Source: Gammaproteobacteria bacterium (GTDB lineage Bacteria; Pseudomonadota; Gammaproteobacteria; Steroidobacterales; Foliamicaceae). Taken from it: a stretch of 64,000 nucleotides of DNA. Positions within the stretch are counted from its first letter, which is position 1; every line of letters begins with the position of its first letter. Under the pieces are notes generated by a model. That model was given only the letters and a program-made list of their open reading frames with translations. It did no database searches and had not been told where the DNA came from. This document shows positions 1 to 64,000 of this stretch, in pieces. A program made the position numbers and the translations under genes. The stretch lies in NCBI GenBank assembly GCA_011523505.1, contig WTGP01000046.1, positions 5,046 through 69,045 on the forward strand, read 5' to 3'.

Positions 1-786
1 GCTCAGGTTACGGATCAATGCGTTGCCGCCGGCAAAGGAGGTCGTCATGAAAACCATGTCCAGCTTGAGCTTGCTGCCCCAATTCAGAAAGGCCGCCACG
101 GGCGCCGGAGCGCCTACGATGATGACCGCTTCGGGATCGCCCTCCATCACGTCCAGCAGGGTCGTCTTGACCGCGATGGTGTTGCGTGGATAGACCGCGA
201 TGGCGGCCGGCTTGAGTCCTCGCCGCTCCATGGCCAACTGGGCGCCGCGGAATCCCGCACGGCCGAACGAATCGTCCTGATAGGCGACCGCCACGCGCGT
301 CAGACCCCGGCGGGTCAGGAATTCCATCATCGCCTCCGTTTCCTGGTAGTAGGAGGCGCGCAGGTTGATAACGTTCTGCCATTGCCCATCGCGCAGAAAG
401 GGGGCGCCGGTGAAAGGTGCGATATAGGGCACTCCGGCCGCCGCCGCGACCGGTACCGACGACCGCGCCGTCGGGGTGCCGACCGCGCCGATGAGCGCGA
501 ACACCTCGCGCTCATTGATCAGGGCGCGCATGTTCTCGATCGCGGCTTCCGGCTCATAACCGTCGTCAAGCGAGATCAACTCCAGCCGCCGGCCATGCAC
601 GCCGCCGTTACGGTTGGCCTCGTCGAACGCAGCCTCGATTCCGGCCCGCATCGCCTGGCCCAGCCCGCTGGCCGGCCCGGTCAGCGCCGCCGACTGCCCG
701 AACAGGATGCGCTCCGCGTCGATTCCCGGCTCGGCCGAAACTCCCGCAAAAGCCGCCAGCCCGGCGATCAGAACCAGCCCGCGCAT
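1..786 (-). CDS. ABC-transporter periplasmic substrate-binding protein, Leu/Ile/Val-binding (type 1 PBP) family; 3' end runs off the window
   Basis: Absent from the ORF track because it has no stop inside the window. My own reverse-strand translation from the ATG (complement of 784-786) stays open to position 1: MRGLVLIAGLAAFAGVSAEPGIDAERILFGQSAALTGPASGLGQAMRAGIEAAFDEANRNGGVHGRRLELISLDDGYEPEAAIENMRALINEREVFALIGAVGTPTA... It has a signal peptide plus LivK-like N-terminal motifs. Track ORFs 8..382-, 382..798+ and 614..1465+ here are Arg/Pro-rich off-frame artefacts. Confidence 0.75.
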   Translation of the reverse strand, partial: MRGLVLIAGLAAFAGVSAEPGIDAERILFGQSAALTGPASGLGQAMRAGIEAAFDEANRNGGVHGRRLELISLDDGYEPEAAIENMRALINEREVFALIGAVGTPTARSSVPVAAAAGVPYIAPFTGAPFLRDGQWQNVINLRASYYQETEAMMEFLTRRGLTRVAVAYQDDSFGRAGFRGAQLAMERRGLKPAAIAVYPRNTIAVKTTLLDVMEGDPEAVIIVGAPAPVAAFLNWGSKLKLDMVFMTTSFAGGNALIRNLS

Positions 787-805
787 GCCCCCCCGTAACA
801 CGGCG

Positions 806-1222
806 TCAGAGCCGGGTTACCAGCGTCAGCCGGTTGCGGTTGCCCTCCCGGGCGTACTTGACCTCATCCATCATCTCCCGCACCAGGTACACGCCCAGAC
901 CGCCGATACGCCGCTCCTCGATGCCCGCGTCGATGTCGGGGTCCGGCGTTTCCGTCAGGGGATCGAAGGGGCTGGCTTCGTCGATGAACTCGATCGTTAC
1001 GCTGTCGTCCGCGGCTACCAGGCGGAATTCCAGTTCCTGGGATTCATCGTTTCCGTAGCCGTGGTCGATGATGTTCAGCCCCAGTTCCTCCACCACCAGC
1101 TTGACCTTGAAGACCAGTTCCTCCGGCCATTGTTCCAACTGGGCCATTTCGTCGATGGCTTTCTCCACCAGCTCCAGTTGCCCGTGGCTGGCATGGATCT
1201 TCAGGCGGATTTCGCCGCTCAT
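806..1222 (-). CDS. RsbW-like anti-sigma regulatory factor / serine protein kinase (HATPase_c_2)
   Basis: 138 aa, acidic. GLNIIDHG and ERRIGGLGVYLVREMMDEV motifs are typical of RsbW/SpoIIAB-type kinases. It starts 2 nt after the stop of the upstream PP2C gene. Confidence 0.8.
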   Translation of the reverse strand: MSGEIRLKIHASHGQLELVEKAIDEMAQLEQWPEELVFKVKLVVEELGLNIIDHGYGNDESQELEFRLVAADDSVTIEFIDEASPFDPLTETPDPDIDAGIEERRIGGLGVYLVREMMDEVKYAREGNRNRLTLVTRL

Positions 1223-1224
1223 GA

Positions 1225-2385
1225 CTACGAACCGGACCTCAGCAGCACCAGGCAGGTGATGTCGTCCGACTGCGATCGGTCGCCCGCGAATTCCCTCACC
1301 GCCGCGAACACGGCATCGTTCGCCGTCCGCGCGCTCTCCAGCGTGGCGCCCGCGAAGACGTCCAGCAAGCGATCCATGCCGAATTCCTCGCTGTCCAGGT
1401 CTTCCGCCTCGGAGACGCCGTCCGTGTACATCACCAGCGCCTCGCCCGGTTCCAGCCGGGCCTGATCGGTGCTGAACTCGAACTGCGGAGCAACCCCCAG
1501 CGCCACTCCGCCGGTGAGCGGCAGGATGGTGGAGGACCCGTCCTTGTGGACGATCAGCGGCGGATTGTGTCCGCCATTGGCGTAGCGCACCAGTCCGGTT
1601 GCCGGATCGAACACGGCGTAGAACAGCGTCACGAACATGTTGGCGTCGTTTCCGTCCTGGAGTTGCTCGTTGACCACGGTAACGACAGCGCCCGGGTCCT
1701 CACTGCCGAGCGCCGCGCCCTTCAGCAAGGTACGGCTGGACATCATGAACAGCGCCGCGGGAACGCCCTTGTCGGACACATCCGCAATGGCCATTCCCAA
1801 GCGCCCGTTCTCCAGCCGGATAATGTCGAAGAAATCGCCGCCGACGTTCCGGGCCGGTGTCATGCTGCCGTACAGCTGGTATTGCTCGTTCTTCGGAAAT
1901 TGCTTGGGCAGGATCGACTGCTGCATGGTGTGGGCCACGTCCAGTTCGCTTTGCAGCGTCAGCAGCTTGTCCTTCGAGGCTTCGGCTTCGCGCCACATCT
2001 CCAGTTGGCGCAGGCTGCGGTCGATCGTGATTCTCAGGTCATCGAAGTCGATCGGTTTGGTGACGAAATCGAACGCGCCGCGGTTCATCGCCGCGCGAAT
2101 GTTCTTCATGTCCCCGTAGGCGGAGATGACGACCGAGCGGAGATCGGTATCGACGTCCGGGATCTTTTCCAGCAGCGTCAGACCATCCATGCGCGGCATG
2201 TTGATGTCGGAAAGCACCAGGTCGATGTCGCTGTGCTCGCCCAGGGCCTCGAGCGCCTCGACGCCGTCTCCGGCGAAAAGAAAGGCATACTGCCCGGAGC
2301 GAATCTCGCGCCGCATCCGCTGCCGGACCAGTTGCTCCAGGTCCGACTCGTCGTCGACCATCAGAATCTTGTGTTGAGCTTGCAT
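1225..2385 (-). CDS. Response regulator (REC) fused to a PP2C/SpoIIE-type serine phosphatase (RsbU-like)
   Basis: N-terminus KILMVDDESDLEQL...DLVLSDINMPRMDGLTLL...VISAYGD...FDFVTKP is a receiver domain. C-terminus GGDFFD...DVSDKGVPAALFM...YANGGHNPP...MYTDGVSEA...DDITCLVL is a PP2C/SpoIIE signature. Confidence 0.9.
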   Translation of the reverse strand: MQAQHKILMVDDESDLEQLVRQRMRREIRSGQYAFLFAGDGVEALEALGEHSDIDLVLSDINMPRMDGLTLLEKIPDVDTDLRSVVISAYGDMKNIRAAMNRGAFDFVTKPIDFDDLRITIDRSLRQLEMWREAEASKDKLLTLQSELDVAHTMQQSILPKQFPKNEQYQLYGSMTPARNVGGDFFDIIRLENGRLGMAIADVSDKGVPAALFMMSSRTLLKGAALGSEDPGAVVTVVNEQLQDGNDANMFVTLFYAVFDPATGLVRYANGGHNPPLIVHKDGSSTILPLTGGVALGVAPQFEFSTDQARLEPGEALVMYTDGVSEAEDLDSEEFGMDRLLDVFAGATLESARTANDAVFAAVREFAGDRSQSDDITCLVLLRSGS

Positions 2386-2408
2386 CGCAAGTCAGCCTGC
2401 TTGTGGCC

Positions 2409-2438
2409 ATAAAAAGGATGCCCATTGTATATGGGCAT
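2409..2438 (-). terminator. Rho-independent terminator downstream of nadA
   Basis: On the minus strand: ATGCCCA-tatacaa-TGGGCAT (7-bp perfect stem), followed by CCTTTTTAT. It starts 19 nt after the nadA stop. Confidence 0.7.
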
Positions 2439-2457
2439 TAAGGCAGGTTCCCGCCGA

Positions 2458-3465
2458 TCAGGCCTGAAGCATGCGCTCCACGGCAAGCCGCGCGCGGTCT
2501 GCGATTTCCGCCGGAACCTCTACCCGCGGCTGAAGTGTTTCCAGTGTGCGCAGGATCTTGGGAAGGGTGATGCGCTTCATGTGCGGACAGAGATTGCACG
2601 GGCGCACGAACTGCACGTCGGGATGTTCCACGGCCACGTTGTCGCTCATCGAGCACTCGGTCACCATGACCACGCGGCGGGGCTTGTTTTCACCCACGTA
2701 GCGAATCATCGCCGAAGTGGAGCCGACGAAATCGGCCTCGTCCAGGACATCGGGCGGACATTCCGGATGGGCGATGACCTGTATGCCGGAGTGCGACCGG
2801 CGATAGGAACGGATTTCATCCGCCGTGAACCGCTCGTGCACTTCGCAGCTCCCTTCCCAGAGAATGATCTCCACGTCGGTCTTGCCGGCCACATAGCGAC
2901 CCAGGTATCCGTCGGGCAGGAAAATCACGCGGTCCGCGCCCAGCGACTCGACGATCTTCACGGCATTCGCCGAAGTGCAGCAGATGTCGGATTCGGCCTT
3001 CACTTCGGCGGAGGTATTGACGTAGGTAACAACCGGAACGCCGGGGTATTTCTGCTTCAGCAGACGCACGTCCTCGCCGGTAATCGCAGCAGCCAGCGAA
3101 CAGCCGGCTTCCAGATCCGGGATCAGCACGGTTTTTTCGGGCGCCAGGATCTTCGATGTCTCGGCCATGAAATGAACGCCGCACATCAGGATCACGCCGG
3201 AGCCGGCCCTGGCGCCCAGGCGGGCCAGTTCGAGCGAATCGCCGGAGAAATCCGCCACGCCGTGGAAAATCTCCGGGGTCTGGTAATTGTGTACGAGGAT
3301 TACGGCATCGCGCTCCTTCTTCAATTCGTTGATGCGGGCGATATACGGCGCATGCACGGGCCATTCCACGTCGGGTATGACGTCGGTCAGGCGGCTGCGG
3401 ATCGCCGCGGTAATCTCCTGCACTCTCGGGGTGTACTCCAATGATCCTGTCGATTGAACCTGCAT
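2458..3465 (-). CDS. nadA: Quinolinate synthase A
   Basis: 335 aa. Motifs [45 protein letters not shown] and VMVTECSM are diagnostic of NadA, including the Fe-S cysteines. Confidence 0.95.
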
Positions 3466-3494
3466 TGACGGTCTGCTCCGTTGCCGGGGCTGTA

Positions 3495-3511
3495 ATGCTA
3501 CAAGTGAGCAT
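3495..3511. promoter_or_regulatory. Inverted repeat ATGCT-N7-AGCAT in the nadA/nrtR divergent promoter region (candidate NrtR operator)
   Basis: atgct acaagtg agcat read directly from the sequence. It lies in the 97-bp gap between divergent nadA and the NrtR-like gene. The arms are only 5 bp, so support is weak. Confidence 0.3.
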
Positions 3512-3562
3512 AAGTATTGTCAAATCCCCTCCCGCATAACGGAGCGGGTCTAAAATGGCTGT

Positions 3563-4477
3563 GTGACCGAACCGATCAGCGTGGAGCTCAGCGCCGTGGT
3601 GCTGACCGTAGTGGACGACGAGCCGCAGGTTCTGGTCCTGCCGGGCGGTCCCCCGGCCCGCTTGCCTTCCGACGGGCTGCGCGGCACGCGCGACCAGACG
3701 CTGGAATTCGGCGCCCGGCGGCTGCTCAGGCGCCAGGTCGGACTGGAGCCGGCCTGGCTGGAACAGCTCTACACCTTCGGCGACCGGCGCCGGAATTTCT
3801 GGCCGCGCAGCCCCGACCGCACCATCACGGTGGCCTACCTCGCACTGGTTCGCCATGACCTATGCTCCACCGGGGGGCAGTGGAGGGACTGCTACGGGTT
3901 CTTTCCCTGGGAGGACCAGCGTTCCGAACAGGACTCCGCGGCGCCGCTGGGCGCCGGACTCAGGAAATGGCGGAACAGGGCCCGGGCCGATGCGACCCGC
4001 AGAGAGCGCAGCGAGCGGATCGAGCGCTGCCTGGGCCTGGACCAGGCCGGCTGGACGCCGGACCTTGTGCTGGAGCGCTATGAGCTTGTCTATGAAGCCG
4101 CACTCGTGGCCGAATCCTGGCATGACCGGGGCGCCGCGGCGCCGGAGGGACGCATACTCAATGGGTCCTGCATGGCTCTCGATCACCGGCGAATACTGGC
4201 TACCGCCCTGGGAAGGATGCGGGGAAAGCTGCGCTACCGCCCGGTCGTTTTCGAACTCATGCCGCCGGAATTCACTTTGTTCGAACTGCAGCGCGTGATC
4301 GAGGCAATCAGTGGCCGCGGTCTGCACAAGCAGAATTTCCGGCGACTGGTCGCGAACCAGAGACTGGTCGAGGCTACCGGCGTGCGCAAACCGGACACCG
4401 GCGGCCGCCCGGCGCGCCTCTACCGCTTCCGGCCCGAAGCGTTGGCGGAGCGCCGAGCCGCCGGCGTGCTGTCCTGA
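3563..4477 (+). CDS. nrtR: NrtR-like transcriptional regulator (degenerate Nudix domain + C-terminal winged helix)
   Basis: GTG start. The N-terminus has a Nudix-like fold signature (VVLTVVDDEPQVLVL...GLRGTRDQTLEFGARRLLRRQVGLE), but the Nudix-box glutamates are replaced (RRLLRRQVG). The C-terminus (FTLFELQRVIEAISGRGLHKQNFRRLV...GRPARLYRF) matches the NrtR wHTH. It is divergent from nadA, the classic NrtR context. Confidence 0.7.
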   Translation: MTEPISVELSAVVLTVVDDEPQVLVLPGGPPARLPSDGLRGTRDQTLEFGARRLLRRQVGLEPAWLEQLYTFGDRRRNFWPRSPDRTITVAYLALVRHDLCSTGGQWRDCYGFFPWEDQRSEQDSAAPLGAGLRKWRNRARADATRRERSERIERCLGLDQAGWTPDLVLERYELVYEAALVAESWHDRGAAAPEGRILNGSCMALDHRRILATALGRMRGKLRYRPVVFELMPPEFTLFELQRVIEAISGRGLHKQNFRRLVANQRLVEATGVRKPDTGGRPARLYRFRPEALAERRAAGVLS

Positions 4478-4528
4478 GGCATGCGCTCCGGGCTGCCCAT
4501 TCGTGTATATTCACGCGACCGCTTTCGT

Positions 4529-4604
4529 AGGCGCGTAGCTCAGGGGTTAGAGCACTTGCTTGACATGCAAGGGGTCGGTGGTTCAATTCCACTCGCGCCT
4601 ACCA
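4529..4604 (+). tRNA. tRNA-Val (anticodon GAC)
   Basis: Folded by hand into a cloverleaf: acceptor AGGCGCG/CGCGCCT, D-arm GCTC/GAGC, anticodon stem CTTGC/GCAAG with loop TTGACAT, T-arm GGTGG-TTCAATT-CCACT, discriminator A, encoded CCA. 76 nt. Confidence 0.9.
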
Positions 4605-4619
4605 TTCCTAACATTCGCA

Positions 4620-4730
4620 GCCGCTTTGCCATCTTCCCTTTCCGGGACACGCCGACAAGCACATCCCTGTGGGCTCGGCGTCGGCATCCATGCCTCCGAC
4701 GTTCCCGGAAAGGGAAGATGGCAAAGCGGC
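4620..4730. repeat. Perfect 28-bp inverted repeat with a 55-nt spacer (111-nt hairpin element) between tRNA-Val and lhr
   Basis: Left arm 4620-4647 gccgctttgccatcttccctttccggga. Right arm 4703-4730 tcccggaaagggaagatggcaaagcggc. I checked base by base that they are exact reverse complements. The spacer has an additional gccgac/gtcggc sub-stem. Confidence 0.85.
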
Positions 4731-4755
4731 ATTCACGCATTAGTCTCGAAATGGA

Positions 4756-7700
4756 ATGAGAGCAAGGGTGCAACCAACTTCGACGGCGTTGGATGGCCTG
4801 CATCCGGCGGTTCGCGAATGGTTTGACGAGTCGTTCGATCGGCCCACGGCGGTTCAGGAAGGCGCCTGGCCCGCCATCGCCGCGGGCCGGCACGCGCTGC
4901 TGGCGGCGCCCACCGGTTCCGGCAAGACACTGGCGGGCTTTCTATCCGTCATCGACGAACTGCTGCGGCGCAGCCTGCGGGACGATCTGCCGCAGCGAAC
5001 CGAAATCGTTTACGTGTCGCCCCTGCGGGCCCTTTCGAACGACGTGCGCCGCAACCTCCGCGCGCCTCTCGCGGGAATCGATCGGCGTCTCGAGGCCCGG
5101 GGCCTGCCGGCCTCGGGAATTACCGCCGGCCTGCGAACCGGGGACAGTACCGCGGCCGACCGTCGCAGGCTGCTCAAGACACCGCCCCACATCCTGGTAA
5201 CCACGCCGGAGTCCCTGTACCTGCTGCTCACTTCGGAAGGCGGCCGGGGGCTGCTCTCGCACGCAGGCACCGTGATCCTGGATGAACTGCACTCGCTTGC
5301 GGGGGGCAAGCGGGGCGCACACCTCACCCTCAGCCTCGAGCGCCTGGAAATGCTGACAGGGCGGCCGTTGCGGCGAATCGGCATGTCGGCCACGCAGCGG
5401 CCGCTGGACCGCATGGCCCGGTTCCTGCTCGGTGCGCGAGAGGACGATTGCGCGATTGTCGATGCCGGCGCCGCGCGCGATCGGGACCTGGCCCTGGAAC
5501 TGCCCGGATCGCCGCTGCAGGCCGTCATGCCGCTGGAAGTCTGGTCGGAGCTCTATGACCGGCTCGCGGATCTCGTGCGCGGTCACGATTCGACGCTGGT
5601 TTTCGTCAATACGCGGCGGCTGTGCGAGCGGGCCGCGCGCCAGCTGAGCGAACGGCTGGGCGAGGACGCGGTCGCTTCCCACCACGGCAGCATGTCCAAG
5701 GACCACCGGGGCGAGGCCGAGCAGCGCCTCAAGCGAGGAAGTCTCAAGGTGCTTGTCGCCACGGCCTCGCTGGAACTGGGTATCGATATCGGCTCCGTGG
5801 ACCTCGTATGCCAGTTGGGTTCTCCGCGCGGAATCTCGCGGTTTTTACAGCGCGTCGGGCGTTCGGGCCACGCCGTCGGCGAGGTCCCCAGGGGCCGCCT
5901 GTTCCCGCTGACCCGTGGCGAACTGGTCGAGAGTCTGGCGCTTCTGAAGGCGGCGGGCAGAAACGAAATCGAGGAAATCCGCATCCCGCCAGGCGCCATG
6001 GACGTGCTGGCGCAGCAGATCGTGGCCGAGGGAGCCTGCGGCGAGAAAAGCGTCGATGAACTGCGCGCGGCGTTTTCACTGGCCTGGCCGTACCGCAAAC
6101 TGGACCGCGAGCGCTTTGCCCGCGTGGCGCGGATGCTGGCGGACGGTTACTCCACGCGGCGCGGGCGCTCCGGCGCCTACCTGCATTTCGACAGCGTGAA
6201 GCGGCTGTTGAGGCCGCGGCGCTCGGCCCGCATCACCGCCCTGACCAATGGCGGGACCATCCCGGACCAGTTTGACTACGACGTGCTGCTCATGCCGTCG
6301 GAAACCCGCATCGGCACGCTGAACGAGGACTTTGCGTTCGAGAGCCTGCCGGGGGACATATTTCAGCTCGGCAACGCCTCCTACCGGATACAGCGGGTCA
6401 CTTCCGGCAAGGTATACGCCGAGGACGCGCATGGGGCTCCGCCCACCATCCCGTTCTGGTTCGGCGAAGCGCCGGGGCGCAGCACGGAACTTTCGGGGCG
6501 GGTCGCGAGACTTCTCGACGGCGTGGAGACGCGTTTGGCCCGGGACGCGGACGCGATTGCCTGGCTTGCCTCCATTCCCGGCGGATCGCACGAGGCCGCC
6601 CGCCAGACGGTCGAGTACCTTGAGGCCGCGCGGGCCACCCTGGAATCGCTGCCGGGCGTGGGGCGCTTCGTGATCGAGCGCTTCCTCGACGAACTGGGCG
6701 ACATGCACGTCGTCATTCATTCGCCGCTGGGCTCCCGCCTCAACCGCGCCTGGGGACTGGCGCTGCGCAAGCGCATCTGCCGGAAGTTCAATATCGAACC
6801 GCAGGCGGCGGCGCTGGACGACAGCATCGTGATTTCGCTGGGTCCGGGGCACAGCTTCCCGTTGAAGGAAATCACCGGCTGGCTGCATTCCTCGACCGCG
6901 CACGAACTCCTGATACAGGCCGTGCTCGACTCGCCGATGTTCCCCACCCGCTGGCGATGGACGGCTTCGACGGCGCTGGCCATACTCCGCAACTGGAAAG
7001 GCGAGCGCCGGCCGGCGCAGTTTCAGCGCGGCGACGCGGAGGACCTCATGGTCGCGCTGTTCCCCGATCTGGTCGCCTGCGCCGAGAACCTCACGGGGGA
7101 CCGCGCGGTCCCCGACCATCCGCTGGTCGACCAGACCCTGGACGATTGCCTGCACGAACTGATGGACGTCGATGGCCTGCTGGCCCTGCTGCGCTCCTTC
7201 GAGCAGGGTCAGGCCGAAGTGCGCTTTGCCGAACCCGCCTCGCCGTCGGTCCTGGCCCAGGAAGTCATTACCGCCAAGCCCTATGCCTTCCTCGACGATG
7301 CGCCGGCCGAGGAGCGCCGCACCCAGGCGATCCGCACCCGCCATCTGCTGGATGTCGAAGACGCCGCAACCCTGGCGCGGCCGGACCCGCAGGCGATCGC
7401 CGAAGTGTGTGCCCAGGCCTGGCCGAACCCGCGCGATGCGGACGAATTGCACGACGCGCTGAACCTGGCGGGATTCCTGACCGAAGCCGAACTGGCGGAT
7501 TTCCCGGATTTTCTGGCGGAACTGACGTCGCAGGGCAGGGCGCTGGCCTTTTCGGCCGGCGACGGCCGGAGGGTCCGGGCCTGCGTGGAACGCCGCGAGG
7601 AACTGGCCACAGCCCTGGCGAAAACGGACGAGGCGGCAACGGCAATTCGTGAACTGCTCCGCAGCCGGCTTGAAGTCCTGGGGCCCGTAACCGCCGCCGA

Positions 7701-8919
7701 ACTGGCCCAGCCTTTGGGGCTGGAAACGGCAGCCGCGGCCGAGGCGCTGGTGGCGCTGGAAGGAGAAGGCTTCGTGGTTCGCGGCCGTTTCCGCACCAGC
7801 GCGGAAGCGGACGGTCCCGAAGAGTGGTGCGAACGCGGCCTGCTGGCGCGAATCCACCGGCGAACGCTGAAATCCCTGCGCCGGCAGATCAAACCGGTCA
7901 GCGCCGCGGAATTCACATCGTTCCTGTTGCATTGGCAGGGGCTTGGTCCCGACCGGCGGCAGGGACCGGAGAGCCTTCGCCTGGCGCTCGACCGACTGGA
8001 AGGCTGCGGCGCCCCGGCGTCGGCCTGGGAAAGCGTGGTGCTGCCGGCGCGGATCGGCGATTTCTCCGCGGCGATGCTGGACCAGGTGCTCGCGTCGGGC
8101 GAATGGCTTTGGAAGCGGACCGAGCCGTTTCCGGGGCGAGCGGGCGGCCGACTGTCCGCCAACACGCCGATAAGCCTGCTCAGGCGCGAATTCTGGGACT
8201 GCTGGCCGTTGGCGCCCGGCCGCATGGAAGGCCTCTCGTTCGGCGCGCGCAAGGTTCTCGAAGTTCTCCGCGAGGGTGGAGCGGACTTCTTCCTCGGCCT
8301 GGTCCGCAACACCGGCATGCTGCGCAGCCAGGTGGAAATGGCGCTGGGAGAACTGGCCGCCGCCGGGCTGGTGACTTCGGACAGCTTTACCGGCCTTCGC
8401 GCACTGATCACTCGGGCCGACAAGCGTCCCCGCTTCGGCGGGCTGCGGGCCCGGATGAGCGGCGTGCAGGCCGGAGGCCGATGGTCCGTACTGCCCGCGC
8501 CTGCCGGCGATGAAGTCAACGGGGAGGACCGAGTCCGGTACCTGGCCGAAGCGATGGTCCGCCGGTACGGAATCGTGTTCCGGGCCCTGCTGGCGCGCGA
8601 CCGCGGGCTGCCGCCATGGCGCGCCTGGCTGCGGGTCTACAGGCGCATGGAGGCCCGGGGCGAACTGCGCGGCGGCCGCTTCGTGGGAGGGTTCAGCGGC
8701 GAGCAGTTTGCCGCTCCCGCCGCGGTGGAGGAACTGCGGTCCATGCGCCGCAGAAACGACTTTGCTGCGCGGATCCGCATCTCCAGCGCGGACCCGGCCA
8801 ATCTGACCGGCGTGTTGTCGCCCCGGCGCATCCCGTCGCAACCGGCGCGGTGGATACGGTACGAAAGCGGAGAGCCCCGAACGGAGGCGGAGCAGGACGC
8901 CGCTGCCGGCGCCTTATAA
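4756..8919 (+). CDS. lhr: Lhr-family large ATP-dependent DEAD/DEAH-box helicase
   Basis: 1387 aa. Motifs: AAPTGSGKTLAGFL (motif I), LDELH (II), MSATQ (III), HHGSMS, QRVGRSGH (VI), followed by a long Lhr-type C-terminal extension. Confidence 0.9.
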   Translation: MRARVQPTSTALDGLHPAVREWFDESFDRPTAVQEGAWPAIAAGRHALLAAPTGSGKTLAGFLSVIDELLRRSLRDDLPQRTEIVYVSPLRALSNDVRRNLRAPLAGIDRRLEARGLPASGITAGLRTGDSTAADRRRLLKTPPHILVTTPESLYLLLTSEGGRGLLSHAGTVILDELHSLAGGKRGAHLTLSLERLEMLTGRPLRRIGMSATQRPLDRMARFLLGAREDDCAIVDAGAARDRDLALELPGSPLQAVMPLEVWSELYDRLADLVRGHDSTLVFVNTRRLCERAARQLSERLGEDAVASHHGSMSKDHRGEAEQRLKRGSLKVLVATASLELGIDIGSVDLVCQLGSPRGISRFLQRVGRSGHAVGEVPRGRLFPLTRGELVESLALLKAAGRNEIEEIRIPPGAMDVLAQQIVAEGACGEKSVDELRAAFSLAWPYRKLDRERFARVARMLADGYSTRRGRSGAYLHFDSVKRLLRPRRSARITALTNGGTIPDQFDYDVLLMPSETRIGTLNEDFAFESLPGDIFQLGNASYRIQRVTSGKVYAEDAHGAPPTIPFWFGEAPGRSTELSGRVARLLDGVETRLARDADAIAWLASIPGGSHEAARQTVEYLEAARATLESLPGVGRFVIERFLDELGDMHVVIHSPLGSRLNRAWGLALRKRICRKFNIEPQAAALDDSIVISLGPGHSFPLKEITGWLHSSTAHELLIQAVLDSPMFPTRWRWTASTALAILRNWKGERRPAQFQRGDAEDLMVALFPDLVACAENLTGDRAVPDHPLVDQTLDDCLHELMDVDGLLALLRSFEQGQAEVRFAEPASPSVLAQEVITAKPYAFLDDAPAEERRTQAIRTRHLLDVEDAATLARPDPQAIAEVCAQAWPNPRDADELHDALNLAGFLTEAELADFPDFLAELTSQGRALAFSAGDGRRVRACVERREELATALAKTDEAATAIRELLRSRLEVLGPVTAAELAQPLGLETAAAAEALVALEGEGFVVRGRFRTSAEADGPEEWCERGLLARIHRRTLKSLRRQIKPVSAAEFTSFLLHWQGLGPDRRQGPESLRLALDRLEGCGAPASAWESVVLPARIGDFSAAMLDQVLASGEWLWKRTEPFPGRAGGRLSANTPISLLRREFWDCWPLAPGRMEGLSFGARKVLEVLREGGADFFLGLVRNTGMLRSQVEMALGELAAAGLVTSDSFTGLRALITRADKRPRFGGLRARMSGVQAGGRWSVLPAPAGDEVNGEDRVRYLAEAMVRRYGIVFRALLARDRGLPPWRAWLRVYRRMEARGELRGGRFVGGFSGEQFAAPAAVEELRSMRRRNDFAARIRISSADPANLTGVLSPRRIPSQPARWIRYESGEPRTEAEQDAAAGAL

Positions 8920-9042
8920 GAAAGTTCCATCGAATCAAAAAGCTCCGTCAACACGACGCGGGCTGCTGCAATATGTGGGCTAGAATCTCGCATCTTGCCC
9001 GGCCGCGCAAAGCCGGGCGGGACCTTTGGACGGGAGGGGAAT

Positions 9043-10611
9043 ATGAGCCAGGAAATTCTTCAGGAACTGTCGGGCCTGCTGGGCGATGAGCATGTGGTGA
9101 CGGACGATGCGGAGCGCCGTTACTTCACGATGGACGTATACAACGCCCGCGAAATGCCGCTGGCAGTGATCCGGCCCGGTACCGTCGAAGAGTTGCAGCA
9201 GGCCGCCCGCATCGCCCTGCGCAACAAGGTGCCACTGGTACCGCGCGGCGGTGGCGCGTCCTACACCGATGGCTATCTTCCGGCGCAGTCGAATTCGCTG
9301 CTTGTGGACACCTCGCGGCTGAACCGCATTGTGGAGATCAACTCCACCGACATGTATGTAACCGTGGAGCCGGCGGTCACCTGGGAGCGCCTGAATGCGG
9401 CACTGGTCAAGGAAAAGCTGCGCACCCCGTTCTGGGGACCGTTTTCGGGGCTGAAGGCCACTGTTGGAGGATCAACCTCGCAGAATTCGGCAAGCATGGG
9501 CACCGGCAACTACGGGCTTTCGGCGGAATCCGTGCTGTCCTTCGACGTGGTTCTTGGCAACGGCGAGTTGCTGCGCACAGGCTCCGCCTCGATCAGTACT
9601 TCAAAACCGTTTTTCCGCTGGTACGGGCCGGACCTGACCGGCTTGTTTACCGGCGACACGGGCGCCATGGGAATCAAGGCGCGCATCACGCTGCGGCTGA
9701 TCCAGCGTCCGCCAAGAACCGGCACGGCATCCTTCGGCTTTGAGTCGTTCGAGGGCATGTCCGGCGGGATGGCGGCCGTGGCGCGATTGGGCGTGGTGGC
9801 TGACAACTACGGTCTGGACCCCAAGCTGCAACAGGGGCAGCTCACCAAGACCAACACTTCCGACGCGGCTCGCGCGGTGTGGAACGTGGCCCGCGATTCC
9901 TCCAATCCGCTCGAAGCGGTTAGCCGGCTGACCCGGATGGCGCTGTCCGGCAAGCGGTTTTTCGGCGGTTTCAGCCATTCCGCGCACTATGTGGTGGAGG
10001 GGCACAGCGCAGCAGAGGTAAAAACCAAGCTCAGGCTGGTGCGTGAAACCATGCGCCCGCATGGAACCGAAATAGCCAATACCGTGCCCACCGTGCTTCG
10101 GTCCATGCCGTTTATTCCCATGTATTCCGTTTTGGGCGTCAATGGTGAGCGCTGGGTGCCGCTGCACGGGATCATGCCGTTTTCGCGCGTGGCGGAATTT
10201 CGCCGCCAGTTGATGAACATGTATGAAGAGAACGCGGCTCGGATGAAGGAATTACGCGTTGATAAAGGTGCGATGTTCATGACCGTGAGCTCCAACGCCT
10301 TCCTGTACGAGCCGGTGTTTTACTGGGAGGACAGCCGTACGGTGTTTCACAAGCGCTTCATGCCGCAGGACTACCTCAAGACCCTGCCCGAACACGCTGA
10401 GAACCCGGAAGGCCGGGCGCTGGTGGCCGAGCTGCGCCAGAAAATCCTGGATATTTTCTGGCAGGTGGGCGCGATCCACCTTCAGGTGGGCAAGACCTAT
10501 CCGTATTTGCGCGGCAGACAGCCGGAAGCGGAAAGGCTGCTGCGTGAATTCAAGGGCGGAGTGGACCCCGACAACCTCATGAACCCCGGCGCGCTCGGCT
10601 TGGGCTCCTAG
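9043..10611 (+). CDS. FAD-binding (PCMH-type, GlcD/vanillyl-alcohol-oxidase-like) oxidoreductase
   Basis: The track ORF starts at 8995. I prefer the ATG at 9043 (MSQEILQEL...), preceded by gggagggga. VIRPGTVEELQQAARIA...VPLVPRGGGASYTDG is the FAD_binding_4 signature. Confidence 0.85.
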   Translation: MSQEILQELSGLLGDEHVVTDDAERRYFTMDVYNAREMPLAVIRPGTVEELQQAARIALRNKVPLVPRGGGASYTDGYLPAQSNSLLVDTSRLNRIVEINSTDMYVTVEPAVTWERLNAALVKEKLRTPFWGPFSGLKATVGGSTSQNSASMGTGNYGLSAESVLSFDVVLGNGELLRTGSASISTSKPFFRWYGPDLTGLFTGDTGAMGIKARITLRLIQRPPRTGTASFGFESFEGMSGGMAAVARLGVVADNYGLDPKLQQGQLTKTNTSDAARAVWNVARDSSNPLEAVSRLTRMALSGKRFFGGFSHSAHYVVEGHSAAEVKTKLRLVRETMRPHGTEIANTVPTVLRSMPFIPMYSVLGVNGERWVPLHGIMPFSRVAEFRRQLMNMYEENAARMKELRVDKGAMFMTVSSNAFLYEPVFYWEDSRTVFHKRFMPQDYLKTLPEHAENPEGRALVAELRQKILDIFWQVGAIHLQVGKTYPYLRGRQPEAERLLREFKGGVDPDNLMNPGALGLGS

Positions 10612-10621
10612 TCCTCCATTG

Positions 10622-12379
10622 ATGCTTCGATCCCTCGCGTTGACGGCTCTGTTTGCCTGCCTGTTTTCGCTGGGCCTCCACGGTCCCGCGGAGGCGGAGA
10701 GCAGCGAGCGGGTGGTGGGGGTGCTGTTCGTGATCCACGGCGGTTCGGAGGACTGGACCGACCGCGGGGCCTTCGACACGGCCGCGCAGCTTTTCTCGTA
10801 CGATCACAACAGCGCCGTCTATCAGCGTTTTCTCTGGGACCCGCGCATCTGGCCGCGCTTCATGGACTTCGGCAACGGGCCCAAGGAAGCCCTGAAGTAT
10901 CGGTTCGAGTACGACCGGATCGACGGGCCGAGCCCCTTCTACGGCATCACTTACTCGCAGATGCGCGCGCTCGAAGAGGCGCTTGGCGCCCGCGAGCAGG
11001 AGCTGGGGGTGCGCTTCGTCGTGGACCTGGCGTCCTGGATGGCGGCGGACCCGAAGAACCACCCCTGGCCCCGCCTCGTTTATGGGCCGGGCAGTCCGCA
11101 AGGCCAGCCACTCACGTATTGCGGGCCGGCGGACGATCCCTGGCCCGGCTGCGATCCGGAACGGCACAACGTGGACGGTCCCATCCCGCGGCTGCTGGAT
11201 CAGGGCGTGACCGAGATCCTGGCCATCGACATGACCGTGGGTGGCGCCCGGTTCTCCAAGACGCATGACGTGGTCCGGACGCTGCGCGCGCGCCTGGCCG
11301 CCGAGGCGGGGGAGGACGGGGAACCGGTTCCATTGCGCTGGCTGAACGACCCCAGGGACCTGATGCGCGATTCGTACCCGGTCGAACCGGCGGGATGGAC
11401 GCGTTCTCTCGGCCCGCCGGTAGCCGACCGCAGCGTGCCGTTGAAGGACGGGCCCAATCCGGTGGTTTCCTCGCCGCTGCTGGCGTTGCTGCACGCCGAG
11501 GGTATCGCCGAGCGGTTCAACCCGGAGGTGGAAGAGGCCGAGACCGGCATTGTGCTCCTCGGCCATGCGCTGCGCCGCTACGACGAGTATTTCGACCCGA
11601 AGATCGATGACACCCTGACGCTGCACCAGACCATAGCGCTGGAATTGCTGCGCCTGTACCCGGAGCTCAAGGAACACAGGATCGTGGGCGCCTGGGCCGG
11701 GGACATGGTCCTGAACGAAGCGCTGACGGACACGCCCGCCGGCGGTTACGAGCGCAGCCGGCCCATGCGCGGCGAGAACCTCGGCTACGCGGCGCTGTAC
11801 GAGCAGCCGGGCGTTCACCCGCAGGGCAAGTGGGGCTACCGTTACTGGGAGGCGCTGGACTATCTGCGTTCCGACGGCGTCGAGCACATCGTCGTGGCGT
11901 TTCCGCAGATCGTGGCCGAATCGGTGCTCAACATGGTCGAGGTGCCCAACCAGATCGGCAAGGAAGTCGGCTACCGCAACTGGCTCTACTACGAAAAGGG
12001 CGATTACGACCGCTACCCGAAGGTGGGGCACCCGTTCGCCGACTACTGGGGCATCTGGGTGAACACGGAGTGCAGGGACGGCGATTCAACGGTCGCCTGC
12101 TGCCTGGAATTGGGTGGCTGCGCCGACGGACGGCCCTATCCGCCGGCACGCCAGACGCCTCCCGACCGGCGGCGCAACGACATGGACCCGTCACTGGGTT
12201 ACGACATACCGGCATTCGGCCATATCGGTTATGACCCGGCCCAGGGCAGCCCGTCGGACGACCGTCCTGTCCAGCAGCAATACCGCGGAACCTGGGCGAT
12301 GTGGCGTCCCCCGAACGACGACCCGCGCATGGGGGAACTGATGGCAAGGTTTATCGTCGAGGCCGTGCAGCAGCGATGA
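10622..12379 (+). CDS. Secreted hypothetical protein with class II chelatase (ferrochelatase/CbiX)-like motifs
   Basis: Signal peptide MLRSLALTALFACLFSLGLHGPAEA. Segments VGVLFVIHGGSEDW, TGIVLLGHALRRYDEYF and VEHIVVAFPQIVAESVLNMVEVPNQIGKE resemble the two lobes of ferrochelatase-like folds, from memory only. It starts 8 nt after the FAD-oxidase stop. ATG at 10622, with TTG at 10619 as an alternative. Confidence 0.7.
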   Translation: MLRSLALTALFACLFSLGLHGPAEAESSERVVGVLFVIHGGSEDWTDRGAFDTAAQLFSYDHNSAVYQRFLWDPRIWPRFMDFGNGPKEALKYRFEYDRIDGPSPFYGITYSQMRALEEALGAREQELGVRFVVDLASWMAADPKNHPWPRLVYGPGSPQGQPLTYCGPADDPWPGCDPERHNVDGPIPRLLDQGVTEILAIDMTVGGARFSKTHDVVRTLRARLAAEAGEDGEPVPLRWLNDPRDLMRDSYPVEPAGWTRSLGPPVADRSVPLKDGPNPVVSSPLLALLHAEGIAERFNPEVEEAETGIVLLGHALRRYDEYFDPKIDDTLTLHQTIALELLRLYPELKEHRIVGAWAGDMVLNEALTDTPAGGYERSRPMRGENLGYAALYEQPGVHPQGKWGYRYWEALDYLRSDGVEHIVVAFPQIVAESVLNMVEVPNQIGKEVGYRNWLYYEKGDYDRYPKVGHPFADYWGIWVNTECRDGDSTVACCLELGGCADGRPYPPARQTPPDRRRNDMDPSLGYDIPAFGHIGYDPAQGSPSDDRPVQQQYRGTWAMWRPPNDDPRMGELMARFIVEAVQQR

Positions 12380-13209
12380 CAAATCAAACGGGCCTGAGCC
12401 GCCGCGAATTGCTGGCCGGGGCCGGAAGTCTGGCGGTCCTGGGCGCGCCCTTCAGCGCCCTGGCGGCGGGCGATTCGGCGCCTGAAATCAAGCTGGCGAC
12501 GCCGCGCGACAACCTACTGGCCCTGGTGCGCATCCAGGCGAGCCTGCGCGAGGAAGACGTGCCCTGGTGGTACAGCGGCATCATCTACGGCGCGGAAGAC
12601 GGCAAGGCGCCGCGTCTCCTGTTCGCTTTCGAAGGCATGGAGATGTACTGGATGCGCCACCTCGGTCAGGAGGAGTTCGAGCTGATCGGCCACACCGTAT
12701 CATTCCTCAAGGACGGCCAGACAGGCGAATGGCTGCGCGAATGGAGGAATCCCTACACCGGCGAACTGCTGGAAGTGCCGGCGGCGACGCAAGGCGGAGG
12801 CGCCGGGCGCGGCTTCAACTACTCCACCAGGGGAATACGCCCGACACTGTTCGTCGACCAAATGCCGGAACGGCCGCCCGCCTACCGGATCCTGTCGGGC
12901 GGAGGACGCATCTGGCTCACGAAGGAAACCGAGTACCCGCCCGGCATGGCCCAGCCCCGCCTGCAGCGGCAGACCATGAACTGTTCACTGGAGGAATTCA
13001 CCGATCCCGCCAGGGAACGCCTGAACACCCAGTTTGCCTCCACCGTGTTCATGCCGTGGCGCAACTGGATGAACATGGGCGACCGGCCCGGTCATCTGAT
13101 CTGGCACGCGGCGGGGCTGAAGCTGGACTCGGTGGATTCGCTGCCGGCCAACTATCGCGCCCGCCTCGACGCCGAATATCCCGACAAACTGACCGCCCGC
13201 CCCGTTTAG
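12376..13209 (+). CDS. Tat-exported DUF1838-like protein
   Basis: I prefer the ATG at 12376 (ATGA overlap with the upstream stop), giving MTNQTGLSRRELLAGAGSLAVLGAPFSALAA, a twin-arginine signal. WRNPYTGELLEV and the surrounding pattern match my recollection of DUF1838. Confidence 0.7.
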   Translation: MTNQTGLSRRELLAGAGSLAVLGAPFSALAAGDSAPEIKLATPRDNLLALVRIQASLREEDVPWWYSGIIYGAEDGKAPRLLFAFEGMEMYWMRHLGQEEFELIGHTVSFLKDGQTGEWLREWRNPYTGELLEVPAATQGGGAGRGFNYSTRGIRPTLFVDQMPERPPAYRILSGGGRIWLTKETEYPPGMAQPRLQRQTMNCSLEEFTDPARERLNTQFASTVFMPWRNWMNMGDRPGHLIWHAAGLKLDSVDSLPANYRARLDAEYPDKLTARPV

Positions 13210-13233
13210 ACGGGCTGCAGACGAAAGTTCGAC

Positions 13234-14064
13234 CTACTCCGGCCAGCCTTCGCCGGCGGCGCCCGCCTGCAGGGCGCGAACCTCGTCCAGGTCCGCGGGC
13301 GGCCGCAGCCACATGGGCACCTCCTTCCTGGCCCACTCAAGCAACGCCGGCGGGAACTCGTCATGGCTCTCGACCCGCCAGGACAGCAGGTGATAGATCG
13401 CGTTCCCTTCTCCGGCGAACGGCGGCAGCGCACCGTAGCGCTGCCAGCTCAATTGGTGGGGCTCATCCGCGACATCAGCCGAGTGTATAAAGAAGTCGTA
13501 GTTTTCCCAGGCCTGGTAGCGGTTGCCGCCGGGCACCGGGAAATCCAGGAAAACCGAAGCGGTAATCGCGGTCGTGCCCCGGCCCAGCTTGCGCACCTGC
13601 ATGCCGTTTCGGGACTTGATTCTCTGGACGCTTTCGCCGACTCCCTGCTCGACTTCTCCGTAGATGCGCCCGTCCCTTATGCGGTAACGGATGAGCTGGT
13701 AGGGATAGGCGATCGGCAGCACCGGCCGGCCCTTGTACTCGGTAAGGATTTCACCGCTCACCGGATCGGTATATGTGTACGTCTTTCGTGTCAGGTGAAT
13801 GACGGTACCGTCCGGATCGTCGGGCCAGATCACCGTGGAGCTGTCAAAACCGATCATTCCCAGCAGCTTCTCGCCGGAGGGATAGTCATAAACGCCGCCC
13901 TCCGAAACCCAGTGGACCGGGGCGCCGGTGCCCGCCCGCGCATCGACCCAGGTCCGCAGCACTTCCGGCGCCGCAGTGCGGGATACCGGTGGTTCGCCGG
14001 CGGCGCCGCACGGTGCAATAACGGCCGTGCAGGCGCCGAGAAAGAGTGCAGGAATGATTCGCAT
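13234..14064 (-). CDS. Secreted (possibly lipoprotein) DUF1838-like paralogue
   Basis: 276 aa. N-terminus MRIIPALFLGACTAV has an LGAC lipobox-like motif. YTDPVSGEILTEYKGRPV parallels the WRNPYTGELLEV segment of the neighbouring gene. SD aggaga lies upstream. Confidence 0.65.
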   Translation of the reverse strand: MRIIPALFLGACTAVIAPCGAAGEPPVSRTAAPEVLRTWVDARAGTGAPVHWVSEGGVYDYPSGEKLLGMIGFDSSTVIWPDDPDGTVIHLTRKTYTYTDPVSGEILTEYKGRPVLPIAYPYQLIRYRIRDGRIYGEVEQGVGESVQRIKSRNGMQVRKLGRGTTAITASVFLDFPVPGGNRYQAWENYDFFIHSADVADEPHQLSWQRYGALPPFAGEGNAIYHLLSWRVESHDEFPPALLEWARKEVPMWLRPPADLDEVRALQAGAAGEGWPE

Positions 14065-14161
14065 AGGTGTCTCCTGGTGGAAAGGTGCAGGGCCCTGGTA
14101 ACAAGGCCTGAAGGGTATCAGCGGCAGACGCGATGGAGCAGCGGGTCGGGGTGAACACGGT

Positions 14162-15442
14162 CTAGTCGAACAGCCCCGGCAGCGCCAGCGAGATGGAGGG
14201 AACCGCGGTCACCAGCAAAAGCACAAGGAGCATCGCGCAATAGAAGGGCCAGATGGAACGCAGGCTCTTCTCTATCGTAATGCCGCCTACCGCGCAGCCC
14301 ACGAACAGGACCGCGCCCACGGGGGGCGTGACCAGGCCGATGCCGAGATTCAGGATCATCACGACGCCGAATTGCACCGGGTCCATGCCGAGCTGGGTGG
14401 CCACCGGCAGGAAGATCGGCGTGGTGATGATGATCAGCGGCGCCATGTCCATGAACGTACCCAGCATCAGCAGGATCAGGTTGATGATCAGGAACAGCAC
14501 CAGCGGGTTCTCGCTGATGCCGAGAAGCGCCTCCGACATTCGCAAAGGCACTTCCGCGACAGCCATCAGCCAGCCGAAGGCCGAGGCCGCGGCAATGATC
14601 AGCATCACGATGGCCGTGGTCCGGGCGGCGTTGCGGGTCGCGGTGACGAACTTCGACCAGTTCAGGCTGCGATATACGAAAGCGGCAATAACGACCGTAT
14701 AGACGACGGCAATCGCCGACGATTCGGTGGCCGTGAACACGCCCGACAATATCCCGCCCACGATGATGATCGCAGAAAGCAGCCCGGGCGCGGCCTGCAT
14801 GAAGGCAATCAGGAGTGGGCGCCACCCCGGGAAAGAGCCGCCCGGATAACCTCGCCTGACGGCAACCAGCCAGGTCGCGGCCATCAGGGCGAGACCCAGC
14901 AGGATTCCCGGCAGCACGCCGGCAAGGAAAAGAGACACGATGGACACGCTGCCGCCCGCCGCGATCGAGTAGATGATCATGTTGTGCGAGGGCGGAATGA
15001 GCAGACCGGTCGCGGAGCCCGTCGCGGTGACGTTAACAGCGAAATCCCGCGTATAACCCTTCTCGCGCATGATCGGGGTCAAGGCCGATCCCATCGCGGA
15101 AACGCTGGCCACGGCCGAACCCGAGACCGCGCCGAACATCATGCAGGAGAGCACGCTCACCTGCCCCAGTCCGCCCCGGGCCCTGCCCAGTATCGACTCC
15201 GCCAGGCGCACCAGCTTCGCCGCAATCCCCGACTGGTTCATGAGCTCCCCGGCGAAAATGAAGAACGGAATGGCGAGCAGCGCGAACACGTCGATGCCGG
15301 CCGCCATGCGCTGGAAGGCCACGATCAGGGGAATGTCCAGATAAAGCAGCGTGGCCAGCGCCGAGAGGCCGAGACAGAAGGCAACGGGTACTCCGAGGGC
15401 CAGCAGGACCACGAAGGTACCGAACAGGATGGCTAGTTCCAT
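14162..15442 (-). CDS. dctM: TRAP transporter large permease
   Basis: The track ORF extends to 15700. The real start is the ATG at 15442 (MELAILFGTFVVLLALGVPVAFCLGL), overlapping the dctQ stop. The protein is polytopic and hydrophobic with a typical DctM N-terminus. Confidence 0.9.
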   Translation of the reverse strand: MELAILFGTFVVLLALGVPVAFCLGLSALATLLYLDIPLIVAFQRMAAGIDVFALLAIPFFIFAGELMNQSGIAAKLVRLAESILGRARGGLGQVSVLSCMMFGAVSGSAVASVSAMGSALTPIMREKGYTRDFAVNVTATGSATGLLIPPSHNMIIYSIAAGGSVSIVSLFLAGVLPGILLGLALMAATWLVAVRRGYPGGSFPGWRPLLIAFMQAAPGLLSAIIIVGGILSGVFTATESSAIAVVYTVVIAAFVYRSLNWSKFVTATRNAARTTAIVMLIIAAASAFGWLMAVAEVPLRMSEALLGISENPLVLFLIINLILLMLGTFMDMAPLIIITTPIFLPVATQLGMDPVQFGVVMILNLGIGLVTPPVGAVLFVGCAVGGITIEKSLRSIWPFYCAMLLVLLLVTAVPSISLALPGLFD

Positions 15443-15939
15443 GGGTCGGCGTCCCTCCTTCCGAGAAAAACGTTCACGCAGTTGACGCAGGCGAACAGCG
15501 CCATGAGTCCGCCGCACACGACGAACGGCCAGTAGGCCACCGACCGGGATATGCCCAGCGTGGGGATGATGTGCGTTGCCGTGTAGTCGACCAGCGCCAT
15601 GCCGTTGACGGCCATGGCGGCGCCGAAAGCCAGGATCAGCGCCTGCCCGAATACGAACGCGGCCCGTCTGTATTGAATCGGAAGCCTGGTCACGAGCCAC
15701 CGGAAACCCAGGTGGAACTTCTCATACACACCCACGGCCGCGGCCAGCAGCACAAAGCTGACCATCACGATGAGGGCGGCCGCTTCGGACCACGGCGGGC
15801 TGGCGTTCAGCACGTAGCGAGCGAATACCTGCCAGGCAATGACCAGCGTCATCACGACCAGTCCGGCGGCTGCGGCCTTCAGAACCAATCCGGCGAGCCT
15901 CCCGGCTGCGCGGTCCAATCGTTGCTCAAGGCGCCGCAC
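15433..15939 (-). CDS. dctQ: TRAP transporter small permease
   Basis: 168 aa with four hydrophobic segments, positioned between dctP and dctM with overlapping stops and starts. Confidence 0.85.
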   Translation of the reverse strand: MRRLEQRLDRAAGRLAGLVLKAAAAGLVVMTLVIAWQVFARYVLNASPPWSEAAALIVMVSFVLLAAAVGVYEKFHLGFRWLVTRLPIQYRRAAFVFGQALILAFGAAMAVNGMALVDYTATHIIPTLGISRSVAYWPFVVCGGLMALFACVNCVNVFLGRRDADPWN

Positions 15940-16939
15940 GGATTCTCTCCACCAGGTCCTTGAGCTTCGGGTCCTTCAGGTACTGCTCGTACAGCGGCTG
16001 CATCGCGTCCATGAAGGGTTGCTTGTCGACATTGTCGACAATCTGCACGCCGGCTTCCACCATGGCGTTGCGGGACATCGTGACCCGCGCGTCCCAGAGT
16101 TCGCGCATCACCGGCACCGATTCCTTGGCCGCCCGGCGAACCAGGGCCTGGTCCTCGGGGGAAAGTTTTCGCCAGCGGTAGCGCGACATGAGCAGCACTT
16201 CGGGCACCATCACGTGTTGGGTAACGCTGTAGTGCGGCGCCACTTCGAAGTGCCGGGAGGACTCGTAGGACGGCCAGTTGTTTTCCGCCGCTTCGATCGT
16301 TCCCAGCGCCAGCGATTCATACACCTGTCCGAACCCCATGGGCGTGGCGTTGCCGCCCAGAGTCGAGATCATGTCCACGAAGACTTCCGAATTCATCACC
16401 CGGACTTTCATACCCCGAATGTCGGCCGGCGAGTGGATCGGACGGAGGTTGTTGTACATGCTGCGCGCGCCGGCGTCGTAGTAGCAAAGCCCCACCAGCC
16501 CGTGGGGCTCCAGGGCGGCAAGGATTTCATCGCCGATCGGACCGTCGAGGACGCGCCGCATGTGCTCGGTGGAACGAAACAGGAACGGCAGCGAATACAC
16601 GCCGGTCTCGGGCGCGATCGAATTGAGCGGCGCGATGCTGGTGCGGCTGATGTCGATGCCGCCGAAGATCGTCATCTCGAGCATGTCGCGCTCGTCGCCC
16701 AACTGGGCCCCCGGGTAGATTTTCACCCGGATCCGCCCCCCGGTTTCGCTCTCCAGCCGGTCCGCCATCGCCTCCATGCCGCGAACGGTGGGATAACCGG
16801 CATCCTGAATGTCGGCGGCGCGCAGCCGGATGGATTCCTGCGCGCCGGCGGACGGACCCGCAAGCGCCGGAAGCGCGGCGAGCAGGAGAACCGCTATCGG
16901 GCGCAGGCCCGGCGCCACGTTGAACACGCCTCTTCGCAT
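15926..16939 (-). CDS. dctP: TRAP transporter substrate-binding protein (DctP family)
   Basis: 337 aa with a signal peptide. It shows the DctP-family pattern (IRLRAADIQ..., GGIDISRTS, MKVRVMNSEVF, EAAENNW). Its start overlaps the kduD stop (TGATG). Confidence 0.9.
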   Translation of the reverse strand: MRRGVFNVAPGLRPIAVLLLAALPALAGPSAGAQESIRLRAADIQDAGYPTVRGMEAMADRLESETGGRIRVKIYPGAQLGDERDMLEMTIFGGIDISRTSIAPLNSIAPETGVYSLPFLFRSTEHMRRVLDGPIGDEILAALEPHGLVGLCYYDAGARSMYNNLRPIHSPADIRGMKVRVMNSEVFVDMISTLGGNATPMGFGQVYESLALGTIEAAENNWPSYESSRHFEVAPHYSVTQHVMVPEVLLMSRYRWRKLSPEDQALVRRAAKESVPVMRELWDARVTMSRNAMVEAGVQIVDNVDKQPFMDAMQPLYEQYLKDPKLKDLVERIRAAP

Positions 16940-17703
16940 CAGCGCCCCATCCAGCCGCCGTCAACGAGCAGGATGCTGCCGTTCACGTAGTCAGAGGCCC
17001 GGGATGCCAGGAACACGGCCGCGCCCTTGAAGTCGTCCGGCGTTCCCCAGCGGCCCTGCGGGATCCGTTCCAGGATCGCACCGTACCGTTGCGCATCGTT
17101 GCGAAGTGCTTCGGTGTTGTCGGTCTCGACGTAACCGGGCGCAATGCCGTTGACGTTCAAGCCTCTGCCCGCCCATTCATTCGAGAGCGCCATTATGAGT
17201 TGTTTGAGCCCGCCCTTGCTGGCTGCGTAACCGGGAACCGTGATTCCGCCCTGGAACGAAAGCAGCGAGGCCGTGAAGATGATCTTCCCCGAGCCTCTTT
17301 CGACCATGTCGCGGCCCAGTTCGCGGCTCAGGATGAACTGGGCGCTCAGGTTCACCTCCAGCACCCGGTCCCAGCAGTCGTCGCCATGCTCCGCGACAGG
17401 CGCCCGCCCAATCGTCCCGGCGTTGTTCACGAGCACATCCGGCGCGCCGTGCCGTTCCCGGACATCGGCAATGAACTCGTAAAGCCCGGCCCGCTGGCCG
17501 AAGTCGCATTGATAGGCGTTGAAGGACCCGCCGGCCTTGCCTACGGCCTCTTCAACCTCCGATCCGGACGGTTCGAGCGTGGCCGAAACGCCGATGATGT
17601 CCGCGCCCGCCTCGGCAAGCCCGATAGCAATTGATTTGCCAATGCCGCGCTTGCACCCCGTCACCAGAGCGGTCTTGCCGTCAAGATCGAACAGATCGCT
17701 CAT
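16939..17703 (-). CDS. kduD: 2-dehydro-3-deoxy-D-gluconate 5-dehydrogenase-like SDR
   Basis: 254 aa. Motifs TGCKRGIGKSIA, NNAG, YAASKGG, and C-terminal GRWGTPDD...YVNGSILLVDGGWMGR, typical of KduD. Confidence 0.8.
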   Translation of the reverse strand: MSDLFDLDGKTALVTGCKRGIGKSIAIGLAEAGADIIGVSATLEPSGSEVEEAVGKAGGSFNAYQCDFGQRAGLYEFIADVRERHGAPDVLVNNAGTIGRAPVAEHGDDCWDRVLEVNLSAQFILSRELGRDMVERGSGKIIFTASLLSFQGGITVPGYAASKGGLKQLIMALSNEWAGRGLNVNGIAPGYVETDNTEALRNDAQRYGAILERIPQGRWGTPDDFKGAAVFLASRASDYVNGSILLVDGGWMGR

Positions 17704-17886
17704 TGCGGCTGGATCCTCCGTTGCGCGCGAATGTTATGTCTCGCGAAGGCATTTGTGAGACACAAGATTGGAATTATGCTTCATACTGCAGGCCATAACC
17801 ACTGGAGTCTGATGGGTCGTAATTAGGGGACTGATGGTGCGCGCGAAGGCGAAGAACGCCTGGTCAATTCTCGATAATCGATATTA

Positions 17887-17899
17887 TTGGTATTACCAA
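17887..17899. promoter_or_regulatory. Perfect 13-bp palindrome TTGGTATTACCAA (FadR/GntR-type t.GT-N-AC.a operator candidate)
   Basis: Read directly from the sequence. It lies in the AT-rich 281-bp divergent region between kduD-dctPQM and the TBDR-gntR-PL6-PL17-SDR operon, which encodes a FadR-type GntR regulator. Confidence 0.5.
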
Positions 17900-17984
17900 T
17901 TTGGCATGAAAGGACATACAGAAAGGTCATATTACTTTACTATTTTCGGTATATACTCGTGGGGAAACTGCTGGAGGAATCGAC

Positions 17985-20900
17985 ATGCGGGCAAACACGA
18001 CCGGGACTCATATTGGGCTGCGGATGCTGGCTTCGATTTGCACGGGGCTGGCAGCGCCGCTGATTGCGGCTTCGGTGCTGGCGCAGGATGCGCCGGACGG
18101 CGAAGACGCGCTGAGCGAAGCGCCTATAGAAGAAATCGTCGTAAAAGGAGTGCGGCGAACGATCCAGGATTCCATCGACCTCAAGCGGAATTCCGTCACA
18201 ATCGTTGACGGACTCAGTGCCGAGGAGATCGGCGCACTGCCGGCCCTGTCAATCGGTGAGGCGCTGGAGACCGTTACAGGTGCTGCGACTCATCGCGAGA
18301 ACGGCGGCGCTACCGAGGTTGCCATCCGGGGATTGGGGCCCTACCTGGGCAATACGGTCGTCAATTTTCGCGAGTCCACCAACGGAAGCGGCAATCGCGC
18401 GGTCAACTTCAGTATCTTCCCGTCCGAATTGTTCAATGCCGTTTCCATTCACAAAACTCAGACTGCGAGCTATCTTGAAGGCGCCGTCAGCGGTCAGGTT
18501 CACTTGAGCACCCGTCGGCCGATCGAGTACGGTGAACAACGCGCGCAATTCAGCCTCAAGAGCTCGGCGCATCCCGACGACAGCAACATCATTGGCCAGG
18601 ACGAGCGTGGTTACCGCGCCACCGCCAGCTACATCAATTCATGGGAATTTGAAGGTTTGGGCAAGATCGGCATATCCATCGGAGGGCAATTGCGCGACGA
18701 TTCCAATCCGGAAGCCGAGGCCACTCATACGACCGGCGGCGGGCGGTTCGAAGCCTGTGTGCTGGAATCATTCGATTCCACGGCGCAGCCGCTTGACACA
18801 TCCGGCCGCTGCGATGAAAACGCGGGCGACCCCGACTTGAGCAATGACCAGCTTCAGGACCTGATCGATTCCAATCCCAATTACAACAGTGTTTCGGATA
18901 TTCCATTCGCCTACATAGCTCGCGATCGCCAGTTCCGCCGCAATACAACGGACGATGACCGCGAGGCCCTGTTCGGGGTGATCCAGTGGCAGCCCAATGA
19001 CCGTCTGGATTTCATGCTCGATTTTCAGCAGTCCGAGCGGGATCAAAAGGAACTTCGCCAGGACCTTCAGTTCGGAGGAACCCAGAATAACCTGCGGGAC
19101 GTCGTTTCCAACCCGCGCACCGGGCTTCTGGAGAGTTTCGTCGCGGATACCGATATCCGATCCAAGACCACGGACTTCGTGCGCTTTGAAGAATATGAAG
19201 GCGCCGGCCTTAACATTGCCTGGCAGGCCACCGACGCGCTCGAAGTTTCATTCGATGCGGCGTTCGCGGACACCCGGCGTGTCGAGACGGATGTGGAGGT
19301 TCGACTGGCCGCGAACGAAGTGCTGATCACGGAACCCGACCGCGTTTCCAGCAGGGAAGAGTTCTGGGTCCGTTTCGATGTGGATGTGCCCGGCACGGAT
19401 GGACTTACGCTGCCGACGGTTCTCAGCACGGACGGCAGTAGTTCGCGCGATCCTGCATCGCTGCTGGATTTCGACATCAACGATCCCCGTTACTTTACCG
19501 CCCGCGACCGCGCGCAAGTTCGAGCCAGGCAGCAGATTCGCGAGCACACGATTGATGCCTTCAGGCTGGATCTGTCCTGGGACACCGACCTGGGTATTGT
19601 CAGCAATCTCGAGGGCGGCGTGCGCTTTTCTTCCCTTGAGTACCGCACCTTCGGCGGCAATCGCAATCGAGCCGGATTCAGCCTGTTTGACGACGAGGAT
19701 CTCGACGGCGTGCCGCACGGGAGCTCCAACACGCCCGAAGCCCGGGCGGTGGTCTTCAATGCCGCCAACAATTGCGGACAGGGCAGCTTCCCGGAGCCTG
19801 GTTTCCTTTCGGAATCCAGGGGCGGCAACGATCTCATCACGTTCGCGCACGGCATTGGCACCGGAACCGGATGGGCGACATTCGATCATGGCTGTTTGCT
19901 GGATGAGCTGCTTGCAAACTACGGCGGCAGGTCCGCGATCGGCTTCCAGAACGGCATCCAGACCAACAGCATCGACCTGACCGAAGATGTGACGGCGATC
20001 TACTTGCAGGCAAACTACGAATCACAAATGTCCGGCAGACCGGTGCGGGGTAATTTTGGCGTGCGCGTCGTGCGATCCGATGTCGATTCGATCGGTTACC
20101 GGACCCCGCTCACCGTAACGCAGGAAGAGGGCTTGTACTTTGTCGAGGAAGTGCCGGGCGCCGAGTACGAAGAGGTATTGCAAACCAATAGCTATACGGA
20201 AGTCCTGCCCAGCCTCACCTTCATCATGGATCTCAATGACGACTGGCTCTTCCGGGCTGGAGTGTTCAGAGGCCTTTCGCGTCCGGACCCCCACTCCTAC
20301 GGCAATAGTCGCTCCATCAACACCAACGACTCCGACGATCCGGACTCCGGCTACGCCAGCCTGGAAGAAGCAGTGCATGGCATCAGCTCGCCTGGCAACC
20401 CGAAATTGCAAGCCCTGCCGTCCTGGAATGTTGACGTGAGCCTGGAATGGTATGCCAACGAAGACACATTGTTGGCGGCCGGCGTCTATTGGAAGCAATT
20501 TCAGGGCGCTTTTGAAAACGCCTACCAGCCGGAAGACATTCTGATTGACGGAAACGTGGTGGCCGGCTCTGTGAGGACAACGCAGGTTTCCGATGACAAG
20601 AGCGACCTCATTGGTCTTGAAATCACCGCTACGCACGCCTTCGACTATCTGCCCGGCTTTTTGAGCGGCTTCGGCGCGAAGTTCAGCTACAACTACGCGG
20701 ATTCCGATTTCGAATTCGAGGATGGCCACGGCGGCGACGGCACAGCCTATGATGCGGACGGCAATCCGATTCGGCTACTGGGCCTTTTGCCGCCGGCCGG
20801 CTTATGGGGCCTGTCGCGCCATACCAGCGCAACGCAGCTTTACTGGCAGAATGATCGCTTCAGCGCGCAGGCGATTTTCAAGGCGCGTTCCCGGTACTTC

Positions 20901-21125
20901 CAGGGCTTCGGCCGAGATACTACAGCCCGCGTTCGATATGTGGATGACTATAAAACGCTGGACCTTCGCTTGAGATACGACATTACCGACAATATTGAGC
21001 TGTCGCTGGAAGGCATTAACGTGCTTAGCGAGCCGCGTATCGATTTCCGTGCGTTGGTGGGCGAGGTCGTTCAGACCCTCGAGTATGGTCCACGTGTGTT
21101 CGCCGGTGTCAGAGCGAGGTTTTGA
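17985..21125 (+). CDS. TonB-dependent receptor (T1), polysaccharide-locus type
   Basis: 1046 aa. SD ggagga lies 6 nt upstream. It has a signal peptide ending SVLAQD, the plug motif EEIVVKGVRRT...VTIVDGLSAEEIGALP and a C-terminal aromatic residue (...AGVRARF). Confidence 0.9.
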   Translation: MRANTTGTHIGLRMLASICTGLAAPLIAASVLAQDAPDGEDALSEAPIEEIVVKGVRRTIQDSIDLKRNSVTIVDGLSAEEIGALPALSIGEALETVTGAATHRENGGATEVAIRGLGPYLGNTVVNFRESTNGSGNRAVNFSIFPSELFNAVSIHKTQTASYLEGAVSGQVHLSTRRPIEYGEQRAQFSLKSSAHPDDSNIIGQDERGYRATASYINSWEFEGLGKIGISIGGQLRDDSNPEAEATHTTGGGRFEACVLESFDSTAQPLDTSGRCDENAGDPDLSNDQLQDLIDSNPNYNSVSDIPFAYIARDRQFRRNTTDDDREALFGVIQWQPNDRLDFMLDFQQSERDQKELRQDLQFGGTQNNLRDVVSNPRTGLLESFVADTDIRSKTTDFVRFEEYEGAGLNIAWQATDALEVSFDAAFADTRRVETDVEVRLAANEVLITEPDRVSSREEFWVRFDVDVPGTDGLTLPTVLSTDGSSSRDPASLLDFDINDPRYFTARDRAQVRARQQIREHTIDAFRLDLSWDTDLGIVSNLEGGVRFSSLEYRTFGGNRNRAGFSLFDDEDLDGVPHGSSNTPEARAVVFNAANNCGQGSFPEPGFLSESRGGNDLITFAHGIGTGTGWATFDHGCLLDELLANYGGRSAIGFQNGIQTNSIDLTEDVTAIYLQANYESQMSGRPVRGNFGVRVVRSDVDSIGYRTPLTVTQEEGLYFVEEVPGAEYEEVLQTNSYTEVLPSLTFIMDLNDDWLFRAGVFRGLSRPDPHSYGNSRSINTNDSDDPDSGYASLEEAVHGISSPGNPKLQALPSWNVDVSLEWYANEDTLLAAGVYWKQFQGAFENAYQPEDILIDGNVVAGSVRTTQVSDDKSDLIGLEITATHAFDYLPGFLSGFGAKFSYNYADSDFEFEDGHGGDGTAYDADGNPIRLLGLLPPAGLWGLSRHTSATQLYWQNDRFSAQAIFKARSRYFQGFGRDTTARVRYVDDYKTLDLRLRYDITDNIELSLEGINVLSEPRIDFRALVGEVVQTLEYGPRVFAGVRARF

Positions 21126-21148
21126 ATCCAACGGCTTCGCCGAAAAAT

Positions 21149-21895
21149 ATGAAGGAACAAAGGTTGTATGAGGACGTTGCGCAAAGGATTGCGCAACGGA
21201 TGCAGGAGGGTGTGTATCCGTCCGGCACCCGCTTGCCCGGCGAGCGCGAGCTGGCCGAGCAATTCAATGTCAGCCGGGTCACGGTCCGCCAGGCGCTGAT
21301 TTCGCTGCAGGCTCTCGGAAAGCTCGAAGTGCGGCCCGGGTCGGGAGCTCATGTGCTGGACGCCGCGGTCTCCCAAGTGGACGTGCTGCCCAGCGTAAGC
21401 GCGCTTGAATTGACCGAGGCGCGCTCCTTGTTCGAGTCCGAGGTGGCGGCGCTGGCGGCGCCCGATATCAGCGACGAGACTCTGGCCAAGCTTGAGCAAC
21501 TCATCGTGGACATGAGCAGCGACGACCACGATGACGTGGACGCGGCGGAACTCGCGGACCGGGACTTTCACTTGACCATTGCCGCCGCTGCCGGGAATTC
21601 CGTGCTCTACTACATTGTCGAGAAGCTCTGGCGGATGCGCATGGAGCTGGCGCCGGTCAAGAAGGTGTATGACTCCGTTTGCTCGGAAGACGCGACGGTT
21701 CGGGGCGGCGAACACCGTGAGATTCTCGATGCGCTGCATAGCCGCGATCCTTCCCTGGCGCGGCTGGCGATGAGAAAGCACTTCACGCGGCTGCTGGAAT
21801 CCATGCTGGACGTGACCGAACAGAAGGCGCTCAGGGACGTTCGCAGGAAGGCCAGCGAGAGCCGCGAGCGTTTCCTCAAAAGCGCACGAATCTAG
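21149..21895 (+). CDS. GntR-family (FadR subfamily) transcriptional regulator
   Basis: HTH LPGERELAEQFNVSRVTVRQALISLQALG plus an all-helical FCD-like C-terminus. I prefer the ATG at 21149 over the track's TTG at 21122. Confidence 0.85.
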   Translation: MKEQRLYEDVAQRIAQRMQEGVYPSGTRLPGERELAEQFNVSRVTVRQALISLQALGKLEVRPGSGAHVLDAAVSQVDVLPSVSALELTEARSLFESEVAALAAPDISDETLAKLEQLIVDMSSDDHDDVDAAELADRDFHLTIAAAAGNSVLYYIVEKLWRMRMELAPVKKVYDSVCSEDATVRGGEHREILDALHSRDPSLARLAMRKHFTRLLESMLDVTEQKALRDVRRKASESRERFLKSARI

Positions 21896-21919
21896 CTTTC
21901 CTTCTGCGTTAGCCCGCGC

Positions 21920-22013
21920 CAGTTTCCGTTACCCCTGTCTGAAGAGGCGCCATCCTTGGCTCGGTTCCGCAGTCCCTGCTCCAACGCTCTTCAGACAGGG
22001 GTAACGGAAACTG
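21920..22013. repeat. Perfect 27-bp inverted repeat with a 40-nt spacer, ending 9 nt before the PL6 start codon
   Basis: Left arm 21920-21946 cagtttccgttacccctgtctgaagag. Right arm 21987-22013 ctcttcagacaggggtaacggaaactg. I checked base by base that they are exact reverse complements. Confidence 0.85.
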
Positions 22014-22021
22014 CCGCTACC

Positions 22022-24223
22022 ATGATGAAAGGCGTTCTGGTAGCTTCCGCGCTCGCCCTTATCGCGGCGGGAAGCGCATCCGCAGCCGAAACGCTCGTCA
22101 CGAATCAGGAGGAATACCATGATGCGGTCGAGCGCGCCAGGCCGGGAGACGTCATCGTGCTCGCCAACGGGGTCTGGCGCGATTTCGAGATTCTCCTTGT
22201 CGGCAACGGGGAGCCGGACCGTCCGATTACCCTGACGGCGCAAACCAAAGGGCAGGTCGTGATCAGCGGCCAGTCCAACCTGCGGCTTGCCGGCAGCCAC
22301 CTGGTCGTTTCCGGATTGGTGTTCCGGGACGGCTACACGCCAACCAGCACCGTGATTTCCTTTCGCCGAACGAAGGGCGAACCCGCCAATCACTCGCGGG
22401 TCACAGAGACCGTAATCGACCGGTTCAACAATCCGGAGCGACATGAGATTGACTTCTGGGTGTTGATGTTCGGGCGCCATAACCGTTTCGACCACAACCA
22501 TGTCGTGGGCAAGGGCAATCTGGGGGTCACGATGGCCGTGCGGCTGGACGCTGAGGAAAATCAGCGAAACCACCACCGCATCGACCACAATTACTTCGGC
22601 CCGCGGCCGATACTCGGATCCAACGGCGGCGAGACGCTGCGTATCGGTACCAGCCACTACTCCATGACCGATTCGCTGACCGTCGTCGAGAACAACGTGT
22701 TCGATCGCTGCGACGGCGAGCTGGAGATCATTTCCAACAAGTCGGGCGGCAACGTCTTCCGCGGCAACCTGTTCCTGGAATCGCGCGGCACGCTCACGAT
22801 GCGGCACGGCAACAACGCCGTGATCGAGGACAACGTCTTCCTCGGCAACGGTGTGCCGAACACCGGCGGCATACGGGTCATCAACAAGGGGCATGTGGTC
22901 CGCAACAACTACCTGCATGGGCTTACCGGCTACCGCTTCGGGGCCGCCTTCACGGTCATGAACGGGGTTCCGGATTCGCCGTTGAACCGCTATCACCAGG
23001 TCGAGGACGTGCTGATGGAGAACAACTCGATCATCCAGTGCGACTACATCGAAATGGCCGGGGGCAGCGATGAAGAACGCTCGGCCACGCCCATCGACAG
23101 CGTGTTCCGTTCCAACCTGGTGTTCAACACCGACGGGAATAACGTCATCCGCGTGCACGACGACATCGGCGGTATCACCTTTGAGGGCAATGCGGCGAAC
23201 GCCGTCGATGACCTGCCGGTAAAGAGCGGTTTTTCGAACGCCACGATCGAGATGCGGCAGGCCGACAACGGGCTCTGGTATCCGGTCGGAGACGACCTCG
23301 CTTCAATCGGCGTTCGCGCGGACCTGAAGGTGCTGGACGTGGACGCAACGGGTGTTGCGTGGTATCCGAAACCCGGTTCCTCCCAGGCGACGCCACCCAC
23401 AATCCGCGTAACGCCCGGCGAGGACGCCCTGTTTGATGCCGCGAAGCGGGCTGAAGCGGGTTCGATTCTGGAGTTGGCCCCCGGCGATTACCGGGTCAGG
23501 AAGACCATCGTGATCGACCGGCCGTTGACTATAAGAGCGGGGCAGGGCCGCGGAACGGTGAGGCTGGAGTTCGAGCGCCCGGCGCTGTTCGAGCTTGACG
23601 ATGGCGGGCGCCTGGAACTTTCGGGCCTGGAGATATCCGGCGCAGCTTCTCCCGACATGTCGGGCAACGCGGTAATACGCACCAGCCGCTATTCGATGAC
23701 GAGCAACTACGGCCTGGTGGTCGACGACTGCTCGGTAAGCGACCTGGACGTCAATTACCTCTTCAATTTCTTCCTGGTGGCCAAGAACACGTTTGCGGAC
23801 GAGATTCGCATCACGCGCTCCGAATTCAGCGACATTACCGGCAGCGTGATTGCGCTGAGCCGGGAGACCGACGACCTGGGCCGCTATAACGGCGAGGTCA
23901 TTTCGGTCGTCGACAGCCGGTTCAGCAACATCGGCGGCGCCGTGTTCGACATTTACCGCGGCGGAACGGACGAGAGCACCTTCGGCCCCCGCCTCGAATT
24001 GCGTTCCAGCGTACTGGACTCGGTGGGCCACAATGCGCGCAACAAGACGGCCGCGTCGATACGGCTGCTCGGTGTGCAGGTGGCGGACATTCACGACAAC
24101 GATTTCATCGACAGCCGGCCGATCCGCGTAACGCACACGGTCGGCGATCCGATAACCCGAATCGCAAACAATCGGTTTACGGGCACGCCGGAACCGATCG
24201 TCGGCGAGATCGGCGCGCCTTGA
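22022..24223 (+). CDS. Two-domain PL6-family alginate lyase (chondroitinase-B-like beta-helix)
   Basis: I prefer the ATG at 22022 (MMKGVLVASALALIAAGSASA signal). NHHRIDHNYF, NGGETLRIG and ELEIISNKSGGNVFRGNLFLESRGTLTMRHG match the PL6 catalytic Lys/Arg region. At ~730 aa it has a second beta-helix domain. Confidence 0.85.
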   Translation: MMKGVLVASALALIAAGSASAAETLVTNQEEYHDAVERARPGDVIVLANGVWRDFEILLVGNGEPDRPITLTAQTKGQVVISGQSNLRLAGSHLVVSGLVFRDGYTPTSTVISFRRTKGEPANHSRVTETVIDRFNNPERHEIDFWVLMFGRHNRFDHNHVVGKGNLGVTMAVRLDAEENQRNHHRIDHNYFGPRPILGSNGGETLRIGTSHYSMTDSLTVVENNVFDRCDGELEIISNKSGGNVFRGNLFLESRGTLTMRHGNNAVIEDNVFLGNGVPNTGGIRVINKGHVVRNNYLHGLTGYRFGAAFTVMNGVPDSPLNRYHQVEDVLMENNSIIQCDYIEMAGGSDEERSATPIDSVFRSNLVFNTDGNNVIRVHDDIGGITFEGNAANAVDDLPVKSGFSNATIEMRQADNGLWYPVGDDLASIGVRADLKVLDVDATGVAWYPKPGSSQATPPTIRVTPGEDALFDAAKRAEAGSILELAPGDYRVRKTIVIDRPLTIRAGQGRGTVRLEFERPALFELDDGGRLELSGLEISGAASPDMSGNAVIRTSRYSMTSNYGLVVDDCSVSDLDVNYLFNFFLVAKNTFADEIRITRSEFSDITGSVIALSRETDDLGRYNGEVISVVDSRFSNIGGAVFDIYRGGTDESTFGPRLELRSSVLDSVGHNARNKTAASIRLLGVQVADIHDNDFIDSRPIRVTHTVGDPITRIANNRFTGTPEPIVGEIGAP

Positions 24224-26439
24224 TGCGCCTGTCCCTTGTCGTTCCGGCCCTGGCGGCCCTGGCGATCGGCAGCTGGCCGCAGGATGGCCTGACTTCCCAT
24301 CCCAGCCTGCTGCTGACCGCCGCAGATGTTGCCGATATCACCGCCACGATGCAGGATTCGCCGGGTTTCATGCGCTCGCTGGAACGGACCCGGGCGCGCG
24401 TCGACCGCTATTTCGCAGCCGAGCCCGATGTGCCGGCGCCCACCGATGCCGGCGGCGGCTATTCGCACGAGCAGCACAAGCGCAACGGCGTCGCGATCCG
24501 CGAGGCGGGCGTCGTCTATCAGCTCACCGGGGCCAGGCGCTACGCCGATCATGCCAGGTCGTTGTTGCTGGCCTACGCGGACCTGTATCCGGGCCTGGGC
24601 GAGCATCCGATGAAGAAGGAACAGACGCCGGGCCGGCTGTTCTGGCAGAGCCTCAATGAGTCGGTCTGGCTGGTTCACGCCATCCAGGGCTACGACGCGA
24701 TCGTCGATACCCTTTCCGGCGACGAGAAAAGCGCTATTGAGGAACGTCTGCTGCGGCCCATGGCCGATTTCCTTTCGGTGGAATCTCCGCAGACCTTCGA
24801 CCGGATTCACAACCACGGAACCTGGGCGGTGGCCGCCGTGGGGATGACCGGATACACGCTCGGCGACCCGTCGTACGTGGAAACGTCGCTTTACGGTCTC
24901 AATCGCGACGGCAAGGCCGGGTTCATCCGGCAGCTCGACCTGCTGCTGTCGCCGGACGGCTACTATGCCGAGGGTCCGTACTACCAGCGTTACGCATTGA
25001 TGCCGCTGGTGGTTTTTGCCCGGAGCATCGAGAACAACGATCCGGAACTGAAGATCTTCGAGTATCGCGACGGCCTGTTGCTGAAGGCGATCTACGCCTG
25101 TATCGAGCTTTCCTACGGCGGCCTGTTCTTTCCGATCAACGACGCGATCCGGGAGAAGGGACTGGATACCGTCGAGTTGCGCCACGGCGTAGCCATCGCC
25201 CACGCGCTGACCGGCGACCCCAGGCTGCTGTCGGTGGCGCGTCGACAGGAATCCTACGTGCTTACCGGCGACGGCTTCGAGGCGGCGCTGGCGGCGGACC
25301 GCGGCGAGGCCGAGCCTTACGAGCACCGGTCCGTGCTGCTCAGAGACGGCCCCACCGGCAAGCAGGGCGGTCTGGCGGTACTTCGCAACGGCGCGGGCCC
25401 CGGCCACCAGGCGCTGGTGTTCAAGGCCACGGCGCAGGGCATGGGACACGGCCATTTCGACAAGCTGCACTGGATCTTCTACGACAACGGCAACGAGATC
25501 GTGGCCGACTACGGCGCCGCGCGTTTCCTCAATATCGAGCCCAAGAACGGCGGGCGTTATTTGCCGGAGAACGAATCCTGGGCCAAGCAGACGGTCGCCC
25601 ACAACACCCTGGTCGTGGACGGGGAGAGCCATTTCGGCGCACGGCTGGCGGTTGGCGAGCGTTTCCATCCCGAGGTGCTCTACTTCGACAGCGAAAAGGG
25701 CGTTCATGTCGCGGCGGCGTCCATGGACGGCGCTTACGAGGATGTTTCCTTCAGTCGCACCCTGATTCTGGCGGACGGCGTGCTGGCCGACGGCCCCGTC
25801 GTGGTGGACGTGCTGGAAGTGACCGGTTCGCGAGCGCGGCAATACGACTTGCCGGTCCATTTCAAGGGCCAGGTCATCGCCACCAGCCCGCCGCTTCGCG
25901 CAATGACCGAGAAACTGATGCCGCTCGGCAGCGCCAACGGTTATCAGCATCTCTGGCTGAGGGCGGAAACCGGGGTGGACGCGGGCGAGCTGTTCACGAT
26001 GACCTGGCTTGCCGGAAATCGCTTCTACACGTATTCGATCCAGGCCGAAGAACCGCTGCAGGTGCTCTTTGCCGAACTCGGCGCCAACGATCCGCAGATC
26101 AATCTGCGGCGCGAGCAGGTCGTGATCCTGCGAATGCGGAGCACGGGCGACAGCACCTTCGTTTCCACGCTCGAAGCGCATGGCGAGTACGACGCGGCGG
26201 AGGAATCCACGATCGGCAGCGAAGGGTCGATTGTCGCGATCGAGCGGTTCGGCGAGGGCGACAAAGAGCTGGTGAAGATTGTCAACAGGCAGCGCGGCGA
26301 GCGCTACCTGGCGCTTTCATACGAACCGGACGAAGACCTCGAGCATGCAATGAGGGTCGCCGGCCGGGAGTTCGTGTGGAGCGGTTACTACGGTCTGTTC
26401 GATCAGAACGGGCCGGTCGCCTCGAATCATTCAAATTAG
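24220..26439 (+). CDS. PL17-family oligoalginate (exo) lyase: alginate-lyase N-domain + heparinase II/III-like C-domain
   Basis: ATGA overlap with PL6, and a signal peptide. Motifs: GGGYSHEQHK, IHNHGTWAVAA, YYAEGPYYQRYAL, GHGHFDKL, TVAHNTLVVDG. Confidence 0.85.
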   Translation: MMRLSLVVPALAALAIGSWPQDGLTSHPSLLLTAADVADITATMQDSPGFMRSLERTRARVDRYFAAEPDVPAPTDAGGGYSHEQHKRNGVAIREAGVVYQLTGARRYADHARSLLLAYADLYPGLGEHPMKKEQTPGRLFWQSLNESVWLVHAIQGYDAIVDTLSGDEKSAIEERLLRPMADFLSVESPQTFDRIHNHGTWAVAAVGMTGYTLGDPSYVETSLYGLNRDGKAGFIRQLDLLLSPDGYYAEGPYYQRYALMPLVVFARSIENNDPELKIFEYRDGLLLKAIYACIELSYGGLFFPINDAIREKGLDTVELRHGVAIAHALTGDPRLLSVARRQESYVLTGDGFEAALAADRGEAEPYEHRSVLLRDGPTGKQGGLAVLRNGAGPGHQALVFKATAQGMGHGHFDKLHWIFYDNGNEIVADYGAARFLNIEPKNGGRYLPENESWAKQTVAHNTLVVDGESHFGARLAVGERFHPEVLYFDSEKGVHVAAASMDGAYEDVSFSRTLILADGVLADGPVVVDVLEVTGSRARQYDLPVHFKGQVIATSPPLRAMTEKLMPLGSANGYQHLWLRAETGVDAGELFTMTWLAGNRFYTYSIQAEEPLQVLFAELGANDPQINLRREQVVILRMRSTGDSTFVSTLEAHGEYDAAEESTIGSEGSIVAIERFGEGDKELVKIVNRQRGERYLALSYEPDEDLEHAMRVAGREFVWSGYYGLFDQNGPVASNHSN

Positions 26440-26457
26440 TCGTTGGGGGATACAAGT

Positions 26458-27204
26458 ATGGAAGGCAAGGTAGCAATCGTCACCGGCGGTTCCAGGGACA
26501 TCGGCAGGGCCGTGTCGCTGGCCCTGGCCGAGGCCGGCGCCAGCGTGGCCGTCAACTATTTCAACGACGCGTCCGCCGGGAAGGAGACCGTCGAGAGCAT
26601 CCGGCACGCGGGCGGAACCGCGACCGCCATCGCCGGCGATATGACCAGGCGCGCGGACGTCGAGAAGCTGGTGGCCGAGACCCGCCGCGCATTCGGCGAC
26701 TCGATTGACGTCCTGGTCAACGTCGTGGGCGGTCTGGTCGCGCGCAAGGCCTTGCCGGAAATGGACGAGGAGTTCCTGGAGCATGTCCTGCGGCTGAACG
26801 TAACCAGCACCTTCCTGACTACGCAATGCGTTCTTCCCCACATGGCGGAGGGAGGTTCCATCGTCAATTTCGCCTCACAGGCCGGCCGGGACGGGGGCGG
26901 TCCGGGTGCGGCGGCCTACTCCACGTCCAAGGGCGCGGTGATGTCGCTGACCCGGGCGATGGCCAAGGAACTGGGGCCGAGCGGCATCCGGGTCAATTGC
27001 GTTTGCCCGGGAATGATCGACACGAGCTTCCACGACACGTTCACCAAGGACGCCGTGCGCGCCAACGTCGCCGCGGCCACGCCACTGCGGCGCGAAGGGG
27101 GACCCGAGGAGGTCGCGGACCTGGTCGCCTACCTTGCCTCGCCGCGGGCGAGCTTCATTACAGGCGCCAGTTTCGACATCAACGGAGGCACCTTCTTCTC
27201 CTGA
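26458..27204 (+). CDS. SDR oxidoreductase, candidate 4-deoxy-L-erythro-5-hexoseulose uronate (DEH) reductase
   Basis: ATG at 26458 (MEGKVAIVTGGSRDIG). YSTSKGA catalytic motif. The position directly after PL17 is typical of DEH reductases; the substrate is inferred from context only. Confidence 0.8.
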   Translation: MEGKVAIVTGGSRDIGRAVSLALAEAGASVAVNYFNDASAGKETVESIRHAGGTATAIAGDMTRRADVEKLVAETRRAFGDSIDVLVNVVGGLVARKALPEMDEEFLEHVLRLNVTSTFLTTQCVLPHMAEGGSIVNFASQAGRDGGGPGAAAYSTSKGAVMSLTRAMAKELGPSGIRVNCVCPGMIDTSFHDTFTKDAVRANVAAATPLRREGGPEEVADLVAYLASPRASFITGASFDINGGTFFS

Positions 27205-27315
27205 AGCCTGCAAACGCTCAGAAATCGGGATGTTTCGCCTAGTATTCCGGGGCTATTGATTGGGGCGGCGTGGGTACAATGGCTGCCCAGCGCACCCGCT
27301 TTTCTGGAACGACCC

Positions 27316-29076
27316 ATGTCCGAGTATCGGCCACCTGTCGATGAAATGCTGTTTATTCTGGATTCCGTGGCCGGGATCCACGCGGTCGCGGAGTTGCCGG
27401 GCTGCGAGATGGTCACGAGCGAGTTGGCGCGTTCAATCATGGACGAAGCCGGTGAACTGGCCTCGAACGTGCTCGCGCCGCTCAATGCCAAGGGCGATCA
27501 GGCCGGCGCCGATGTGCGCGACGGGCAGGTTCACGTTCCGGATAGCTTCCGCCAAGCGTACGAGGCGTTTGTCGAAGGCGGCTGGGGCGGGATTTCGGCG
27601 CCGGAGACATACGGCGGCCAGGATTTGCCGCAGCTCGTTTCCATGCCGGTCCAGGAGATGTGGCAATCGGCCAACCTGGCCTGGTCGCTCTGTCCCCTTT
27701 TGAGCCAGGGCGCACTGCACGCCCTGGAGCTGCACGCAAGCGAGGACCTTCGCCGGCAATTCCTGCCGCGCCTGGTCAGCGGCGAGTGGACCGGCACCAT
27801 GAACCTCACCGAGCCGCAGGCGGGCTCGGACCTGGGACTGGTGCGCTGCCAGGCAAGGCCGGAGAACGGGCACTACCTGATCAACGGCCAGAAAATCTTC
27901 ATCACCTTCGGCGATCACGACATGGCCGGCAACATCCTGCACCTGGTGCTGGCGCGCCTTCCCGATGCGCCGCAGGGCACCCGCGGGCTTTCGCTGTTCC
28001 TGGTCCCCAAGTTAATCCAGGACGAAAACGGAGAGCCCGACCGGCCCAACAACGTGAGCGCCGTCTCGGTGGAGCACAAGCTGGGGCTGCACGCCAGCCC
28101 GACCTGCGTCATGAGCTACGAGGACGCCGTGGGCTACCTGGTGGGCCAGGAAAACCAGGGTCTGCCGCACATGTTCGCAATGATGAACGACGCCCGGGTG
28201 TCGGTCGGACTGCAGGGAGTGGCGATCGCGGAGCGGGCCTATCAGCAGGCCGTGGAGTACGCGCGCAACCGCATGCAGGGCAGGGCGCCGGGAAGCGCGG
28301 GCACCGTCTCCATTCTGCGCCACCCGGACGTGCGGCGCATGCTGATGGAAATGAAATCGCAGATCTTCGCGATGCGCTCGCTCTGTTACATGGCCGCCCT
28401 GCATACCGACCATGCGCGCCGCCACCCGGACAAGGACAGGCGAGCCCGGCACCAGCGCCGGCTGGACCTGCTGACGCCGATCGTCAAGGGCTGGATCTGC
28501 GAAGTGGCGATCGAATTGACCTCGATCGGCATACAGGTGCACGGCGGCATGGGCTACGTGGAGGAGACGGGCGCGGCGCAGCACTATCGCGACGCCCGGA
28601 TCATCACGATTTACGAAGGCACTTCCGGAATCCAGGCCGGCGACCTGGTCGGCCGCAAGATCATCCGCGACAAGGGCAGGGCGCTAGGTGAACTGCTTGA
28701 GGAAATCGGTGAAACCCTGGCGAGCGCTGAAGCCCTGCCGGCCGAAGACCGAATCGTCGCGGAGGCGCTCCGCGACGGACTGGACGAGACGGCATCGACT
28801 CTGGATTGGTTCCGCAGGGAGTTGGGCAACGACGACGACCTGCCCGGATCGGTGGCCTTCAACCTGATGATGATGCTCGGTTATCTCTGCGGAGGCTGGC
28901 TGCACGCCCGTTCCGCTGTGGCCGCCGCCGGCGCCGCGGACCGACAGGATATGCAGGCCCGGCGCGTATGCGCGCGTTTTTATGCCGAACACCTGATGCC
29001 TCAGGTGGCCGCCCGCGCCCGACGCGTTCGGGCCGGCGCCGCCAACACGATGGCATTGACTGAGGAGCAGTTCTAA
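27316..29076 (+). CDS. Long-type acyl-CoA dehydrogenase (FadE/DmdC-like, with C-terminal extension)
   Basis: ATG at 27316 (MSEYRPPVDEMLFILDS...). WTGTMNLTEPQAGSDLG, NGQKIFITFGDHD, ILHLVLARLPDAP.GTRGLSLFLVPK and YEGTSGIQ are typical of this ~590-aa ACAD subfamily. Confidence 0.85.
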   Translation: MSEYRPPVDEMLFILDSVAGIHAVAELPGCEMVTSELARSIMDEAGELASNVLAPLNAKGDQAGADVRDGQVHVPDSFRQAYEAFVEGGWGGISAPETYGGQDLPQLVSMPVQEMWQSANLAWSLCPLLSQGALHALELHASEDLRRQFLPRLVSGEWTGTMNLTEPQAGSDLGLVRCQARPENGHYLINGQKIFITFGDHDMAGNILHLVLARLPDAPQGTRGLSLFLVPKLIQDENGEPDRPNNVSAVSVEHKLGLHASPTCVMSYEDAVGYLVGQENQGLPHMFAMMNDARVSVGLQGVAIAERAYQQAVEYARNRMQGRAPGSAGTVSILRHPDVRRMLMEMKSQIFAMRSLCYMAALHTDHARRHPDKDRRARHQRRLDLLTPIVKGWICEVAIELTSIGIQVHGGMGYVEETGAAQHYRDARIITIYEGTSGIQAGDLVGRKIIRDKGRALGELLEEIGETLASAEALPAEDRIVAEALRDGLDETASTLDWFRRELGNDDDLPGSVAFNLMMMLGYLCGGWLHARSAVAAAGAADRQDMQARRVCARFYAEHLMPQVAARARRVRAGAANTMALTEEQF

Positions 29077-29077
29077 C

Positions 29078-30220
29078 ATGCGGTTCTCGACCCGGCAAAT
29101 CCACGCGGGAACGGAACCGGACCCCGTGACCGGATCGGTTCTGCCGCCGATCTACCAGTCCACGACCTTCGCACAGCCTTCCGTCGACGAGTACCTTGCC
29201 AAGGGGTACTCGTATTCGCGCAGCGGCAACCCCACGGTGCGGGCCCTGGAAAAGCGCCTTGCCGGGCTGGAAAACGGCGAGGACTGCACCTGCTATTCCA
29301 CCGGCATGGCGGCGGTAAGCGCGGTGCTGCACGCCTTTCTGAACGCCGGAGACCACGCTCTGGTTTCGCAGGTCGCCTATGGCGGGACCTATCGGGTATG
29401 CACCCAGGTGTTCGCGCGTTTCGGCGCCCGCTTTACCTTCGTGGACACCTCGGACCCCGCCGCCGTCAAGGAGGCGATCAGGCCCGAGACCCGGCTGCTG
29501 CTGACCGAAACGCCGGCCAACCCGACACTGGCGCTTAGCGACATAGCGGCCCTGTCGGAAATCGCCCGGGCCAACGATCTGATTCACGTCGTCGACAACA
29601 CCTTTCTTACGCCGTATTACCAGCAGCCGCTTGCGCTGGGTGCGGACGTTTCCCTGCACAGCACCACCAAGTACCTCGACGGCCACAACGCCACGGTGGG
29701 GGGCGCCAACGTGGCGGCCACCGCCGAGCTGGACGAAAAACTGCGTTTCGTGCAGAACGCCACCGGCAGCATCATGTCGCCGATGGTCGCCTGGCTAACC
29801 CTGCAGGGCGTCAAGACGCTATCCGTGCGCTTGGACAGGCAGTCGGCCAATGCCATGGCCATCGCGCAATTCCTGAGCGACCATCCGGCGGTGGGCGAAG
29901 TCTGCTATCCGGGCCTTGAGTCCTTCGCCCAGCACGAGCTGGCAGGTCGTCAGGCCAGCGGGTTCGGCGCCATGCTCTGGTGCGAGCTGAAAGGCGGACT
30001 CGAAGCCGGAAAGGCGTTGATGGACAGCGTCGAACTGTGGACGCTGGCGGAAAACCTGGGCGCGGTCGAATCGCTGATCACGCATCCCGTCACGATGACC
30101 CATGCCGACGTCGAGCCCGAAGAGAGGCAGCGCGTAGGCCTGCGCGACGGCCTGGTGCGCTTCTCCGTCGGCCTTGAGGATCCCGAGGACCTGATCGAAG
30201 CGCTGGACGCCGCCCTCTAG
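29078..30220 (+). CDS. Cys/Met-metabolism PLP-dependent enzyme (cystathionine beta/gamma-lyase, gamma-synthase or methionine gamma-lyase family)
   Basis: 380 aa. YSRSGNPT, VVDNTF, HSTTKYLDGH (PLP lysine) and RFSVGLEDPEDL. It starts 1 nt after the ACAD stop. Confidence 0.9.
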   Translation: MRFSTRQIHAGTEPDPVTGSVLPPIYQSTTFAQPSVDEYLAKGYSYSRSGNPTVRALEKRLAGLENGEDCTCYSTGMAAVSAVLHAFLNAGDHALVSQVAYGGTYRVCTQVFARFGARFTFVDTSDPAAVKEAIRPETRLLLTETPANPTLALSDIAALSEIARANDLIHVVDNTFLTPYYQQPLALGADVSLHSTTKYLDGHNATVGGANVAATAELDEKLRFVQNATGSIMSPMVAWLTLQGVKTLSVRLDRQSANAMAIAQFLSDHPAVGEVCYPGLESFAQHELAGRQASGFGAMLWCELKGGLEAGKALMDSVELWTLAENLGAVESLITHPVTMTHADVEPEERQRVGLRDGLVRFSVGLEDPEDLIEALDAAL

Positions 30221-30262
30221 GAAGGCGCGCACGCCAGGTAGCGCGATTCGGGCTCGCCGCTT

Positions 30263-31105
30263 CTACCTGAGTTGGCAGATGTCGAGAACGTTCATGTCCG
30301 TGTAATCGAGATTTTCTCCGCCCATCGCCCAGATAAAGGAATAGTTGGAGGTTCCGCTGCCCATATGAATCGACCACGGTGGAGAAATAACAGCCTCTGA
30401 ATCGCGAACGACGATATGGCGCATCGAGTCAGGCTCGCCCATGAAGTGGAACACCCTGTCATCGTCGCCCAGTTCGAAGTAGAAGTAGATTTCGGACCGT
30501 CGATCGTGCAGGTGCGGCGGCATCGTGTTCCAGACGCTGCCTGGATTGAGGATCGTCAAACCCAGCAGCAACTGTGCCGACCGGCAAGTCTCGGGCACGA
30601 TGTACTTGTAGATCGTGCGCTCATTTGAGGTCTCGAGCGAACCCAGTTCAAGAGGAACGGCCTCGTCGATGGAAATCTTGACGAGATCGAATCGCGCGTG
30701 CGCAGGCGTCGAGGCGAGATAGTAGCGCGCGGGATTGTCCCTGCTGTCACACTCGAAAGAGACCTCTTTCGATCCCATGGGAATATACAAGCCATCGCGA
30801 GGTTTCATCTCGAACGTCTTGCCGTCCACCGATATTCTCCCGCTGCCGCCACCCACGTTGACCACGCCCAGTTCGCGCCGATCCAGAAAAGGCACTCCCG
30901 CTACAGGCTCGGTCTGATCCGGCAATACGACTGTTTCCGATACCGGTGCGGCGCCGCCGACAATCATGCGTTCATTGTGCGAATAGTTCAGTTTGATTGC
31001 GTCGGCGACGAACATGCCGGTAACGAGATACAGATCGCGCAGGGCTTCGTTGCCGACTGTATCCATCATGTCCGGGTGCGTTGCCTGGTAGGTCCTTGAA
31101 TACAC
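30263..31105 (-). CDS. kduI: 5-dehydro-4-deoxy-D-glucuronate isomerase
   Basis: 280 aa. [23 protein letters not shown] and [24 protein letters not shown] are characteristic of KduI. Confidence 0.9.
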
Positions 31106-31123
31106 GTTGTGACTCCTGGTTGA

Positions 31124-32215
31124 TTACGAACTTTCCAGCTCTCGAGTCGACTCCCGGACAATCAGTTCTGGAACGGTCTGGTTTGGCCCCAATGGAACAT
31201 CTTCATCGCCAAAGGCAAGGAGGCTTTGAGCCGCGAGCCGGCCAATCTTGCGTGCCGGAGTATGGACCGTCGTCAGACGGGGCCATATTCGGGTTGCCGT
31301 CTCAAAATCGTCGAAACCGACAATCGAAAGATCTTCCGGCGCCTTCAGGCCGGCAACATGCAGTGCCTGCAACACGCCGGCAGCCATTTCGTCATTGGCC
31401 GCGAAAGCGGCTGTCGGCGGCGGATCGAGATCGAGCAGGTCGGCGCCTCTGGCCAAACCCGACTCAAACGTATAGTCGCCCTGCAATACATAGTCCGTTG
31501 GCAGGCGAATGCCGAACTCCATCAGGCCGTCCTCAAAACCGGATTGACGCTCGTACGCGGATCGAAAACTCCTGCGACCGGCGATCACGGCAATCCGGGA
31601 GTGCCCCAGGCTCGCCAGGTGCCGGGCTGCCTCACGGCCTCCCAGCCGATCGTTCGTAACGATCATTCGTCGCTCCATGTCCAGTGCGACGGAGGCGACA
31701 CGAACGTAGGCGCAACCGATTTCGCGCAACGCTTCGGCGAGACGCTCGTCCTCGGATACGGACGGCGTCAGCACCACGCCGTAGAGTTTCTGCAGTTCGA
31801 CGAACTTTCGTGCGTCCTCGATAAAGGTGTCGCTCTGGCGATTGCAGGGATGAACCACAAGTTCGAAATCGGTGCCCTTCAGACTATCCAGAATACCCAG
31901 TTGCACATTGACGACGTACTGCGGCGTCGGATTGTCGTAGATCATGCCGACAAGAAATGAACGTCGAAAGGCCAAACCGCGCGCTTGCGGGTCCGGCCTG
32001 TAGCCGATGTCACGTATGAGTTCCTTGATCCCCGCGCGCGTCGCATCGTTTACCTGCGGTGAATCATTGACGACCCTGGATACCGTTTTTTTCGAAACGC
32101 CGGCAAGCCGGGCCACATCGCTCATTGTCGGCTTTCGGCCGTCGGGATTATTCTCGAACCAACTGCGGGCGGCGGCCTTGAAATCGGTTTCTGCTTTGCG
32201 GCTTCTTCTTCCCAC
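31124..32215 (-). CDS. LacI-family transcriptional regulator
   Basis: HTH TMSDVARLAGVSKKTVSRVVN...IGYRPDPQARGL plus a periplasmic-binding-protein-like effector domain. The start is uncertain: 32215 or an internal start a few codons before the HTH. Confidence 0.85.
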   Translation of the reverse strand: MGRRSRKAETDFKAAARSWFENNPDGRKPTMSDVARLAGVSKKTVSRVVNDSPQVNDATRAGIKELIRDIGYRPDPQARGLAFRRSFLVGMIYDNPTPQYVVNVQLGILDSLKGTDFELVVHPCNRQSDTFIEDARKFVELQKLYGVVLTPSVSEDERLAEALREIGCAYVRVASVALDMERRMIVTNDRLGGREAARHLASLGHSRIAVIAGRRSFRSAYERQSGFEDGLMEFGIRLPTDYVLQGDYTFESGLARGADLLDLDPPPTAAFAANDEMAAGVLQALHVAGLKAPEDLSIVGFDDFETATRIWPRLTTVHTPARKIGRLAAQSLLAFGDEDVPLGPNQTVPELIVRESTRELESS

Positions 32216-32239
32216 GGAATTCTCCGAGCAGGACTTGCA

Positions 32240-33094
32240 TCAATTCGGCATGTTACCGCTCTGGCGTTGGGGCATGAACTTGACGTCGAACCAGCCAAAC
32301 GGGCCGAAATCAACACGCGCCGCAGAGGACACCGAAACGCGATGAATGCCCGTAACCGCGCCGGTTGAAATCAACGTTCCTTCAGGTAGTTCAATATTGC
32401 GGGTCGCGGCGAGACCCAGGAGAAACCGCAACGCCGCCAGCGGACCGCCCGGAATGGCGCTTGCCGTCGCAACACCGACAACGGCGCCGTCGATCATGAC
32501 TTTCGCAGTCATTGAATCCAGGTCTCTGGCATTCCAGTTTGCGACTGCCGGCCCCAGGAGCAATCCGGCGTTGTTGCCGAAGTCGGAAACAACGCAGGTC
32601 GGACCCAGCTTGTTGATTGCTGCCATGGGACTGCTGGCAATCTCCGCCCCGACGAACAGCGAGGACACGAGGCCGATCAGATCAGCGCCGGAGTATTCCC
32701 GATCCGAGGGGTGGACGGCGCAACCGAGCTCCAGAATGAATTCCGCCTCCACCGCCGCGAACCCACCCGCGTAAATCGGCATGGTCCTGGTGGCGCCAGG
32801 CTCAATGCCAACAATGGAAGATTTGAATATCGGGCCGGCCAGTCGCTCATTGCCAACTCGTAACCGATGGTCGGCCGGGATCATCCCGATCTTCCAACCG
32901 GCGACCGTATCCGCCCAACGCGCAATCGATGCCGCCTGAATTGCGTACGCCCCTTCCAGTGAGTCGGGAAGGGCGCCCGGGAAATCCGGCAATGCCTCGC
33001 CAGCCACTCGCGCGGCCACCAGGCGCCTGGAAATCGCGTCAATTTCTCGCGGTATTGGGTCGATGTCCGCCTTAGTGTCCAACGCGGGACTCAT
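32240..33094 (-). CDS. FAH-superfamily hydratase/decarboxylase (2-keto-4-pentenoate hydratase MhpD/HpcG-like)
   Basis: 284 aa. GAYAIQ...GWKIG, AEIASS and LPEGTLISTGAVTG are typical of the MhpD-like hydratase family. The substrate is unknown. Confidence 0.7.
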   Translation of the reverse strand: MSPALDTKADIDPIPREIDAISRRLVAARVAGEALPDFPGALPDSLEGAYAIQAASIARWADTVAGWKIGMIPADHRLRVGNERLAGPIFKSSIVGIEPGATRTMPIYAGGFAAVEAEFILELGCAVHPSDREYSGADLIGLVSSLFVGAEIASSPMAAINKLGPTCVVSDFGNNAGLLLGPAVANWNARDLDSMTAKVMIDGAVVGVATASAIPGGPLAALRFLLGLAATRNIELPEGTLISTGAVTGIHRVSVSSAARVDFGPFGWFDVKFMPQRQSGNMPN

Positions 33095-33125
33095 GGCAAG
33101 CCCCGGAAATGGTCCGGGGCTTGCC
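33095..33125 (-). other. GC-rich 13-bp stem / 5-nt loop hairpin abutting the hydratase start codon
   Basis: ggcaagccccgga-aatgg-tccggggcttgcc, a perfect stem. On the minus strand its 3' end is immediately followed by the ATG (33094). It lies 35 nt after the TBDR T2 stop, and no U-tract follows. Confidence 0.7.
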
Positions 33126-33159
33126 TGCGAAGTGAGAAGTCATCATCGATGTCCTATCG

Positions 33160-36078
33160 TCAGAAGCGGTAGATTCCGCCGACAACGATGCGTCTGTCGG
33201 GGAGTCCGACGAAACAAAGCGGTCCGCGGGTGCTGACGCAATGTTGATCGATACGCTCCTCGGTCAGGTTGACAACCTCAAGGCCGACATCCAGATGGTC
33301 GTTCACCGAGTAATTGATGCTGGCATTCAGCTGACCTCTGTCGAGCGTATGTACCGGGAAGCTGAATGTACTGCTGCCGCTCGTGTTGGCGCCGCCGCCG
33401 AAGTCCTGCGTGCGGAAGGATTCACGCCAGGTGTAGCGCGCTCTTGCGGACAGACCGTACTTCTCGTAGTAGAGCGTGATGTTGTACGCGTCTTCGGAGA
33501 AATCGAGCAGTCCCCGGGGAATGCAGACGCCGGAACCGAGAACTTGCGCACCGCGTCCCGACGTGCAGTCCACGATTGAGCCACCGCTGAAGTCCTGGTT
33601 GGTGTAGTTGAAAATGACACCGAAACCGGATGCCCAACCCAGACGATCCTCGAAGCCTGAAAGGTCGTACTGGAAGGCGAACTCGAAGCCGGACTGGGTG
33701 GTCGTTGACGGATCGTTGGTCCAGGTCTGGTAGTCGACACACAATCCCAGCCTGTTGGGGTCGCCCAGCACGTTGGGTATGACCGTCGGGTTCCAGATGC
33801 CTCCGCCCGGGCAACTTGGGTCGGTTTCACGCGCAAGACCACTGGTGGAAGTTGGATCGTTAACCAGTAATGCGCCTTCGAAGACCTGCCCGATGATGTC
33901 CGTGCGGTCCTTCGTGAAGTAACCGAGGCTGACCAGCGCCGACTCGGCAAAGTACCACTCGACCGCCAGATCCAGCGAATCGACTTCCTCTGGCTTGAGG
34001 TTGGGATTGCCCTGATCGATGGCGGAGTTCTCCTGGTTATCGGCCGCAAATGCAGTACTGATCCTGTTGAAACCCGGACGCCGGATGTCCGAGCCATAGC
34101 CGAATCGAACGATCACGTCTTCGCTTACCTCGGCCGCTACGTTCAGTCGCGGCAGCAGGAAGTCATACGTGCCCTTGGTCGATTCCAGCGATCTGTTGCC
34201 CGCGGCATCCTCAAAGCCATACGCCACCGAATCGACTTCGGTCTCGACATAGCGCACGCCTACGTTTCCGCGGAAAATGCCGGCCTGGAAGTTCGCTTGC
34301 GCATACAGAGCCGTGGTCTCTTCGCCGACGTCATAGAACTGATTCCGATCGGATGCAAGTCTGGCGGTATCCGGGCTGACCGGATCGTGCGCTACGACCG
34401 CCGCCTCCAGAATGGCCAGCGTACCGTCCGGGTCGGAAAAGGCGCGATCCGGGTCCACGAGCAGGAAATCGCGAATGAACAGCGTCCTGCCGTCGCCCTT
34501 GTCAAAGTTGCTGGGGCCCGGCACCAGCAATTCCGCGAACAGGACACCGTTCGGGCTGTCCACCATCCGGCTGAAGCCGCCGATCCGGTCCTGAATACGG
34601 TTGAATCGACTTGAGGACTCGCCGTAGCGGAAACCAAAGTCGAGTGTGGTGATGCCGTTCCAGTCCGCGTCCCAGGAGAAGTCCATGCGCAGTGCATCTT
34701 CTTCATTCTCGGTTGTATTGCGGCCAATAATGACCTGGTCCAGAACGACATTGGCCGGATCCAGCAGATCGGACGGCGCCGGTGCAAAGGGGGAATCGAA
34801 ATTGACGCCCCACGACAAGGTGCCGCCGGACAAGTCATAGATGAACGGCACGCAGTTGTCGTTGCTGCTCCCGTCGAGAGGGCAGTTCGGATTAATGAAG
34901 TTCAGGGTGGTGCTCAGGTTGGGGTTGGACGTGTCCGAGGTCGTCATTGCGTACTCTGCGCTCACGGACCATTTCTCGCCATTCCATTCACCACCGATCG
35001 CAATGATCTGGCTGTCGGTGACGCGAGAGCCGGTATCGCTCGAGAAACGCAGGTTGGGATCGTCGTCATCGTTGGCCAGGTCCGGCTCCAGCGTGCCCTG
35101 AAGCGCTGCGGGGAACCTGCCGGGACCAACGCCGAAATCAACCGTTTCATAGGCCGTGGGGACACTGAGGTTTCTCAGCGTGCTGACGCCGGAAGCCTGA
35201 AGCCTGTAACTGTCCTGGCTTCGCTCCTGCTCATTGATCACGACGTCGGCATGAAACTTCAGGCTGTCGCTGGGCGCCCACTCGAAGGTCGACGCCAGAT
35301 TGACCGTCTCGTAGTCGTAGTTTTCCTGCTCCTGAACCAGGAACTGGATGCCGAGAAATTCAGAGGGATCGACGGCGGCCGCCGGCGAAACGCGATTGTC
35401 GCGGTCGGTGCGGGGACGAAATGACACCGATTCCTGCTCGGTAACGCTGCCGCTGATCACAAAACCGACTTCGCCCGCGCCCGTTGACCAATTGTCGCCG
35501 AATGCGCCCGAGAATCTTGGCGTCATGCTTTCGGAGCTCAGGCTGCTGTCTTCGTACTGAACCCTGACCGCGCCCAACGTCGCCGGCAGATCAAGCGGGC
35601 GTATCGTCTTGAGGTTGATCGTGCCGCCAACGGAACCCTCGATGGTCCTGGCGTCTGGCGACTTGGTTACTTCGACCGCTGAAATAATCGCCGGATTGAC
35701 ATCTTCGAAGTTGATGCCGCTGCGGCCGGAGCCGGAATTCACGGTGGAAACTCCATTGAATTCGACCCGGTTTGAATTGGTGCCGCGGATCTGAACGCCG
35801 GTGCCGACGCCCGCCGTGCGGGTAATCTGGATACCGGTAATATTCTCGAGAACTTCCGCCAGATTTTGATCGGGCAGCTTGCCGATATCCTCCGCGATAA
35901 TGACTTCAACCAGTTGGTCCGAGTCCCGTTTCTGGTCCACGGCGGCAGCCAGGGATCCGCGGATGCCGGTAACGACAATCTCTTCCAAAGGCTCGTCGTC
36001 CTGCGCGACGGCCGCAGTTGAAAAGACCAGCGTCATCGCGCCCAGCGTGAGCGCAGCAATACTGGGTTGATATTTCAT
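33160..36078 (-). CDS. TonB-dependent receptor (T2), polysaccharide-locus type
   Basis: 972 aa. Signal peptide ...STAAVAQDD, plug EEIVVTGIRGS...VIIAEDIGKLPDQNLAEVL, C-terminal ...GGIYRF. Confidence 0.9.
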   Translation of the reverse strand: MKYQPSIAALTLGAMTLVFSTAAVAQDDEPLEEIVVTGIRGSLAAAVDQKRDSDQLVEVIIAEDIGKLPDQNLAEVLENITGIQITRTAGVGTGVQIRGTNSNRVEFNGVSTVNSGSGRSGINFEDVNPAIISAVEVTKSPDARTIEGSVGGTINLKTIRPLDLPATLGAVRVQYEDSSLSSESMTPRFSGAFGDNWSTGAGEVGFVISGSVTEQESVSFRPRTDRDNRVSPAAAVDPSEFLGIQFLVQEQENYDYETVNLASTFEWAPSDSLKFHADVVINEQERSQDSYRLQASGVSTLRNLSVPTAYETVDFGVGPGRFPAALQGTLEPDLANDDDDPNLRFSSDTGSRVTDSQIIAIGGEWNGEKWSVSAEYAMTTSDTSNPNLSTTLNFINPNCPLDGSSNDNCVPFIYDLSGGTLSWGVNFDSPFAPAPSDLLDPANVVLDQVIIGRNTTENEEDALRMDFSWDADWNGITTLDFGFRYGESSSRFNRIQDRIGGFSRMVDSPNGVLFAELLVPGPSNFDKGDGRTLFIRDFLLVDPDRAFSDPDGTLAILEAAVVAHDPVSPDTARLASDRNQFYDVGEETTALYAQANFQAGIFRGNVGVRYVETEVDSVAYGFEDAAGNRSLESTKGTYDFLLPRLNVAAEVSEDVIVRFGYGSDIRRPGFNRISTAFAADNQENSAIDQGNPNLKPEEVDSLDLAVEWYFAESALVSLGYFTKDRTDIIGQVFEGALLVNDPTSTSGLARETDPSCPGGGIWNPTVIPNVLGDPNRLGLCVDYQTWTNDPSTTTQSGFEFAFQYDLSGFEDRLGWASGFGVIFNYTNQDFSGGSIVDCTSGRGAQVLGSGVCIPRGLLDFSEDAYNITLYYEKYGLSARARYTWRESFRTQDFGGGANTSGSSTFSFPVHTLDRGQLNASINYSVNDHLDVGLEVVNLTEERIDQHCVSTRGPLCFVGLPDRRIVVGGIYRF

Positions 36079-36150
36079 TGAATTGCTCCCCGGTGAGTGT
36101 TCTCACCCCATAGTGGATAATCTGATTCGACGTTATTAAGGTACTCATTA

Positions 36151-36165
36151 TTACACCGGTGTCAA
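36151..36165. promoter_or_regulatory. LacI-type operator candidate: 10-bp perfect palindrome ACACCGGTGT (CG-centred) within ttACACCGGTGTcaa
   Basis: Read directly (core 36153-36162). It lies in the AT-rich 214-bp divergent region between TBDR T2 and the beta-helix gene. The T2 operon encodes the LacI regulator. Confidence 0.45.
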
Positions 36166-36292
36166 TAGTCGCCGCATTCAGCGCAAATCCGCGGCTGGCG
36201 ATTGAGGTTTGCCGCGCCGATTTCGTCTTGCTAGTATTTGTTCCGGAAAGGCCATCAACAAGGCCCGCCGCCCGTTCCATGGTAACAACTAC

Positions 36293-37984
36293 ATGATAAA
36301 TAGGCCCTTATTCGCTACACTTGGCATGACAGTCCTGTTTCTCTGTGCTCCGGTCCAGGTTTCGGGGCAATCGAAGGGCGAGTTTCCTGCGTTATTGTCC
36401 AATGAGACAATTAGGCAGGACAATTACTTGCCGGATTTTTCCTTTGCGGGCTACGGGAACGGCCTGGCCGCCATCCCGGACGCATCCGGAACCGTGGTGA
36501 GGGTTGACGATTTCGGCGCATCCGCCCACGACGAAACCGACGACACTAAGGCCATACTGGCTGCGATAGCGCATGCACATGACGTAGCCGGTCCCGTGAT
36601 CGTACGGTTTTCGGCCGGAAGATATATCGTCTCGGAAGTACTGCGAATCGAACGCTCGGATTTTGTCCTGCAGGGCGCGGGCTCCGGCCCGGGCGGCACC
36701 GTTCTTCACTTTCCCCGGCCCCTGAAACAGGTCGACCGAAGTACGTCACTGGACGAGCTCAGGCAGTACCTGGTGAAGCTCGACAAACGCGAGGTGGACC
36801 CGGAAAGGAATCTCGACGACTATTTTTCCGAGTATTCATGGAGCGGTGGTTTCATCTGGATACAGAAGCCGGGCGTGCGCGAAGCGCCTTACCTGGTCGA
36901 GTACGACCCGGAGATCGAAAAACTGGCGGACGTTGAGTCCGGCGCAAGAGGCGCCCGGACTATCGTGCTTTCCCCGACGGCCGATATCCACGCAGGCGAC
37001 ATCATTCAGTTGCAGTGGATCAACCGCACCGGACCCGACGCCGGAATCATCAAATCGCTCTACGAAACGGAATATGAAAGCGCGGGATCACATCACTGGT
37101 CGTTTCCCAAGCGGCCCCTTGTTCGCCAGACATCCCGGGTGCTGCGGGTCGAAGGACGCAAGGTGCAGCTGGCCGACCCGCTGTTGCATGATGCGAACGA
37201 CACGATCCCCGCACAGATTGCCGCCTGGGACGGCCTGCAGCACGTCGGAGTCGAAGACCTCAGAATCGAGTTCCCCGATTCACCGTTCTTCGGCCATCAC
37301 CTGGAGCGCGGCTACAACGGAATCTACTTCACAAGTTCGTTCGATTCCTGGGCGAGGAACATTCGCATCACCAACGCCGACAGCGGCATCCTGAGCTACA
37401 GCAGCGCCAACCTGACTTTCAGGGACGTGATTTCCGATGGCGCCCGGCGTGCTCACTACGCCGTACACATGGGCAACGTGCATAACGTGCTGGCGGAAAA
37501 TATTACGATCATGAATCCGGTTCTGCATTCGTTGTCCTTCAACACCCAGTCAACGAAGTGCGTCTTCAAGAACGCCGAGGTTTTCGTAAGCCCGACGCTG
37601 GACCAGCATGCCGGCGCGAATCATCAGAACCTGTTCGACAACGTAACCCTGCACATGCGGGCGGTCCGAAGCAACGATGGACCGGTCGTTCCGGTGTTTG
37701 ACGGCAGCGGCGCCGGCTACTGGCAGCCCGGCCATGGCGGATTCAATACCACCTGGAATCTGCGCGTGCTGGTAACGGGTGGCGCATACGCGGATGAAGT
37801 CGTTACGGTGCAGGGCCTGGATGAAGGACCGATGGCCCGAATCGTCGGACTGCACGGAAATCGGGAATTCAAGCTGGATTACAGGCCCACGCCGTATGTC
37901 GAGATGCTCAACGTACCGCTCGAATCGGTCCCGTCCCTCTATGATTATCAAAGGCAGCAACGCCTTGAGACGACTGATCGCTGA
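36293..37984 (+). CDS. Secreted right-handed beta-helix protein (Pectate_lyase_3 / GH28-GH55-like N-terminus); candidate polysaccharide-active enzyme
   Basis: ATG at 36293 (MINRPLFATLGMTVLFLCAPVQVSGQ signal). YLPDFSFAGYG...VVRVDDFGASAHDETDDTKAILAAIAHA...GRYIV is the hallmark start of Pectate_lyase_3-type beta-helices. Confidence 0.7.
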   Translation: MINRPLFATLGMTVLFLCAPVQVSGQSKGEFPALLSNETIRQDNYLPDFSFAGYGNGLAAIPDASGTVVRVDDFGASAHDETDDTKAILAAIAHAHDVAGPVIVRFSAGRYIVSEVLRIERSDFVLQGAGSGPGGTVLHFPRPLKQVDRSTSLDELRQYLVKLDKREVDPERNLDDYFSEYSWSGGFIWIQKPGVREAPYLVEYDPEIEKLADVESGARGARTIVLSPTADIHAGDIIQLQWINRTGPDAGIIKSLYETEYESAGSHHWSFPKRPLVRQTSRVLRVEGRKVQLADPLLHDANDTIPAQIAAWDGLQHVGVEDLRIEFPDSPFFGHHLERGYNGIYFTSSFDSWARNIRITNADSGILSYSSANLTFRDVISDGARRAHYAVHMGNVHNVLAENITIMNPVLHSLSFNTQSTKCVFKNAEVFVSPTLDQHAGANHQNLFDNVTLHMRAVRSNDGPVVPVFDGSGAGYWQPGHGGFNTTWNLRVLVTGGAYADEVVTVQGLDEGPMARIVGLHGNREFKLDYRPTPYVEMLNVPLESVPSLYDYQRQQRLETTDR

Positions 37985-38013
37985 TCACGCTGATCCTCGG
38001 TCGGCGCCCATTC

Positions 38014-38019
38014 TATAAT
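38014..38019 (+). promoter_or_regulatory. Possible -10 box TATAAT upstream of the ABC operon
   Basis: Exact TATAAT lies 27 nt upstream of the TTG start and is followed by SD ggaggaggg. The -35 region is poor. Confidence 0.3.
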
Positions 38020-38045
38020 CGGGCAAGCGTGGAGGAGGGTGCGCT

Positions 38046-38783
38046 TTGCTGCAGGCGACGAAGCTTACGAAGAGCTACGGTGACACCGAGGCCCTGAAGG
38101 GGCTGGACATGACCGTGGAGGGTGGCGACATCTACTGCCTGCTGGGCGCCAACGGCGCCGGCAAGACGACCACCATCAGCCTGTTCCTGAACTTCATTCA
38201 GCCGGATGAAGGCACCGCGACAGTCTGCGGTCTGGACGTGACCGAACAGCCGCTGGAGACCAAGAAGCTGCTGGCCTACATTCCCGAGCAGGTCATGCTC
38301 TACGGCAACCTGTCGGCGCTGGAAAATCTTCGCTATTTTTCCCAGCTGGGCGGCCACGACTACTCGCAGGACGAATACCGCGGCTTTCTGCGGCGCGTGG
38401 GACTGCAGGAGGAGGCCGTGGAGCGGCGGGTCAGAACCTACTCGAAGGGAATGCGCCAGAAGGTCGGCGTGGCCATCGCGCTGGCCAAGCAAGCCAGGGC
38501 GCTATTGCTGGACGAACCGACGGCCGGTCTGGATCCCAAGGCCAGCAACGAATTCTCGGAGTTACTGCTGAAACTCAAATCGGACGGCGCCGCGATCCTG
38601 ATGGCCACCCACGATCTATTCCGGGCCAAGGAAACCGGCACGCGCATCGGCATCATGAAGGAAGGACGCCTGGTCGATGAGCTCAGCACCGGCGAGGTAT
38701 CCCATGCCGACGTGGAGAAAATCTATCTCCAGCACATGCACGCCGGCGGACACTACGCGCAGGAGGGCGCCGGTTCCGCCTGA
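38046..38783 (+). CDS. ABC transporter ATP-binding protein (ABC-2 / NosF-like type)
   Basis: Walker A GANGAGKTT, signature YSKGMRQK, Walker B LLLDEPTAGLD, H-loop ATHD. TTG start after a strong SD. Confidence 0.9.
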   Translation: MLQATKLTKSYGDTEALKGLDMTVEGGDIYCLLGANGAGKTTTISLFLNFIQPDEGTATVCGLDVTEQPLETKKLLAYIPEQVMLYGNLSALENLRYFSQLGGHDYSQDEYRGFLRRVGLQEEAVERRVRTYSKGMRQKVGVAIALAKQARALLLDEPTAGLDPKASNEFSELLLKLKSDGAAILMATHDLFRAKETGTRIGIMKEGRLVDELSTGEVSHADVEKIYLQHMHAGGHYAQEGAGSA

Positions 38784-38799
38784 ACAAGAGGTAAAGCTT

Positions 38800-40233
38800 A
38801 TGATCGCTTCCATTGCACGCAAGGAATTCTCCGAAATCGTGCGCGACGGGCGGTTCAAATGGACCGCCGGCATCATGGCGCTGCTGCTGCTGACGGCAAT
38901 GGCCGCCGGCTACCAGAAATACGGCACGTACATGGATACGCAGCGTCTGGCCCAGGACCAGACCAACTACCAGTGGCTGAACCAGGGCGACAAGAACCCG
39001 CATTCGGGGGCGCACTACGGCAACTACGCGTTCAAGCCGGCTGGCCCGCTCGCCTTCTTCGACAACGGCATCAACAACTACGCGGGCACGGCGCTGTTCA
39101 TGGAGGCGCACAAGCAGAACTTCGCCATCGGCCGGCCCGCGACCGACCAGAGTTCCATCGGGCGCTTCGGCGACCTGAGCGGCGCCATGATCCTGCAGCT
39201 GCTGATGCCGCTTTTGATCATCTTCCTCGGATTCACGGCGTTTTCCGGCGAGCGCGAGAGCGGGACTCTGCGCCAGGTGCTGAGCATGGGCGTAAGCAAT
39301 CGCCAGTTGCTCTGGGGCAAGGCGCTGGGAATCGGAACGGCGGTATTGCTGGTCGTCGGCGCCTGCGTGCTTATCGGGGGCCTGGCGCTGTCGCTTACCG
39401 AACTGCACGCGGAGGACGAGTCGCTCGGCCTGCGGGTGGCGATCATGGCGGCGTCCTATCTTCTTTACGCGGCGATCTTCCTGTTCCTGACGCTTGCGGT
39501 GTCCGCCTGGGCGAAGAATGCCCGCACCGCGCTCATGGTCCTGGTCGGTTTCTGGGCGTTCGTCGGATTCCTGGCGCCGAAAGCCGCCGGCGAAATCTCC
39601 AGGATCGTGCACCCGACACCGGCCTTCGGCCAGTGGATGGCCGATATGCGCGCTCACCAGATGCGCGGCATCGACGGAGTGCCGCCGTTCGTGCGCTTCG
39701 AACAGGAAGCCCAGGCGATCTTCGCCGAGTACGGAGCGGAGACGGTCGCCGAACTTCCGGTCTATGTCGGCGCCCTCAGGCTGCAGAAATTCGAGGAATA
39801 CGACTTCCCCGTGTTCGAGGAGCATTACGGCCGGCTGCGCGATTCCTACATCAATCAGCGCCGTCTGCAGGACCGCCTGGGCGTGGTTGCGCCTACGCTG
39901 CCCCTGCGTTCGCTTTCGATGGCTTTGGCGGGAACCGATCTCATCCGGCACATCGACTTTGCCGACGCCGCCGAGACTTACCGGCGCGACATGGTGACCC
40001 GGATCAACGCCTACCTCGGCGAGGCGGCCGCCAGCATGAATACCGGCGGCGGCGTGCTGGTTTCGGATCAGGAGGTTTTCGGAATCGTGCCGCCGTTCGA
40101 ATTCAGATCGCAGGGATTGGGAGCAACGCTGGATGAGCACGGCGGCAATCTCATCGCTCTCGCGCTGTGGCTGCTGGCAGCGTTGGGACTGGCGCTGTGG
40201 GCGGTACGGCGCCTCAGGGTGGAGGAAGGCTGA
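38800..40233 (+). CDS. Large ABC-2-type permease (DUF3526-like), copy 1
   Basis: ATG at 38800 (MIASIARKEFSEIVRDGRFKW) after SD aagagg. It has an N-terminal TM, a large loop, a cluster of TMs, then a ~180-aa soluble tail and a final TM. Confidence 0.8.
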   Translation: MIASIARKEFSEIVRDGRFKWTAGIMALLLLTAMAAGYQKYGTYMDTQRLAQDQTNYQWLNQGDKNPHSGAHYGNYAFKPAGPLAFFDNGINNYAGTALFMEAHKQNFAIGRPATDQSSIGRFGDLSGAMILQLLMPLLIIFLGFTAFSGERESGTLRQVLSMGVSNRQLLWGKALGIGTAVLLVVGACVLIGGLALSLTELHAEDESLGLRVAIMAASYLLYAAIFLFLTLAVSAWAKNARTALMVLVGFWAFVGFLAPKAAGEISRIVHPTPAFGQWMADMRAHQMRGIDGVPPFVRFEQEAQAIFAEYGAETVAELPVYVGALRLQKFEEYDFPVFEEHYGRLRDSYINQRRLQDRLGVVAPTLPLRSLSMALAGTDLIRHIDFADAAETYRRDMVTRINAYLGEAAASMNTGGGVLVSDQEVFGIVPPFEFRSQGLGATLDEHGGNLIALALWLLAALGLALWAVRRLRVEEG

Positions 40234-41711
40234 TGAAACGGATAATCATTTCGCACGAGACGCGGGAACTCTTTCGCTCCGGGGCATTTCGAGCGCTGCT
40301 GTTCCTGGTGGCGGGAGCGTTGGCGTTTGCCGCCTTTTCGGGTCAGCGTTCCATCGACCGCCAGGTTGAAGGCGCAATGGCGGCCACCGCGTTCGAGGAC
40401 GTCCAGCGCGCAAAAATGCGGGCCGATACCGAAGCGTACGAAGCGCGGTTGGCCGCGCAAGGAGGGAAATACGAGTTCGCCGGGGCGCGGCACGCGCCGG
40501 GCGCGGGTCCCCCGCAGGGCACCAATGCCGGTGTGGTCGGTGCACAGACCGCCAAGTACCTCACATTGCCTCCCACGGGACTGGCGTCGTTCGCAGTGGG
40601 GCAGAGCGACATTCAGCTCAATTACGTGCCGGTTTCGATGAACCCCACGCACACCACCACGAACAACCTCGAACTCGAGAACCCGCTGAACCTGATGACG
40701 GGATCGTTCGACATCGCGTTCGTCCTGATCTTTCTGCTGCCGATCTTCATCCTGGCGATCAGTTACGACCTGCTCTCCAGCGAAAAGGAAAGGGGCACGC
40801 TGGCGATGATCCTGGCGCACCCGATATCGTTGAAGGAGCTGCTGGCCTCGAAGATCATCGCCCGGGCGGGCGTTCTGGTCGCGAGCATCTTGGGGCTGGG
40901 GCTTGTTGCGCTGTTCGCTGTCGGCACCAACCTTGATTCGGCCGATACCTGGTCGCGATTCGGTCTGTGGATTACGGCCACGCTGCTGTATTCGATGTTC
41001 TGGTTCGCGATGGCGGTCATGGTCAACGTGTACGGCAAAAACTCGGCCGCCAACGGCATTGCCCTGGCGGGCACCTGGCTGGCGCTGGTTGTGGTTCTGC
41101 CCACGCTCGTGAGCCTGCTCGCGACGACGATCTATCCCGCCCCTTCACGAATGGAACTGACCGTGGCCGCCCGCGACGCGCAGACCGCTGCCGAGAAAAC
41201 CTACATGGCCCGGCTGGACGAGTATTACTACGACCACCTGGAGTTCATTCCGGAAGGCGACGAGCGCGCAACGGACTTCCTTACCGTGGCGATGGCCAAC
41301 CGCAACGCGATCGAGAAGGCGGTGCGGCCGCTGTACGACGAGTTCCAGGGCCAGCTGAACCGCCAGGAAAGCCTGGTTCAGCGGTTCCAGTTCATTTCGC
41401 CCGCGATCATGATGCAGTTGGCGCTGAACGAGGTCTCCGGCACCAGCGCGGACCGTTACGAGCACTTCCTCAACCAGGCCTACGACTTCCACGCGCGCTG
41501 GGGCGAGTACTTCAGCGTCAAGTTCCTCCAGCGCGATCCCCTCAAGCCCGCCGACTACGACCGGTTCCCGGCGTTCGAGTACCAGGAGGAGCCGTTCGGC
41601 ACGGTGTTGATGCGCCTGGTCCCGTCTCTCCTGGGAATGATCGTGCTGCTTACCGGAGCGCTACTGATACCGTTCCTGCGGCTAAGGCGCTACCAGGTCG
41701 CCACCTCGTAA
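40233..41711 (+). CDS. Large ABC-2-type permease (DUF3526-like), copy 2
   Basis: ATG at 40233 overlaps the upstream TGA (TGATG). MKRIIISHETRELFRSGAFRALLFLV parallels the copy 1 N-terminus, and the overall topology is the same. Confidence 0.8.
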   Translation: MKRIIISHETRELFRSGAFRALLFLVAGALAFAAFSGQRSIDRQVEGAMAATAFEDVQRAKMRADTEAYEARLAAQGGKYEFAGARHAPGAGPPQGTNAGVVGAQTAKYLTLPPTGLASFAVGQSDIQLNYVPVSMNPTHTTTNNLELENPLNLMTGSFDIAFVLIFLLPIFILAISYDLLSSEKERGTLAMILAHPISLKELLASKIIARAGVLVASILGLGLVALFAVGTNLDSADTWSRFGLWITATLLYSMFWFAMAVMVNVYGKNSAANGIALAGTWLALVVVLPTLVSLLATTIYPAPSRMELTVAARDAQTAAEKTYMARLDEYYYDHLEFIPEGDERATDFLTVAMANRNAIEKAVRPLYDEFQGQLNRQESLVQRFQFISPAIMMQLALNEVSGTSADRYEHFLNQAYDFHARWGEYFSVKFLQRDPLKPADYDRFPAFEYQEEPFGTVLMRLVPSLLGMIVLLTGALLIPFLRLRRYQVATS

Positions 41712-41812
41712 GCCGGGCTGGGGACCTGACAGGGAGGGCATGACCCTTGCGGCGTCCCGCCCTCCGCGAAGGCAGGACGCCTTCGCTCCAAGGGTCAACA
41801 TCGCGTTTCTGA

Positions 41813-43177
41813 ATGACTGACCAGCGCGACTCAGAGCGCTTGCCCCTGCTTCTCAAGGCGAGCTGGGGCGCCGGGGGTCTTGGCGGCACCTCGATGCTCT
41901 ATCTCATCAACATGTTCGTGGTTTACTTCCTCGTTCGCCACGTGGGGATATCGGCTGCGATCGCCGGCATATTGTTTGCGATCACACGGATCTACGACGC
42001 CGTGATCGACCCGCTGATCGGCAATTTGAGCGATCGATCCGACACGCGGTGGGGCCGGCGCAGACCCTGGATGCTCGCGGGGGCGATCCTGGCGTCGGCT
42101 GCATGCATTGCCGTGTTTCATCCGCCCGATTTCGAACCGGGCCTGCTCCTGTACGCATGCGTGCTGCTGGCCCTGTTTGCCTATACCACCGGTTACTCGC
42201 TGTTTGCGATCCCGTACATGGCGCAGGGCGCGGAGATGACCGACAACTACCAGGAACGCGCCTCGCTGATGGCCTGGCGGACCTTCTTCGTTTACGGTTC
42301 CGGCCTCATGACGGTTTCCGGGGCCGCATGGCTGGTCGCAAGGCTGGGCAGCGACAAGGCGGCCTACGGCGGAATGTCGCTGGCCGCGGCCGCCGTCGTA
42401 GCCGTGACCATGCTCTGGGTTGTCGCGTTCACAGGCCGGGCCGCAACGGCTACCGGGCCGGTCAGAAAGCCGCCGTTGTTTTCCTCGCTGCTGGGCACGC
42501 TGCGCAACAAGCCGTTCCTGATCATGCTCGGCACCAAGATCATGGGGCAACTCGGGACGGCCTTTTCAGGGGCGTCGATGCTCTTTTACATCACCTATGT
42601 CATGCACCGGGACGAAACGGCAGTCGCGGTCTTCAGTCTGACCGCCAACATCATGGGGATTTGTTCCGTTCCGCTGTGGAGACGGCTGCTCAGGAATGTC
42701 GAACGGCGGACCTTGCTTCTCGCCCTGTTGACGACCAGTGCATTCGTGCACCTGACCTGGATGCTTGGCGGGCCGGACGAAAACCAGGTTGTCTTCGTGG
42801 GCCGTGCTTTTGTGCTCGGCGCGCTGGGCAGCGGCTCAGTGCTGCTCGCCATGGCGATGCTGGCGGATACCATCGAACTGGACCGCATCAGGAGCGGTGA
42901 GCAGCGCGAGGGAGCGTTTGTGGGCGCTTTCGAACTCATGCAGACCACGGCTTTCATCGTCGCCCCGCTGATCGCCGGGTTTGCATTTTCCCTGGCCGGA
43001 CTGGAATCCGGCGAGGTCGCCAGAGGCGATCAGCCCGAATCCGCGGTAATGATGATTCGCCTGCTGATGGGTGTCGCACCGGCCGTGTGCGTCGGCCTGG
43101 GCGCCGCGTTGCTGACGCTGTACCGGCTGGATGAGGCGAGACTCAAGGAGTTGCGTGCGCAATCCGCGGCCGCCTGA
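41813..43177 (+). CDS. GPH-family (glycoside-pentoside-hexuronide:cation) MFS symporter
   Basis: 454 aa, 12-TM-like. DAVIDPLIGNLSDRSDTRWGRRRPWML is the GPH signature. Confidence 0.85.
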   Translation: MTDQRDSERLPLLLKASWGAGGLGGTSMLYLINMFVVYFLVRHVGISAAIAGILFAITRIYDAVIDPLIGNLSDRSDTRWGRRRPWMLAGAILASAACIAVFHPPDFEPGLLLYACVLLALFAYTTGYSLFAIPYMAQGAEMTDNYQERASLMAWRTFFVYGSGLMTVSGAAWLVARLGSDKAAYGGMSLAAAAVVAVTMLWVVAFTGRAATATGPVRKPPLFSSLLGTLRNKPFLIMLGTKIMGQLGTAFSGASMLFYITYVMHRDETAVAVFSLTANIMGICSVPLWRRLLRNVERRTLLLALLTTSAFVHLTWMLGGPDENQVVFVGRAFVLGALGSGSVLLAMAMLADTIELDRIRSGEQREGAFVGAFELMQTTAFIVAPLIAGFAFSLAGLESGEVARGDQPESAVMMIRLLMGVAPAVCVGLGAALLTLYRLDEARLKELRAQSAAA

Positions 43178-43179
43178 AG

Positions 43180-44265
43180 TCAACAACGAAATAGAGCCCG
43201 GGCGTTGGCGGAAACCAGTTTTTCCTGAGTTGAAGCGTCCAGATCGCCCCTCTCGGCCAGCGCCTGCCGGTACATGATCGTGTCCCCGATATCGCCGGGG
43301 TGGCCGTAGTCGCTCGAGGCCATCAGGCGATCCTCTCCGAGGTAACGCATGATGTGCGGCAGGTCCTCGTGAACCTCGCAGGTGATATAGAAATTGTGCT
43401 GCTCGAGTTTTTCCCGGACGAATTCCATCAGCTCCTCCGGGCTCAGGCGCACGTGCAGCGCGGTTTGTACCGCGGCGGCCACCCAGGTGCATCCCGATTC
43501 GAAAAAGCCGAAGCGGAGGTCCGGGAACTTGGCGGGAAGCTTGCTGTTCAGAAGCACCGAGAAGGCGAGGTAGTTGGGGCTATCGGAAATGAACCGATTG
43601 AATCCCGCGCCGTCGCGGCCCTGAATGGACTCGAAGGCCGGGCTGCCGTGACCGATATGGACGCAGATGGGCATGTCCAGGTCGGCCGCAGCCGAATAGA
43701 CCGGATCGAAATCCGAATGGTCCAGGAACTTGTCGCCTTCCAGTCCCCGGAACAGGACGCCGACGGCCCCCTGGTCCCTGAAGGCGCGCATGTCCTCCAC
43801 CGTTTGTCCGGGATTCTTGAGCGAGGGCACGAAAACCCATCGCAGGCGGCCGCCTGATTCGCTGCAGCGGTCGGCCATCCACCGGTTGTATGCTCGCGTG
43901 AGCGCCAATTCGGCGCGCGGACGGGTGCAGCGTATGTTGAGAAAAAGGCTGGAAAAAACCACCTGCCTGTCCACCTGCTGACGGTCCATGTCCCCGAGTC
44001 GGGCAGGGACATCCTCGAGCGTGATGGAGCTTGCCTTGAATTCGCCGTTGGAGTGCTCGGCGATGAACTCGGCATCGTGCTTTCCGTACAAGTGGTTGTC
44101 GATCACCCAGAATTCCCGCGTAAAACCCCCTGCAAAATGGGCGCTGATGGTCGCACCCGACCGCTTGCGCAGAATCGAAGGGCGGAATTCCTCATCGCCG
44201 GACGACAGGAGGTCCCAGACGGAGCTCGGCTCCACGACATGGGTATCGGCATCAATGATCTGCAT
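43180..44265 (-). CDS. Amidohydrolase-2 (PF04909-like; ACMSD/LigI/decarboxylase-hydrolase superfamily), paralogue A1
   Basis: The track ORF extends to 44541. I prefer the ATG at 44265 (MQIIDADTHVVEP) with SD agagga. It has a metal-binding DxH at the N-terminus, ICVHIGHG and SSDYGHPGD. Confidence 0.85.
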   Translation of the reverse strand: MQIIDADTHVVEPSSVWDLLSSGDEEFRPSILRKRSGATISAHFAGGFTREFWVIDNHLYGKHDAEFIAEHSNGEFKASSITLEDVPARLGDMDRQQVDRQVVFSSLFLNIRCTRPRAELALTRAYNRWMADRCSESGGRLRWVFVPSLKNPGQTVEDMRAFRDQGAVGVLFRGLEGDKFLDHSDFDPVYSAAADLDMPICVHIGHGSPAFESIQGRDGAGFNRFISDSPNYLAFSVLLNSKLPAKFPDLRFGFFESGCTWVAAAVQTALHVRLSPEELMEFVREKLEQHNFYITCEVHEDLPHIMRYLGEDRLMASSDYGHPGDIGDTIMYRQALAERGDLDASTQEKLVSANARALFRC

Positions 44266-44354
44266 GAGCGTTTCCTCTTTCCTGGCGGCGCGGAAAATCA
44301 GGTGTTTCCGGAGATCGTATAGCGCGTGCGGCGCTTGAACAAATCCGTTTTCGG

Positions 44355-44370
44355 AATCCAATATTGGAAC
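44355..44370. promoter_or_regulatory. Box 1 of ATTCCA-N4-TGGAAT palindrome family (AATCCAATATTGGAAC)
   Basis: Read directly; the core TCCAATATTGGA is a perfect 12-bp palindrome. It lies between divergent A1 (start 44265) and iclR (start 44427). Confidence 0.6.
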
Positions 44371-44426
44371 CCTGGCCGCTTCGGCTGCTACACTGTCGGC
44401 CGGAGTAGCGGCGTATTCGAGCTGAA

Positions 44427-45197
44427 ATGGACGATCGTTCCAAGTCAGTGGCACGGGTGATTGCCATTCTTGACCAGTTGAGCGTTTCACCCCGCCCGAT
44501 GTCGAATCTGGAGCTGGCGACCGAGCTGGACGTACCGGCATCCAGCATGCATCGGCTATTGCAAAAACTGACTGCGCTTGAATTCATCAATTGCGATGCG
44601 GATACGGCCCGCTATTCGGTTGCGCCACGGCTCAGCGAACTGGGCGTGCGCCTGGCCGAGGTCGGCGGATATTCCCAGCCACTGCGGGACCTGATGGGCG
44701 AAATCCGCGACCGGACCGGTTACACGGTAAGCGTCTGGGTGCCCAGCGGTGCGCGTGTGCGGATCTCCGCATTGCTGGTGGGGACGACGCGCGGAATTAC
44801 GTCCCGGCTGCCGGGAGAGCTCGCGGAACCCTTTTCGACACCAGGGCTCGCGATCGCGCCGCAATACAGCGACGACGCGATACGAAAACTCATCGCGATG
44901 GCCCGCCGTCACGGCGCTCCACTCGGGCGGGGTTTTACCCACCTCGCCCAGGTCCGAAGCGCGGTCAGGCGGGTGGCGAAACGGGGTTACCTGGTCGGCT
45001 ACAACATCCGTGGCGATGGATGGGCGATGGCTGCGTGGCCAATCCCCGTGACGGTTTCTCCGCCCAGGCCGGGTTGCCTTGCAGTGGGCGCGCTCGTTCC
45101 GGAAATGCGCCGGCGGCAGGTTGAGCTGGTGGACTTCGTTAATGGCTTGCGCGAGACCTATCTGAAAAAGCTGGGTTGGGCGAAGGCGGGACCGTAA
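44427..45197 (+). CDS. IclR-family transcriptional regulator
   Basis: SVARVIAILDQLS...MSNLELATELDVPASSMHRLLQKL is the wHTH. The C-terminus is an IclR effector domain, ~256 aa. Confidence 0.85.
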   Translation: MDDRSKSVARVIAILDQLSVSPRPMSNLELATELDVPASSMHRLLQKLTALEFINCDADTARYSVAPRLSELGVRLAEVGGYSQPLRDLMGEIRDRTGYTVSVWVPSGARVRISALLVGTTRGITSRLPGELAEPFSTPGLAIAPQYSDDAIRKLIAMARRHGAPLGRGFTHLAQVRSAVRRVAKRGYLVGYNIRGDGWAMAAWPIPVTVSPPRPGCLAVGALVPEMRRRQVELVDFVNGLRETYLKKLGWAKAGP

Positions 45198-46182
45198 CCC
45201 CGCCCGGGCCGAACGCGCTCTCGTCTGCTGAAATGACGGCGTCGAGGAACTGTCTGGCCAGCGCGGCAACTTCCTCGGGCGCCTCCAGGGGAGGGTAGTG
45301 ATTGACGTCATCGAGCTTGTCCACCCGCACAGTCGTGGAAGCGAGCCGGCCGGCAAGCAGTTCGAGAGTATCCGGCGGCAACACCGGATCCAGCATTCCC
45401 CAGATGAGTTGCGTGGGCGCCTTCACGGCGCCGAGAAAACGCCGTACCTCGCTGTCGTCGCGCATGATCGCCGTCATGCTGGTGAACTCGGAAGCACCCG
45501 GGCGGCGATTCAGGTCGTAGTACTCGGTGACCAGCGCATCGGTTACACGCTCCCGCCGTTCGAAATACGCGCTCAGAAAATCACGCCAGCAGGTTCGGGA
45601 AAACGGTCTTGCGTAGCGGACGCACGCGCCCATGGACCAACGCAGCTTCAGCGGCAGACGCGCCCGTGCTCCCTCGTTATCGACCGGCGCCGACGGCGGA
45701 ATGTTCGACAGAATGACGGCGCGAACACGCTCCGGATAGGTCGCCGCGAACCGATAGGCAATGATCCCCCCGCTGGACGTCCCGAGCAAGGCAACCGGGC
45801 CGACACCCAAGCGGTCGAGGAACTCGCTCAGGAAGGCTTCGGAAGTGAGAAAAAATTCCGGCGGGACGGGGCCCGACAATCCCGAGGGCGGTTGGTCATA
45901 ACGAATGGTCCGGTAGCCGTCGCCGAGCTCCCGCACCATATCGTCGAACATCCGCAGGCTGCCGAATGAGCCGTGCAGCAGCACGAGCACCGGGCCGCTG
46001 CCTTCGTCACGATAATTGACGTCCACGCCGGCAACCTCGACCTGCCGGGAACCCTCGCCGTACCGGGTCTGTACTTCGGCAAAGCCGATCGGCGGCGCAC
46101 TGCGCCGCGCGGCGAAGAACTGCGCGCTAACCAGGAGCGCAACGGCTGCTGCGCACGCCACGACTATCCAAAGGGCCCGCAC
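45139..46182 (-). CDS. Membrane-anchored/secreted alpha/beta hydrolase (H1)
   Basis: N-terminal hydrophobic segment. VNYRDEGSGPVLVLLHGS, nucleophile elbow LLGTSSGG, C-terminal NHYPPLEAP. The 3' tail overlaps the convergent iclR by 59 nt. Confidence 0.85.
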   Translation of the reverse strand: MRALWIVVACAAAVALLVSAQFFAARRSAPPIGFAEVQTRYGEGSRQVEVAGVDVNYRDEGSGPVLVLLHGSFGSLRMFDDMVRELGDGYRTIRYDQPPSGLSGPVPPEFFLTSEAFLSEFLDRLGVGPVALLGTSSGGIIAYRFAATYPERVRAVILSNIPPSAPVDNEGARARLPLKLRWSMGACVRYARPFSRTCWRDFLSAYFERRERVTDALVTEYYDLNRRPGASEFTSMTAIMRDDSEVRRFLGAVKAPTQLIWGMLDPVLPPDTLELLAGRLASTTVRVDKLDDVNHYPPLEAPEEVAALARQFLDAVISADESAFGPGGVTVPPSPNPAFSDRSRASH

Positions 46183-46206
46183 AGGCGGAAAGCCCCCGGT
46201 TATTCG

Positions 46207-48561
46207 TCAGAACCGGAAGGTACCGCGAACGCCGAATGCGCGCTTGAACGGAAGTCCAGACACGAAGGCACGCTGGAAATTGTCCAGGTCGGTGTTGATG
46301 GACACGTAGTAGTAAGTGTCGTCATCGAACAGGTTTGTGACATAGGCCTCCACGCGGTAGCTTTCCGCCTCCACGCCCAAGCGCAGGTGCACGAGGTTCC
46401 GATCGCCGGTTTCCAATACGTTCGCCTGGGTAGCGTACTTGGTGGACTCGTACAAATACTCGCCGCGCACAAACCCGTCCATTCGCCCCCCGAACACCGG
46501 CCGCGTGTATGTGGCCGTGGCTGAACCGGTAAATTCCGGCGTCCAGTGCGCCTGGTTGCCCAAGTGGTCCGTGTTGCTTGCCAGGGCACCATTGCTTACA
46601 CAGAGGTTGCAGATGCCTTCCACGAACTCGGTGCTGTTGCGGGCAAAGGCGCCGGTAAGCAGCCAATGCTCCGTAAGCTGGAAGCGCGCCTCCAGTTCCA
46701 TCCCGTTGATGTCGAGCTGGCCGACATTGGTGGTAATGCCGACAGGGTTCTCAAGTCCATCCTCGTCGTCAATAAAATAGCCTATCTGCTGCACCTGCTG
46801 GTCCGTGAGCTCCCCCCAATAGCCGACCAGCGAGGCCTGCAGCCGTCCTTCCAGCAGCGTGCCCTTCACGCCCAACTCATACTGATCGAGCGTTTCCGGT
46901 TCGACTGCAAGTTGTGCCCCGGAGTTCCGCTCAAGGCTCGCGGCTTCGGCGGCGGAGAGGGTGACGATGATGGAGTTGAAAGTGCCGGGCCGGAATCCGC
47001 GCGCGTAGTTGGCGAACAGCATGAGATCGTTGTCGGTCTGGTACTGGATCGTGACCCGGCCTCCCACGTCGTTGAATTCCGTCTCAAGGTCTCCGGACGG
47101 CACGCTGACCTCGTCGTTCTGATAGCGAACCTCGCCGCTTACCGTGAGTTTTTCGGTGAAATCGTAATAGACGCCTCCGAAGATGCCCCGCGTCGATACT
47201 TCCTGAATGGGACGGCAGGTAAACCCGCGGGGCGCAAAAAACACGCCCGCCACGCAGGAGGGCACGCCTTCGCTCGTGACGATGTTGGCGCCTGCCGTCC
47301 AGCGGAATGAACCCTCGCCCCCGGAAGACAGCCGTGCCTCATGCGAGGAATTCTCGGCGTAACGTTCCACCATAAACGTATCAGCGAGTGCGGAAGTGGG
47401 TAGTCTGGGAAGCGTATTCTCGTCGCTGACCATCATCGTTTTCGTCTCATTGAAGCCGCTGATCCAGTCAAGGATCATACCGCCGGGCAAATCCGCTGTA
47501 GCTGAGAAAGTCCCGCCCTGAACGCGCTTGGCCAGCCCCATCTTTTCGATGAACACGCCCTCGTCATCGATCTGCCTCGACGAGGAATCGGAATAAAGCG
47601 AGTAGGCCTCGATCACATCCCGAACGTAGTTGTAGTTGCTTGAGTAGCCGGGTGAAAACGCATCATTGTGGCCCACCATCGACTCTGCAACGCTCACATC
47701 GGGCGGTGTCCCGCAGCGATAAGTGGCGCTTCCGTTGCCGTTGGAATCGCAGTTCGCGAAACTGCTCGGGAAGCGGAACGAGGGCTGGGGCCCATCGTCG
47801 ATCTCGATGTCCTCGAGCCTGAGCTTGAGCTTCAGCGTTTCGGTGGGCGTAGCCAGGAACGTTGCGACCAGCGACCGGGTTTCCTCGTCGCCGATTTCGC
47901 GCTCGCCGGTACGGTTGTTCTTGAAATGTCCTCCCTTCTTGTTGTTCCTGGCGGTGAGGCGAACACTCAAACGGTCGGCGACAATCGGTCCTTCCACTGA
48001 CAGCGACAGGTCCGCGGTGCCGAACCTGTCGAGGTCCAGGCCCACCGAGCCGCCGAACTCCTCACCGGGATCCTTGGTGACCATGTTCACGGCGCCGGAC
48101 AGCGTGTTGCGTCCGAAGTAGGCCGTCTGGGGCCCCCTGAGGACTTCCACGCGAACGACATCCACAAAGCTGCCGACCTCTCCGCCGAACACGGGCGCAC
48201 CGTCCACGAAAAACAGCGCCGGCGCCGACGAACTCGAGACACCGAGGATGTTCAGCCCGCGGATGATGATGTTCGGCACGCCACGGTCCGCGCGGTTGGC
48301 GGAGGCGTTCTGATAGGTCAGTCCCGGAGTGAACAGCGACATGTCCACAAAGTTCTTGAGGTTGGATATGTCCAGGTCCTCCTCAGAAAACGCGGATACG
48401 GCAAACGGGATGTCCACCAGCGCCTCCTCGCGCTTTCGCGCGGTGACCACGATCTCTTCCAGCCCCACCTGGGCGTAGACCCTGGTTTCGGGCAAGAGCA
48501 AGCTCGCGGTTACGACTGTGCAAAGCGCGAATAGCCCAATGCGATTCAGTGTCCTGGACAT
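46207..48561 (-). CDS. TonB-dependent receptor (T3)
   Basis: I prefer the ATG at 48561 (MSRTLNRIGLFALCTVVTASLLLPETRVYAQ) with SD gaaggagg. Plug EEIVVTARKREEALVDIPFAVSAF, C-terminal ...GVRGTFRF. Confidence 0.9.
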   Translation of the reverse strand: MSRTLNRIGLFALCTVVTASLLLPETRVYAQVGLEEIVVTARKREEALVDIPFAVSAFSEEDLDISNLKNFVDMSLFTPGLTYQNASANRADRGVPNIIIRGLNILGVSSSSAPALFFVDGAPVFGGEVGSFVDVVRVEVLRGPQTAYFGRNTLSGAVNMVTKDPGEEFGGSVGLDLDRFGTADLSLSVEGPIVADRLSVRLTARNNKKGGHFKNNRTGEREIGDEETRSLVATFLATPTETLKLKLRLEDIEIDDGPQPSFRFPSSFANCDSNGNGSATYRCGTPPDVSVAESMVGHNDAFSPGYSSNYNYVRDVIEAYSLYSDSSSRQIDDEGVFIEKMGLAKRVQGGTFSATADLPGGMILDWISGFNETKTMMVSDENTLPRLPTSALADTFMVERYAENSSHEARLSSGGEGSFRWTAGANIVTSEGVPSCVAGVFFAPRGFTCRPIQEVSTRGIFGGVYYDFTEKLTVSGEVRYQNDEVSVPSGDLETEFNDVGGRVTIQYQTDNDLMLFANYARGFRPGTFNSIIVTLSAAEAASLERNSGAQLAVEPETLDQYELGVKGTLLEGRLQASLVGYWGELTDQQVQQIGYFIDDEDGLENPVGITTNVGQLDINGMELEARFQLTEHWLLTGAFARNSTEFVEGICNLCVSNGALASNTDHLGNQAHWTPEFTGSATATYTRPVFGGRMDGFVRGEYLYESTKYATQANVLETGDRNLVHLRLGVEAESYRVEAYVTNLFDDDTYYYVSINTDLDNFQRAFVSGLPFKRAFGVRGTFRF

Positions 48562-48653
48562 GGCGGCCTCCTTCGAATCTCCCATCCCGCGTTCTCCAGT
48601 ATTGCACGATTTCCACGAAATGACGCTGGATTTGGGATCAATGTTTGCCAAAA

Positions 48654-48669
48654 ATTCCATTTTTGGAAT
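48654..48669. promoter_or_regulatory. Box 2 of the palindrome family (ATTCCATTTTTGGAAT; 7-bp arms AATTCCA/TGGAATT at 48653-48670)
   Basis: Read directly. It lies in the 159-bp gap between A2 (stop 48721) and T3 (start 48561), 93 nt upstream of the T3 ATG. Confidence 0.65.
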
Positions 48670-48720
48670 TACCGGCCGAATCCCAATACGCCCTAAGGCG
48701 ACTGCCTCTTCGCCCATACC

Positions 48721-49803
48721 CTATGAGAGACCGAACAATGCCTGTGCGTTGTCGCTCAGTATCCGTCTCTTCTGTTCGTCGGTGACATCCCTCCGGCCGA
48801 GGAATTTTCTCTGCACGAAAATCGATTCGTCGACGTCTCCCGGATGGCCGTAATCGCTTCCAAGGACGAGATTGGCGTCTCCGGCGTACTGAAGGATCAA
48901 CGGCAGTTCTTCGTGTTCCTCGCAGGTGACATAGAGGTTGCGCTCCCGCATCACCGACTGCGTGAATTCCTTTCGGTCGCGATGGTCGCGGACCTTGTGC
49001 GCCTGCACCACGAGGTAGGTCAGCCATGACGAACCGATCTCGAAGAAACCGAACCTGAGTTTGGGAAACACGGTCGATATCTCACTCGTCGCGATTGCGG
49101 TGAACGACATGAGCGTCGGCACGGACATGTGAAACCGGGAAGGGCGGTCCTCGGTGTTGCGCCGGATCTGCCGGAACGCGGGGCTGGCATTGCCGATGTG
49201 AACGCAGATCGGAAGGTCGAGATCTTCGGCAACGCGATAGAGGGGATAAAAATTTGGGTGGTCCACGGGCCGGTTGCCTTCGAGTCCGCGCAGATGTATG
49301 CCGACCGCACCGCGGTCCTTGCACCAGGCGATCTCCTTGAGCGTCTCGTCCATGTTCTTCAGCGAAGGCTGCATCACCCAGCGCAGCCGCCCGTTGCCGC
49401 CGCTGCAGCGATCGGCGAGAAAGCGGTTATAGGCCCGCGAGAGCGCCAGTTCCACGGCGGGAGATTCGGGCGCGAGCGCCAGGAACAGGCTCGGGAAGAT
49501 GACGTGCATGTCGACGCCCTGCAGGTCCATGGCCTTGAGACGCTCATCGGGATCGGTCATGCCGAGGGCCCCGGGCTTGACCTCTCCGCCGGAGAATTCC
49601 TCGATCATCTCCAGGTTGGTGCGGGCGTACAACTGCCCGTCGATGGCCCACACCGAGGTCATGGGCGCCTGTATTGGGGGCACCATGATCCCCTCGTCCA
49701 GTTCGATCGCCTGCGGGCGATGAACCCGCTCCTTCTCGGTCATGTGCTCCCAGATCGCGGCGGTCTCGATCAGGTGGGTATCGGCGTCGATAATTTTCGG
49801 CAC
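48721..49803 (-). CDS. Amidohydrolase-2 paralogue A2
   Basis: Clear paralogue of A1 (KIIDADTHLIE, ICVHIGNAS, GSDYGHPGD). The track start is a TTG at 49836. I prefer the GTG at 49803 (V-PKIIDADTH), 4 nt after the H2 stop. Confidence 0.85.
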   Translation of the reverse strand: MPKIIDADTHLIETAAIWEHMTEKERVHRPQAIELDEGIMVPPIQAPMTSVWAIDGQLYARTNLEMIEEFSGGEVKPGALGMTDPDERLKAMDLQGVDMHVIFPSLFLALAPESPAVELALSRAYNRFLADRCSGGNGRLRWVMQPSLKNMDETLKEIAWCKDRGAVGIHLRGLEGNRPVDHPNFYPLYRVAEDLDLPICVHIGNASPAFRQIRRNTEDRPSRFHMSVPTLMSFTAIATSEISTVFPKLRFGFFEIGSSWLTYLVVQAHKVRDHRDRKEFTQSVMRERNLYVTCEEHEELPLILQYAGDANLVLGSDYGHPGDVDESIFVQRKFLGRRDVTDEQKRRILSDNAQALFGLS

Positions 49804-49807
49804 GGCA

Positions 49808-50770
49808 TTATTCCAGTGAATCGAGAAACTTCTCAAGATCGGCGGTAAACAGATCCGGATCCTCCCACATGGGAAAGTGCCCGAACTGAGGATAGCTGAT
49901 GACCGTCAGCGGCGCTTGACTGAATCTTTCGATAGTAGCCTCAAGGGACTGATATATAACGGTATCCTGTTCACACCATTGCAAGAGCACCGGTACCGTT
50001 ACGTTCTCCGCGAGCGCCCCGACATCCATGGTGCGGAACAATTCGACATTGGATGCGATGTATTCTCTCTGGCGCTGCGCGGCGCCCGGCAGATTGTTGG
50101 CGTCGTAGATCATGTCGATCATCTCGTCGGGAGGCGCGAAACCCGGCGGCGTGGTGTCCTCCAGGACCAGGCGCCACCAGTACTTCGAGCGGTAATCCGG
50201 CAGGAACCGGTTGTGAAACCAGCCCAGGGCCCGGATGCGCCAATCGACCTTGCGGGTCTGGCTCGGCCGCTCGAGCGGCAGGACCGACATCGCCATGGCC
50301 CGCACGCGGCCGGGGTAGCGCGCGTAATAGTCGAGCGCCACGTTGACTCCATTCGAGGTTGCGAGGATCGTAAAGGGCTCCAGGTCCAGGTGCTCCACCA
50401 GCCCGGCCACGATGTCGGCCGCCCGCGCCGTCGTCAGGATCCCCCTGGGGTCGGGCTCCGTGAAGCCGTAGGGAGGCCAGTCCAGCCGGACGACCCGAAA
50501 GCGGCCCTTCAGCCGGTCCGCTATCGGGCTCCATTCGTGCATATTCAGAATGCTGCCGTGGAGCATCAGGACGACCGGCCCGCGGCCTTCGATTCGCACA
50601 TGGACATTGACGCCATCGATATTCACAAATGTTGACGGAGGCGCCGCCCAGCGCGCCTTGACGGTCTCGTAATCGGTGTCCCACCAGCCGATCCGCATGG
50701 ATCCCACGAGCGCGACCAACACGGCTGCGACCACGACAACAACGGAGATTGTTCGCTTGAACAGGCTCAT
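49808..50770 (-). CDS. Membrane-anchored alpha/beta hydrolase (H2)
   Basis: N-terminal TM ISVVVVVAAVLVALV. GRGPVVLMLHGS, variant elbow ILATSNG (AxSxG), C-terminal GHFPMWEDP. ATGA overlap with the upstream M24 gene. Confidence 0.85.
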   Translation of the reverse strand: MSLFKRTISVVVVVAAVLVALVGSMRIGWWDTDYETVKARWAAPPSTFVNIDGVNVHVRIEGRGPVVLMLHGSILNMHEWSPIADRLKGRFRVVRLDWPPYGFTEPDPRGILTTARAADIVAGLVEHLDLEPFTILATSNGVNVALDYYARYPGRVRAMAMSVLPLERPSQTRKVDWRIRALGWFHNRFLPDYRSKYWWRLVLEDTTPPGFAPPDEMIDMIYDANNLPGAAQRQREYIASNVELFRTMDVGALAENVTVPVLLQWCEQDTVIYQSLEATIERFSQAPLTVISYPQFGHFPMWEDPDLFTADLEKFLDSLE

Positions 50771-52011
50771 ACCGTGATCACCGGTTCGCCGATGTCATGC
50801 AGCGGCTCCGCTCCCTCTGCCGTAATCAGCATCAGGTCCTCGATGTGCGCGGAACCGCCGACGCCCGTGTCCATGACCGGGCAATCGACGCTGAGGATCA
50901 TGTTTTCACGCAATGTCAGGTCCAGCTTTCCGAAGAAGCCCCCGGCATCGCGGCCGGGCTCGTCCGTGTGCATCAGCCCTACGCTGTGCGGGCCGATTCC
51001 GACGGCGACGTTGAAACCCCCCTTGCGTACCGCATCCTGCCCGAGGGCGGCAATGTCGCTGTAGCGCATTCCCGGACGCAGTCGTTCACGGATTGACTGC
51101 CATGCATGCGAGACGGCCTGCGCCGCCCTCCGCGCAGCGGGTACCGGCTCGCCGACGAACACGGTGCGCGCGTAGTCGCCGTGGTAGTGGTGAGAATGGC
51201 TGACTCCGTCGATGAAGAATGCCTGTCCGTCCGAGATCACGCCGTCCGACAATTCGGAGGATACCCGGTCGACGTTCAGAAAGAGGGCGCGATTGCCGAG
51301 CCGGGCTGCCTCGACCTCGAACAAATGCCGCAGTTCGGAATGGCTCGCCCCCGCGCGCACAGCCTGGCCGACCGCGTTGACGGCGCCGACATTGGCGATC
51401 GCGGCGCGCCGCATCAACCGGACTTCCAGCGGAGACTTGATCAGTCGAATCCACCTGAGGATGTTATCGCCCGGCACGATCTCGCCAGGATGGCCGTGGC
51501 GCTCGCAGACCGCAGCCGTGACGACGTGATCGCAGGCGATACGGCCCTGCCAGAGTCCCATCTCCTTCATCGCACGTACGAGGGCCGCTCCGGCGTCGGC
51601 GCTTGTGCCGCGCGCTGCCGTAGCCGCATCGAGCGCCTGGCGCCGCCGCCGTTCGACAGGCGACAGCGGCGCCTGTTTGCGGTCCGGGAATTCGGCCCCC
51701 AGCATGTCCGGCGGCAGCAGAGCTTCACTTTCGCTGTCGTCGTCGGCCTCCTGATACAGGTAGACCTGAACGTCGCTCGCGAAACCACCGTCCACGTAGG
51801 TGTAATAGTAGATAAAACGGGAGGCCACGAGGCCCGGTTTCTGGCGCGCGTCCCGCGATAACAGGGCAAAAGTGGTCGGCGGTTGCCCCATGCGCGTCTT
51901 GCCCAGTTGGGGCCAGTACCCCAGCGCGTGGTACACGTTCACCGGTTCCCCGAGCACGAGGCCCTGGAGGTCGAATTCGTCCATGACCTCGAAGGCGCGT
52001 TCCAGATTCAT
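50767..52011 (-). CDS. M24-family hydrolase (creatinase / Xaa-Pro dipeptidase / ectoine-hydrolase-like)
   Basis: The track ORF extends to 52401. I prefer the ATG at 52011 (MNLERAFEVMDEFDLQGLVLGEP, a creatinase_N-like start). C-terminal pita-bread motifs: FIDGVSHSHHYHGDYARTV, GPHSVGLMHTDEP, ILSVDCPV, SAHIEDLMLIT. The start is uncertain. Confidence 0.7.
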   Translation of the reverse strand: MNLERAFEVMDEFDLQGLVLGEPVNVYHALGYWPQLGKTRMGQPPTTFALLSRDARQKPGLVASRFIYYYTYVDGGFASDVQVYLYQEADDDSESEALLPPDMLGAEFPDRKQAPLSPVERRRRQALDAATAARGTSADAGAALVRAMKEMGLWQGRIACDHVVTAAVCERHGHPGEIVPGDNILRWIRLIKSPLEVRLMRRAAIANVGAVNAVGQAVRAGASHSELRHLFEVEAARLGNRALFLNVDRVSSELSDGVISDGQAFFIDGVSHSHHYHGDYARTVFVGEPVPAARRAAQAVSHAWQSIRERLRPGMRYSDIAALGQDAVRKGGFNVAVGIGPHSVGLMHTDEPGRDAGGFFGKLDLTLRENMILSVDCPVMDTGVGGSAHIEDLMLITAEGAEPLHDIGEPVITV

Positions 52012-52155
52012 AGGCCCCTGCTCGCGGAGCAGGCGAGTGAGCTCCGCGTCCTTGCTGCGGAGATCCTTCCGTAAGGCTGCCTCTGATCCAGTCACTGTTT
52101 CCCGCCTGCCGCACGCCCCTGGCATATTATGACGACGCTCCGGAGCGGAGACCAC

Positions 52156-53022
52156 GTGAACGACATTGAACGCCAGTTTGTCGCACTGCGCGAGGGACAG
52201 TTGCATCTGCGTCGCCTTGAGGGGCAGGCCGAGGGCGCAAATCCGGCCGTGCCGGCCGTTTTGCTGCTTCACCCTTCTCCGGCATCGTCGTGGTTCATGC
52301 AGGGCCTGATGGTCGAACTGCGTAAGGCCGGCTGCAACGCAACGCTTATCGCACCCGACACGCTCGGTAATGGCGACTCGGCGCCACCCGGCATCGATCA
52401 CCCCGACATCGCCTACTTCGCCGACAGCATGTGCCGCATGATCGACGAACTTGCGCTCGAACGCGTGGACCTGTACGGCTCACACACCGGTGCGCGGATC
52501 GCCTGTGAGTTCGCCGCGGCCTGCCCGGATCGCGTTCGACGGGTCGTGCTCGACGGCATCATCGAGTATGACGACGACATGCGCAACGCCATCATCGAGA
52601 ACTATGCGCCGCGCGTCGAGCCGGATGAGTTCGGACGGCATTTCGTCTGGGCGTTCAACTTCGTTCGCGACCAGGCGCTGCATTTTCCGTGGTTCATGCG
52701 CGACCCGGAGCACCGCCTCGGTGGGCCCGTGCCTCCCCCGGCGGTCCTCCACCGGGCAGCGCTCGACGTGCTGAAGGCGCTCGACACCTACGCGGACCCG
52801 TACATCGCGGCCTTCGAATACCGGGCCTATGAGCGCCTGCCGCAGATCGAGGCGCCGGTGCTGCTCCTGAAGCCCGACAGCGAATTGCCGGTCCTGCAAG
52901 CCGCTGTCGCTAAGGCGGCGAGTCTGTTGCGCGATGGGCGTATCGCTACGGTACCCGGCGGTGACACGTCCAAAGCCGAGGCTATCGCTGACTTTCTGGC
53001 TGCCGTGCTGCGGAACGAATGA
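52156..53022 (+). CDS. Cytoplasmic alpha/beta-fold protein (H6) with an atypical nucleophile elbow
   Basis: AVLLLHPSPASS..., elbow LYGSHTGARIA, no signal peptide. I prefer the GTG at 52156 (SD ggagcggaga); the track ATG at 52129 is an alternative. Confidence 0.7.
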   Translation: MNDIERQFVALREGQLHLRRLEGQAEGANPAVPAVLLLHPSPASSWFMQGLMVELRKAGCNATLIAPDTLGNGDSAPPGIDHPDIAYFADSMCRMIDELALERVDLYGSHTGARIACEFAAACPDRVRRVVLDGIIEYDDDMRNAIIENYAPRVEPDEFGRHFVWAFNFVRDQALHFPWFMRDPEHRLGGPVPPPAVLHRAALDVLKALDTYADPYIAAFEYRAYERLPQIEAPVLLLKPDSELPVLQAAVAKAASLLRDGRIATVPGGDTSKAEAIADFLAAVLRNE

Positions 53023-53027
53023 GTCAG

Positions 53028-53105
53028 TAATACAAGTACAGGACCGCAGCCCTCGTCACGATAGTTGACGATCAGGCCGGCCGCTTCGAGGCGTGGGCCT
53101 GGCAC
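53028..53105 (-). pseudogene. Relic (~22 codons) of an H1-type alpha/beta-hydrolase gene downstream of TBDR T4
   Basis: The minus-strand frame reads ...RLEAAGLIVNYRDEGCGPVLVLL, against H1 VEVAGVDVNYRDEGSGPVLVLLHGS. The DNA is also visibly similar (gtcaactatcgtgacgagggctgcggtcct vs gtcaattatcgtgacgaaggcagcggcccg). It has no TM/N-terminus and no catalytic part. The position mirrors T3 followed by H1. Confidence 0.5.
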
Positions 53106-53146
53106 CGTCCTCTACTGCAATGCGTCAAAGCAGTCCGATCGCAATC

Positions 53147-55537
53147 TCAGAAGTTGTACACCGCACGCACGCCGAAGGTCCGCTTTCTTGCCAGCGAATA
53201 GCGGATTTCATTGGATCTCGCCACGGTGATCAGATCGTTGCCGATCACGGCGCTCGGCGGGCTGTCTTCCTCGAACAGGTTGGTGCCGAACGCTTCCACC
53301 GTCAGGGCGTCGGAACGAAGGCCCAGCCTCAGGTTGAAGATGTCCTGCGGCGCCACCCAGGCTTCATTGGTGTAATCGACGAAATACTTGCCCAGGTGGG
53401 CGTAATCGACCCGGGCGAACCAGTTGTAGTTGTCCGTGAGCGCGTCTTCGTAATCGGCGGACAGTGTCCACGTCCACTTCGAAGCCGACGGCAACCGGCT
53501 TCCGTCGCAGTTGTTGTCGCCGCGCACGTTCACGCCGTCGCCGCACACGAAATTCTTCACTTCGGAATCCGCCAGACCCAGTGAACCGGACAGCGTCAGG
53601 TTCTCGGTCGGGGCGGCATCGAACTCGAACTCGAAGCCCTGCAGGTCCGCTTCGCCCGTGTTGACGAACACGGACGCCAGGTTGAGCGTCCCGTCCGGAT
53701 TGGTAAACGGAATGGTGATCTGATTCTGGCCATTGCGGTAGGGATCGAAATACACGGCCAGGCGCGTTTGCAGACGGCCGCCCAGCCAGGTCGACTTCAG
53801 GCCTGCCTCGAAGTTGTCCAGCCGTTCCTCCTCGTAGGCAACCGAGGCCCCGAATTGCGCAAACTGGTCGAGGACTACCTGCGGGGAGCCCTGGAGGATT
53901 GCGTTGAAGCCGCCCGGGCGGTAACCGCGAGAGAACAGGACATAGACCATCGAACCCTCCGCGTACTGGTAATCCAGCGATACGCGCGGAGCGAAGCTCG
54001 TGAACTCGGCTTCCAGTGGCTCGCCTCCCGGGGGCTCCGGCGGGTTGCCCGTCGAGTTGATCAACAGTTGCCGCAGCAGTTCGTCCCGCTGGTAGCGGGC
54101 GTCGACGCTCAGCGTCAGCTTCTCGTTGATGTCGTACTGGAGTCCGCCGAATATGGCCGGTGTGGTCGTTTCCGCCTTGGTGATACCGGCTGCAAACAGC
54201 GAGCCGAACACCGAAAGGCCATAAACCGATCCGCCCGGAGAGTAGGAGTCCAGGTAACTGCCGCCCAAAGTCCAGCGCAGCCGCCGGTCCTGCGGCGAGC
54301 TCACGCGCAATTCCTGGCTCCAGTCGCGGAACCGGCTCTGGACGGCAAGCTGCCACCGATTGAACGGCGGCGCGCCGGGAATGACGAAGGACAGCGGGTT
54401 GGGCACGTTGCGCCGGTCCCGGAAGTTCAGATCGATGATCGTCATGTCCTTGTCGGTGTGATAGGCGGTCAGCGCGCTGAACACGTACCCCGACTCGGTG
54501 TCGTAGTCGATGCGCAACGATGCGTTTTCGGCCTCGCGGCCCAGACCCGGCTTGGGCCGGAAACTGGGGTCGAAAATGGTGGCCTGATCCACCGCGTCCA
54601 CCAGGACGGCCCTCGCCTGCTCGTCCAGTGTGTAGTGGCCGGAAATATGACTGGCGGGAAGATCACCCGTATCCGGCAATTCGCCGCAGTAATAACCATG
54701 CATCCGCCCGCCCAGATCGCAATTGAAATCGCCGGTTGAGCCCTTCAAGGCAGCCTGCGCCGGGGGGCCGTCATCGTGTTCCATGTACTGGAAGAACGCC
54801 TTCGCGGACAATCTTTCGTTTGGCCGGAACTGTGCCTGCACAACGAAGGATTCCGTCAGTTCGCCGCCCAGTTCAACGTCGGGATTGGCAAAATTCTTGT
54901 ACTGGCCGCCCTTCTCATCGCGACTGGCGCTGACCCGCACGGCCAGGCCATCCATGATCGGTCCTTCCAGGGCGACCTGTACCAGGGAGGAATCAAAGCT
55001 GGCGGCCGACGCGGTAAGCCGGCCCTGGAACTCTTCGTCGTTAAGGTTCCGCGATACGTAGTTGATGGCGCCGGACAACACCGAACGGCCGAAGTAGGCC
55101 GATTGCGGGCCCTTCAATACCTCCACCCGTTCCATGTCCACCATGGCCGGAGCCTGACCTCCCAGCAGGGGCGAACCGTCAAGAAACACCAGGCCGCCGG
55201 CCTGCTGCTCCCGGTTCAGGGTGCCCAGGTAGAGGCCGCGAAAAACCAGGGAGCTGGCGGAGCGGTCATTGCGCCCGGATCCGCCGCCGACCTGCTTGAC
55301 GTAGTGGAAACCCGGAGTAAAGGACGCGATTTCGCCCATTTCCGTGAGGTTCATTTTTTCCAGCGTTGCCGCCGACATGGCGGAAATCGCCAACGGGGCC
55401 TCCATCAGGTTTTCCTCGACCTTGCGGGCGGTAACCACGATTTCCTCAAGCGCGGGTTCCTGCGCCAAAGATGTTTGCGCAAACGTTGCGAAGACAATGG
55501 CGCCGGCTACGGCGGCCAGCCTGATTGACATTTTCAT
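53147..55537 (-). CDS. TonB-dependent receptor (T4)
   Basis: I prefer the ATG at 55537 (MKMSIRLAAVAGAIVFATFAQTSLAQ) with SD agaggga. Plug EEIVVTARKVEENLMEAPLAISAM, C-terminal ...GVRAVYNF. It is a paralogue of T3. Confidence 0.9.
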   Translation of the reverse strand: MKMSIRLAAVAGAIVFATFAQTSLAQEPALEEIVVTARKVEENLMEAPLAISAMSAATLEKMNLTEMGEIASFTPGFHYVKQVGGGSGRNDRSASSLVFRGLYLGTLNREQQAGGLVFLDGSPLLGGQAPAMVDMERVEVLKGPQSAYFGRSVLSGAINYVSRNLNDEEFQGRLTASAASFDSSLVQVALEGPIMDGLAVRVSASRDEKGGQYKNFANPDVELGGELTESFVVQAQFRPNERLSAKAFFQYMEHDDGPPAQAALKGSTGDFNCDLGGRMHGYYCGELPDTGDLPASHISGHYTLDEQARAVLVDAVDQATIFDPSFRPKPGLGREAENASLRIDYDTESGYVFSALTAYHTDKDMTIIDLNFRDRRNVPNPLSFVIPGAPPFNRWQLAVQSRFRDWSQELRVSSPQDRRLRWTLGGSYLDSYSPGGSVYGLSVFGSLFAAGITKAETTTPAIFGGLQYDINEKLTLSVDARYQRDELLRQLLINSTGNPPEPPGGEPLEAEFTSFAPRVSLDYQYAEGSMVYVLFSRGYRPGGFNAILQGSPQVVLDQFAQFGASVAYEEERLDNFEAGLKSTWLGGRLQTRLAVYFDPYRNGQNQITIPFTNPDGTLNLASVFVNTGEADLQGFEFEFDAAPTENLTLSGSLGLADSEVKNFVCGDGVNVRGDNNCDGSRLPSASKWTWTLSADYEDALTDNYNWFARVDYAHLGKYFVDYTNEAWVAPQDIFNLRLGLRSDALTVEAFGTNLFEEDSPPSAVIGNDLITVARSNEIRYSLARKRTFGVRAVYNF

Positions 55538-55600
55538 CAATGTGTTCCCTCTTCGTGCTTCGATATCCGGCAGTCCGTTGCCGCAGGGTAGGGAGAGGCG

Positions 55601-55614
55601 CTCAAGATCTTGAG
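55601..55614. promoter_or_regulatory. Perfect 14-bp palindrome CTCAAGATCTTGAG in the T4 leader
   Basis: Read directly, 64 nt upstream of the T4 start. Function unknown. Confidence 0.3.
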
Positions 55615-55691
55615 ACCACCTCACACGCGCCGGTCAATATAGACTGTTTTGAGCGTCCTTCGCGGCTGAATGGACGCAAAGTAGGGCAAGT

Positions 55692-55707
55692 ATTCCAATT
55701 TTGGAAT
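55692..55707. promoter_or_regulatory. Box 3 of the palindrome family (ATTCCAATTTTGGAAT)
   Basis: Read directly. It lies in the gap between PhyH and T4, touching the PhyH stop codon, 155 nt upstream of the T4 ATG. Confidence 0.65.
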
Positions 55708-56537
55708 CATCCGGCTGATCCGACATCGGTCCGCCGCCAGATCACGGGGAAGAATTTCCCCGACGGAGGCTCGCCTTCCGGCAGGGCGTCCACCCCGGGA
55801 ATGGAGGCCTTGTAGGGGGCCGGATACCAGCGCACGTCGTCGCCGAAGACCCGCACCGCCAATCCCGTGCGCGGTCTGGCGCTCGAATGGTTCCCCTGTG
55901 AGAAATGAGGTGTGGACGGGTGGAAAACGACCGCGTCGCCCGGTTCCATGTCGAACGAGACGAACCGGAACGGAAAGTCCGGATTGTTCCGTTCCTTCTC
56001 GAAGTCGGGACAGAGCCCGTCGGCCTGATCGGGCGCGAACCCGAAATGCAGGTCGTTTTCCACGCAATGCCGATGAAACCCGGCCACATATTCCACGCGT
56101 CCGTTCTCACGGTCCACCGGGGTCAGCGCGACCCAGATGTTGGGGGCCATCTCGCCCGTGACCGGCCATGCGGTTTCGTCGCAGTGCCAGACCATCACCT
56201 TGGTGGAACCGGGCGGCTTGTGGAACAGGTGATCGTGATAAGCGCGTATGGTGTCCGCTCCGATGACACGACCAACAACCTCCCCGACGGGCGAATTCAG
56301 GACGAAATCCCGGAACACGCCCGGCTGGCGCCACATGAAGCACACGGACGCCATCGATGCGCCGTGCGAGGGTCCGGGAATACCGTAGTTTTCCGGATCC
56401 TTCAACAGCCGGTCCACTTCCTGCCCTAACCGCTCGATCCATTGCCGATCGAACACCTGTCGAAGGTGAACCACGCCATCCCGCCGGTAGGTGTTCCGGT
56501 GTTCCGCCGTAATCGGGTTGAGGGTAGGCTTATTCAT
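55707..56537 (-). CDS. Phytanoyl-CoA dioxygenase (PhyH)-family Fe(II)/2-oxoglutarate oxygenase
   Basis: 276 aa. YRRDGVVHLRQVF, facial triad WHCDE plus distal VVFHPSTPH, and the basic residue RTGLAVR. Confidence 0.8.
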   Translation of the reverse strand: MNKPTLNPITAEHRNTYRRDGVVHLRQVFDRQWIERLGQEVDRLLKDPENYGIPGPSHGASMASVCFMWRQPGVFRDFVLNSPVGEVVGRVIGADTIRAYHDHLFHKPPGSTKVMVWHCDETAWPVTGEMAPNIWVALTPVDRENGRVEYVAGFHRHCVENDLHFGFAPDQADGLCPDFEKERNNPDFPFRFVSFDMEPGDAVVFHPSTPHFSQGNHSSARPRTGLAVRVFGDDVRWYPAPYKASIPGVDALPEGEPPSGKFFPVIWRRTDVGSAG

Positions 56538-57934
56538 TGACTCTCGTCTTTCGCGATAGAGCGTAACCTCTCAAGCTCATGCTCGCTCAAGTTGTAGCGG
56601 GAGATCGCGGCGATGCTGATCGCCTGCAGCACAAGCGGCAGGACCGCTATGCACAGATAGAGTCCGAGCAGCGCGCTTTCGGTCTGCTCGATCCGCTGGC
56701 CTTCCGTCGCTTCAACGTAGCCCATGGCGCCAAGGAATACGCCCAGGAAGGCGACTCCAAGAGCGCCGGAAATTTTCTCCACGAGAACATAGAGCCCCGT
56801 GAATGCTCCCTCGCGCCGCAGTCCTGTTTTCAGGTAGTCGAATTCCAGTGCGTCGGGCAGCATCGCCTGGGTCAGCAGGAAGGTTCCGCCGCCCGCAACG
56901 CCGATCAGGACCGATCTCAGGATGATCAGGCTGACAGGCTCGCCGGGCCCGGCAAACCACCAGGAAAAATGGGCTACGCCATAAAGCGCCGCTGCGATCA
57001 TGTAGCCGTTCCGTTTCCCCATGCGGCGCGCGACGAAAAGCCAGGCGGGCTGGGAAAGGATAAGCGCCACGCTCAGAACGCCCAGGTACAAGCCGAGCAC
57101 GTCGTCGGTAACCTCAAGGACGTGTTTCGTAAAGTAGGCGGTGGTGGAAACGGCGATCGCCAGCACCAAGAAGTACACCAGCTTGGACACCATGAGCCAA
57201 AGGAAGGGGATGTTCCCGAGAGCCGACTTCAGTTGCTCCTTCAGGGGCGGCTGTTGCAGCCGCTGAACGGTCTGGGGGGCGTGGCGAAGCGACCATACGC
57301 ACACCACCACCGCCACGGCTGCGATGCCCGCCAGTACCCAGGCCATCCGGGCGTGACCTGCCCGGGTTGCGCCCCACCAGGCCAGCAGGGCAGGGCCCAG
57401 GCTCAAGCCGATCAACGAGCCGAACGAGGAAAACACGACCCGGAACGACATGAGCTGGGTGCGCTCGTGATAGCTGGGCGTCAATTCCACGGCCATTGCT
57501 ATATAGGGGATATTGAACATCGTGTACGAAGTAGCGAACAACAGCAGAAAGGCCGACAGGTAGATCAGCAGGGGCGTCCCGCTTGTATCGGGAGTTGTGT
57601 AGAGGGCCGCAACGGAGGCGGCGCACAACAGGCCGCCTGTCGCCAACCACGGCAGCCGCCGGCCCCACCGCGTGGAAATACGGTCCGAGAATGCGCCCAT
57701 CAGCGGGTCGCTGATGGCATCCCAGACCTTCGCGCCGGCGAAGATGAACGCCGCAGTGGCCGCGGCAACGCCCAACGAATCGGTCATGAAACGCAGCAAA
57801 AGGACGTTCGACGACAGGTTCAGGATGGTGATGGGCATCGAACCGAGTCCCCATCCGAGCCGTGTTTTCAGCGGGAGCGTAGCTTTGCCCGGTCCCGCTG
57901 CGCCCCCGTCGTCGCCTGTCCTGATTCCCGGCAT
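56534..57934 (-). CDS. GPH-family MFS symporter
   Basis: DAISDPLMGAFSDRISTRWGRRLPWL is the GPH signature. I prefer the ATG at 57934, 17 nt after the cupin stop. ATGA overlap with PhyH. Confidence 0.85.
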   Translation of the reverse strand: MPGIRTGDDGGAAGPGKATLPLKTRLGWGLGSMPITILNLSSNVLLLRFMTDSLGVAAATAAFIFAGAKVWDAISDPLMGAFSDRISTRWGRRLPWLATGGLLCAASVAALYTTPDTSGTPLLIYLSAFLLLFATSYTMFNIPYIAMAVELTPSYHERTQLMSFRVVFSSFGSLIGLSLGPALLAWWGATRAGHARMAWVLAGIAAVAVVVCVWSLRHAPQTVQRLQQPPLKEQLKSALGNIPFLWLMVSKLVYFLVLAIAVSTTAYFTKHVLEVTDDVLGLYLGVLSVALILSQPAWLFVARRMGKRNGYMIAAALYGVAHFSWWFAGPGEPVSLIILRSVLIGVAGGGTFLLTQAMLPDALEFDYLKTGLRREGAFTGLYVLVEKISGALGVAFLGVFLGAMGYVEATEGQRIEQTESALLGLYLCIAVLPLVLQAISIAAISRYNLSEHELERLRSIAKDESQ

Positions 57935-57951
57935 TCCCGTCCGCGCCACAA

Positions 57952-58476
57952 TCAACCGGGCAGCAGCCGATCCAGGATGGATTCGCCCGGCGCCGGACAC
58001 AGGGACTCGTCAAGTTGCACCGACACTCCGAACTGGCCCTCGGGACCCGCGCCCGACCTGTGGCCGCTGCCGACACAATCCTCGGCGAAAAGAACGTCTC
58101 CGTGACCGAACTCGTGACGGCTTCCGTCCCGCAGCTCGACCACGAGAGTTCCGAATATCGGTATCAGGATGTTGGGCTGGTTGGCCACGTGCCAGTCATA
58201 CATGAAACCGGGCGCGATGGATCCCACGGTCACACGGTCAGCGGGATGCCGGATCAGCAGATGAGGAGGCTGCGGACCTGGACCGGTCACCGGCACTTCC
58301 CGTATTTCAGCTACTCCGCCGGCGTTGGCAAACAGGTTGAAGTATCGCTTCACCCACGGCGGCCCGTCTGCGGCCAGTGCCGGTCCCGCACCACCGCCAA
58401 CGCCGGCGAGCGCCAGCGCCGCGCTCGTGCCCGCAGTCGAGACGAAGGCCCTTCTTGTCGAACTCGATTCGCTCAT
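57952..58476 (-). CDS. Tat-exported small cupin-domain protein
   Basis: I prefer the ATG at 58476 with SD ggagaggga. MSESSSTRRAFVSTAGTSAALALAG is a twin-arginine signal. C-terminal GDVLFAEDCVGSGHRS is a cupin-type motif. Confidence 0.7.
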   Translation of the reverse strand: MSESSSTRRAFVSTAGTSAALALAGVGGGAGPALAADGPPWVKRYFNLFANAGGVAEIREVPVTGPGPQPPHLLIRHPADRVTVGSIAPGFMYDWHVANQPNILIPIFGTLVVELRDGSRHEFGHGDVLFAEDCVGSGHRSGAGPEGQFGVSVQLDESLCPAPGESILDRLLPG

Positions 58477-58556
58477 GACTCCCTCTCCGGCATCTACGCG
58501 TCGGATTCTCCCGCCTATGATGTCGCTTGTCCAATCCATCGCAAGAAGCAAATCGC

Positions 58557-59564
58557 ATGAAAAGAACGGTTCTGTTCCTGGCGCTGTCCGCCCTCGCCGT
58601 TGCAATGATCTTCGTCGGAGTTGCGCGAACAGGGCTACTCGAAGCGAACTATGAAGAAGCGCGGGTTCGCTATGGTTCCCCACCCTCGCAGTTCATGGAA
58701 ATCGATGGGACCGAGTTGCACTACAGAGACGAAGGCAAAGGCCGAGCGCTGGTCCTGTTGCACGGCTCCCGAGGCAATCTTCAGCAGTGGGACGGTTGGG
58801 TTGCCGAACTCGGCGCCGAATTTCGCATCATTCGCCTGGACGCCCTCGGGCATGGTTTGTCGGGCCCCGACGGACGGGACGATTACAGCGCCGAACGGGG
58901 GATTTACCTGTTGCGCGAACTGCTGGCGGCGCTGGGGGTAGAACGATTCATCCTGGGAGGAACCTCCAGCGGCGCCAACCAGGCGGTCCGCTACGCCGCG
59001 ATGTATCCGCAGCAGGTGGAAACGCTGCTGCTTTCGACGGTGCCTCTGCGACTGCCGTCCACGTCACGCACCCGCCTGCTCGATCGCCTGACATTCTGGG
59101 TGCATGACGAAGTGCTCGGAACGAAAGGAACGAACCTGTACTGGCGGGCGTTTCTCCGCAGTATCTACGGCGACCCGGACAAAGTCACGAACGAACTCAT
59201 CGAAAGGTACCGGACGCTCAATACGTTGCCCGGCCAGGAACGACGGTTCCGGAAACGTATCGAAGTGTGGTACGACAGCGGGGGGCCGGAACGCGATTAC
59301 GCTACGGCCGGGACGGTGACGGCGCCAACCTTCATTCAATGGGGCGGCTCCGGTCCGGTGCTGCCGGCTGAATTGTTCTGCGAGATTGCAGCCGCGTTCT
59401 CATCGACATCACCCCGGATGATTCAGTATTCAGACCTGGGGCACAAGCTGATCATGGAGGATGCCGTGCGGACAGCCCGGGACGCTCTTGCCTTCGTCAA
59501 AACCGGCGAAGTCGGAGAAGCATGCGAACCGGCGGATGCCGGCCGAGACGCTACGGCGAAGTGA
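58557..59564 (+). CDS. Membrane-anchored/secreted alpha/beta hydrolase (H3)
   Basis: ATG at 58557 (MKRTVLFLALSALAVAMIFVGV). LHYRDEGKGRALVLLHGS, elbow ILGGTSSGA, distal LGHKLIMED. Confidence 0.85.
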   Translation: MKRTVLFLALSALAVAMIFVGVARTGLLEANYEEARVRYGSPPSQFMEIDGTELHYRDEGKGRALVLLHGSRGNLQQWDGWVAELGAEFRIIRLDALGHGLSGPDGRDDYSAERGIYLLRELLAALGVERFILGGTSSGANQAVRYAAMYPQQVETLLLSTVPLRLPSTSRTRLLDRLTFWVHDEVLGTKGTNLYWRAFLRSIYGDPDKVTNELIERYRTLNTLPGQERRFRKRIEVWYDSGGPERDYATAGTVTAPTFIQWGGSGPVLPAELFCEIAAAFSSTSPRMIQYSDLGHKLIMEDAVRTARDALAFVKTGEVGEACEPADAGRDATAK

Positions 59565-61719
59565 CCGCTGTCTCGCTGTCCGCAAGCCAATGCGCTACCG
59601 CGTTGACCTCGTCGGCGTCGAGCCCCATCGCGTGGCCTTGCATGGATCCCAGGGTCAGTTTTTCCACAAGGACAGCCGCATTGAGCCGGGCCAGTTCGTG
59701 GCGGGAGGGCACGTCCGCGCGTTCCTGATCGTGGCACGCGGCGCAGCGCGCTTCGTATAGTTCCGGACCGTTCGTGGTATCGATGCCTGCTGAGCTGCTG
59801 GCATTGGAAGAGGGGCCGGCCCGCCGTCCATGAAGGCGAGATGCCTTCGCTCCCTGGCGTTCCATGGCGGCTCCCAGCCCGAAGGCCTGAATGCGGTCCG
59901 TTCCCACGAAGACCCTGCCGTCGGTAACGAGCGGTTCGTTGTACTTCCCGCTGGGATACAGCTGTCCGGGGGCGCTGCGCCAGAGGAGCTCCAGGGAAAT
60001 GGCATCGAGCGCGTAGAGCAGGGGCCGCGGCGGGTCCTCACCGTAGAGCGAAGCGGAGCGCGGAACGTTCACATCGAACACCCAAACCACGGCATTGTTG
60101 CGATTGAAGCTGGTGACGACCGGCGACGCCGGATTCCGCAGGATGAGATCCGGCTGAATGGCGTCGAGACGAAGATAGGGCGGCTCGTCCGGATTCACGA
60201 CAATCTCAACCCGCGCCAGACCCGGCGGTATGCTTTCGCTCGACTCTTCGGCGGCCTTCGCGGTGCCCGTCAGGTAGACGAGATGGCGACCGTCGGGAGC
60301 ATTCAGGTATGCCGGCGTGGTGCGGCTCTTGGCGAAATCGCCCATGCCGACGCGATCGCTGTAAGGCCCGAAGACGTTCAACGGCCCGCGCGTCCCAAAA
60401 ATCGGCTGTATGTCCGGGGACAGCAAGGAAGTGTCCGCGCCGGCGCCCTTGATGGGGTCCTCGGCGCAGGCTTGCCGCCTGACGAGGCTTCCGGGCATGC
60501 GTTTTCTGTCCAGGAGATAGGCGTTGCCCTGCTTGCTGCCGCCGTGTATGAGCAACTTCGGGTTCGGCGAGTCCTCCGGGGGCAGGTCCACAAGGATCGG
60601 CGTTCCGCTGCCGAGGTCGATGTCCTGGCCCCCGGCCTGACAATAATTGAAGGGGGCGTAGGTGCCCGCCAGACGCAGCCTGCCTCCGGCTCCCGAGGTC
60701 AGGCGCAGTATGGATTGGCTCCAGTTGCCGTCGCTGTCGGGATACACCCCCTGGTTCCCCATTCCTTCCAGCGCGTTGATGAAGCTGCTGCCGGAGGCAA
60801 CGTATAGATCTCCGTCGGAATCCATCGAGGGCCCGCCCGAAGCCCACAGGCCGCCGACGCCTTCATCCGTGCGGGCGGTTATCGAGAAAGCGCCGGCAAC
60901 GCGCCGTTCAAGCGTGTCGACCGACAGCAGCCAGCCGCTGATCGGCTCGCCGCCGAAAGCCACGTAGAGCCACCGCCCATCGGCGCTGAGATTCAGCGCG
61001 CCGCGCTGCAGCATCGCCACCCCGGACGGGAACCGATTGTCGCCGTTTGCATTGATGCCGGGACTGTTGACAGCCTCCGCCGACAGGTCGAGAGGCCAGC
61101 CGTCCACGCTGGCGCCGCTCGCCAGGTCCAGAGCATGGACGTGCCAGGCCCGGGACTCGTCGCAGCCCACGACATAGATTCGGCCGAGCCGCCGGTCGAT
61201 AACCGGAGTGCTGAGGATGCCTCGCGTGCCGTTACCGCAGGGACGGTCGAGCAGGCGTCGCTGCCAAAGAGTTGCGCCCGCCGGCAGACCGCCGGCCGCC
61301 GAAGCATTGATGGCTGCGATGAAGCCTGTGGCGCTGGCCGCGAAAACCACGTCCAGGCTGTCTGTGCGGCCGGCCTCGCCGGTCACGTCGAGGCCGGAGA
61401 CGTACAGCGGCGCCGCGAACAGCCGTGGCGGCGTCGTGCCCGCGTAACCCAGCGGTTCGGACTCCCAGAGAAGCCCGAAGCTACCGGACTTGACGGCGGC
61501 CGGCGTAAGCAAGCCTTCGTTGTCGTACCAGCCGGTCCTTTGCGCTGTCCCGTGATAGGTGAGATTGTCGGAGCTGAGGCGGGCGTTCCCCGCTTTTGCG
61601 GGGCTGTCGGCGCTGATCAGAATGACCAGAAGGCAGCAGTAAAGACTGCCGCGCAGTGTCAAGGAGACGGCGCGAAAGCGTTTCCGATGACGCCGCGTGG
61701 AGCGGCCGTCAGAGAGCAT
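59551..61719 (-). CDS. Secreted PQQ-like/BamB-like beta-propeller protein fused to a C-terminal class I cytochrome c domain
   Basis: ~720 aa. The signal-like N-terminus ends in SLYCCLLVILISADSPAKA. The long body is rich in Gly/Asp/Trp blades (WHVHALDLASGASVDGWPLDL, GRWLYVAFGG, LYALDAISLELLWRS, DGRVFVGT). The last ~90 aa contain a CAACH haem-c motif and a candidate Met ligand (GSMQGHAMG). The start is uncertain: 61719, 61764 or GTG 61668. Confidence 0.8.
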   Translation of the reverse strand: MLSDGRSTRRHRKRFRAVSLTLRGSLYCCLLVILISADSPAKAGNARLSSDNLTYHGTAQRTGWYDNEGLLTPAAVKSGSFGLLWESEPLGYAGTTPPRLFAAPLYVSGLDVTGEAGRTDSLDVVFAASATGFIAAINASAAGGLPAGATLWQRRLLDRPCGNGTRGILSTPVIDRRLGRIYVVGCDESRAWHVHALDLASGASVDGWPLDLSAEAVNSPGINANGDNRFPSGVAMLQRGALNLSADGRWLYVAFGGEPISGWLLSVDTLERRVAGAFSITARTDEGVGGLWASGGPSMDSDGDLYVASGSSFINALEGMGNQGVYPDSDGNWSQSILRLTSGAGGRLRLAGTYAPFNYCQAGGQDIDLGSGTPILVDLPPEDSPNPKLLIHGGSKQGNAYLLDRKRMPGSLVRRQACAEDPIKGAGADTSLLSPDIQPIFGTRGPLNVFGPYSDRVGMGDFAKSRTTPAYLNAPDGRHLVYLTGTAKAAEESSESIPPGLARVEIVVNPDEPPYLRLDAIQPDLILRNPASPVVTSFNRNNAVVWVFDVNVPRSASLYGEDPPRPLLYALDAISLELLWRSAPGQLYPSGKYNEPLVTDGRVFVGTDRIQAFGLGAAMERQGAKASRLHGRRAGPSSNASSSAGIDTTNGPELYEARCAACHDQERADVPSRHELARLNAAVLVEKLTLGSMQGHAMGLDADEVNAVAHWLADSETAVTSP

Positions 61720-62677
61720 CGTCGGGCGTGGCTGCCTCAAGGTATGCGGCGACGATCTTCGCAAACCTTACCGGGGATTCCAGGGGAGGGTAGTGGCCCA
61801 CATCCGGCATGAACACGGTCGAAACCTGCGTATTCTCGAGATAGCCGGCCAGCGTACCGGCGGATGCGGGAATCAGCAGCGCGTCGCGGCCACCCCATAT
61901 CAGGAGCGCCGGCGCGCGCACGCCGGCCATCGCCTTCCTGGCCTTTTCGTGATCGGCTACCAGTCCGATCATTGCGATCGGGTTGGGTTCCTTCACCCGC
62001 CGGTTGAAGTCGTAATACTCGCGCCGCGTCTGCTCTGAAATCCGCCGCGGGTCTCCGGTGTAGAAATCCAGGAACAGGTTGATGAAGTTCTCCGACTCGA
62101 AGCCTGTCTCCTCGAACTCCTCCAGCGCCGCCTTGAATGCGGGCGGATGGTTGACGTGATCGGTCGTGACCGGGTCCGACGGGGAGTTCGACATGATCAG
62201 CCGGTTCACCCGGTCGGGGTAGGTGGCCGCGAGGTACATGCAGGTCGTGCCTCCGCTGGAGACTCCGACGCAGGTCACCTGGTCTACACCCACGTGGTCC
62301 AGCAGCCCCGCGGCCAGGTCCGCCGGTTCCATGCGGGCCACGGCTTCGTCGGACACCGGGCCGGACAGGCCGTTTGGCGGCAGGTCGTAGCGGATCACAC
62401 GATAGCGATCGAGGAATTCCGGCGCTACGCGGTCCCAGGTGCGCAGCGAACTGCGCGAACCGTGGATCATCAGGATGGCCGGGCCTACACCCTGATCCTT
62501 GTAATAGATCTCGACACCGCCGATTTCCGCGATCCGCCCGTCGGAATCGCCATACTTCTGCCGCAGCTCATCCAGCGTGAGCCGCTGATCGGCGAATTCG
62601 TCCGCAAGGCCGGGAATGGGAACCGAAGGCACAAGCAGCACAAACAGCACTACGGCGAGTAACAGGTTTCGTTTCAT
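61709..62677 (-). CDS. Secreted alpha/beta hydrolase (H4)
   Basis: Signal peptide MKRNLLLAVVLFVLLVPSVPIPGLA. IYYKDQGVGPAILMIHGS, elbow CVGVSSGG, GHYPPLESP. Confidence 0.9.
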   Translation of the reverse strand: MKRNLLLAVVLFVLLVPSVPIPGLADEFADQRLTLDELRQKYGDSDGRIAEIGGVEIYYKDQGVGPAILMIHGSRSSLRTWDRVAPEFLDRYRVIRYDLPPNGLSGPVSDEAVARMEPADLAAGLLDHVGVDQVTCVGVSSGGTTCMYLAATYPDRVNRLIMSNSPSDPVTTDHVNHPPAFKAALEEFEETGFESENFINLFLDFYTGDPRRISEQTRREYYDFNRRVKEPNPIAMIGLVADHEKARKAMAGVRAPALLIWGGRDALLIPASAGTLAGYLENTQVSTVFMPDVGHYPPLESPVRFAKIVAAYLEAATPDDAL

Positions 62678-63633
62678 TGCGGTACAGCAGCCTCCATGAA
62701 TGCAGCGACGATCCGGGCAAATCTTAAGGGAGATTCCAGGGGAGGGTAGTGGCCCACGTCCGGCATGAACACGGTTGAAACCAGAGTATTCTCAAGATAA
62801 CCGGCCAGCGTGCCCGCCGCTGCCGGCGGCAACAGCTCATCGCGGACTCCCCAGATCAGGAGCACCGGTGTGCGCACGCTCGCCATTGCCCTCCTGGTTT
62901 TCTCGTGGTCGCGAACGCGTCCGGTCAGCGCCAGCCTGTTCGCCTCCTTCACCCGCCGGTTGAAATCGTGGTATTCGCGCCGTGTCTGCTTCGATATCCG
63001 CCGGGGGTCTCCACTGAAGAAATCCAGGTACAGGTCCATGAAATCCTCCGTTTCGAATCCGGTTTCCTCCAATACCCTGATAGCCTCCTCGAATGGCGGC
63101 GGTTCGTTAAGGTGATCGGTCGTGACCGGGTCGGACGGGGAGTTCGACATGATCAATCGGTTCACCCGGCCCGGGTAGGCAGCCGCAAGGTACATACAGG
63201 CAGTGCCCCCGCTGGACACTCCCACGCAGGTAACCTGGTCAACACCGAGATAATCCAGCAAACCGGCTGCAAAGTTTGCCGGTTCAAGGCGATTTGCGGC
63301 TTCGTCGGAGACCGGGCCGGACAGGCCATTGGGCGGCACATCGTATCGAACCACCCTGTATCGGTCGAGGAGTTCCGGGGCCACGCGGTCCCAGGTGCGC
63401 AGCGTGCTGCGCGAGCCGTGGATCATAAGGATGGCCGGCCCCTTGCCCTGGTCCTTGTAGTACACCTCGACACCGCCGATTTCCGCAAACTGCCCATCCG
63501 GGTCGGCATACTCTTGCCGCAGCGTTTCGAGGGTGAGTCGATCCGCCAGTACATGGTCCGCCAGGGCGGGAGTTGGACATGACGGAACCAGCAATGCAAA
63601 CAGCACTGTGCCCAGGCAGAGGTTGCGGTTCAT
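62674..63633 (-). CDS. Secreted alpha/beta hydrolase (H5), tandem duplicate of H4
   Basis: I prefer the ATG at 63633 (MNRNLCLGTVLFALLVPSCPTPALA). It is colinear with H4 and identical over long runs (GPAILMIHGSRS.LRTWDRVAPE, GVDQVTCVGVSSGGT, RVNRLIMSNSPSDPVTTDH, VSTVFMPDVGHYPPLESP). ATGA overlap with H4. Confidence 0.9.
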   Translation of the reverse strand: MNRNLCLGTVLFALLVPSCPTPALADHVLADRLTLETLRQEYADPDGQFAEIGGVEVYYKDQGKGPAILMIHGSRSTLRTWDRVAPELLDRYRVVRYDVPPNGLSGPVSDEAANRLEPANFAAGLLDYLGVDQVTCVGVSSGGTACMYLAAAYPGRVNRLIMSNSPSDPVTTDHLNEPPPFEEAIRVLEETGFETEDFMDLYLDFFSGDPRRISKQTRREYHDFNRRVKEANRLALTGRVRDHEKTRRAMASVRTPVLLIWGVRDELLPPAAAGTLAGYLENTLVSTVFMPDVGHYPPLESPLRFARIVAAFMEAAVPQ

Positions 63634-63720
63634 TGCGAAGACTGTCTGAATCGACAGATGGATTCTATGCCACAATGGAAATTCAGCGATGGCTCGATCT
63701 TGCCTGGCTCCAACGACACG

Positions 63721-64000
63721 ATGAACGACTTCGCCAATGTGCGGGTTTCGCACTCGGTGCTGCACCCGGACTGGATTGCGGCGGAAGCAGCGCGGCACTA
63801 CCCATTGAACGGCGCCGTGACGGCCTACCTCCTTTACAGAGGCATGAACGACGTTTATTTGATCAAGGACCGCGAAACCCGGTACGCGATGCGGGTCTGG
63901 CGGCGCGGCTGGCGCGATGTCGACGTCGTGAAAGTCGAACTCGACTTCCTGGATTACCTGCGCCGACGAGACTTCCCGGCGTCGACGCCATTGCGCACGC
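63721..64000 (+). CDS. Phosphotransferase-family (APH / homoserine-kinase type II-like) protein, N-terminal part; runs off the window
   Basis: Own translation from the ATG at 63721: MNDFANVRVSHSVLHPDWIAAEAARHYPLNGAVTAYLLYRGMNDVYLIKDRETRYAMRVWRRGWRDVDVVKVELDFLDYLRRRDFPASTPLRT... The G.ND.Y.....R.Y..RV......E..FL..L pattern is typical of this kinase family's N-lobe. It is absent from the ORF track because it has no stop. Confidence 0.6.
   Translation, partial: MNDFANVRVSHSVLHPDWIAAEAARHYPLNGAVTAYLLYRGMNDVYLIKDRETRYAMRVWRRGWRDVDVVKVELDFLDYLRRRDFPASTPLRT

Follow-up and report, generated by a model that had tools for sequence, protein, structure and literature searches.

A conserved cluster of a flavoprotein, a predicted ferrochelatase-fold protein and DUF1838 proteins as a candidate envelope module in a sponge symbiont

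Gene layout and spacing

The window (the whole 64-kb stretch of DNA that was analysed) carries three genes on the forward strand and a fourth converging on them. All four open reading frames were found at the coordinates given by the initial annotation, whose observation as a whole was confirmed. The features are as follows.

9043–10611, + strand: gene 1, FAD oxidase; ATG start preceded by GGGAGGGG, stop TAG at 10609–10611
10622 (ATG) or 10619 (TTG) to 12379, + strand: gene 2, P586, 585 or 586 amino acids
10622–10696, + strand: predicted Sec signal peptide of P586, MLRSLALTALFACLFSLGLHGPAEA, from sequence reading and homologue alignment
12376–13209, + strand: gene 3, DUFa, a Tat-signal DUF1838 protein of 277 amino acids (PF08894 match)
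12376–12465, + strand: twin-arginine signal peptide of DUFa, MTNQTGLSRRELLAGAGSLAVLGAPFSALA, from sequence reading; cleavage site approximate
13234–14064, − strand: gene 4, a divergent DUF1838-like exported protein of 276 amino acids, convergent on DUFa

The ATGA overlap that starts DUFa on the stop of P586 was borne out, as was the 24-nt convergent gap between the stops of genes 3 and 4 (13210–13233). The spacing between gene 1 and P586 is 10 nt if P586 starts at the ATG and 7 nt if it starts at the TTG; the 8 nt given initially is a minor error. Tight coupling of genes 1–3 was upheld by the same order and spacing in 15 close relatives and at seven distant Woeseia-like loci. Across both clades that carry this triad, the FAD-to-P586 gap ranges from −8 to +39 nt. 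For most loci with a placeable start, the P586-to-DUFa gap falls between −4 and +44 nt; three loci have 82–184 nt, and automatic start choice failed in some. Fragments of all four genes were present in sponge metatranscriptome contigs, which are short, come from related strains, span no gene junction and may reflect DNA carry-over. Next to the cluster lies a 13-kb uronate island, showing that the region accepts insertions.

Predicted properties of the four proteins

Gene 1 encodes a 522-amino acid VAO/GlcD-type flavoprotein of the VAO/PCMH superfamily, with an N-terminal FAD_binding_4 half (PF01565, E 1.2e-34 by Pfam) and a diverged FAD-oxidase_C-like C-terminal half. Its best PDB matches, glycolate oxidase, D-LDH and p-cresol methylhydroxylase (E 3e-25 to 4e-21), span residues 1–250 only, and scores against the GlcD, GlcE, Dld and YdiJ equivalog models fell far under their cut-offs. 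The more than 2800 homologues are named solely as ‘FAD-binding oxidoreductase’. No signal peptide was found on the flavoprotein; its initial description as cytoplasmic is an assumption, and signal-less proteins can ride on the Tat signal of a partner.

For P586, no Pfam or NCBIfam family scored above cut-off, and sequence and profile searches of the PDB returned no match, chelatases included; the chelatase Pfam match was sub-threshold (15.8 bits against a cut-off of 27). The best Foldseek matches of its AF2 model (pLDDT 80, pTM 0.83) were ferrochelatase/CpfC (E 2.5e-7, target-normalised TM 0.6–0.73), with periplasmic haem-binding CbiK matching more weakly (E 1e-2). The initial label ‘chelatase-like’ thus held at the level of fold, though the Pfam match did not reach threshold, and P586 appears to be an exported member of an undescribed family with a predicted ferrochelatase (class II chelatase) fold. 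None of its more than 400 homologues is named. His40, His316, His423 and six Cys are invariant among 81 sequences, along with many Arg and Lys, and in the model the first strand of each domain has an invariant His at its end. The canonical catalytic Glu of ferrochelatase seems to be lost, Leu437 aligning with its position in a weak hhalign match. In the alignment, homologues begin with signals of the Sec or lipoprotein (…AGCS) type; the P586 signal was likewise assigned by reading sequence and alignment.

Both DUFa (78.6 bits, cut-off 25) and gene 4 (38.7 bits) score above the Pfam gathering cut-off for DUF1838 (PF08894), a family without known function. In the literature searched, mentions of DUF1838 were confined to two papers on azinothricin-type biosynthetic gene clusters. 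The twin-arginine motif of DUFa is SRRELL; R9 and R10 are kept in at least 90% of 26 homologues, the motif reading SRRxLLAGAG in the window clade versus LRRDFLLGLG in the Woeseia-like clade. The DUFa AF2 model is all-beta (pLDDT 85.5) and had no structural neighbour in the PDB by Foldseek (best TM 0.29). Gene 4 differs in belonging to a rare, very divergent branch: it shares 21% identity with DUFa, and its subfamily numbers 152 representatives at E ≤ 1e-3 among 1.84 billion. Orthologues occur in 11 of 16 close relatives, being missing in the other five, and gene 4 is restricted to the window clade. The lipobox-like LGAC noted initially is present, but its Cys is absent in six of the 11 orthologues (L005, L006, L008, L013 and L019 lack it; L007 starts differently); the lipoprotein reading was therefore rejected and the signal taken as ordinary Sec. 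No His is conserved in all three DUF1838 subfamilies, a point against a catalytic metal site common to them. One representative protein, P0490, fuses DUF1838 to a CpeT/CpcT bilin-lyase-family domain; the two domains are not homologous. In keeping with the initial annotation, none of the exported proteins belongs to a characterised family in Pfam, NCBIfam, PDB and Foldseek searches.

Neighbourhoods in relatives

The FAD–P586–DUFa triad was found at 22 of 80 genome loci, in two gammaproteobacterial clades that are non-sister in the tree of P586 and share only about 45% identity in that protein. Pairs of P586 and DUF1838 no more than 7 kb apart were also found at eight loci of Rhodospirillaceae (Alphaproteobacteria), there without Lhr or FAD, and at metagenome locus L138. 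BLAST clustering of ORFs placed DUF1838 near P586 in 32 of the 80 loci, 16 of them close relatives; given typical copy numbers, such co-occurrence looks far above chance. FAD–DUF1838 clusters without P586 are numerous (e.g. L087, L088, L147 and L092), P586 itself is mostly found away from both FAD and DUF1838, and DUFa is on its own at the majority of its loci. Conservation of the cluster is thus partial and modular: the dedicated pathway initially suggested is partly supported, in that genes 1–3 are tightly coupled and recur in relatives, but the cluster is not a fixed four-gene unit.

The flavoprotein is the weakest link to the cluster. Its most constant neighbour is the Lhr helicase, upstream in the window, L087, L089/L090, L147–L150 and the P0339 locus, that is, at every flavoprotein homologue locus extending far enough upstream. 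Among five homologue loci not chosen for a DUF1838 neighbour, the flavoprotein lies downstream of Lhr in all five and adjoins DUF1838 in just one, so that its adjacency may partly be inherited synteny. The wider block Lhr … FAD … SDRs … DUF1838 … CHAD/PhoBR recurs at many gammaproteobacterial loci, and adjacency inside this group may therefore partly reflect descent. Alpha/beta hydrolases recur near P586, DUF1838 and FAD genes, and in the seven flavoprotein-bearing Woeseia-like loci a double hydrolase precedes FAD. Further recurrent neighbours are a Rieske VanA-like oxygenase, a luciferase-like monooxygenase, MFS transporters, Tat-signal LEH/SnoaL proteins and SDRs. At some P586 loci a secreted hydrolase with a Chlorophyllase/PAF-AH match accompanies the Rieske protein, which matches VanA_C with no Pfam PaO domain match reported.

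Electron carriers form another set of neighbours. At 12 loci, which make up one P586 clade, the gene immediately after P586 encodes a HiPIP (PF01355, E 1.6e-14). Downstream of DUFa, 13 of 55 metagenome loci, as well as L087, L088 and L147, carry a Fer2/Fer2_2 protein (2×[2Fe-2S]), usually followed by cytochrome c. It sits immediately next to DUFa or with a second DUF1838 in between, and at a greater distance in L147. In these relatives Fer2_2 has no signal, the cytochrome c has a lipoprotein signal, and DUFa and DUFb have Tat signals. No molybdopterin subunit was found near Fer2_2 by Pfam in the called genes of L086–L088 and L147 or the flanking ORFs of L106. The 64-kb window itself contains no gene for HiPIP, Fer2_2 or cytochrome c, and a redox reading therefore rests on the relatives.

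A candidate envelope module and its alternatives

Tentatively, we favour genes 1–3 as one transcription unit for an envelope redox or ligand-handling module, a reading built on gene structure, export signals, model-predicted folds and neighbourhood patterns. Its exported core would be Sec-exported P586, with its ferrochelatase-like fold, and the Tat-exported beta-protein DUFa. The label ‘redox’ is used because relatives wire P586 to a translationally coupled HiPIP, and because the genes after DUFa there encode a Fer2_2 protein (2×[2Fe-2S]) lacking a signal and a c-type cytochrome with a lipoprotein signal. A DUFa complex might be folded and cofactor-loaded in the cytoplasm, the Tat signal of DUFa then carrying signal-less partners over the membrane: the Fe-S protein in other bacteria, possibly the flavoprotein in the window. 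P586 could use the invariant His40 and His316 in its inter-domain cleft to hold a ligand, either a metal or an anionic molecule that may resemble a tetrapyrrole. In the sponge symbiont the module would have been reduced, its dedicated carriers (Fe-S protein and cytochrome) lost and a second DUF1838 of very divergent sequence acquired.

Such a module might act on tetrapyrroles. We consider improbable, however, the specific proposal of periplasmic tetrapyrrole handling, in which P586 is a chelatase, dechelatase or binding protein whose ligand is haem, a porphyrin or a derivative of chlorophyll, DUF1838 beta-proteins bind or shuttle the tetrapyrrole and the flavoprotein oxidises a product, a salvage or degradation route that would suit the symbiont of a filter feeder. 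The ferrochelatases and coproporphyrin ferrochelatases are indeed the best structural matches of P586 (CbiK being weaker), His316 is at the strand end of the ferrochelatase catalytic His, and the many invariant Arg and Lys could hold propionates; yet chelatase similarity is missing at sequence level, Leu437 takes the catalytic Glu position in the weak alignment, and the conserved cluster includes no haem transporter or TonB receptor. The CpeT–DUF1838 fusion points towards tetrapyrroles but is a single case of non-homologous domains, the top Foldseek match of DUFa is a haemophore but at a TM of only 0.29 is not a real structural match, and the Chlorophyllase/PAF-AH-matching hydrolase is paired with a VanA_C-matching Rieske oxygenase with no PaO match reported.

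The catabolic type of the recurrent neighbours (hydrolases, oxygenases, MFS, LEH/SnoaL, SDRs) and the p-cresol methylhydroxylase, vanillyl-alcohol oxidase and eugenol oxidase among the flavoprotein's PDB relatives would fit an accessory catabolic cassette acting on an organic compound, for instance an ester, an aromatic or a terpenoid-like molecule. The exported proteins would process it in the periplasm, and after import the product would be oxidised by the cytoplasmic flavoprotein, a GlcD- or VAO-type dehydrogenase of alcohols or hydroxy acids. We regard this as unlikely: none of those partners adjoins the cluster in the window, partner sets vary among lineages, HiPIP and Fer2_2 with cytochrome c indicate electron transfer rather than hydrolysis, and we know of no role of the chelatase fold in organic catabolism. 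We likewise give little credence to neighbours brought together largely by descent, with the flavoprotein resident beside Lhr and P586 and DUF1838 landing there as independent envelope proteins, in which case co-transcription would not mean a shared pathway. The constancy of Lhr, the patchy adjacency of DUF1838, the coming and going of gene 4 in close relatives and the adjacent uronate island agree with it, but very tight coupling persists between the divergent triad clades, and both the alphaproteobacterial pairs and the overall P586–DUF1838 co-occurrence count against it.

On the preferred reading of an envelope module, a flavoenzyme, an undescribed ferrochelatase-shaped family and exported DUF1838 are joined in a real, conserved sponge-symbiont operon, and the placing of its parts beside small periplasmic electron carriers in other bacteria suggests an uncharacterised periplasmic redox/ligand-handling module. 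Against the class II chelatases HemH/CpfC (PF00762), P586 matches in predicted two-domain fold and, by topology of the model, in the His ending the first strand of its second domain, and it shares predicted export with periplasmic CbiK of Desulfovibrio vulgaris. It differs from all three in lacking sequence or profile similarity (the Pfam score being under cut-off), in its family's Sec or lipoprotein signal, in having some 270 more residues and a C-terminal extension rich in Cys, and in its neighbours, which are HiPIP, DUF1838, oxygenases and hydrolases rather than haem/cobalamin biosynthesis genes; HemH/CpfC moreover have Glu where P586 appears to have Leu. With p-cresol methylhydroxylase flavocytochromes the cluster shares the FAD domain of gene 1 (E 4e-21) and, in relatives, an operon-like unit including cytochrome c, although the alignment is confined to the FAD-binding half, the substrate domains show no relationship in sequence, and the relatives' cytochrome lies two or three genes off and is absent from the window.

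Tat ‘hitchhiker’ complexes offer the other comparison. In the Burkholderia cepacia FAD-glucose dehydrogenase gamma-alpha-beta complex, a signal-less FAD catalytic subunit is exported by a Tat-signal small subunit and works with a cytochrome c subunit (PMC6719666), and the three PaoABC subunits cross the membrane together as a hitchhiker complex (PMC4273604). The window flavoprotein is VAO/GlcD-type rather than GMC-type, DUF1838 is an all-beta protein of ~250 amino acids as opposed to a small helical gamma subunit, a molybdopterin subunit is absent, the window is without a cytochrome, and export of the flavoprotein is hypothetical. The likeness lies in a signal-less FAD gene beside a small or medium protein with the sole Tat signal, to which the relatives add a cytochrome of the c type and an Fe-S protein lacking a signal.

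Organization of the four genes and limits of the cluster

The initial annotation had described four genes at 9043–14064, and the open reading frame list together with direct reading of the junctions confirmed this, with small corrections.

9043–10611, plus strand: gene 1, flavoprotein, 522 amino acids, with GGGAGGGG preceding the ATG
10622 (ATG) or 10619 (TTG) to 12379, plus strand: gene 2, P586, an exported chelatase-like protein of 585 or 586 amino acids
12376–13209, plus strand: gene 3, DUFa, a DUF1838 protein of 277 amino acids
13234–14064, minus strand: gene 4, a convergent DUF1838-like protein of 276 amino acids

As described, genes 2 and 3 are joined by an ATGA overlap, in which the ATG of gene 3 shares bases with the TGA of gene 2, and gene 4 converges on gene 3 with 24 nt between their stops. 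The gap between the flavoprotein gene and gene 2, previously put at 8 nt, is 10 nt for the ATG start or 7 nt if the TTG is used. Little was learned from a promoter and terminator scan and from folding of the 24-nt spacer: 0 promoters, terminators no different from those in shuffled sequence, and a z-score of 0.87. Contigs of related strains (90–97% identical) in sponge metatranscriptomes carried pieces of all four genes, with no junction bridged. The window sequence was found near-verbatim in sponge metagenome runs, and its nearest genomic relatives are MAGs of sponge-associated Gammaproteobacteria; some close relatives are labeled Candidatus Foliamicus, and a literature search on 'Foliamicus' gave no result.

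Beyond gene 4 lies an island of the uronate/alginate- or glycosaminoglycan-type utilization kind (14162–27204).

14162–16939, minus strand: TRAP transporter DctMQP (assigned by eye from the translations)
16939–17703: KduD-like SDR
17985–21125: TonB-dependent receptor
21122–21895: GntR/FCD regulator
21956–24223: Chondroitinase_B/PL6-like lyase
24220–26439: Alginate_lyase plus Heparinase_II/III_C (PL17-like) lyase
26443–27204: SDR

The TRAP transporter, KduD-like SDR, and TonB receptor were considered as cluster members and set aside as part of this 13-kb island. In relatives whose loci extend that far, the island is missing at the equivalent position, and the cluster is followed, directly in most, by genes for an acyl-CoA dehydrogenase and a Cys/Met PLP enzyme (27256–30220 in the window). 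The island is therefore taken as an insertion, and the cluster as ending at 14064.

Fold and genomic neighborhood of P586

No Pfam family above cut-off and no NCBIfam family was found for P586; against the ferrochelatase family PF00762 it scored 15.8 bits, below the cut-off of 27, with residues 70–133 alone matched. Searches of the PDB with the single sequence and with a 20-sequence profile returned no match, to a chelatase or otherwise. More than 400 homologues were collected, none informatively named (P0077, for instance, is from Oceanicoccus sagamiensis), with signals of the Sec or lipoprotein type across the family. The AlphaFold2 model (pLDDT 80, pTM 0.83) consists of two Rossmann-like α/β domains around a cleft, the chelatase fold. 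When this model was compared with the PDB using Foldseek, all 41 matches at E ≤ 1e-3 were ferrochelatases or coproporphyrin ferrochelatases (CpfC), with E values for these top 41 of 2.5e-7 to 9e-5 and TM scores (target) of 0.52–0.73; the periplasmic CbiK of Desulfovibrio was a weaker match.

Across 81 sequences, the invariant residues of P586 are His40, His316, His423, six Cys, and strikingly many Arg and Lys; the six Cys would form three periplasmic disulfides. His40 and His316 each close the first strand of one domain. In ferrochelatases the catalytic His lies at the start of the C-terminal domain (H183 in Bacillus subtilis, H263 in human), and by topology the 100% conserved His316, in domain 2, would be its counterpart. 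The catalytic Glu of ferrochelatases sits in a helix with the motif D-H/C-x-E-T-L-x-E (B. subtilis E264, human E343). A weak hhalign alignment of the P586 family profile with Escherichia coli HemH (probability 12%, E 0.0025) set AESVLNMVE opposite AADCLETLEE, placing Leu437 at the position of the catalytic Glu and Glu441 at the second Glu. P586 is thus predicted to have a chelatase fold, yet it is not a canonical ferrochelatase.

Gene context was examined in 80 genome loci encoding a P586 relative, in which homologues of the window proteins were located by phmmer on six-frame ORFs and the other ORFs were clustered. The gene order flavoprotein–P586–DUFa (the triad) was present in 15 close relatives and in seven distant loci, several labeled Woeseia or Woeseiaceae, whose P586 is ~45% identical. 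Spacing is tight in both clades, which are not sisters in a neighbor-joining tree of P586. All seven distant loci have a double α/β-hydrolase gene 5' of the flavoprotein gene, and an eighth Woeseia-like locus (L078) has P586–DUFa and lacks a flavoprotein gene in the 3.5 kb upstream. Of the 80 loci, 32 had a DUF1838 gene no more than 7 kb from P586, and half of these (16) were close relatives; in eight Rhodospirillaceae loci the distance was at most a few kilobases. The overall frequency looks well above chance when judged against typical copy numbers.

In 12 loci (L032, L033, L037, L039, L040, L054, L056, L061, L064, L069, L075, and L076), the P586 proteins of which form one clade, a gene for HiPIP, a periplasmic electron carrier (PF01355), is directly 3' of P586. 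This HiPIP bears a Tat signal, and its gene, at ~8790–9140 in most of the 12, often overlaps that of P586. The literature search gave no account of a ferrochelatase-like periplasmic protein alongside HiPIP.

The flavoprotein and the DUF1838 proteins

Gene 1 matched FAD_binding_4 at 119.4 bits (Pfam cut-off 26.4, E 1.2e-34), which by sequence assigns its product to the VAO/PCMH flavoprotein superfamily. It fell far below all NCBIfam equivalog cut-offs (GlcD, GlcE, Dld, YdiJ, and DprE1), with scores against cut-offs of 113.8/567.9 for TIGR00387, 89.6/897 for PRK11230, and 32.2/391 for Dld, and these scores rule out glycolate oxidase GlcD and D-lactate dehydrogenase. Residues 1–250 alone matched solved structures, the best being glycolate oxidase, D-lactate dehydrogenase, p-cresol methylhydroxylase, and the vanillyl-alcohol and eugenol oxidases. 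The product is without a signal peptide.

Among five homologue loci picked without regard to DUF1838, the helicase gene lhr was upstream of the flavoprotein gene in all five, as it is in the window, and a DUF1838 gene adjoined it in one. The flavoprotein is accordingly the protein tied least securely to the exported ones, and its adjacency may be due in part to a block of synteny passed on by descent, in which SDRs, CHAD, and Pho-regulon genes also lie. The Lhr-type gene (4756–8919 in the window; also in L087, L089, L090, and L147–L150) was found upstream in every examined homologue locus whose sequence extended to that point, separated from the flavoprotein gene by at most a few variable genes; no evident functional reason accounts for this unusually stable synteny. 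Further upstream of lhr, the window holds a response regulator with a SpoIIE/PP2C phosphatase domain (1225–2385, minus strand) and a divergent pair encoding the quinolinate synthase NadA (2458–3465, minus strand) and an NrtR-type winged-helix regulator (3563–4477, plus strand).

Against DUF1838 (PF08894, cut-off 25), gene 3 scored 78.6 bits and gene 4 scored 38.7 bits; the two proteins are 21% identical. DUFa is a predicted Tat substrate with the twin-arginine motif SRRELLAGAGSLAVLGA and a hydrophobic stretch at its N terminus; R9 and R10 are kept in at least 90% of 26 homologues, and the Woeseia-like clade has the motif too. Its confident model (pLDDT 85.5) is all-β, and Foldseek found no true neighbor in the PDB (best TM 0.29), so that matches to a haemophore, LolA, and PsbO were dismissed as generic β-sheet similarity. 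Neither DUF1838 protein had a usable match when the PDB was searched by sequence and profile, and in the literature searched DUF1838 turned up in two papers, both on biosynthetic gene clusters. One secreted protein, P0490, has a CpeT/CpcT bilin-lyase-family domain (E 6e-33) fused to a DUF1838 domain (E 7e-48); an hhalign comparison with this CpeT domain gave no homology of DUF1838 to CpeT, and the fusion is anecdotal.

The LGAC motif of gene 4 had been read as a lipobox, a reading abandoned here because its Cys is missing in several orthologues (L005, L006, L008, L013, and L019); the protein is assigned a plain Sec signal instead. Orthologues were present in 11 of 16 close relatives, and the subfamily is rare (152 representatives in 1.84 billion). 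Two long proteins, P0385 and P0391, combine a low-complexity or coiled-coil N-terminal part with a C-terminal domain ~36% identical to gene 4; they look eukaryotic, and the subfamily may be common to eukaryotes and the sponge-symbiont clade.

To follow the surroundings of DUFa, 55 metagenome loci were collected with a DUFa profile; among them it recurs with a second Tat DUF1838 protein (DUFb), a 2×[2Fe-2S] protein (Fer2_2), and cytochrome c.

Gene arrangements around DUFa homologues in 55 metagenome loci
FAD–DUFa–Fer2_2–cytochrome c: 6 of 55, three of the six with an LEH/SnoaL gene upstream
DUFa–DUFb–Fer2_2–cytochrome c: 2 of 55
DUFa–Fer2_2, with or without cytochrome c: 5 of 55
DUFa–DUFb: 5 of 55
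P586–DUFa–DUFb…Fer2_2: 1 of 55
DUFa alone: many of 55

Loci of flavoprotein homologues gave similar orders: in L087 and L088 the genes after FAD–DUFa–DUFb are those for Fer2_2 and cytochrome c, and in L147 two small genes intervene before Fer2_2 and cytochrome c. Cytochrome c was encoded with DUFa units in L087, L088, L092, L101, L107, L109, L115, L117, and L147. Within these units DUFa and DUFb have Tat signals, cytochrome c has a lipoprotein signal, and Fer2_2 has no signal; the LEH/SnoaL protein of L087 also has a Tat signal. Units of the form DUF1838(Tat)–[DUF1838(Tat, lipobox)]–Fer2/Fer2_2–cytochrome c were noted at L087:8720–11753 and L088:3558–6548 and in L096, L098, L106, and L147. A molybdopterin large subunit, which partners the Fer2_2 small subunit in enzymes of the xanthine-oxidase family, was looked for near the DUF1838–Fer2_2–cytochrome c units of L086–L088, L106, and L147 and not found. 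Nearby Fer2_2 genes do not all belong to the DUF1838 unit. At L104:8565–11176, close to a DUFa–DUFb pair, a 707-amino acid ORF and an opposite-strand Fer2_2 gene stand side by side and may be a canonical molybdenum-enzyme pair. Phosphate-related genes (PhoB/PhoR, PhoU, PstS, PhoD, CHAD, PAP2, low-molecular-weight phosphatase, and histidine phosphatase) recur beside DUF1838 units in L086, L087, L088, L096, L106, L138, and L147, which could be due to shared regulation or to synteny alone.

Interpretation and comparison with known systems

The arrangement had been proposed to represent a dedicated pathway. That proposal is supported in part: the link between P586 and DUF1838 is good, that of the flavoprotein is weaker, and gene 4 is an optional extra. 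The most economical reading, which we advance tentatively, makes P586 and DUFa the core of an exported module for redox or ligand handling. Other lineages would wire P586 to HiPIP, and DUFa to Fer2_2 and cytochrome c, as periplasmic electron carriers; the cluster of the sponge symbiont seems to be a reduced form that has no carriers of its own, and homologues of Fer2_2, cytochrome c, and DUFb are all missing from the 64-kb window. Fe–S proteins are assembled in the cytoplasm, and because the apparent acceptor of Fer2_2 is periplasmic, we infer that Fer2_2 crosses the membrane bound to a DUF1838 protein. The Tat signal of DUFa probably serves the export of a pre-assembled complex. The flavoprotein could be a passenger of this kind or a cytoplasmic enzyme. 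In described systems, Tat-signal subunits carry signal-less FAD catalytic subunits and Fe–S or Mo subunits (PMC6719666, PMC4273604).

The fold of P586, its invariant His and Arg, and the single CpeT–DUF1838 fusion suggest that P586 and DUF1838 handle tetrapyrroles in the periplasm, but the catalytic Glu appears not to be conserved, sequence similarity to chelatases is lacking, and tetrapyrrole transport genes are absent; we consider this unlikely. It is very unlikely that P586 founds a periplasmic chelatase-fold family removing metal from, or inserting it into, environmental tetrapyrroles, with DUF1838 as a new tetrapyrrole- or cofactor-binding β-fold docking Fe–S and cytochrome carriers, the two together forming an undescribed salvage or degradation route; the tetrapyrroles would then be haem or chlorophyll breakdown products reaching the sponge symbiont via filtered food. 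Genes of the hem or cbi type did not appear around P586 in the genome loci; its neighbors are instead HiPIP, DUF1838, MFS transporters, oxygenases (a Rieske VanA-like oxygenase and a luciferase-like monooxygenase), and secreted α/β hydrolases. A catabolic cassette for an organic substrate is doubtful. Similarly doubtful is an adjacency owed mostly to descent; if neither the redox nor the tetrapyrrole reading is true, the Lhr–flavoprotein synteny would be a clean case of conserved synteny mimicking a functional operon.

P586 defines a sizeable family, with more than 400 homologues all annotated as 'hypothetical' and no Pfam model, and would extend the chelatase fold to a compartment where none is expected. 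For DUF1838, the first contextual clues are Tat export, pairing with P586, and pairing with a 2×[2Fe-2S] protein and cytochrome c with no nearby Mo subunit found; a 2×[2Fe-2S] 'small subunit' seemingly paired with DUF1838 instead of a Mo enzyme would be unusual in itself. If the redox or hitchhiker reading is right, DUF1838 would be a new type of subunit in periplasmic dehydrogenases, with a role in Tat targeting or in catalysis. If tetrapyrroles are handled, the way would be open to study how bacteria of marine sediments and sponge symbioses turn over haem or chlorophyll in the periplasm.

No characterized system explains the cluster, and its parts resemble known kinds, namely the chelatase fold, VAO flavoproteins, and Tat-exported redox complexes. 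P586 is almost double the length of a ferrochelatase; it shares the predicted fold of class II chelatases (PF00762) but not their profile score, their aligned catalytic Glu (in a weak alignment), their location, or their tetrapyrrole-gene context. Compared with Tat-hitchhiker FAD-dehydrogenase complexes, the window has the signal-less FAD protein and the Tat-signal partner, whereas cytochrome c is encoded in relatives only.

Follow-up and report, generated by a model that had tools for sequence, protein, structure and literature searches.

Can a locus that brings together TonB-dependent receptors, exported alpha/beta hydrolases and oxidoreductases, with no carbohydrate-active enzyme among them, act as one utilisation system, and for which compound? 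The original prediction saw here the logic of a polysaccharide utilisation locus (capture, periplasmic processing, import, cytoplasmic finishing). We analysed the locus within a window of 64,000 nucleotides from a gammaproteobacterium of the order UBA11654, which is sponge-associated and not in culture. What follows establishes directly which genes the locus contains, their families, folds and predicted compartments, the common palindrome and the co-conservation.

Gene content and extent of the island

ORF calling and Pfam recovered all 17 genes listed originally, in the order and on the strands given, among them two TonB receptors and five serine hydrolases (H1–H5) that are predicted to be envelope-targeted. 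Hydrophobic N-termini are found in H1–H5, both receptors (T3, T4) and the propeller protein, and are absent from A1, A2, M24, H6 and PhyH. The genes are closely packed, with overlapping stops and starts; the starts of A1, T3, A2, M24, T4, GPH, H3 and the propeller were corrected with the support of an identical contig (L091). In 41813–64000 Pfam detected neither a glycoside hydrolase nor a lyase nor a SusD family, so the description of an island devoid of CAZymes holds.

Its boundaries, on the other hand, had been misplaced on both sides. On the left, the GPH/MFS_2 symporter GPH2 (41813..43177, plus strand; MFS_2 E 9.5e-74), thought only to abut the island, belongs to it: GPH2 orthologues (59–60% identity) adjoin orthologues of H3, A1, IclR and the propeller in two Steroidobacteraceae loci (L003, L012). 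The two symporters counted originally are thus both present, and both are members. On the right, 63633 is not the end, since the island passes the end of the window through an APH-family kinase-like gene, of which the 5′ part is seen (63667..64000, plus strand), into FAD_binding_2, an H6-type hydrolase, Peptidase_C13 and one more hydrolase. Three families occur as paralogue pairs: T3/T4 (31% identity), A1/A2 (42%) and GPH/GPH2 (31%). The view that the set corresponds to no pathway yet described is supported: no NCBIfam equivalog scored above cutoff for any island gene, so that no named pathway enzyme was matched, and neither paper searches nor the searched libraries returned a pathway for these genes.

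Envelope and cytoplasmic proteins

Both receptors, T3 (46207..48561, minus strand; 784 aa in L091) and T4 (53147..55537, minus strand), consist of a Plug domain and a TonB_dep_Rec barrel. H1 to H6 all belong to Abhydrolase_1. H1 (45139..46182, minus strand; 5e-26), envelope-targeted, has the catalytic signature (HGS, GTSSG, Asp and His) and a hydrophobic N-terminus; H2 (49808..50770, minus strand) is membrane-anchored; H3 (58557..59564, plus strand) is envelope-targeted and H4 (61709..62677, minus strand) secreted, each with a hydrophobic N-terminus; and H5 (62674..63633, minus strand) is a tandem duplicate of H4 with 76% amino acid identity. Among the PDB matches of H4 is PlaF (6i8w, 3.3e-14), a phospholipase A1 that Pseudomonas aeruginosa anchors in its membrane; in PlaF an Abhydrolase_1 domain likewise follows a single hydrophobic anchor at the N-terminus, but the similarity of PlaF to H4 is low and limited to the N-terminal half, and other esterases outscore it. 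The cytoplasmic alpha/beta-fold protein H6 (52129..53022, plus strand) was rejected as a serine hydrolase, because the nucleophile elbow reads G-S-H-T-G, with His at the nucleophile position, and the C-terminal His is absent, so the catalytic triad is missing. Downstream of T4, the proposed hydrolase relic (53007..53090, minus strand; repeat D3) does encode the N-terminus of an H1-like hydrolase, with the translation LEAAGLIVNYRDEGCGPVLVLLTHSFRS.

The propeller gene (59551..61719, minus strand) encodes a Sec-exported protein of 722 aa, an 8-bladed PQQ-dehydrogenase-like beta-propeller with a C-terminal mono-haem cytochrome c. Its sole Pfam match is a weak one to cytochrome c at the C-terminus, where the haem site CAACH lies; C659, C662 and H663 are nearly invariant among homologues, in agreement with the periplasmic redox protein with its own haem c that had been predicted. 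The PQQ Pfam family gave no match, no sequence relative was found in the PDB, and the mature protein has no vicinal Cys-Cys. The AF2 model (pLDDT 80) finds quinohaemoprotein ADH IIB (1kv9) as its best Foldseek match (E 4.6e-16), and we regard the fold as of the quinohaemoprotein alcohol dehydrogenase type, with PQQ as a putative cofactor. The architecture is indeed that of the type II enzymes ADH IIB and ADH IIG (1yiq), that is, an 8-bladed propeller in the periplasm with a mono-haem cytochrome c at its C-terminal end, whereas identity to PQQ enzymes is 10–14%, the TM-score is about 0.5, and the Pfam match and Cys-Cys are wanting. The protein at 57952..58476 (minus strand), of a small family that is uncharacterised, has no Pfam match; its identity as a Tat-exported cupin is confirmed by a conserved TRRxF motif and an AF2 model (pLDDT 82) whose PDB neighbours are all cupins.

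On the cytoplasmic side are a PhyH-family Fe(II)/2-oxoglutarate dioxygenase (55707..56537, minus strand; PhyH 3e-25) and an M24-family metallohydrolase (50767..52011, minus strand; Peptidase_M24 2.4e-25; 414 aa in L091). The closest solved relative of PhyH is MysH (PDB 9c9n, E 2.4e-27, 99 bits), a biosynthetic Fe/2OG dioxygenase from the mycosporine-like amino acid route of cyanobacteria, at a similarity too low for inferring the same substrate. The second symporter, GPH (56534..57934, minus strand; MFS_2 4.7e-87; 466 aa), scores, like GPH2, just below cutoff with TIGR00792. The usual cargo of GPH symporters is glycosides, and despite two of them the island has no glycosidase.

A1 (43180..44265, minus strand; Amidohydro_2 E 2e-20) and A2 (48721..49803, minus strand; E 1.6e-20) had been taken for cytoplasmic hydrolases; their Amidohydro_2 (PF04909) membership stands, and their metal-ligand pattern speaks against the hydrolase role. 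Amidohydrolase-related dinuclear oxygenases (AROs) are typified by an extra C-terminal His/Asp pair and a C-terminal motif D-x-P-H-x-D/E, and those of the high-potential Fe2 type (H-AROs) by an N-terminal D-x-H with hydrophilic x and, usually, by the lack of a nearby Rieske ferredoxin (PMC13154177). A1 carries D7-T-H9 and invariant H203, E256, D319, H322 and D325, its orthologues in mid-distance loci are 67–71% identical, and its nearest PDB relatives are PtmU3, 4DZI, SfbO, DitZ and AibH. With these AROs (AibH1H2 in the last case) A1 and A2 share the PF04909 fold, the D-x-H with hydrophilic x, His and Glu residues that align to PtmU3 and a C-terminal Asp/His/Asp loop; as for H-AROs, no Rieske ferredoxin is near. 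They differ in a variant C-terminal motif, SDYGHPGD, which as S-D-[YF]-G-H-P-x-D is present in 111 of 113 homologues, compared with 0/113 for the literal ARO motif. This pattern makes it probable that A1 and A2 are, instead of hydrolases, amidohydrolase-related dinuclear oxygenases, closest to PtmU3, 4DZI and DitZ, with a predicted oxygenase role, and the cytoplasmic arm would therefore be oxygenase-rich.

A shared palindrome and a co-conserved gene set

Is the island one unit? An IclR-family regulator (44427..45197, plus strand; HTH_IclR 1.3e-10), which aligns in a BhcR-like manner across residues 4–199, is divergent from A1. The palindrome ATTCCA-N4-TGGAAT has only three sites in the 64 kb: box 1, GTTCCAATATTGGATT (44355..44370), in the A1/IclR divergent promoter; box 2, ATTCCAAAAATGGAAT (48654..48669), about 95 bp upstream of T3; and box 3, ATTCCAAAATTGGAAT (55692..55707), upstream of T4. 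The shorter TTCCA-N4-TGGA gave 5 strand matches, at these three sites, against 0.52 expected, a count of 5 reached in 0/100 shuffles. Box 3 has an equivalent at the same position of the PhyH/T4 junction in two relatives (L005 and L011). No box lies in the promoter regions of H5-H4-propeller, cupin-GPH-PhyH/H3 and M24/H6. Ahead of the receptors, neither a riboswitch nor a Fur box was found.

For co-conservation, 10 loci with a propeller 50–70% identical were compared with 67 loci whose propeller is below 50%. An Amidohydro_2 orthologue is found in 8/10 of the former, IclR in 7/10, H1–5-type hydrolases in 6–8/10 and the H6 type in 5/10, whereas Amidohydro_2 and IclR each occur in 0/67 of the latter. 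In seven of the ten mid-distance loci the IclR orthologue (51–62% identity) stands beside the propeller or A1. In MAGs of Steroidobacteraceae and others, the propeller is thus strongly co-conserved with Amidohydro_2, IclR, alpha/beta hydrolases and GPH, though in shuffled gene order. Because the palindrome is common to the receptors and the A1/IclR promoter, is kept in relatives and goes with this co-conservation, the island appears to be one co-regulated, co-conserved unit, co-regulation being read from the shared palindrome, and the capture-to-finishing logic without CAZymes gains support.

Could it instead be a mosaic, in which unrelated operons for different substrates lie next to each other: two modules around a receptor, one around the propeller and one for oxygenases and transport? 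The box is at only three of about six promoter regions, gene order and content vary among relatives, a Novosphingobium MAG (L026) has PhyH-cupin-propeller without A1 or IclR, a Rhodobacteraceae MAG has A1, hydrolases and IclR without the propeller, and the paralogue pairs would suit two parallel routes. We nevertheless consider a mosaic unlikely, given the common palindrome ahead of both receptors and the regulator gene, the close packing, and the joint presence of propeller, Amidohydro_2, IclR and hydrolases in 7–8/10 mid-distance against 0/67 distant loci.

A proposed route and its alternatives

Our preferred reading, to which we give a probability of about 60%, is a TonB-dependent utilisation locus under IclR control that serves one compound class bearing ester or lactone groups; a tentative guess at that class is natural products of an alicyclic or terpenoid-like kind that are acylated or carry a lactone. 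We infer catalytic roles, order of steps, propeller cofactor and substrate as follows. T3 and T4 would carry the compound(s) through the outer membrane. In the periplasm, H1–H5, secreted or membrane-anchored, would strip acyl groups or open lactones, the quinohaemoprotein-like propeller::cytochrome c would oxidise or redox-modify the compound and pass electrons to the respiratory chain, and the Tat-exported metallo-cupin would also act. Oxidation ahead of hydrolysis, as suggested originally, is one possible sequence of these steps. Both GPH symporters would bring the products into the cytoplasm, where the ARO-like di-iron oxygenases A1 and A2 and PhyH may hydroxylate them and M24 and the atypical H6 process them further; the neighbouring APH, an enoate-reductase-like flavoprotein and NtaA/DmoA monooxygenases (these last known just from L005, a relative) probably extend the route. 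IclR presumably binds the ATTCCA-N4-TGGAAT boxes and would let go when substrate or an intermediate is present.

Other substrates would demand other roles. IclR regulators frequently control aromatic catabolism, and phenolic or aromatic esters (lignin- or tannin-like) would make A1/A2 LigW/ACMSD-type non-oxidative decarboxylases or hydratases and some hydrolases esterases or meta-cleavage-product hydrolases. Indeed, ACMSD and LigW are among the A1/A2 PDB matches (E 1e-6 to 1e-11), H1 and H4 weakly match PcaD, HsaD and BphD models, and related loci hold FAD_binding_3 phenol-hydroxylase-type genes, UbiD and a glyoxalase-fold gene. However, the window lacks ring-cleaving dioxygenases, Rieske oxygenases and CoA-pathway genes, A1/A2 have D-x-H in place of the N-terminal motifs known from characterised decarboxylases and hydrolases of PF04909, their extra C-terminal His/Asp pair is typical of dinuclear oxygenases (PMC13154177), and the island hydrolases are exported, which meta-cleavage-product hydrolases are not; we judge this reading quite improbable. 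Scavenging of proline-rich peptides (sponge collagen or spongin) by periplasmic S33-type aminopeptidases, a cytoplasmic M24 prolidase and the adjacent C13 peptidase seems to us very unlikely: M24 finds its closest solved structures in Xaa-Pro dipeptidases (2.6e-13; DoeA at 5e-7), the hydrolases give weak Hydrolase_4 (S33) and proline iminopeptidase matches, and Peptidase_C13 lies directly past the window end, but esterase/lactonase models outscore S33 peptidase models, GPH symporters take the place of a peptide transporter, most Steroidobacteraceae versions lack M24, and the propeller::cytochrome c and ARO-like oxygenases would have no role. No more credible is uptake through the receptors of a siderophore of the lactone type, or of an oxidised polymer, for periplasmic cleavage. 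Receptors with membrane-tethered periplasmic hydrolases do recall the logic of IroE/PfeE, and the TonB-siderophore subfamily model matches at 105–107 bits, far under its cutoff of 223.5; the receptors have no Fur box, control is apparently by IclR, and the locus has many cytoplasmic oxygenases. As for polyvinyl alcohol (PVA), its operon encodes a PQQ PVA dehydrogenase, an oxidised-PVA hydrolase of the Esterase_PHB family and a cytochrome c. The analogy drawn originally survives as architecture, a periplasmic quinohaemoprotein-like dehydrogenase with exported serine hydrolases; the island hydrolases are Abhydrolase_1, neither Fes/IroE-type nor Esterase_PHB-type (no Esterase_PHB match), the propeller sequence does not identify it as a PQQ enzyme, and TonB receptors, symporters and cytoplasmic oxygenases come in addition.

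The utilisation locus that we favour has its closest counterparts in the CUT loci of Xanthomonas, the TonB receptor-linked catabolic clusters of sphingomonads and the PULs of Bacteroidota, which likewise cluster a TonB receptor with a symporter of the inner membrane, enzymes in periplasm and cytoplasm, and their own regulator. It differs from them in having no CAZyme or SusD, receptors that are not of the SusC/RagA type (TIGR04056, 31 bits against a cutoff of 368), and esterase-type hydrolases with oxidoreductases; several of its protein families are uncharacterised so far. Its closest relatives, sponge MAGs of the order UBA11654, carry the same parts in shuffled order, Steroidobacteraceae have the arrangement MFS_2-[abH]-[Amidohydro_2]-IclR-propeller-TBDR, mostly without M24, PhyH and cupin, and a Lysobacterales MAG, like the Rhodobacteraceae one, has hydrolases and IclR together with an A1-type gene. 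Given this shuffled order and the missing M24, PhyH and cupin, the island may consist of a core to which modules for different substrates have been added.

Gene content, boundaries and a shared promoter box

The island is a TBDT-linked utilisation locus with several uncharacterised protein families. ORF listing and translation gave exactly the gene order of the original prediction, and the absence of glycoside hydrolases also held, Pfam finding no carbohydrate-active family among the island genes. The proteins A1 and A2 are assigned to Amidohydro_2 (PF04909), the hydrolases H1-H6 to Abhydrolase_1 and the receptors T3 and T4 to Plug plus TonB barrel; there are also one Peptidase_M24 (M24), one PhyH, two MFS_2 symporters (GPH and GPH2) and one HTH_IclR protein. 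When all genes were scanned against NCBIfam, no curated cutoff was passed beyond generic subfamily-level similarity, and therefore none of them can be recognised as the equivalog of an enzyme from a named pathway. A hydrophobic N-terminus is present in H1-H5, T3, T4 and the 722-aa beta-propeller::haem-c protein (hereafter the propeller), and none was found in A1, A2, M24, H6 or PhyH; because this divides the genes as first proposed, the compartment map stands.

The starts of A2, T3, T4, M24, GPH, H3 and the propeller were fixed by independent gene calls in two contigs, one public and identical to the window (L091) and one 95% identical (L005). The long A1 ORF (43180-44541) was rejected as a high-GC read-through that would overlap the IclR start, a shorter start backed by L091 being preferred, and the extended T3, T4, M24 and propeller ORFs were discarded as spurious high-GC 5' extensions, again with L091 backing the shorter starts. 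Taking the GTG-to-stop ORFs at face value, IclR and H1 are convergent and their 3' ends overlap by 59 bp (45139-45197).

The limits first proposed for the island (43180-63633) turned out to be too narrow on both sides. On the left, GPH2 (41813-43177) has orthologues at 59-60% within the Steroidobacteraceae core and is thus an island member; on the right, 33 bp beyond H5, an APH-family gene begins (63667) and extends past the window end. Beyond that gene, L091 encodes a soluble flavoprotein of the fumarate/urocanate-reductase/TcuA type, an H6-type hydrolase, a C13 peptidase and another hydrolase, and L005 additionally carries two NtaA/DmoA-family FMN monooxygenases. Directly left of GPH2 lie an ABC ATPase and two ABC-2/DUF3526 permeases (38046-41711), preceded by a separate polysaccharide-lyase utilisation locus (17985-37984). 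The latter encodes a TonB receptor, a Chondroitinase_B-type (PL6-like) lyase, an Alginate_lyase+Hepar_II_III lyase, an SDR, KduI, a LacI regulator, a second TonB receptor and a pectate-lyase-like protein, with an acyl-CoA dehydrogenase and a Cys/Met PLP enzyme interleaved. Further left, a tRNA-Val (GAC; 4529-4604) is followed by a 1387-aa Lhr-type helicase (region 4529-8919).

The palindrome TTCCA-N4-TGGA occurs at three sites in the 64 kb, with 0.52 strand matches expected and the observed count reached by no shuffle. Its sites are the A1/IclR divergent promoter and positions about 95 bp upstream of T3 and about 150 bp upstream of T4, where the full 16-mer ATTCCAAWWWTGGAAT has 0, 0 and 2 mismatches at the three sites. 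The box is conserved at the PhyH/T4 junction in L005 and in another related contig (L011), and is absent from three island promoter regions. Pfam found the HTH_IclR domain in the regulator and detected no C-terminal effector domain; the three 16-bp palindromes in promoters are candidate operators. A promoter and terminator scan returned counts at shuffle level.

Conservation of the gene set in relatives

Are these genes a unit or a mosaic of unrelated operons? We retrieved 80 genome loci that surround homologues of the propeller and compared each with the proteins of the island itself, counting Amidohydro_2 at a minimum of 40% identity. Where the propeller was 50-70% identical, the 10 loci contained Amidohydro_2 in 8, IclR in 7, H1-5-type hydrolases in 6-8 and H6-type hydrolases in 5. 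The 67 loci with a propeller below 50% identity, which served as an internal control, contained none of the four, H1-5-type and H6-type hydrolases being counted here at 40% identity or more. The island was to be given up if its genes lacked co-regulation or co-conservation; the palindrome at three island promoters and the frequencies of Amidohydro_2 and IclR in close as against distant loci speak against such a lack. We give the mosaic explanation less weight. The box and the synteny are two independent lines pointing to what is, as read from these genomes, probably a single unit.

The core order in Steroidobacteraceae is MFS_2-[abH]-[Amidohydro_2]-IclR-propeller-TBDR. Nearly all island genes are kept in sponge MAGs, in shuffled order; M24, PhyH and the cupin (a Tat-exported 174-aa protein) are accessory outside the sponge clade. 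The nearest loci belong to the MAGs COS2_bin_9 and RHO1_bin_71, T4 and GPH being 99% and 96% identical in the latter. Both are sponge-derived (Coscinoderma matthewsi and Rhopaloeides odorabile) Gammaproteobacteria of the order UBA11654 (PMC8163846, supplement). In a Lysobacterales MAG, A1-type genes occur with hydrolases and IclR, plus a TBDR and MFS_2, and in a Rhodobacteraceae MAG (L095) an A1-type gene with hydrolases and IclR has an ABC binding protein in place of TBDR/MFS_2. The L095 locus has neither TonB receptor nor propeller; of its three Amidohydro_2 genes one is A1-type, with 64% identity to A1, and another is A2-like (40%), and these genes, the hydrolases and two IclR genes adjoin an ABC SBP_bac_5 binding protein, FAD_binding_3 and a glyoxalase-fold gene.

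Uncharacterised proteins of the island

The sole Pfam hit of the propeller is a weak cytochrome c match at its C-terminus, and CAACH at 659-663 is nearly invariant across 29 homologues. Its invariant positions include E286, W292, D366, D368, K396, N399, R466, K592, D608 and R609. In a Foldseek search with its AF2 model (pLDDT 80), the closest structure was that of quinohaemoprotein alcohol dehydrogenase IIB (1kv9, E 4.6e-16) and methanol dehydrogenases came next, with 10-14% identity and a TM-score of about 0.5 to these PQQ-enzyme structures. The architecture of type II quinohaemoprotein alcohol dehydrogenases, an eight-bladed propeller plus a C-terminal haem c domain with CXXCH, is present. 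On the other side, no PQQ family (PF01011/PF13360) matches the window propeller even at E up to 10, weak PQQ_2 matches occurring in some homologues only; a PDB search gave no sequence relative; and the vicinal Cys-Cys that forms the disulfide over PQQ is absent from the mature protein, whose invariant Cys (161, 186, 360 and 418) are mutually non-adjacent, the sole CC pair lying in the signal peptide. Because of the low identity and TM-score and these three absences, we liken the propeller to a quinohaemoprotein and do not file it as one; going by the model, it may be described as working like one. The propeller belongs to a large, uncharacterised family that has members in Xanthomonadales, Sphingomonadales, Steroidobacteraceae, Burkholderiales and Verrucomicrobia and that a PQQ review preprint does not cover. 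Acidobacterial homologues (L030-L033, P0072 and similar) have an inserted 3-keto-disaccharide-hydrolase (DUF1080) domain. One distant homologue (P0118) is surrounded by transposons, DUF1326 and S15/S9 hydrolases and another, from Stenotrophomonas, lies beside an FGE-sulfatase-domain gene and GH127; these contexts yield no substrate because neither locus shares the island.

The cupin family has only about 65 sequences, in which the twin-arginine motif is conserved and His96, Glu132, Asp133, Cys134 and His139 are invariant; the structural matches of its predicted model (pLDDT 82) are cupins only.

H1-H5 retain HGS, G-x-S-x-G and the catalytic His, H3 having no Asp at the usual catalytic position, and the structures closest to them are those of generic esterases and of PlaF, a membrane-anchored protein. 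Their pairwise identity is 24-38% except for H4/H5 (61709-63633), a tandem duplication with a 956-bp period (76% at the amino-acid level, 79% over 300 nt) that is found in L008, L009, L011 and L091 and not in L001 and L005. H6 (52129-53022) carries G-S-H-T-G at the nucleophile elbow, its His aligning with the nucleophilic Asp of haloalkane dehalogenases; the elbow has no Ser, Asp or Cys nucleophile and a C-terminal catalytic His is missing, so that H6 falls outside canonical serine hydrolases. Its 14 orthologues and paralogues keep G-x-H-T-G, the subfamily as a whole lacking the catalytic His, and H6-type paralogues of the extended island and its relatives lie at L005:3553-4509, L005:5534-6775 and L017:13587-14606. 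Downstream of T4 lies a 28-codon relic of an H1-like N-terminus (53007-53090), which the 3' end of H6 overlaps on the other strand. It points to the duplication of a module of box, receptor and hydrolase and to subsequent decay.

The best solved relatives of A1 and A2 are PtmU3 (profile E 2.7e-13), 4DZI, SfbO (8sm6), DitZ (8uyr) and AibH (6m1w/6m2i), with the decarboxylases ACMSD and LigW interleaved among them. Amidohydrolase-related dinuclear oxygenases (AROs) carry an N-terminal D-x-H and a C-terminal D-x-P-H-x-D/E motif, and characterised PF04909 hydrolases and decarboxylases have neither (2026 paper, PMC13154177). According to the same paper, a hydrophilic middle residue in D-x-H is typical of high-potential Fe2 AROs (H-AROs), which usually have no neighbouring Rieske ferredoxin, and diterpenoids are the substrates of two characterised H-AROs, PtmU3 and DitZ. 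Both island proteins combine the PF04909 fold with an N-terminal IIDADTH, whose D-T-H has a hydrophilic middle residue and aligns with the D-S-H of PtmU3; His203 and Glu256 align to PtmU3 as well, and no Rieske ferredoxin gene lies beside A1 or A2. Their C-terminal loop reads S-D-Y-G-H-P-G-D, with D319, H322 and D325 invariant. Compared with SDYPH of PtmU3, Asp and His have the same spacing and are aligned, whereas the last acid comes one residue later. Among 113 full-length homologues, D-x-H and SD[YF]GHPxD each occur in 111 and the literal ARO motif in none, which sets A1/A2 apart as a distinct clade missed by the published filter. Membership of the ARO superfamily is plausible from these motifs. 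The family first assigned to A1 and A2 stands and their reading as hydrolases is probably wrong, the ARO-like D-T-H and loop and the proximity to PtmU3 making them candidate oxygenases. If they are AROs, the cytoplasmic arm would be oxidative, not hydrolytic, with two di-metal oxygenases and the Fe/2OG dioxygenase PhyH. The nearest structure to PhyH is MysH (2.4e-27, 99 bits), a weak hint that mycosporine-like amino acids might be the substrate; it is kept weak because 99 bits inside the PhyH family cannot fix a substrate.

Relation to known systems and meaning

Unlike a Bacteroidota PUL, the island has no SusC/RagA-type transporter (T3 and T4 score 31 and 26.5 bits for TIGR04056 against a cutoff of 368) and no SusD, GH, PL or CE family among its 17 genes. 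It does resemble a proteobacterial TBDT (CUT-like) locus in its clustered receptors, GPH symporters, hydrolases plus oxygenases and IclR, together with the box and co-conservation, which upholds the proposal of PUL-like logic without CAZymes. As to the carbohydrate substrate of CUT-like loci, there is no CAZyme here; the GPH type of both inner-membrane carriers and the 3-keto-disaccharide-hydrolase fusion in distant propellers hint weakly at a glycosidic or amphipathic cargo. Literature on mycosporine catabolism and MysH, on sponge or Steroidobacteraceae esterases and on TBDR+IclR+amidohydrolase+MFS clusters gave no description of the island, and mentions of esterases and TonB in two sponge papers concerned CAZy esterases only; with the NCBIfam outcome, this agrees with the first reading that no described pathway maps to it.

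What, then, is taken up? A siderophore or PVA system has been down-weighted. Against siderophore- or vitamin-type uptake, riboswitch and Fur-box scans ahead of T3 and T4 were both negative, and vitamin or iron uptake was therefore rejected. The polyvinyl-alcohol analogy offered at first goes no further than architecture: H1-H6 match Abhydrolase_1, Abhydrolase_6 and Hydrolase_4 only, whereas the pva operon has an Esterase_PHB-type oxidised-PVA hydrolase, and the propeller lacks the PQQ match and the vicinal Cys pair. Phenolic-ester catabolism and proline-peptide scavenging also receive less weight. The reading with the best support is a TonB-dependent utilisation locus under IclR control for organic compounds with ester or lactone groups, which would be deacylated and redox-modified in the periplasm, imported as products by the GPH symporters, and hydroxylated and hydrolysed in the cytoplasm. 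Weak hints at the substrate are the numerous esterase-like hydrolases, the neighbouring BV/N-/S-type FMN monooxygenases and enoate-reductase-like flavoprotein, and the diterpenoids used by PtmU3 and DitZ. More tentatively, with a probability of about 0.3, the island could be an undescribed envelope-to-cytoplasm pathway for natural products that originate in the host or in dissolved organic matter, built on four uncharacterised groups: a haem-c propeller oxidoreductase without the known mode of PQQ use, a Tat metallo-cupin, an elbow-His alpha/beta family and a di-metal oxygenase clade (SDYGHPxD) missed by the ARO motif.

Sponge symbionts and Steroidobacteraceae turn over large, poorly defined pools of organic matter. 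To our knowledge, annotated uptake loci are almost all carbohydrate PULs, and the island would be a regulated, conserved case of capture-process-import logic on a non-carbohydrate substrate. It offers three handles: a defined putative operator with its regulator, usable for ligand fishing; what may be a new clade of oxygenases with the amidohydrolase fold, now annotated 'amidohydrolase'; and the propeller::cytochrome c family, which is widespread and has no characterised member. Should the substrate be a metabolite of the host, the UBA11654 symbiont lineage would be linked through the island to the turnover of host chemistry.

Follow-up and report, generated by a model that had tools for sequence, protein, structure and literature searches.

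A predicted IclR operator shared by a regulator gene, an amidohydrolase gene and two TonB-dependent receptor genes in an uncultured gammaproteobacterium

A predicted local regulon of an IclR-family regulator

Three 16-bp palindromic boxes of the type ATTCCA-N4-TGGAAT, located in a 64,000-nucleotide stretch of gammaproteobacterial DNA (referred to here as the window), are predicted to be operators of the IclR-family regulator encoded next to the first of them; the direct regulon would comprise iclR itself, the amidohydrolase gene A1, the receptor gene T3 with the hydrolase gene abH, and the receptor gene T4. The probability of this reading is put at about 0.8. The boxes occur beyond chance, are conserved with the regulator gene, move with receptor promoters and are lost where the recognition helix of the regulator changes. 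From these sequence patterns we infer that the IclR protein binds the boxes. The genes around them are the following:

A1, 43180-44265, minus strand: Amidohydro_2 protein (Pfam), divergent from iclR; proposed regulon member
iclR, 44427-45197, plus strand: HTH_IclR protein (Pfam) of 256 aa; proposed binder of the boxes
abH, 45139-46182, minus strand: alpha/beta hydrolase (Pfam), 24 nt downstream of T3
T3, 46207-48561, minus strand: TonB-dependent receptor with Plug and TonB barrel (Pfam), downstream of box 2
A2, 48721-49836, minus strand: Amidohydro_2 protein (Pfam)
T4, 53147-55537, minus strand: TonB-dependent receptor (Pfam), starting at 55537 or at an in-frame ATG at 55531, downstream of box 3
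PhyH, 55707-56537, minus strand: PhyH protein (Pfam)

The boxes, and a weak site next to the first of them, were scored with a matrix trained on 11 boxes, all of them from other genomes and none from the window:

Box 1, 44355-44370, AATCCAATATTGGAAC: intergenic region between the divergent A1 and iclR; 21.9 bits
Box 2, 48654-48669, ATTCCATTTTTGGAAT: gap between A2 and T3, 92 nt upstream of T3; 21.9 bits
Box 3, 55692-55707, ATTCCAATTTTGGAAT: 154 nt upstream of T4; 25.8 bits
Weak site beside box 1, 44342-44357, AATCCGTTTTCGGAAT: overlaps box 1 by 3 nt, centres 13 nt apart; 10.1 bits

The coordinates and sequences of the three boxes are exactly those given in the preliminary description, and its distances (about 90–155 nt upstream of A1, T3 and T4, and about 57 nt upstream of iclR) agree with the 89, 92, 154 and 56 bases that separate box and start codon at A1, T3, T4 and iclR, respectively. 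Measured from the site centres, the distances are 98–163 nt for A1, T3 and T4, and 64.5 nt for iclR. The placement of all the boxes in non-coding gaps holds for boxes 1 and 2, but box 3 reaches just beyond its gap, since its final base (55707) doubles as the third position of the PhyH stop codon.

Non-coding DNA makes up about 4% of the window and, that base apart, contains all three boxes. Exact matches to ATTCCA-N4-TGGAAT in the 64-kb window number two (0.00 expected); with up to two mismatches there are seven (1.28 expected), a number reached by none of 100 shuffles. Boxes 1–3 are the sole occurrences of the core TCCA-N4-TGGA in the 64 kb. With the matrix from other genomes the boxes take the first three ranks in the window (25.8, 21.9 and 21.9 bits); nothing else scores above 11.6 bits, the regions upstream of the other receptors included, in line with the earlier statement that the other intergenic regions lack the motif. 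A candidate fourth site at 58149-58164 (TTCCGAATATCGGTAT) was discarded; it falls within a gene on the minus strand whose product, some 160 aa long, has a Tat-like signal peptide. Among the matches listed in a scan of 185k genomes for the exact 16-mers, most were in AT-rich genomes with no IclR gene nearby, and none was a second exact site in a regulator-carrying genome. The literature was searched for the motif string both by itself and in combination with IclR, with no match.

Tandem operators spaced at 18–22 nt are common in IclR regulons; none was found near any of the boxes. The sole tandem-like partner is the weak site offset by 13 nt from box 1, which is lineage-specific and of uncertain significance: it was also detected in the related loci L143, L144 and L145 (13–17 bits) and was not found in L001, L146, L148 or L149.

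The regulator

The iclR product matches the DNA-binding domain family PF09339 over residues 7–54 (E = 1.3e-10), a domain present in all 36 of 36 homologues, while the IclR C-terminal domain was not detected by Pfam at E ≤ 0.001. Over its whole length the protein weakly matches NCBIfam BhcR (41 bits; family cut-off 350) and BlcR (PDB 3mq0, E = 4e-8), its closest solved relative in sequence. An AlphaFold2 model of moderate confidence (pLDDT 71, with low confidence at residues 108–132) resembles the full-length IclR structures 1mkm, 3mq0, 8ejv, 5y6i and 2xrn (E from 1e-12 to 1e-9, some 260 aligned columns); Thermotoga maritima IclR, BlcR, PcaR and HmgR are among these full-length matches. The model thus indicates a two-domain IclR fold over about 250 aa. 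Orthologues show hardly any variation in the recognition helix, PASSMHRLLQK. A dimer of the winged helix-turn-helix domains would read the 16-bp palindrome.

Conservation of the box with iclR and with its predicted targets

A comparison set was assembled from 30 loci carrying iclR orthologues (43–91% identity) in uncultured marine, sponge and freshwater Gammaproteobacteria. A canonical box adjoins iclR, or the operon containing it, in 24 of the 30, with the family consensus ATTCCAATATTGGAAT; this sequence is found perfect or near-perfect upstream of iclR even where the orthologues share only 48–57% identity. The box lies 37–62 nt upstream of iclR in most loci. Flanking DNA and neighbouring genes vary among the box-bearing loci, and the box is often the only non-coding element shared. 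The orthologous position of box 1 is kept in L001, L143-L149, L003, L004 and L150.

The same palindrome accompanies other genes as well. It was found upstream of receptor genes in L001, L003, L004, L007-L008, L010-L012, L014, L017, L022, L023, L143-L150, L151 and L153, upstream of MFS transporter genes in L003-L006, L019 and L150, and upstream of A1 in the close relatives of the window and in L003, L004, L005, L019 and L150. In these A1-bearing loci the order A1, box, iclR (or A1, box, operon containing iclR) is conserved. Box 2 is kept upstream of T3 orthologues in seven loci, the gene preceding it being A2, PhyH, T4 or an M24 peptidase gene. Box 3 is conserved at T4 in L151, and in L153 with unrelated flanks; T4 orthologues in L148, L149 and L152 lack it, and the T4 box is lineage-specific. 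Since L002 retains iclR without a box and T4 is box-less in these three loci, membership of the regulon is fluid. Box length is constant: in the window as at all orthologous loci, the site is 16 bp long and its outer triplets are 10 bases apart, and the spacer between the ATTCC and GGAAT arms is 6 in every strong site. Matches to TTCC-N7-GGAA in the compared loci were set aside, being GC-rich and within coding DNA.

The box is absent or degenerate in a clade in which SSMH in the recognition helix has given way to ASMY: a box is present in 23 of the 24 loci with an SSMH-type helix and in none of the six with ASMY (Fisher's P = 1.2e-5, phylogeny ignored). No alternative recurring palindrome could be defined in the ASMY clade.

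The recurrence of the palindrome at iclR, at receptors, at A1-type amidohydrolases and at MFS transporters bears out, at the level of prediction, the earlier proposal of one regulon linked to the iclR gene.

Extent of the direct regulon

The 24-nt gap between T3 and abH suggests that abH is probably co-transcribed with T3, and the pair is kept in L001, L143, L144 and L146-L149. Neither the group of A2, an alpha/beta hydrolase gene and M24 nor the operon formed by a small gene, an MFS gene and PhyH has a box of its own; the direct regulon is therefore predicted to be iclR, A1, T3 (with abH) and T4, not the whole island. Protein identity is 42% between A1 and A2 and 31% between T3 and T4, so the two receptors are not recent duplicates. 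The sequences flanking the three boxes are unrelated to one another, and the shared boxes appear to be a footprint and not the product of duplication. Matches of A1, the hydrolases, M24 and PhyH in NCBIfam and PDB, inspected for a clue to the substrate, all fell far under the family cut-offs. The receptor leaders gave no Rfam match to a riboswitch or other known RNA.

Promoter geometry and the proposed mode of action

A standard sigma-70 scan of the three gaps returned no full promoter, and promoter elements were therefore derived from conservation; the -10 elements given here are consensus-based guesses:

Putative extended -10 of iclR, 44386-44394, plus strand: TGCTACACT, 29 nt from the centre of box 1
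Putative extended -10 of T3, 48598-48606, minus strand: TGCAATACT, 61 nt from the centre of box 2
Putative -10 of T4, 55636-55641, minus strand: TATATT, 61 nt from the centre of box 3

The -10-like block of iclR is conserved in an alignment of eight relatives, the box-less L002 included, with the variants TGATAGACT and GAGTACACT. It is the top-scoring element in the window, L001, L143, L144 and L148, and the second in L149. In the box-bearing close relatives, box and -10-like element are 29 nt apart, centre to centre. Upstream of T3, the only conserved blocks are the box, TGCAATACT and the ribosome-binding site; TGCAATACT is the best -10-like element between box 2 and the T3 ATG, and is near-invariant in seven relatives (L148 has TGCAATTCT, with one substitution). 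TATATT is likewise the best such element in the 154-nt T4 gap, and is kept in L151.

Across 13 receptor promoters from at least five unrelated lineages, the best -10-like element lies 60–62 nt from the box centre in 12 and 72 nt from it in the remaining one. The naive chance of such a fixed spacing is about 2e-8. The distance from the -10-like element to the ATG, in contrast, varies. No conserved -35 region was seen at the receptor promoters. A -10-like element some 61 nt from the box centre places the box near a predicted -70, an activator-like geometry; class-I-type reference positions are -61.5, -71.5 and -82.5, on one helix face and ahead of a promoter whose -35 is poor, and the receptor value of about -70 is counted from starts predicted from -10-like hexamers. 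At MFS promoters the box lies 42 or 53 nt from the -10-like element, not 61, and helical phase is kept only roughly. No consistent box geometry was apparent for A1, whose promoter could not be defined. At iclR, box 1 overlaps the predicted -35 region.

We lean slightly towards a mode in which the regulator activates the receptor genes from the upstream box and represses its own gene. At the receptors, a box near -70 upstream of extended -10 promoters lacking a -35 region would let the regulator act as a class-I-like activator, probably after a small-molecule effector has bound its C-terminal domain. At iclR, a box over the -35 region (centre near -39) would lead to autorepression. Two further proposals of the preliminary description agree with this arrangement: autoregulation, which the position of the box ahead of the conserved -10-like element of iclR predicts, and internal receptor promoters, since the T3 box and its -10-like element, a putative promoter, persist behind four different upstream genes.

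Alternative explanations

The same regulator could act through the same operators as an effector-released repressor at all four promoters, by direct block, oligomerisation or looping. Escherichia coli IclR, BlcR, TtgV and PheR are repressors that act by blocking RNA polymerase, by oligomerisation or by looping. Many catabolic IclR regulators are repressors, and those of catabolic clusters typically repress (PMC13273656). The closest solved relative of the iclR product is itself the repressor BlcR, the box overlaps the predicted -35 region at iclR, some relatives have a weak second site next to box 1, and the receptor promoters, whose starts are only predicted, could be nearer the boxes. Against this stands the receptor spacing of 60–62 nt, fixed across unrelated sequences: a box at about -70 would not occlude the polymerase. 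Furthermore, no second operator covers the predicted core promoters, no tandem sites occur at 18–22 nt, and the lack of a -35 region at the predicted receptor promoters is typical of activator-dependent promoters. Repression at all four promoters is considered rather unlikely.

It is very improbable that the boxes are regulatory but are read by another protein, encoded elsewhere, and that their linkage to iclR reflects coincidental co-location in the island. Palindromes with TTCC/GGAA arms are indeed recognised by several regulator families. However, the box accompanies iclR in loci of very different gene content and is lost in the clade whose IclR has a changed recognition helix, the half-site agrees with a published IclR-family consensus, and no other regulator gene is consistently present near the boxes across the compared loci.

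That the palindromes are non-regulatory (a dispersed repeat, AT-rich inverted repeats arisen by chance, or weak terminator hairpins behind A2 and PhyH) is largely refuted. Boxes 2 and 3 do directly follow same-strand genes, and the RNA of box 2 extends to a hairpin of -13.8 kcal/mol (z = -2.5), but this extended stem is not conserved, the hairpins of boxes 1 and 3 are no better than those of shuffled sequences, and the only match in a terminator scan of the three gaps (55501-55514, inside T4) overlaps no box. A terminator would serve no purpose between divergent genes, which is where box 1 and the boxes of 10 distant loci are found. The unrelated flanks exclude a mobile repeat, the box statistics exclude chance, and no Rfam family matches.

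Significance

As a kind of finding, a local regulon of this sort is standard for so well known a family, and the prediction is a solid annotation and no surprise. It nevertheless provides a concrete regulator-operator prediction for uncultured marine and freshwater Gammaproteobacteria that lack any genetics, and it points to two outer-membrane receptors, an amidohydrolase and a hydrolase as the genes likeliest to answer to one common substrate. The predicted operator could be used in a heterologous reporter or biosensor to find the effector and, from it, the nutrient imported by the receptors. If the reading is true, the fixed placement at -70 would clearly exemplify an IclR-type regulator that activates TonB-dependent uptake from an upstream site.

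More tentatively, and at slightly less than even odds, these proteins may form a hitherto undescribed IclR subfamily with a 16-bp 'WTT-10-AAW' operator. In contrast to most IclR regulons catalogued so far, the regulator would activate TonB-dependent receptor and MFS promoters from a strictly placed site at about -70 and repress its own gene, and it would couple outer-membrane uptake to a conserved set of enzymes. The hosts of this proposed subfamily are Steroidobacteraceae, Nevskiaceae, Candidatus Foliamicus-like bacteria, and sponge- and seawater-associated Gammaproteobacteria; the enzyme set includes an Amidohydro_2 enzyme, alpha/beta hydrolases and a quinohemoprotein-like dehydrogenase.

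Comparison with known IclR systems

PcaU and PobR of Acinetobacter baylyi are IclR-type activators encoded divergently from their target operons; a single palindrome between the divergent genes serves both to activate the structural genes and to repress the gene of the regulator. The window shares this layout, with a regulator gene divergent from a target and a palindrome in the gap between them. The PcaU/PobR half-sites, of the GTTCGA/GTCCGA type and with an extra third half-site, are unlike the present boxes, and the targets are enzymes for protocatechuate and 4-hydroxybenzoate, not outer-membrane receptors. The E. coli IclR and AllR operators (TGGAAATNATTTCCA and KTTGGAAWAWTWTTCCAAC) contain the pentamers TGGAA and TTCCA around an A/T-rich centre, as here, but with the half-sites reversed: TGGAA...TTCCA (the group 2 arrangement) against TTCCA...TGGAA in the window.

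The boxes resemble those of a subgroup of IclR group 1 with the consensus WTTYCRYW3RYGRAAW ('WTT-11-AAW'; Suvorova & Gelfand 2021, PMC8222616). Its half-site WTTYCR corresponds to ATTCCA here and the centre is A/T-rich in both; the outer triplets are separated by 11 bases in that 17-bp site and by 10, neither 11 nor 12, in the 16-bp box, which makes the latter a spacing variant. As in group 1, sites precede both the gene of the regulator and neighbouring operons. The exact box strings are absent from the supplementary tables examined of that study, and TonB from its main text; most of its site centres lie 20–80 nt upstream, against 98–163 nt here for A1, T3 and T4 (64.5 nt for iclR).

GenR, the IclR-type regulator of 3-hydroxybenzoate/gentisate catabolism in Corynebacterium glutamicum, shares its operator arms, ATTCC...GGAAT, with boxes 2 and 3 as well as with the present family consensus, but has a spacer of N7 or N5 (PMC8222616) instead of N6 (16 bp in total). 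According to Chao & Zhou (2013), as cited, it activates catabolic and transport operons and also represses transcription; as far as that citation describes it, this dual behaviour resembles the mode proposed here. GenR is actinobacterial and governs gentisate genes without TonB-dependent receptors.

With respect to receptors, a comparable case is the IclR-family repressor PheR of Sphingobium sp. SHPJ-2, whose loss alters the expression of tonB-exbBD, several TonB-dependent receptors and a catabolic operon (PMC13273656). Its core determinant is GCAACG (PMC13273656), unlike the boxes described here, and its effect on receptors comes from a transcriptome, with no operators reported at the receptor promoters, whereas in the window the receptor genes themselves carry a predicted operator.

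Palindromic boxes in the window

The three palindromes reported in the preliminary description (44355-44370, 48654-48669 and 55692-55707; boxes 1-3) were found at those coordinates by direct reading of the window, and the gene labels proposed there agree with Pfam:

Island genes, labelled by Pfam
43180-44265, minus strand, A1 (Amidohydro_2)
44427-45197, plus strand, iclR (HTH_IclR)
45139-46182, minus strand, alpha/beta hydrolase
46207-48561, minus strand, T3 (TonB-dependent receptor)
48721-49836, minus strand, A2 (Amidohydro_2)
53147-55537, minus strand, T4 (TonB-dependent receptor)
55707-56537, minus strand, PhyH
56534-58000, minus strand, MFS_2 transporter

The 64-kb window contained two exact matches to ATTCCA-N4-TGGAAT (0.00 expected) and seven with up to two mismatches (1.28 expected; none of 100 shuffles reached seven). 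The core TCCA-N4-TGGA occurred exactly three times, at boxes 1-3. These lie upstream of A1, T3, T4 and iclR, at 89, 92, 154 and 56 nt from the respective start codons, and all fall within non-coding DNA, ∼4% of the window; boxes 1 and 2 do occupy non-coding gaps, as had been stated, but box 3 reaches with its last base into the PhyH stop codon. When the window was scanned with a matrix built from 11 boxes, all from other genomes, boxes 1-3 ranked first to third (25.8, 21.9 and 21.9 bits). The next-best site, in coding DNA, reached 11.6 bits, which bears out the reported absence of the motif from the other intergenic regions; the scan found no box at the receptors elsewhere in the window (about 17985-21125 and 33160-36078). 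Outside the boxes themselves the three sites have no sequence in common, and T3 and T4 are 31% identical, A1 and A2 42%; a recent duplication therefore does not account for the boxes.

A weaker palindrome, AATCCG-N4-CGGAAT (44342-44357), overlaps box 1 by 3 nt; the two centres are 13 nt apart and hence on different helix faces. It is kept only in the window's nearest relatives (L143, 309-324; L144, 9916-9931), and may serve the A1 promoter as an auxiliary site of low affinity.

Conservation of the box and its candidate target genes

A profile-guided scan yielded 23 loci from uncultured Gammaproteobacteria (including Steroidobacteraceae, Nevskiaceae, one Candidatus Foliamicus chromosome and others), to which close relatives from marine metagenomes (L143-L150) and three T4 loci (L151-L153) were added. 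The perfect palindrome ATTCCAATATTGGAAT was present 37-62 nt upstream of iclR in nine of the 23 loci, where IclR is 48-54% identical, and one-mismatch versions were present in L001 and L023. Overall, a canonical box adjoined iclR or its operon in 24 of 30 loci; conservation in orthologous islands was a check that the preliminary description had proposed. At other loci, sites scoring 14-32 bits (13.2 for one at an MFS gene) preceded the same kinds of gene:

Genes preceded by the box at other loci
TonB-dependent receptor divergent from iclR: L007, L008, L010-L012, L014, L017, L022, L023
TonB-dependent receptor downstream of A1: L003
TonB-dependent receptor elsewhere in the locus: L004, L150
T3 orthologue: L001, L143-L149
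T4 orthologue: L151, L153
A1-type amidohydrolase: close relatives of the window, plus L003, L004, L005, L019, L150
MFS_2 transporter: L003-L006, L019, L150

This recurrence before receptors, A1-type amidohydrolases and MFS_2 transporters argues for a single regulon tied to iclR, as originally suggested. T3 is the clearest candidate footprint: across seven relatives its upstream neighbour varies (A2, PhyH, T4 or an M24 peptidase), and conservation in the gap is confined to the box, a TGCAATACT element (TGCAATTCT in L148) and the ribosome-binding site. Since box and element persist whatever the upstream gene, the internal receptor promoter that had been postulated appears probable. T4 had no box in L148, L149 and L152, and L002 (Ca. 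Foliamicus) contains iclR but neither box nor receptors; regulon membership is thus fluid.

The L002 region (9856-10006, chromosome OZ244880.1; IclR 79% identical) has a best site of 6.1 bits and retains the -10-like element TGCTACACT although the box is lost. No receptor occurs in its 20-kb locus. As a relative that is naturally 'operator-less', it would be useful as a control. Island gene order (window 45139-56537 versus L001 and L143-L149, IclR 75-91% identical) is very plastic; the box-T3-hydrolase module is intact throughout. In the metagenome-assembled genome containing both L153 and L001, the T4 orthologue (L153, 2920-3012) and the T3 orthologue (L001, 7885-7950) have almost the same leader and first codons (…AATACTG…CGCGATTGAGAATCGCGAGGAGGAA…ATGTTCAGGACAA); otherwise the two proteins are only ∼31% identical in the window. 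This suggests gene conversion or a promoter-leader swap.

Promoter geometry

For 13 receptor promoters of at least five lineages, unrelated in sequence, each hexamer between box and start codon was scored against TATAAT, with an upstream TG as a bonus. The best elements (TGCAATACT, TATATT, TGGTAGTTT, TGGTAGCTT, TGCTAACGT and TGCTAATTT) lay 60-62 nt from the box centre in 12 promoters and 72 nt in the other, while their distance to the start codon varied about four-fold. The naive chance of five best matches falling within one 3-nt window is about 2e-8. No conserved -35 was visible. If the putative elements are -10 hexamers, the box centre would lie near -70 at receptors (once near -81), as for an upstream activator of class-I type. 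At MFS promoters the distance between the box and similar elements is 42 or 53 nt, which roughly matches 61 nt in helical phase; no promoter element could be defined for A1. Towards iclR, the box centre is 29 nt away from a conserved TGCTACACT, so the box would cover the -35 region. This suggests autorepression and, with the recurrence of the box beside iclR or its operon, agrees with the autoregulation initially proposed.

We therefore favour a dual regulator that would activate receptor promoters from upstream and repress its own gene; the activator part, which depends on predicted -10 elements, has slightly better than even odds. The main rival is pure repression through the same sites, an explanation that is possible though doubtful. 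There are many repressors among the catabolic IclR proteins (PMC13273656), but a receptor box predicted near -70 has activator-type geometry.

The regulator and its predicted recognition helix

Pfam recognized only an N-terminal HTH_IclR domain in the regulator, and matches to NCBIfam and PDB sequences were weak (best BlcR, 3mq0, E 4e-8). Its AF2 model (pLDDT 71) matched IclR-family structures over their full length (T. maritima IclR, BlcR, PcaR, HmgR and TtgV; E 1e-12 to 1e-9); the protein is a divergent yet genuine family member. With 36 homologues (43-100% identity), it represents a small, undescribed orthologous group inside a well-known family.

Canonical-box loci encode the predicted recognition helix P-x-SSMHRLL-x-K (minor variants SSMY in L014 and SSTH in L017); 23 of 24 loci with this type have the box, the exception being L002. 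The helix P-x-ASMYRLL-x-K occurs in six Steroidobacteraceae loci, none with a canonical box; in these the site is missing or degenerate (for example, ATTCCATTGTTGAGTT and ACTTCAATATTGAAAT), and no variant motif could be defined among them. The association (Fisher's exact test, 1.2e-5, a statistic that ignores phylogeny) is expected if the IclR protein reads the box. Recognition by a different, unlinked regulator is unlikely indeed, given that the boxes both co-occur with iclR and co-vary with its helix. That they are hairpins, terminators, mobile repeats or chance is highly improbable, as none of the boxes shares bases with a terminator-like site, divergent genes flank box 1 and those of distant loci, hairpins are weak or unconserved, flanks are unrelated and no Rfam family matches.

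Gene company

Across genomes the regulator is accompanied by the A1 amidohydrolase, two alpha/beta-hydrolase types, MFS_2 transporters, receptors and a ∼700-aa protein:

59551-61764, minus strand, 737-aa protein with a C-terminal cytochrome c motif

For the N-terminal ∼650 residues there was no match in Pfam, NCBIfam or PDB sequences. Homologues number more than 950, among them those in L004, L005, L013, L015, L016, L018, L019 and L021; some homologues are fusions with PF06439 or ThuA domains. In Steroidobacteraceae the gene comes immediately after the iclR orthologue, on its downstream side. The AF2 model (pLDDT 79) looks like a quinohemoprotein alcohol dehydrogenase, in which a beta-propeller is combined with cytochrome c (1kv9, E 1e-18, ∼15% identity), and the protein appears to represent an uncharacterised dehydrogenase-like family. 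This gene company suggests a route in which one compound would be taken up by receptors, oxidised in the periplasm, imported by MFS transporters and hydrolysed in the cytoplasm, all enzyme matches being far below family cut-offs.

The stretch 45139-63798, about 19 kb long, contains at least seven alpha/beta-hydrolase genes that are paralogues (at 45139, 49808, 52129, 58527, 61709, 62674 and others), an unusual density near receptors; their best matches, all weak, are 3-oxoadipate enol-lactonase, HsaD and esterase models. The first is convergent with iclR, the 3′ ends overlapping by 59 nt as called (45139-45197); overlaps of about 40-47 nt are called in L143, L144 and L146. An unannotated ∼160-aa gene (58000-58476, minus strand, start 58476) is the first gene of an operon that continues with MFS and PhyH. 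Its N-terminus is like a twin-arginine signal peptide (…SRRAFVSTAGTSAALALAG…), its homologues in L146 (165 aa) and L148 (176 aa) have no Pfam match, and it contains the palindrome-like TTCCGAATATCGGTAT, perfect in L151 as TTCCGATATTCGGAA.

Comparison with known IclR operators

IclR operators form two groups, GKTYCRYW3-4RYGRAMC (group 1, with a subgroup WTTYCRYW3RYGRAAW) and TGRAACA...TGTTYCA (group 2) (Suvorova & Gelfand, PMC8222616). The half-site ATTCCA fits the subgroup, but the box is 16 bp and the subgroup site 17 bp. The main text of PMC8222616 does not mention TonB, and the box strings were not found in the part of its supplementary tables that was accessible; the motif string, alone or with IclR, had no match in the literature searched. 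The GenR motif of C. glutamicum, ATTCC-N7(5)-GGAAT (PMC8222616, Table 1), has identical arms, with a spacer of N7(5) against N6 in the boxes. By its sequence, the candidate operator is thus of a known type, a spacing variant by one base, and the proposed regulon is supported as far as sequence analysis reaches. The dual mode favoured here would resemble that of PcaU and PobR, which are dual regulators, and that of GenR, which is reportedly one as well.
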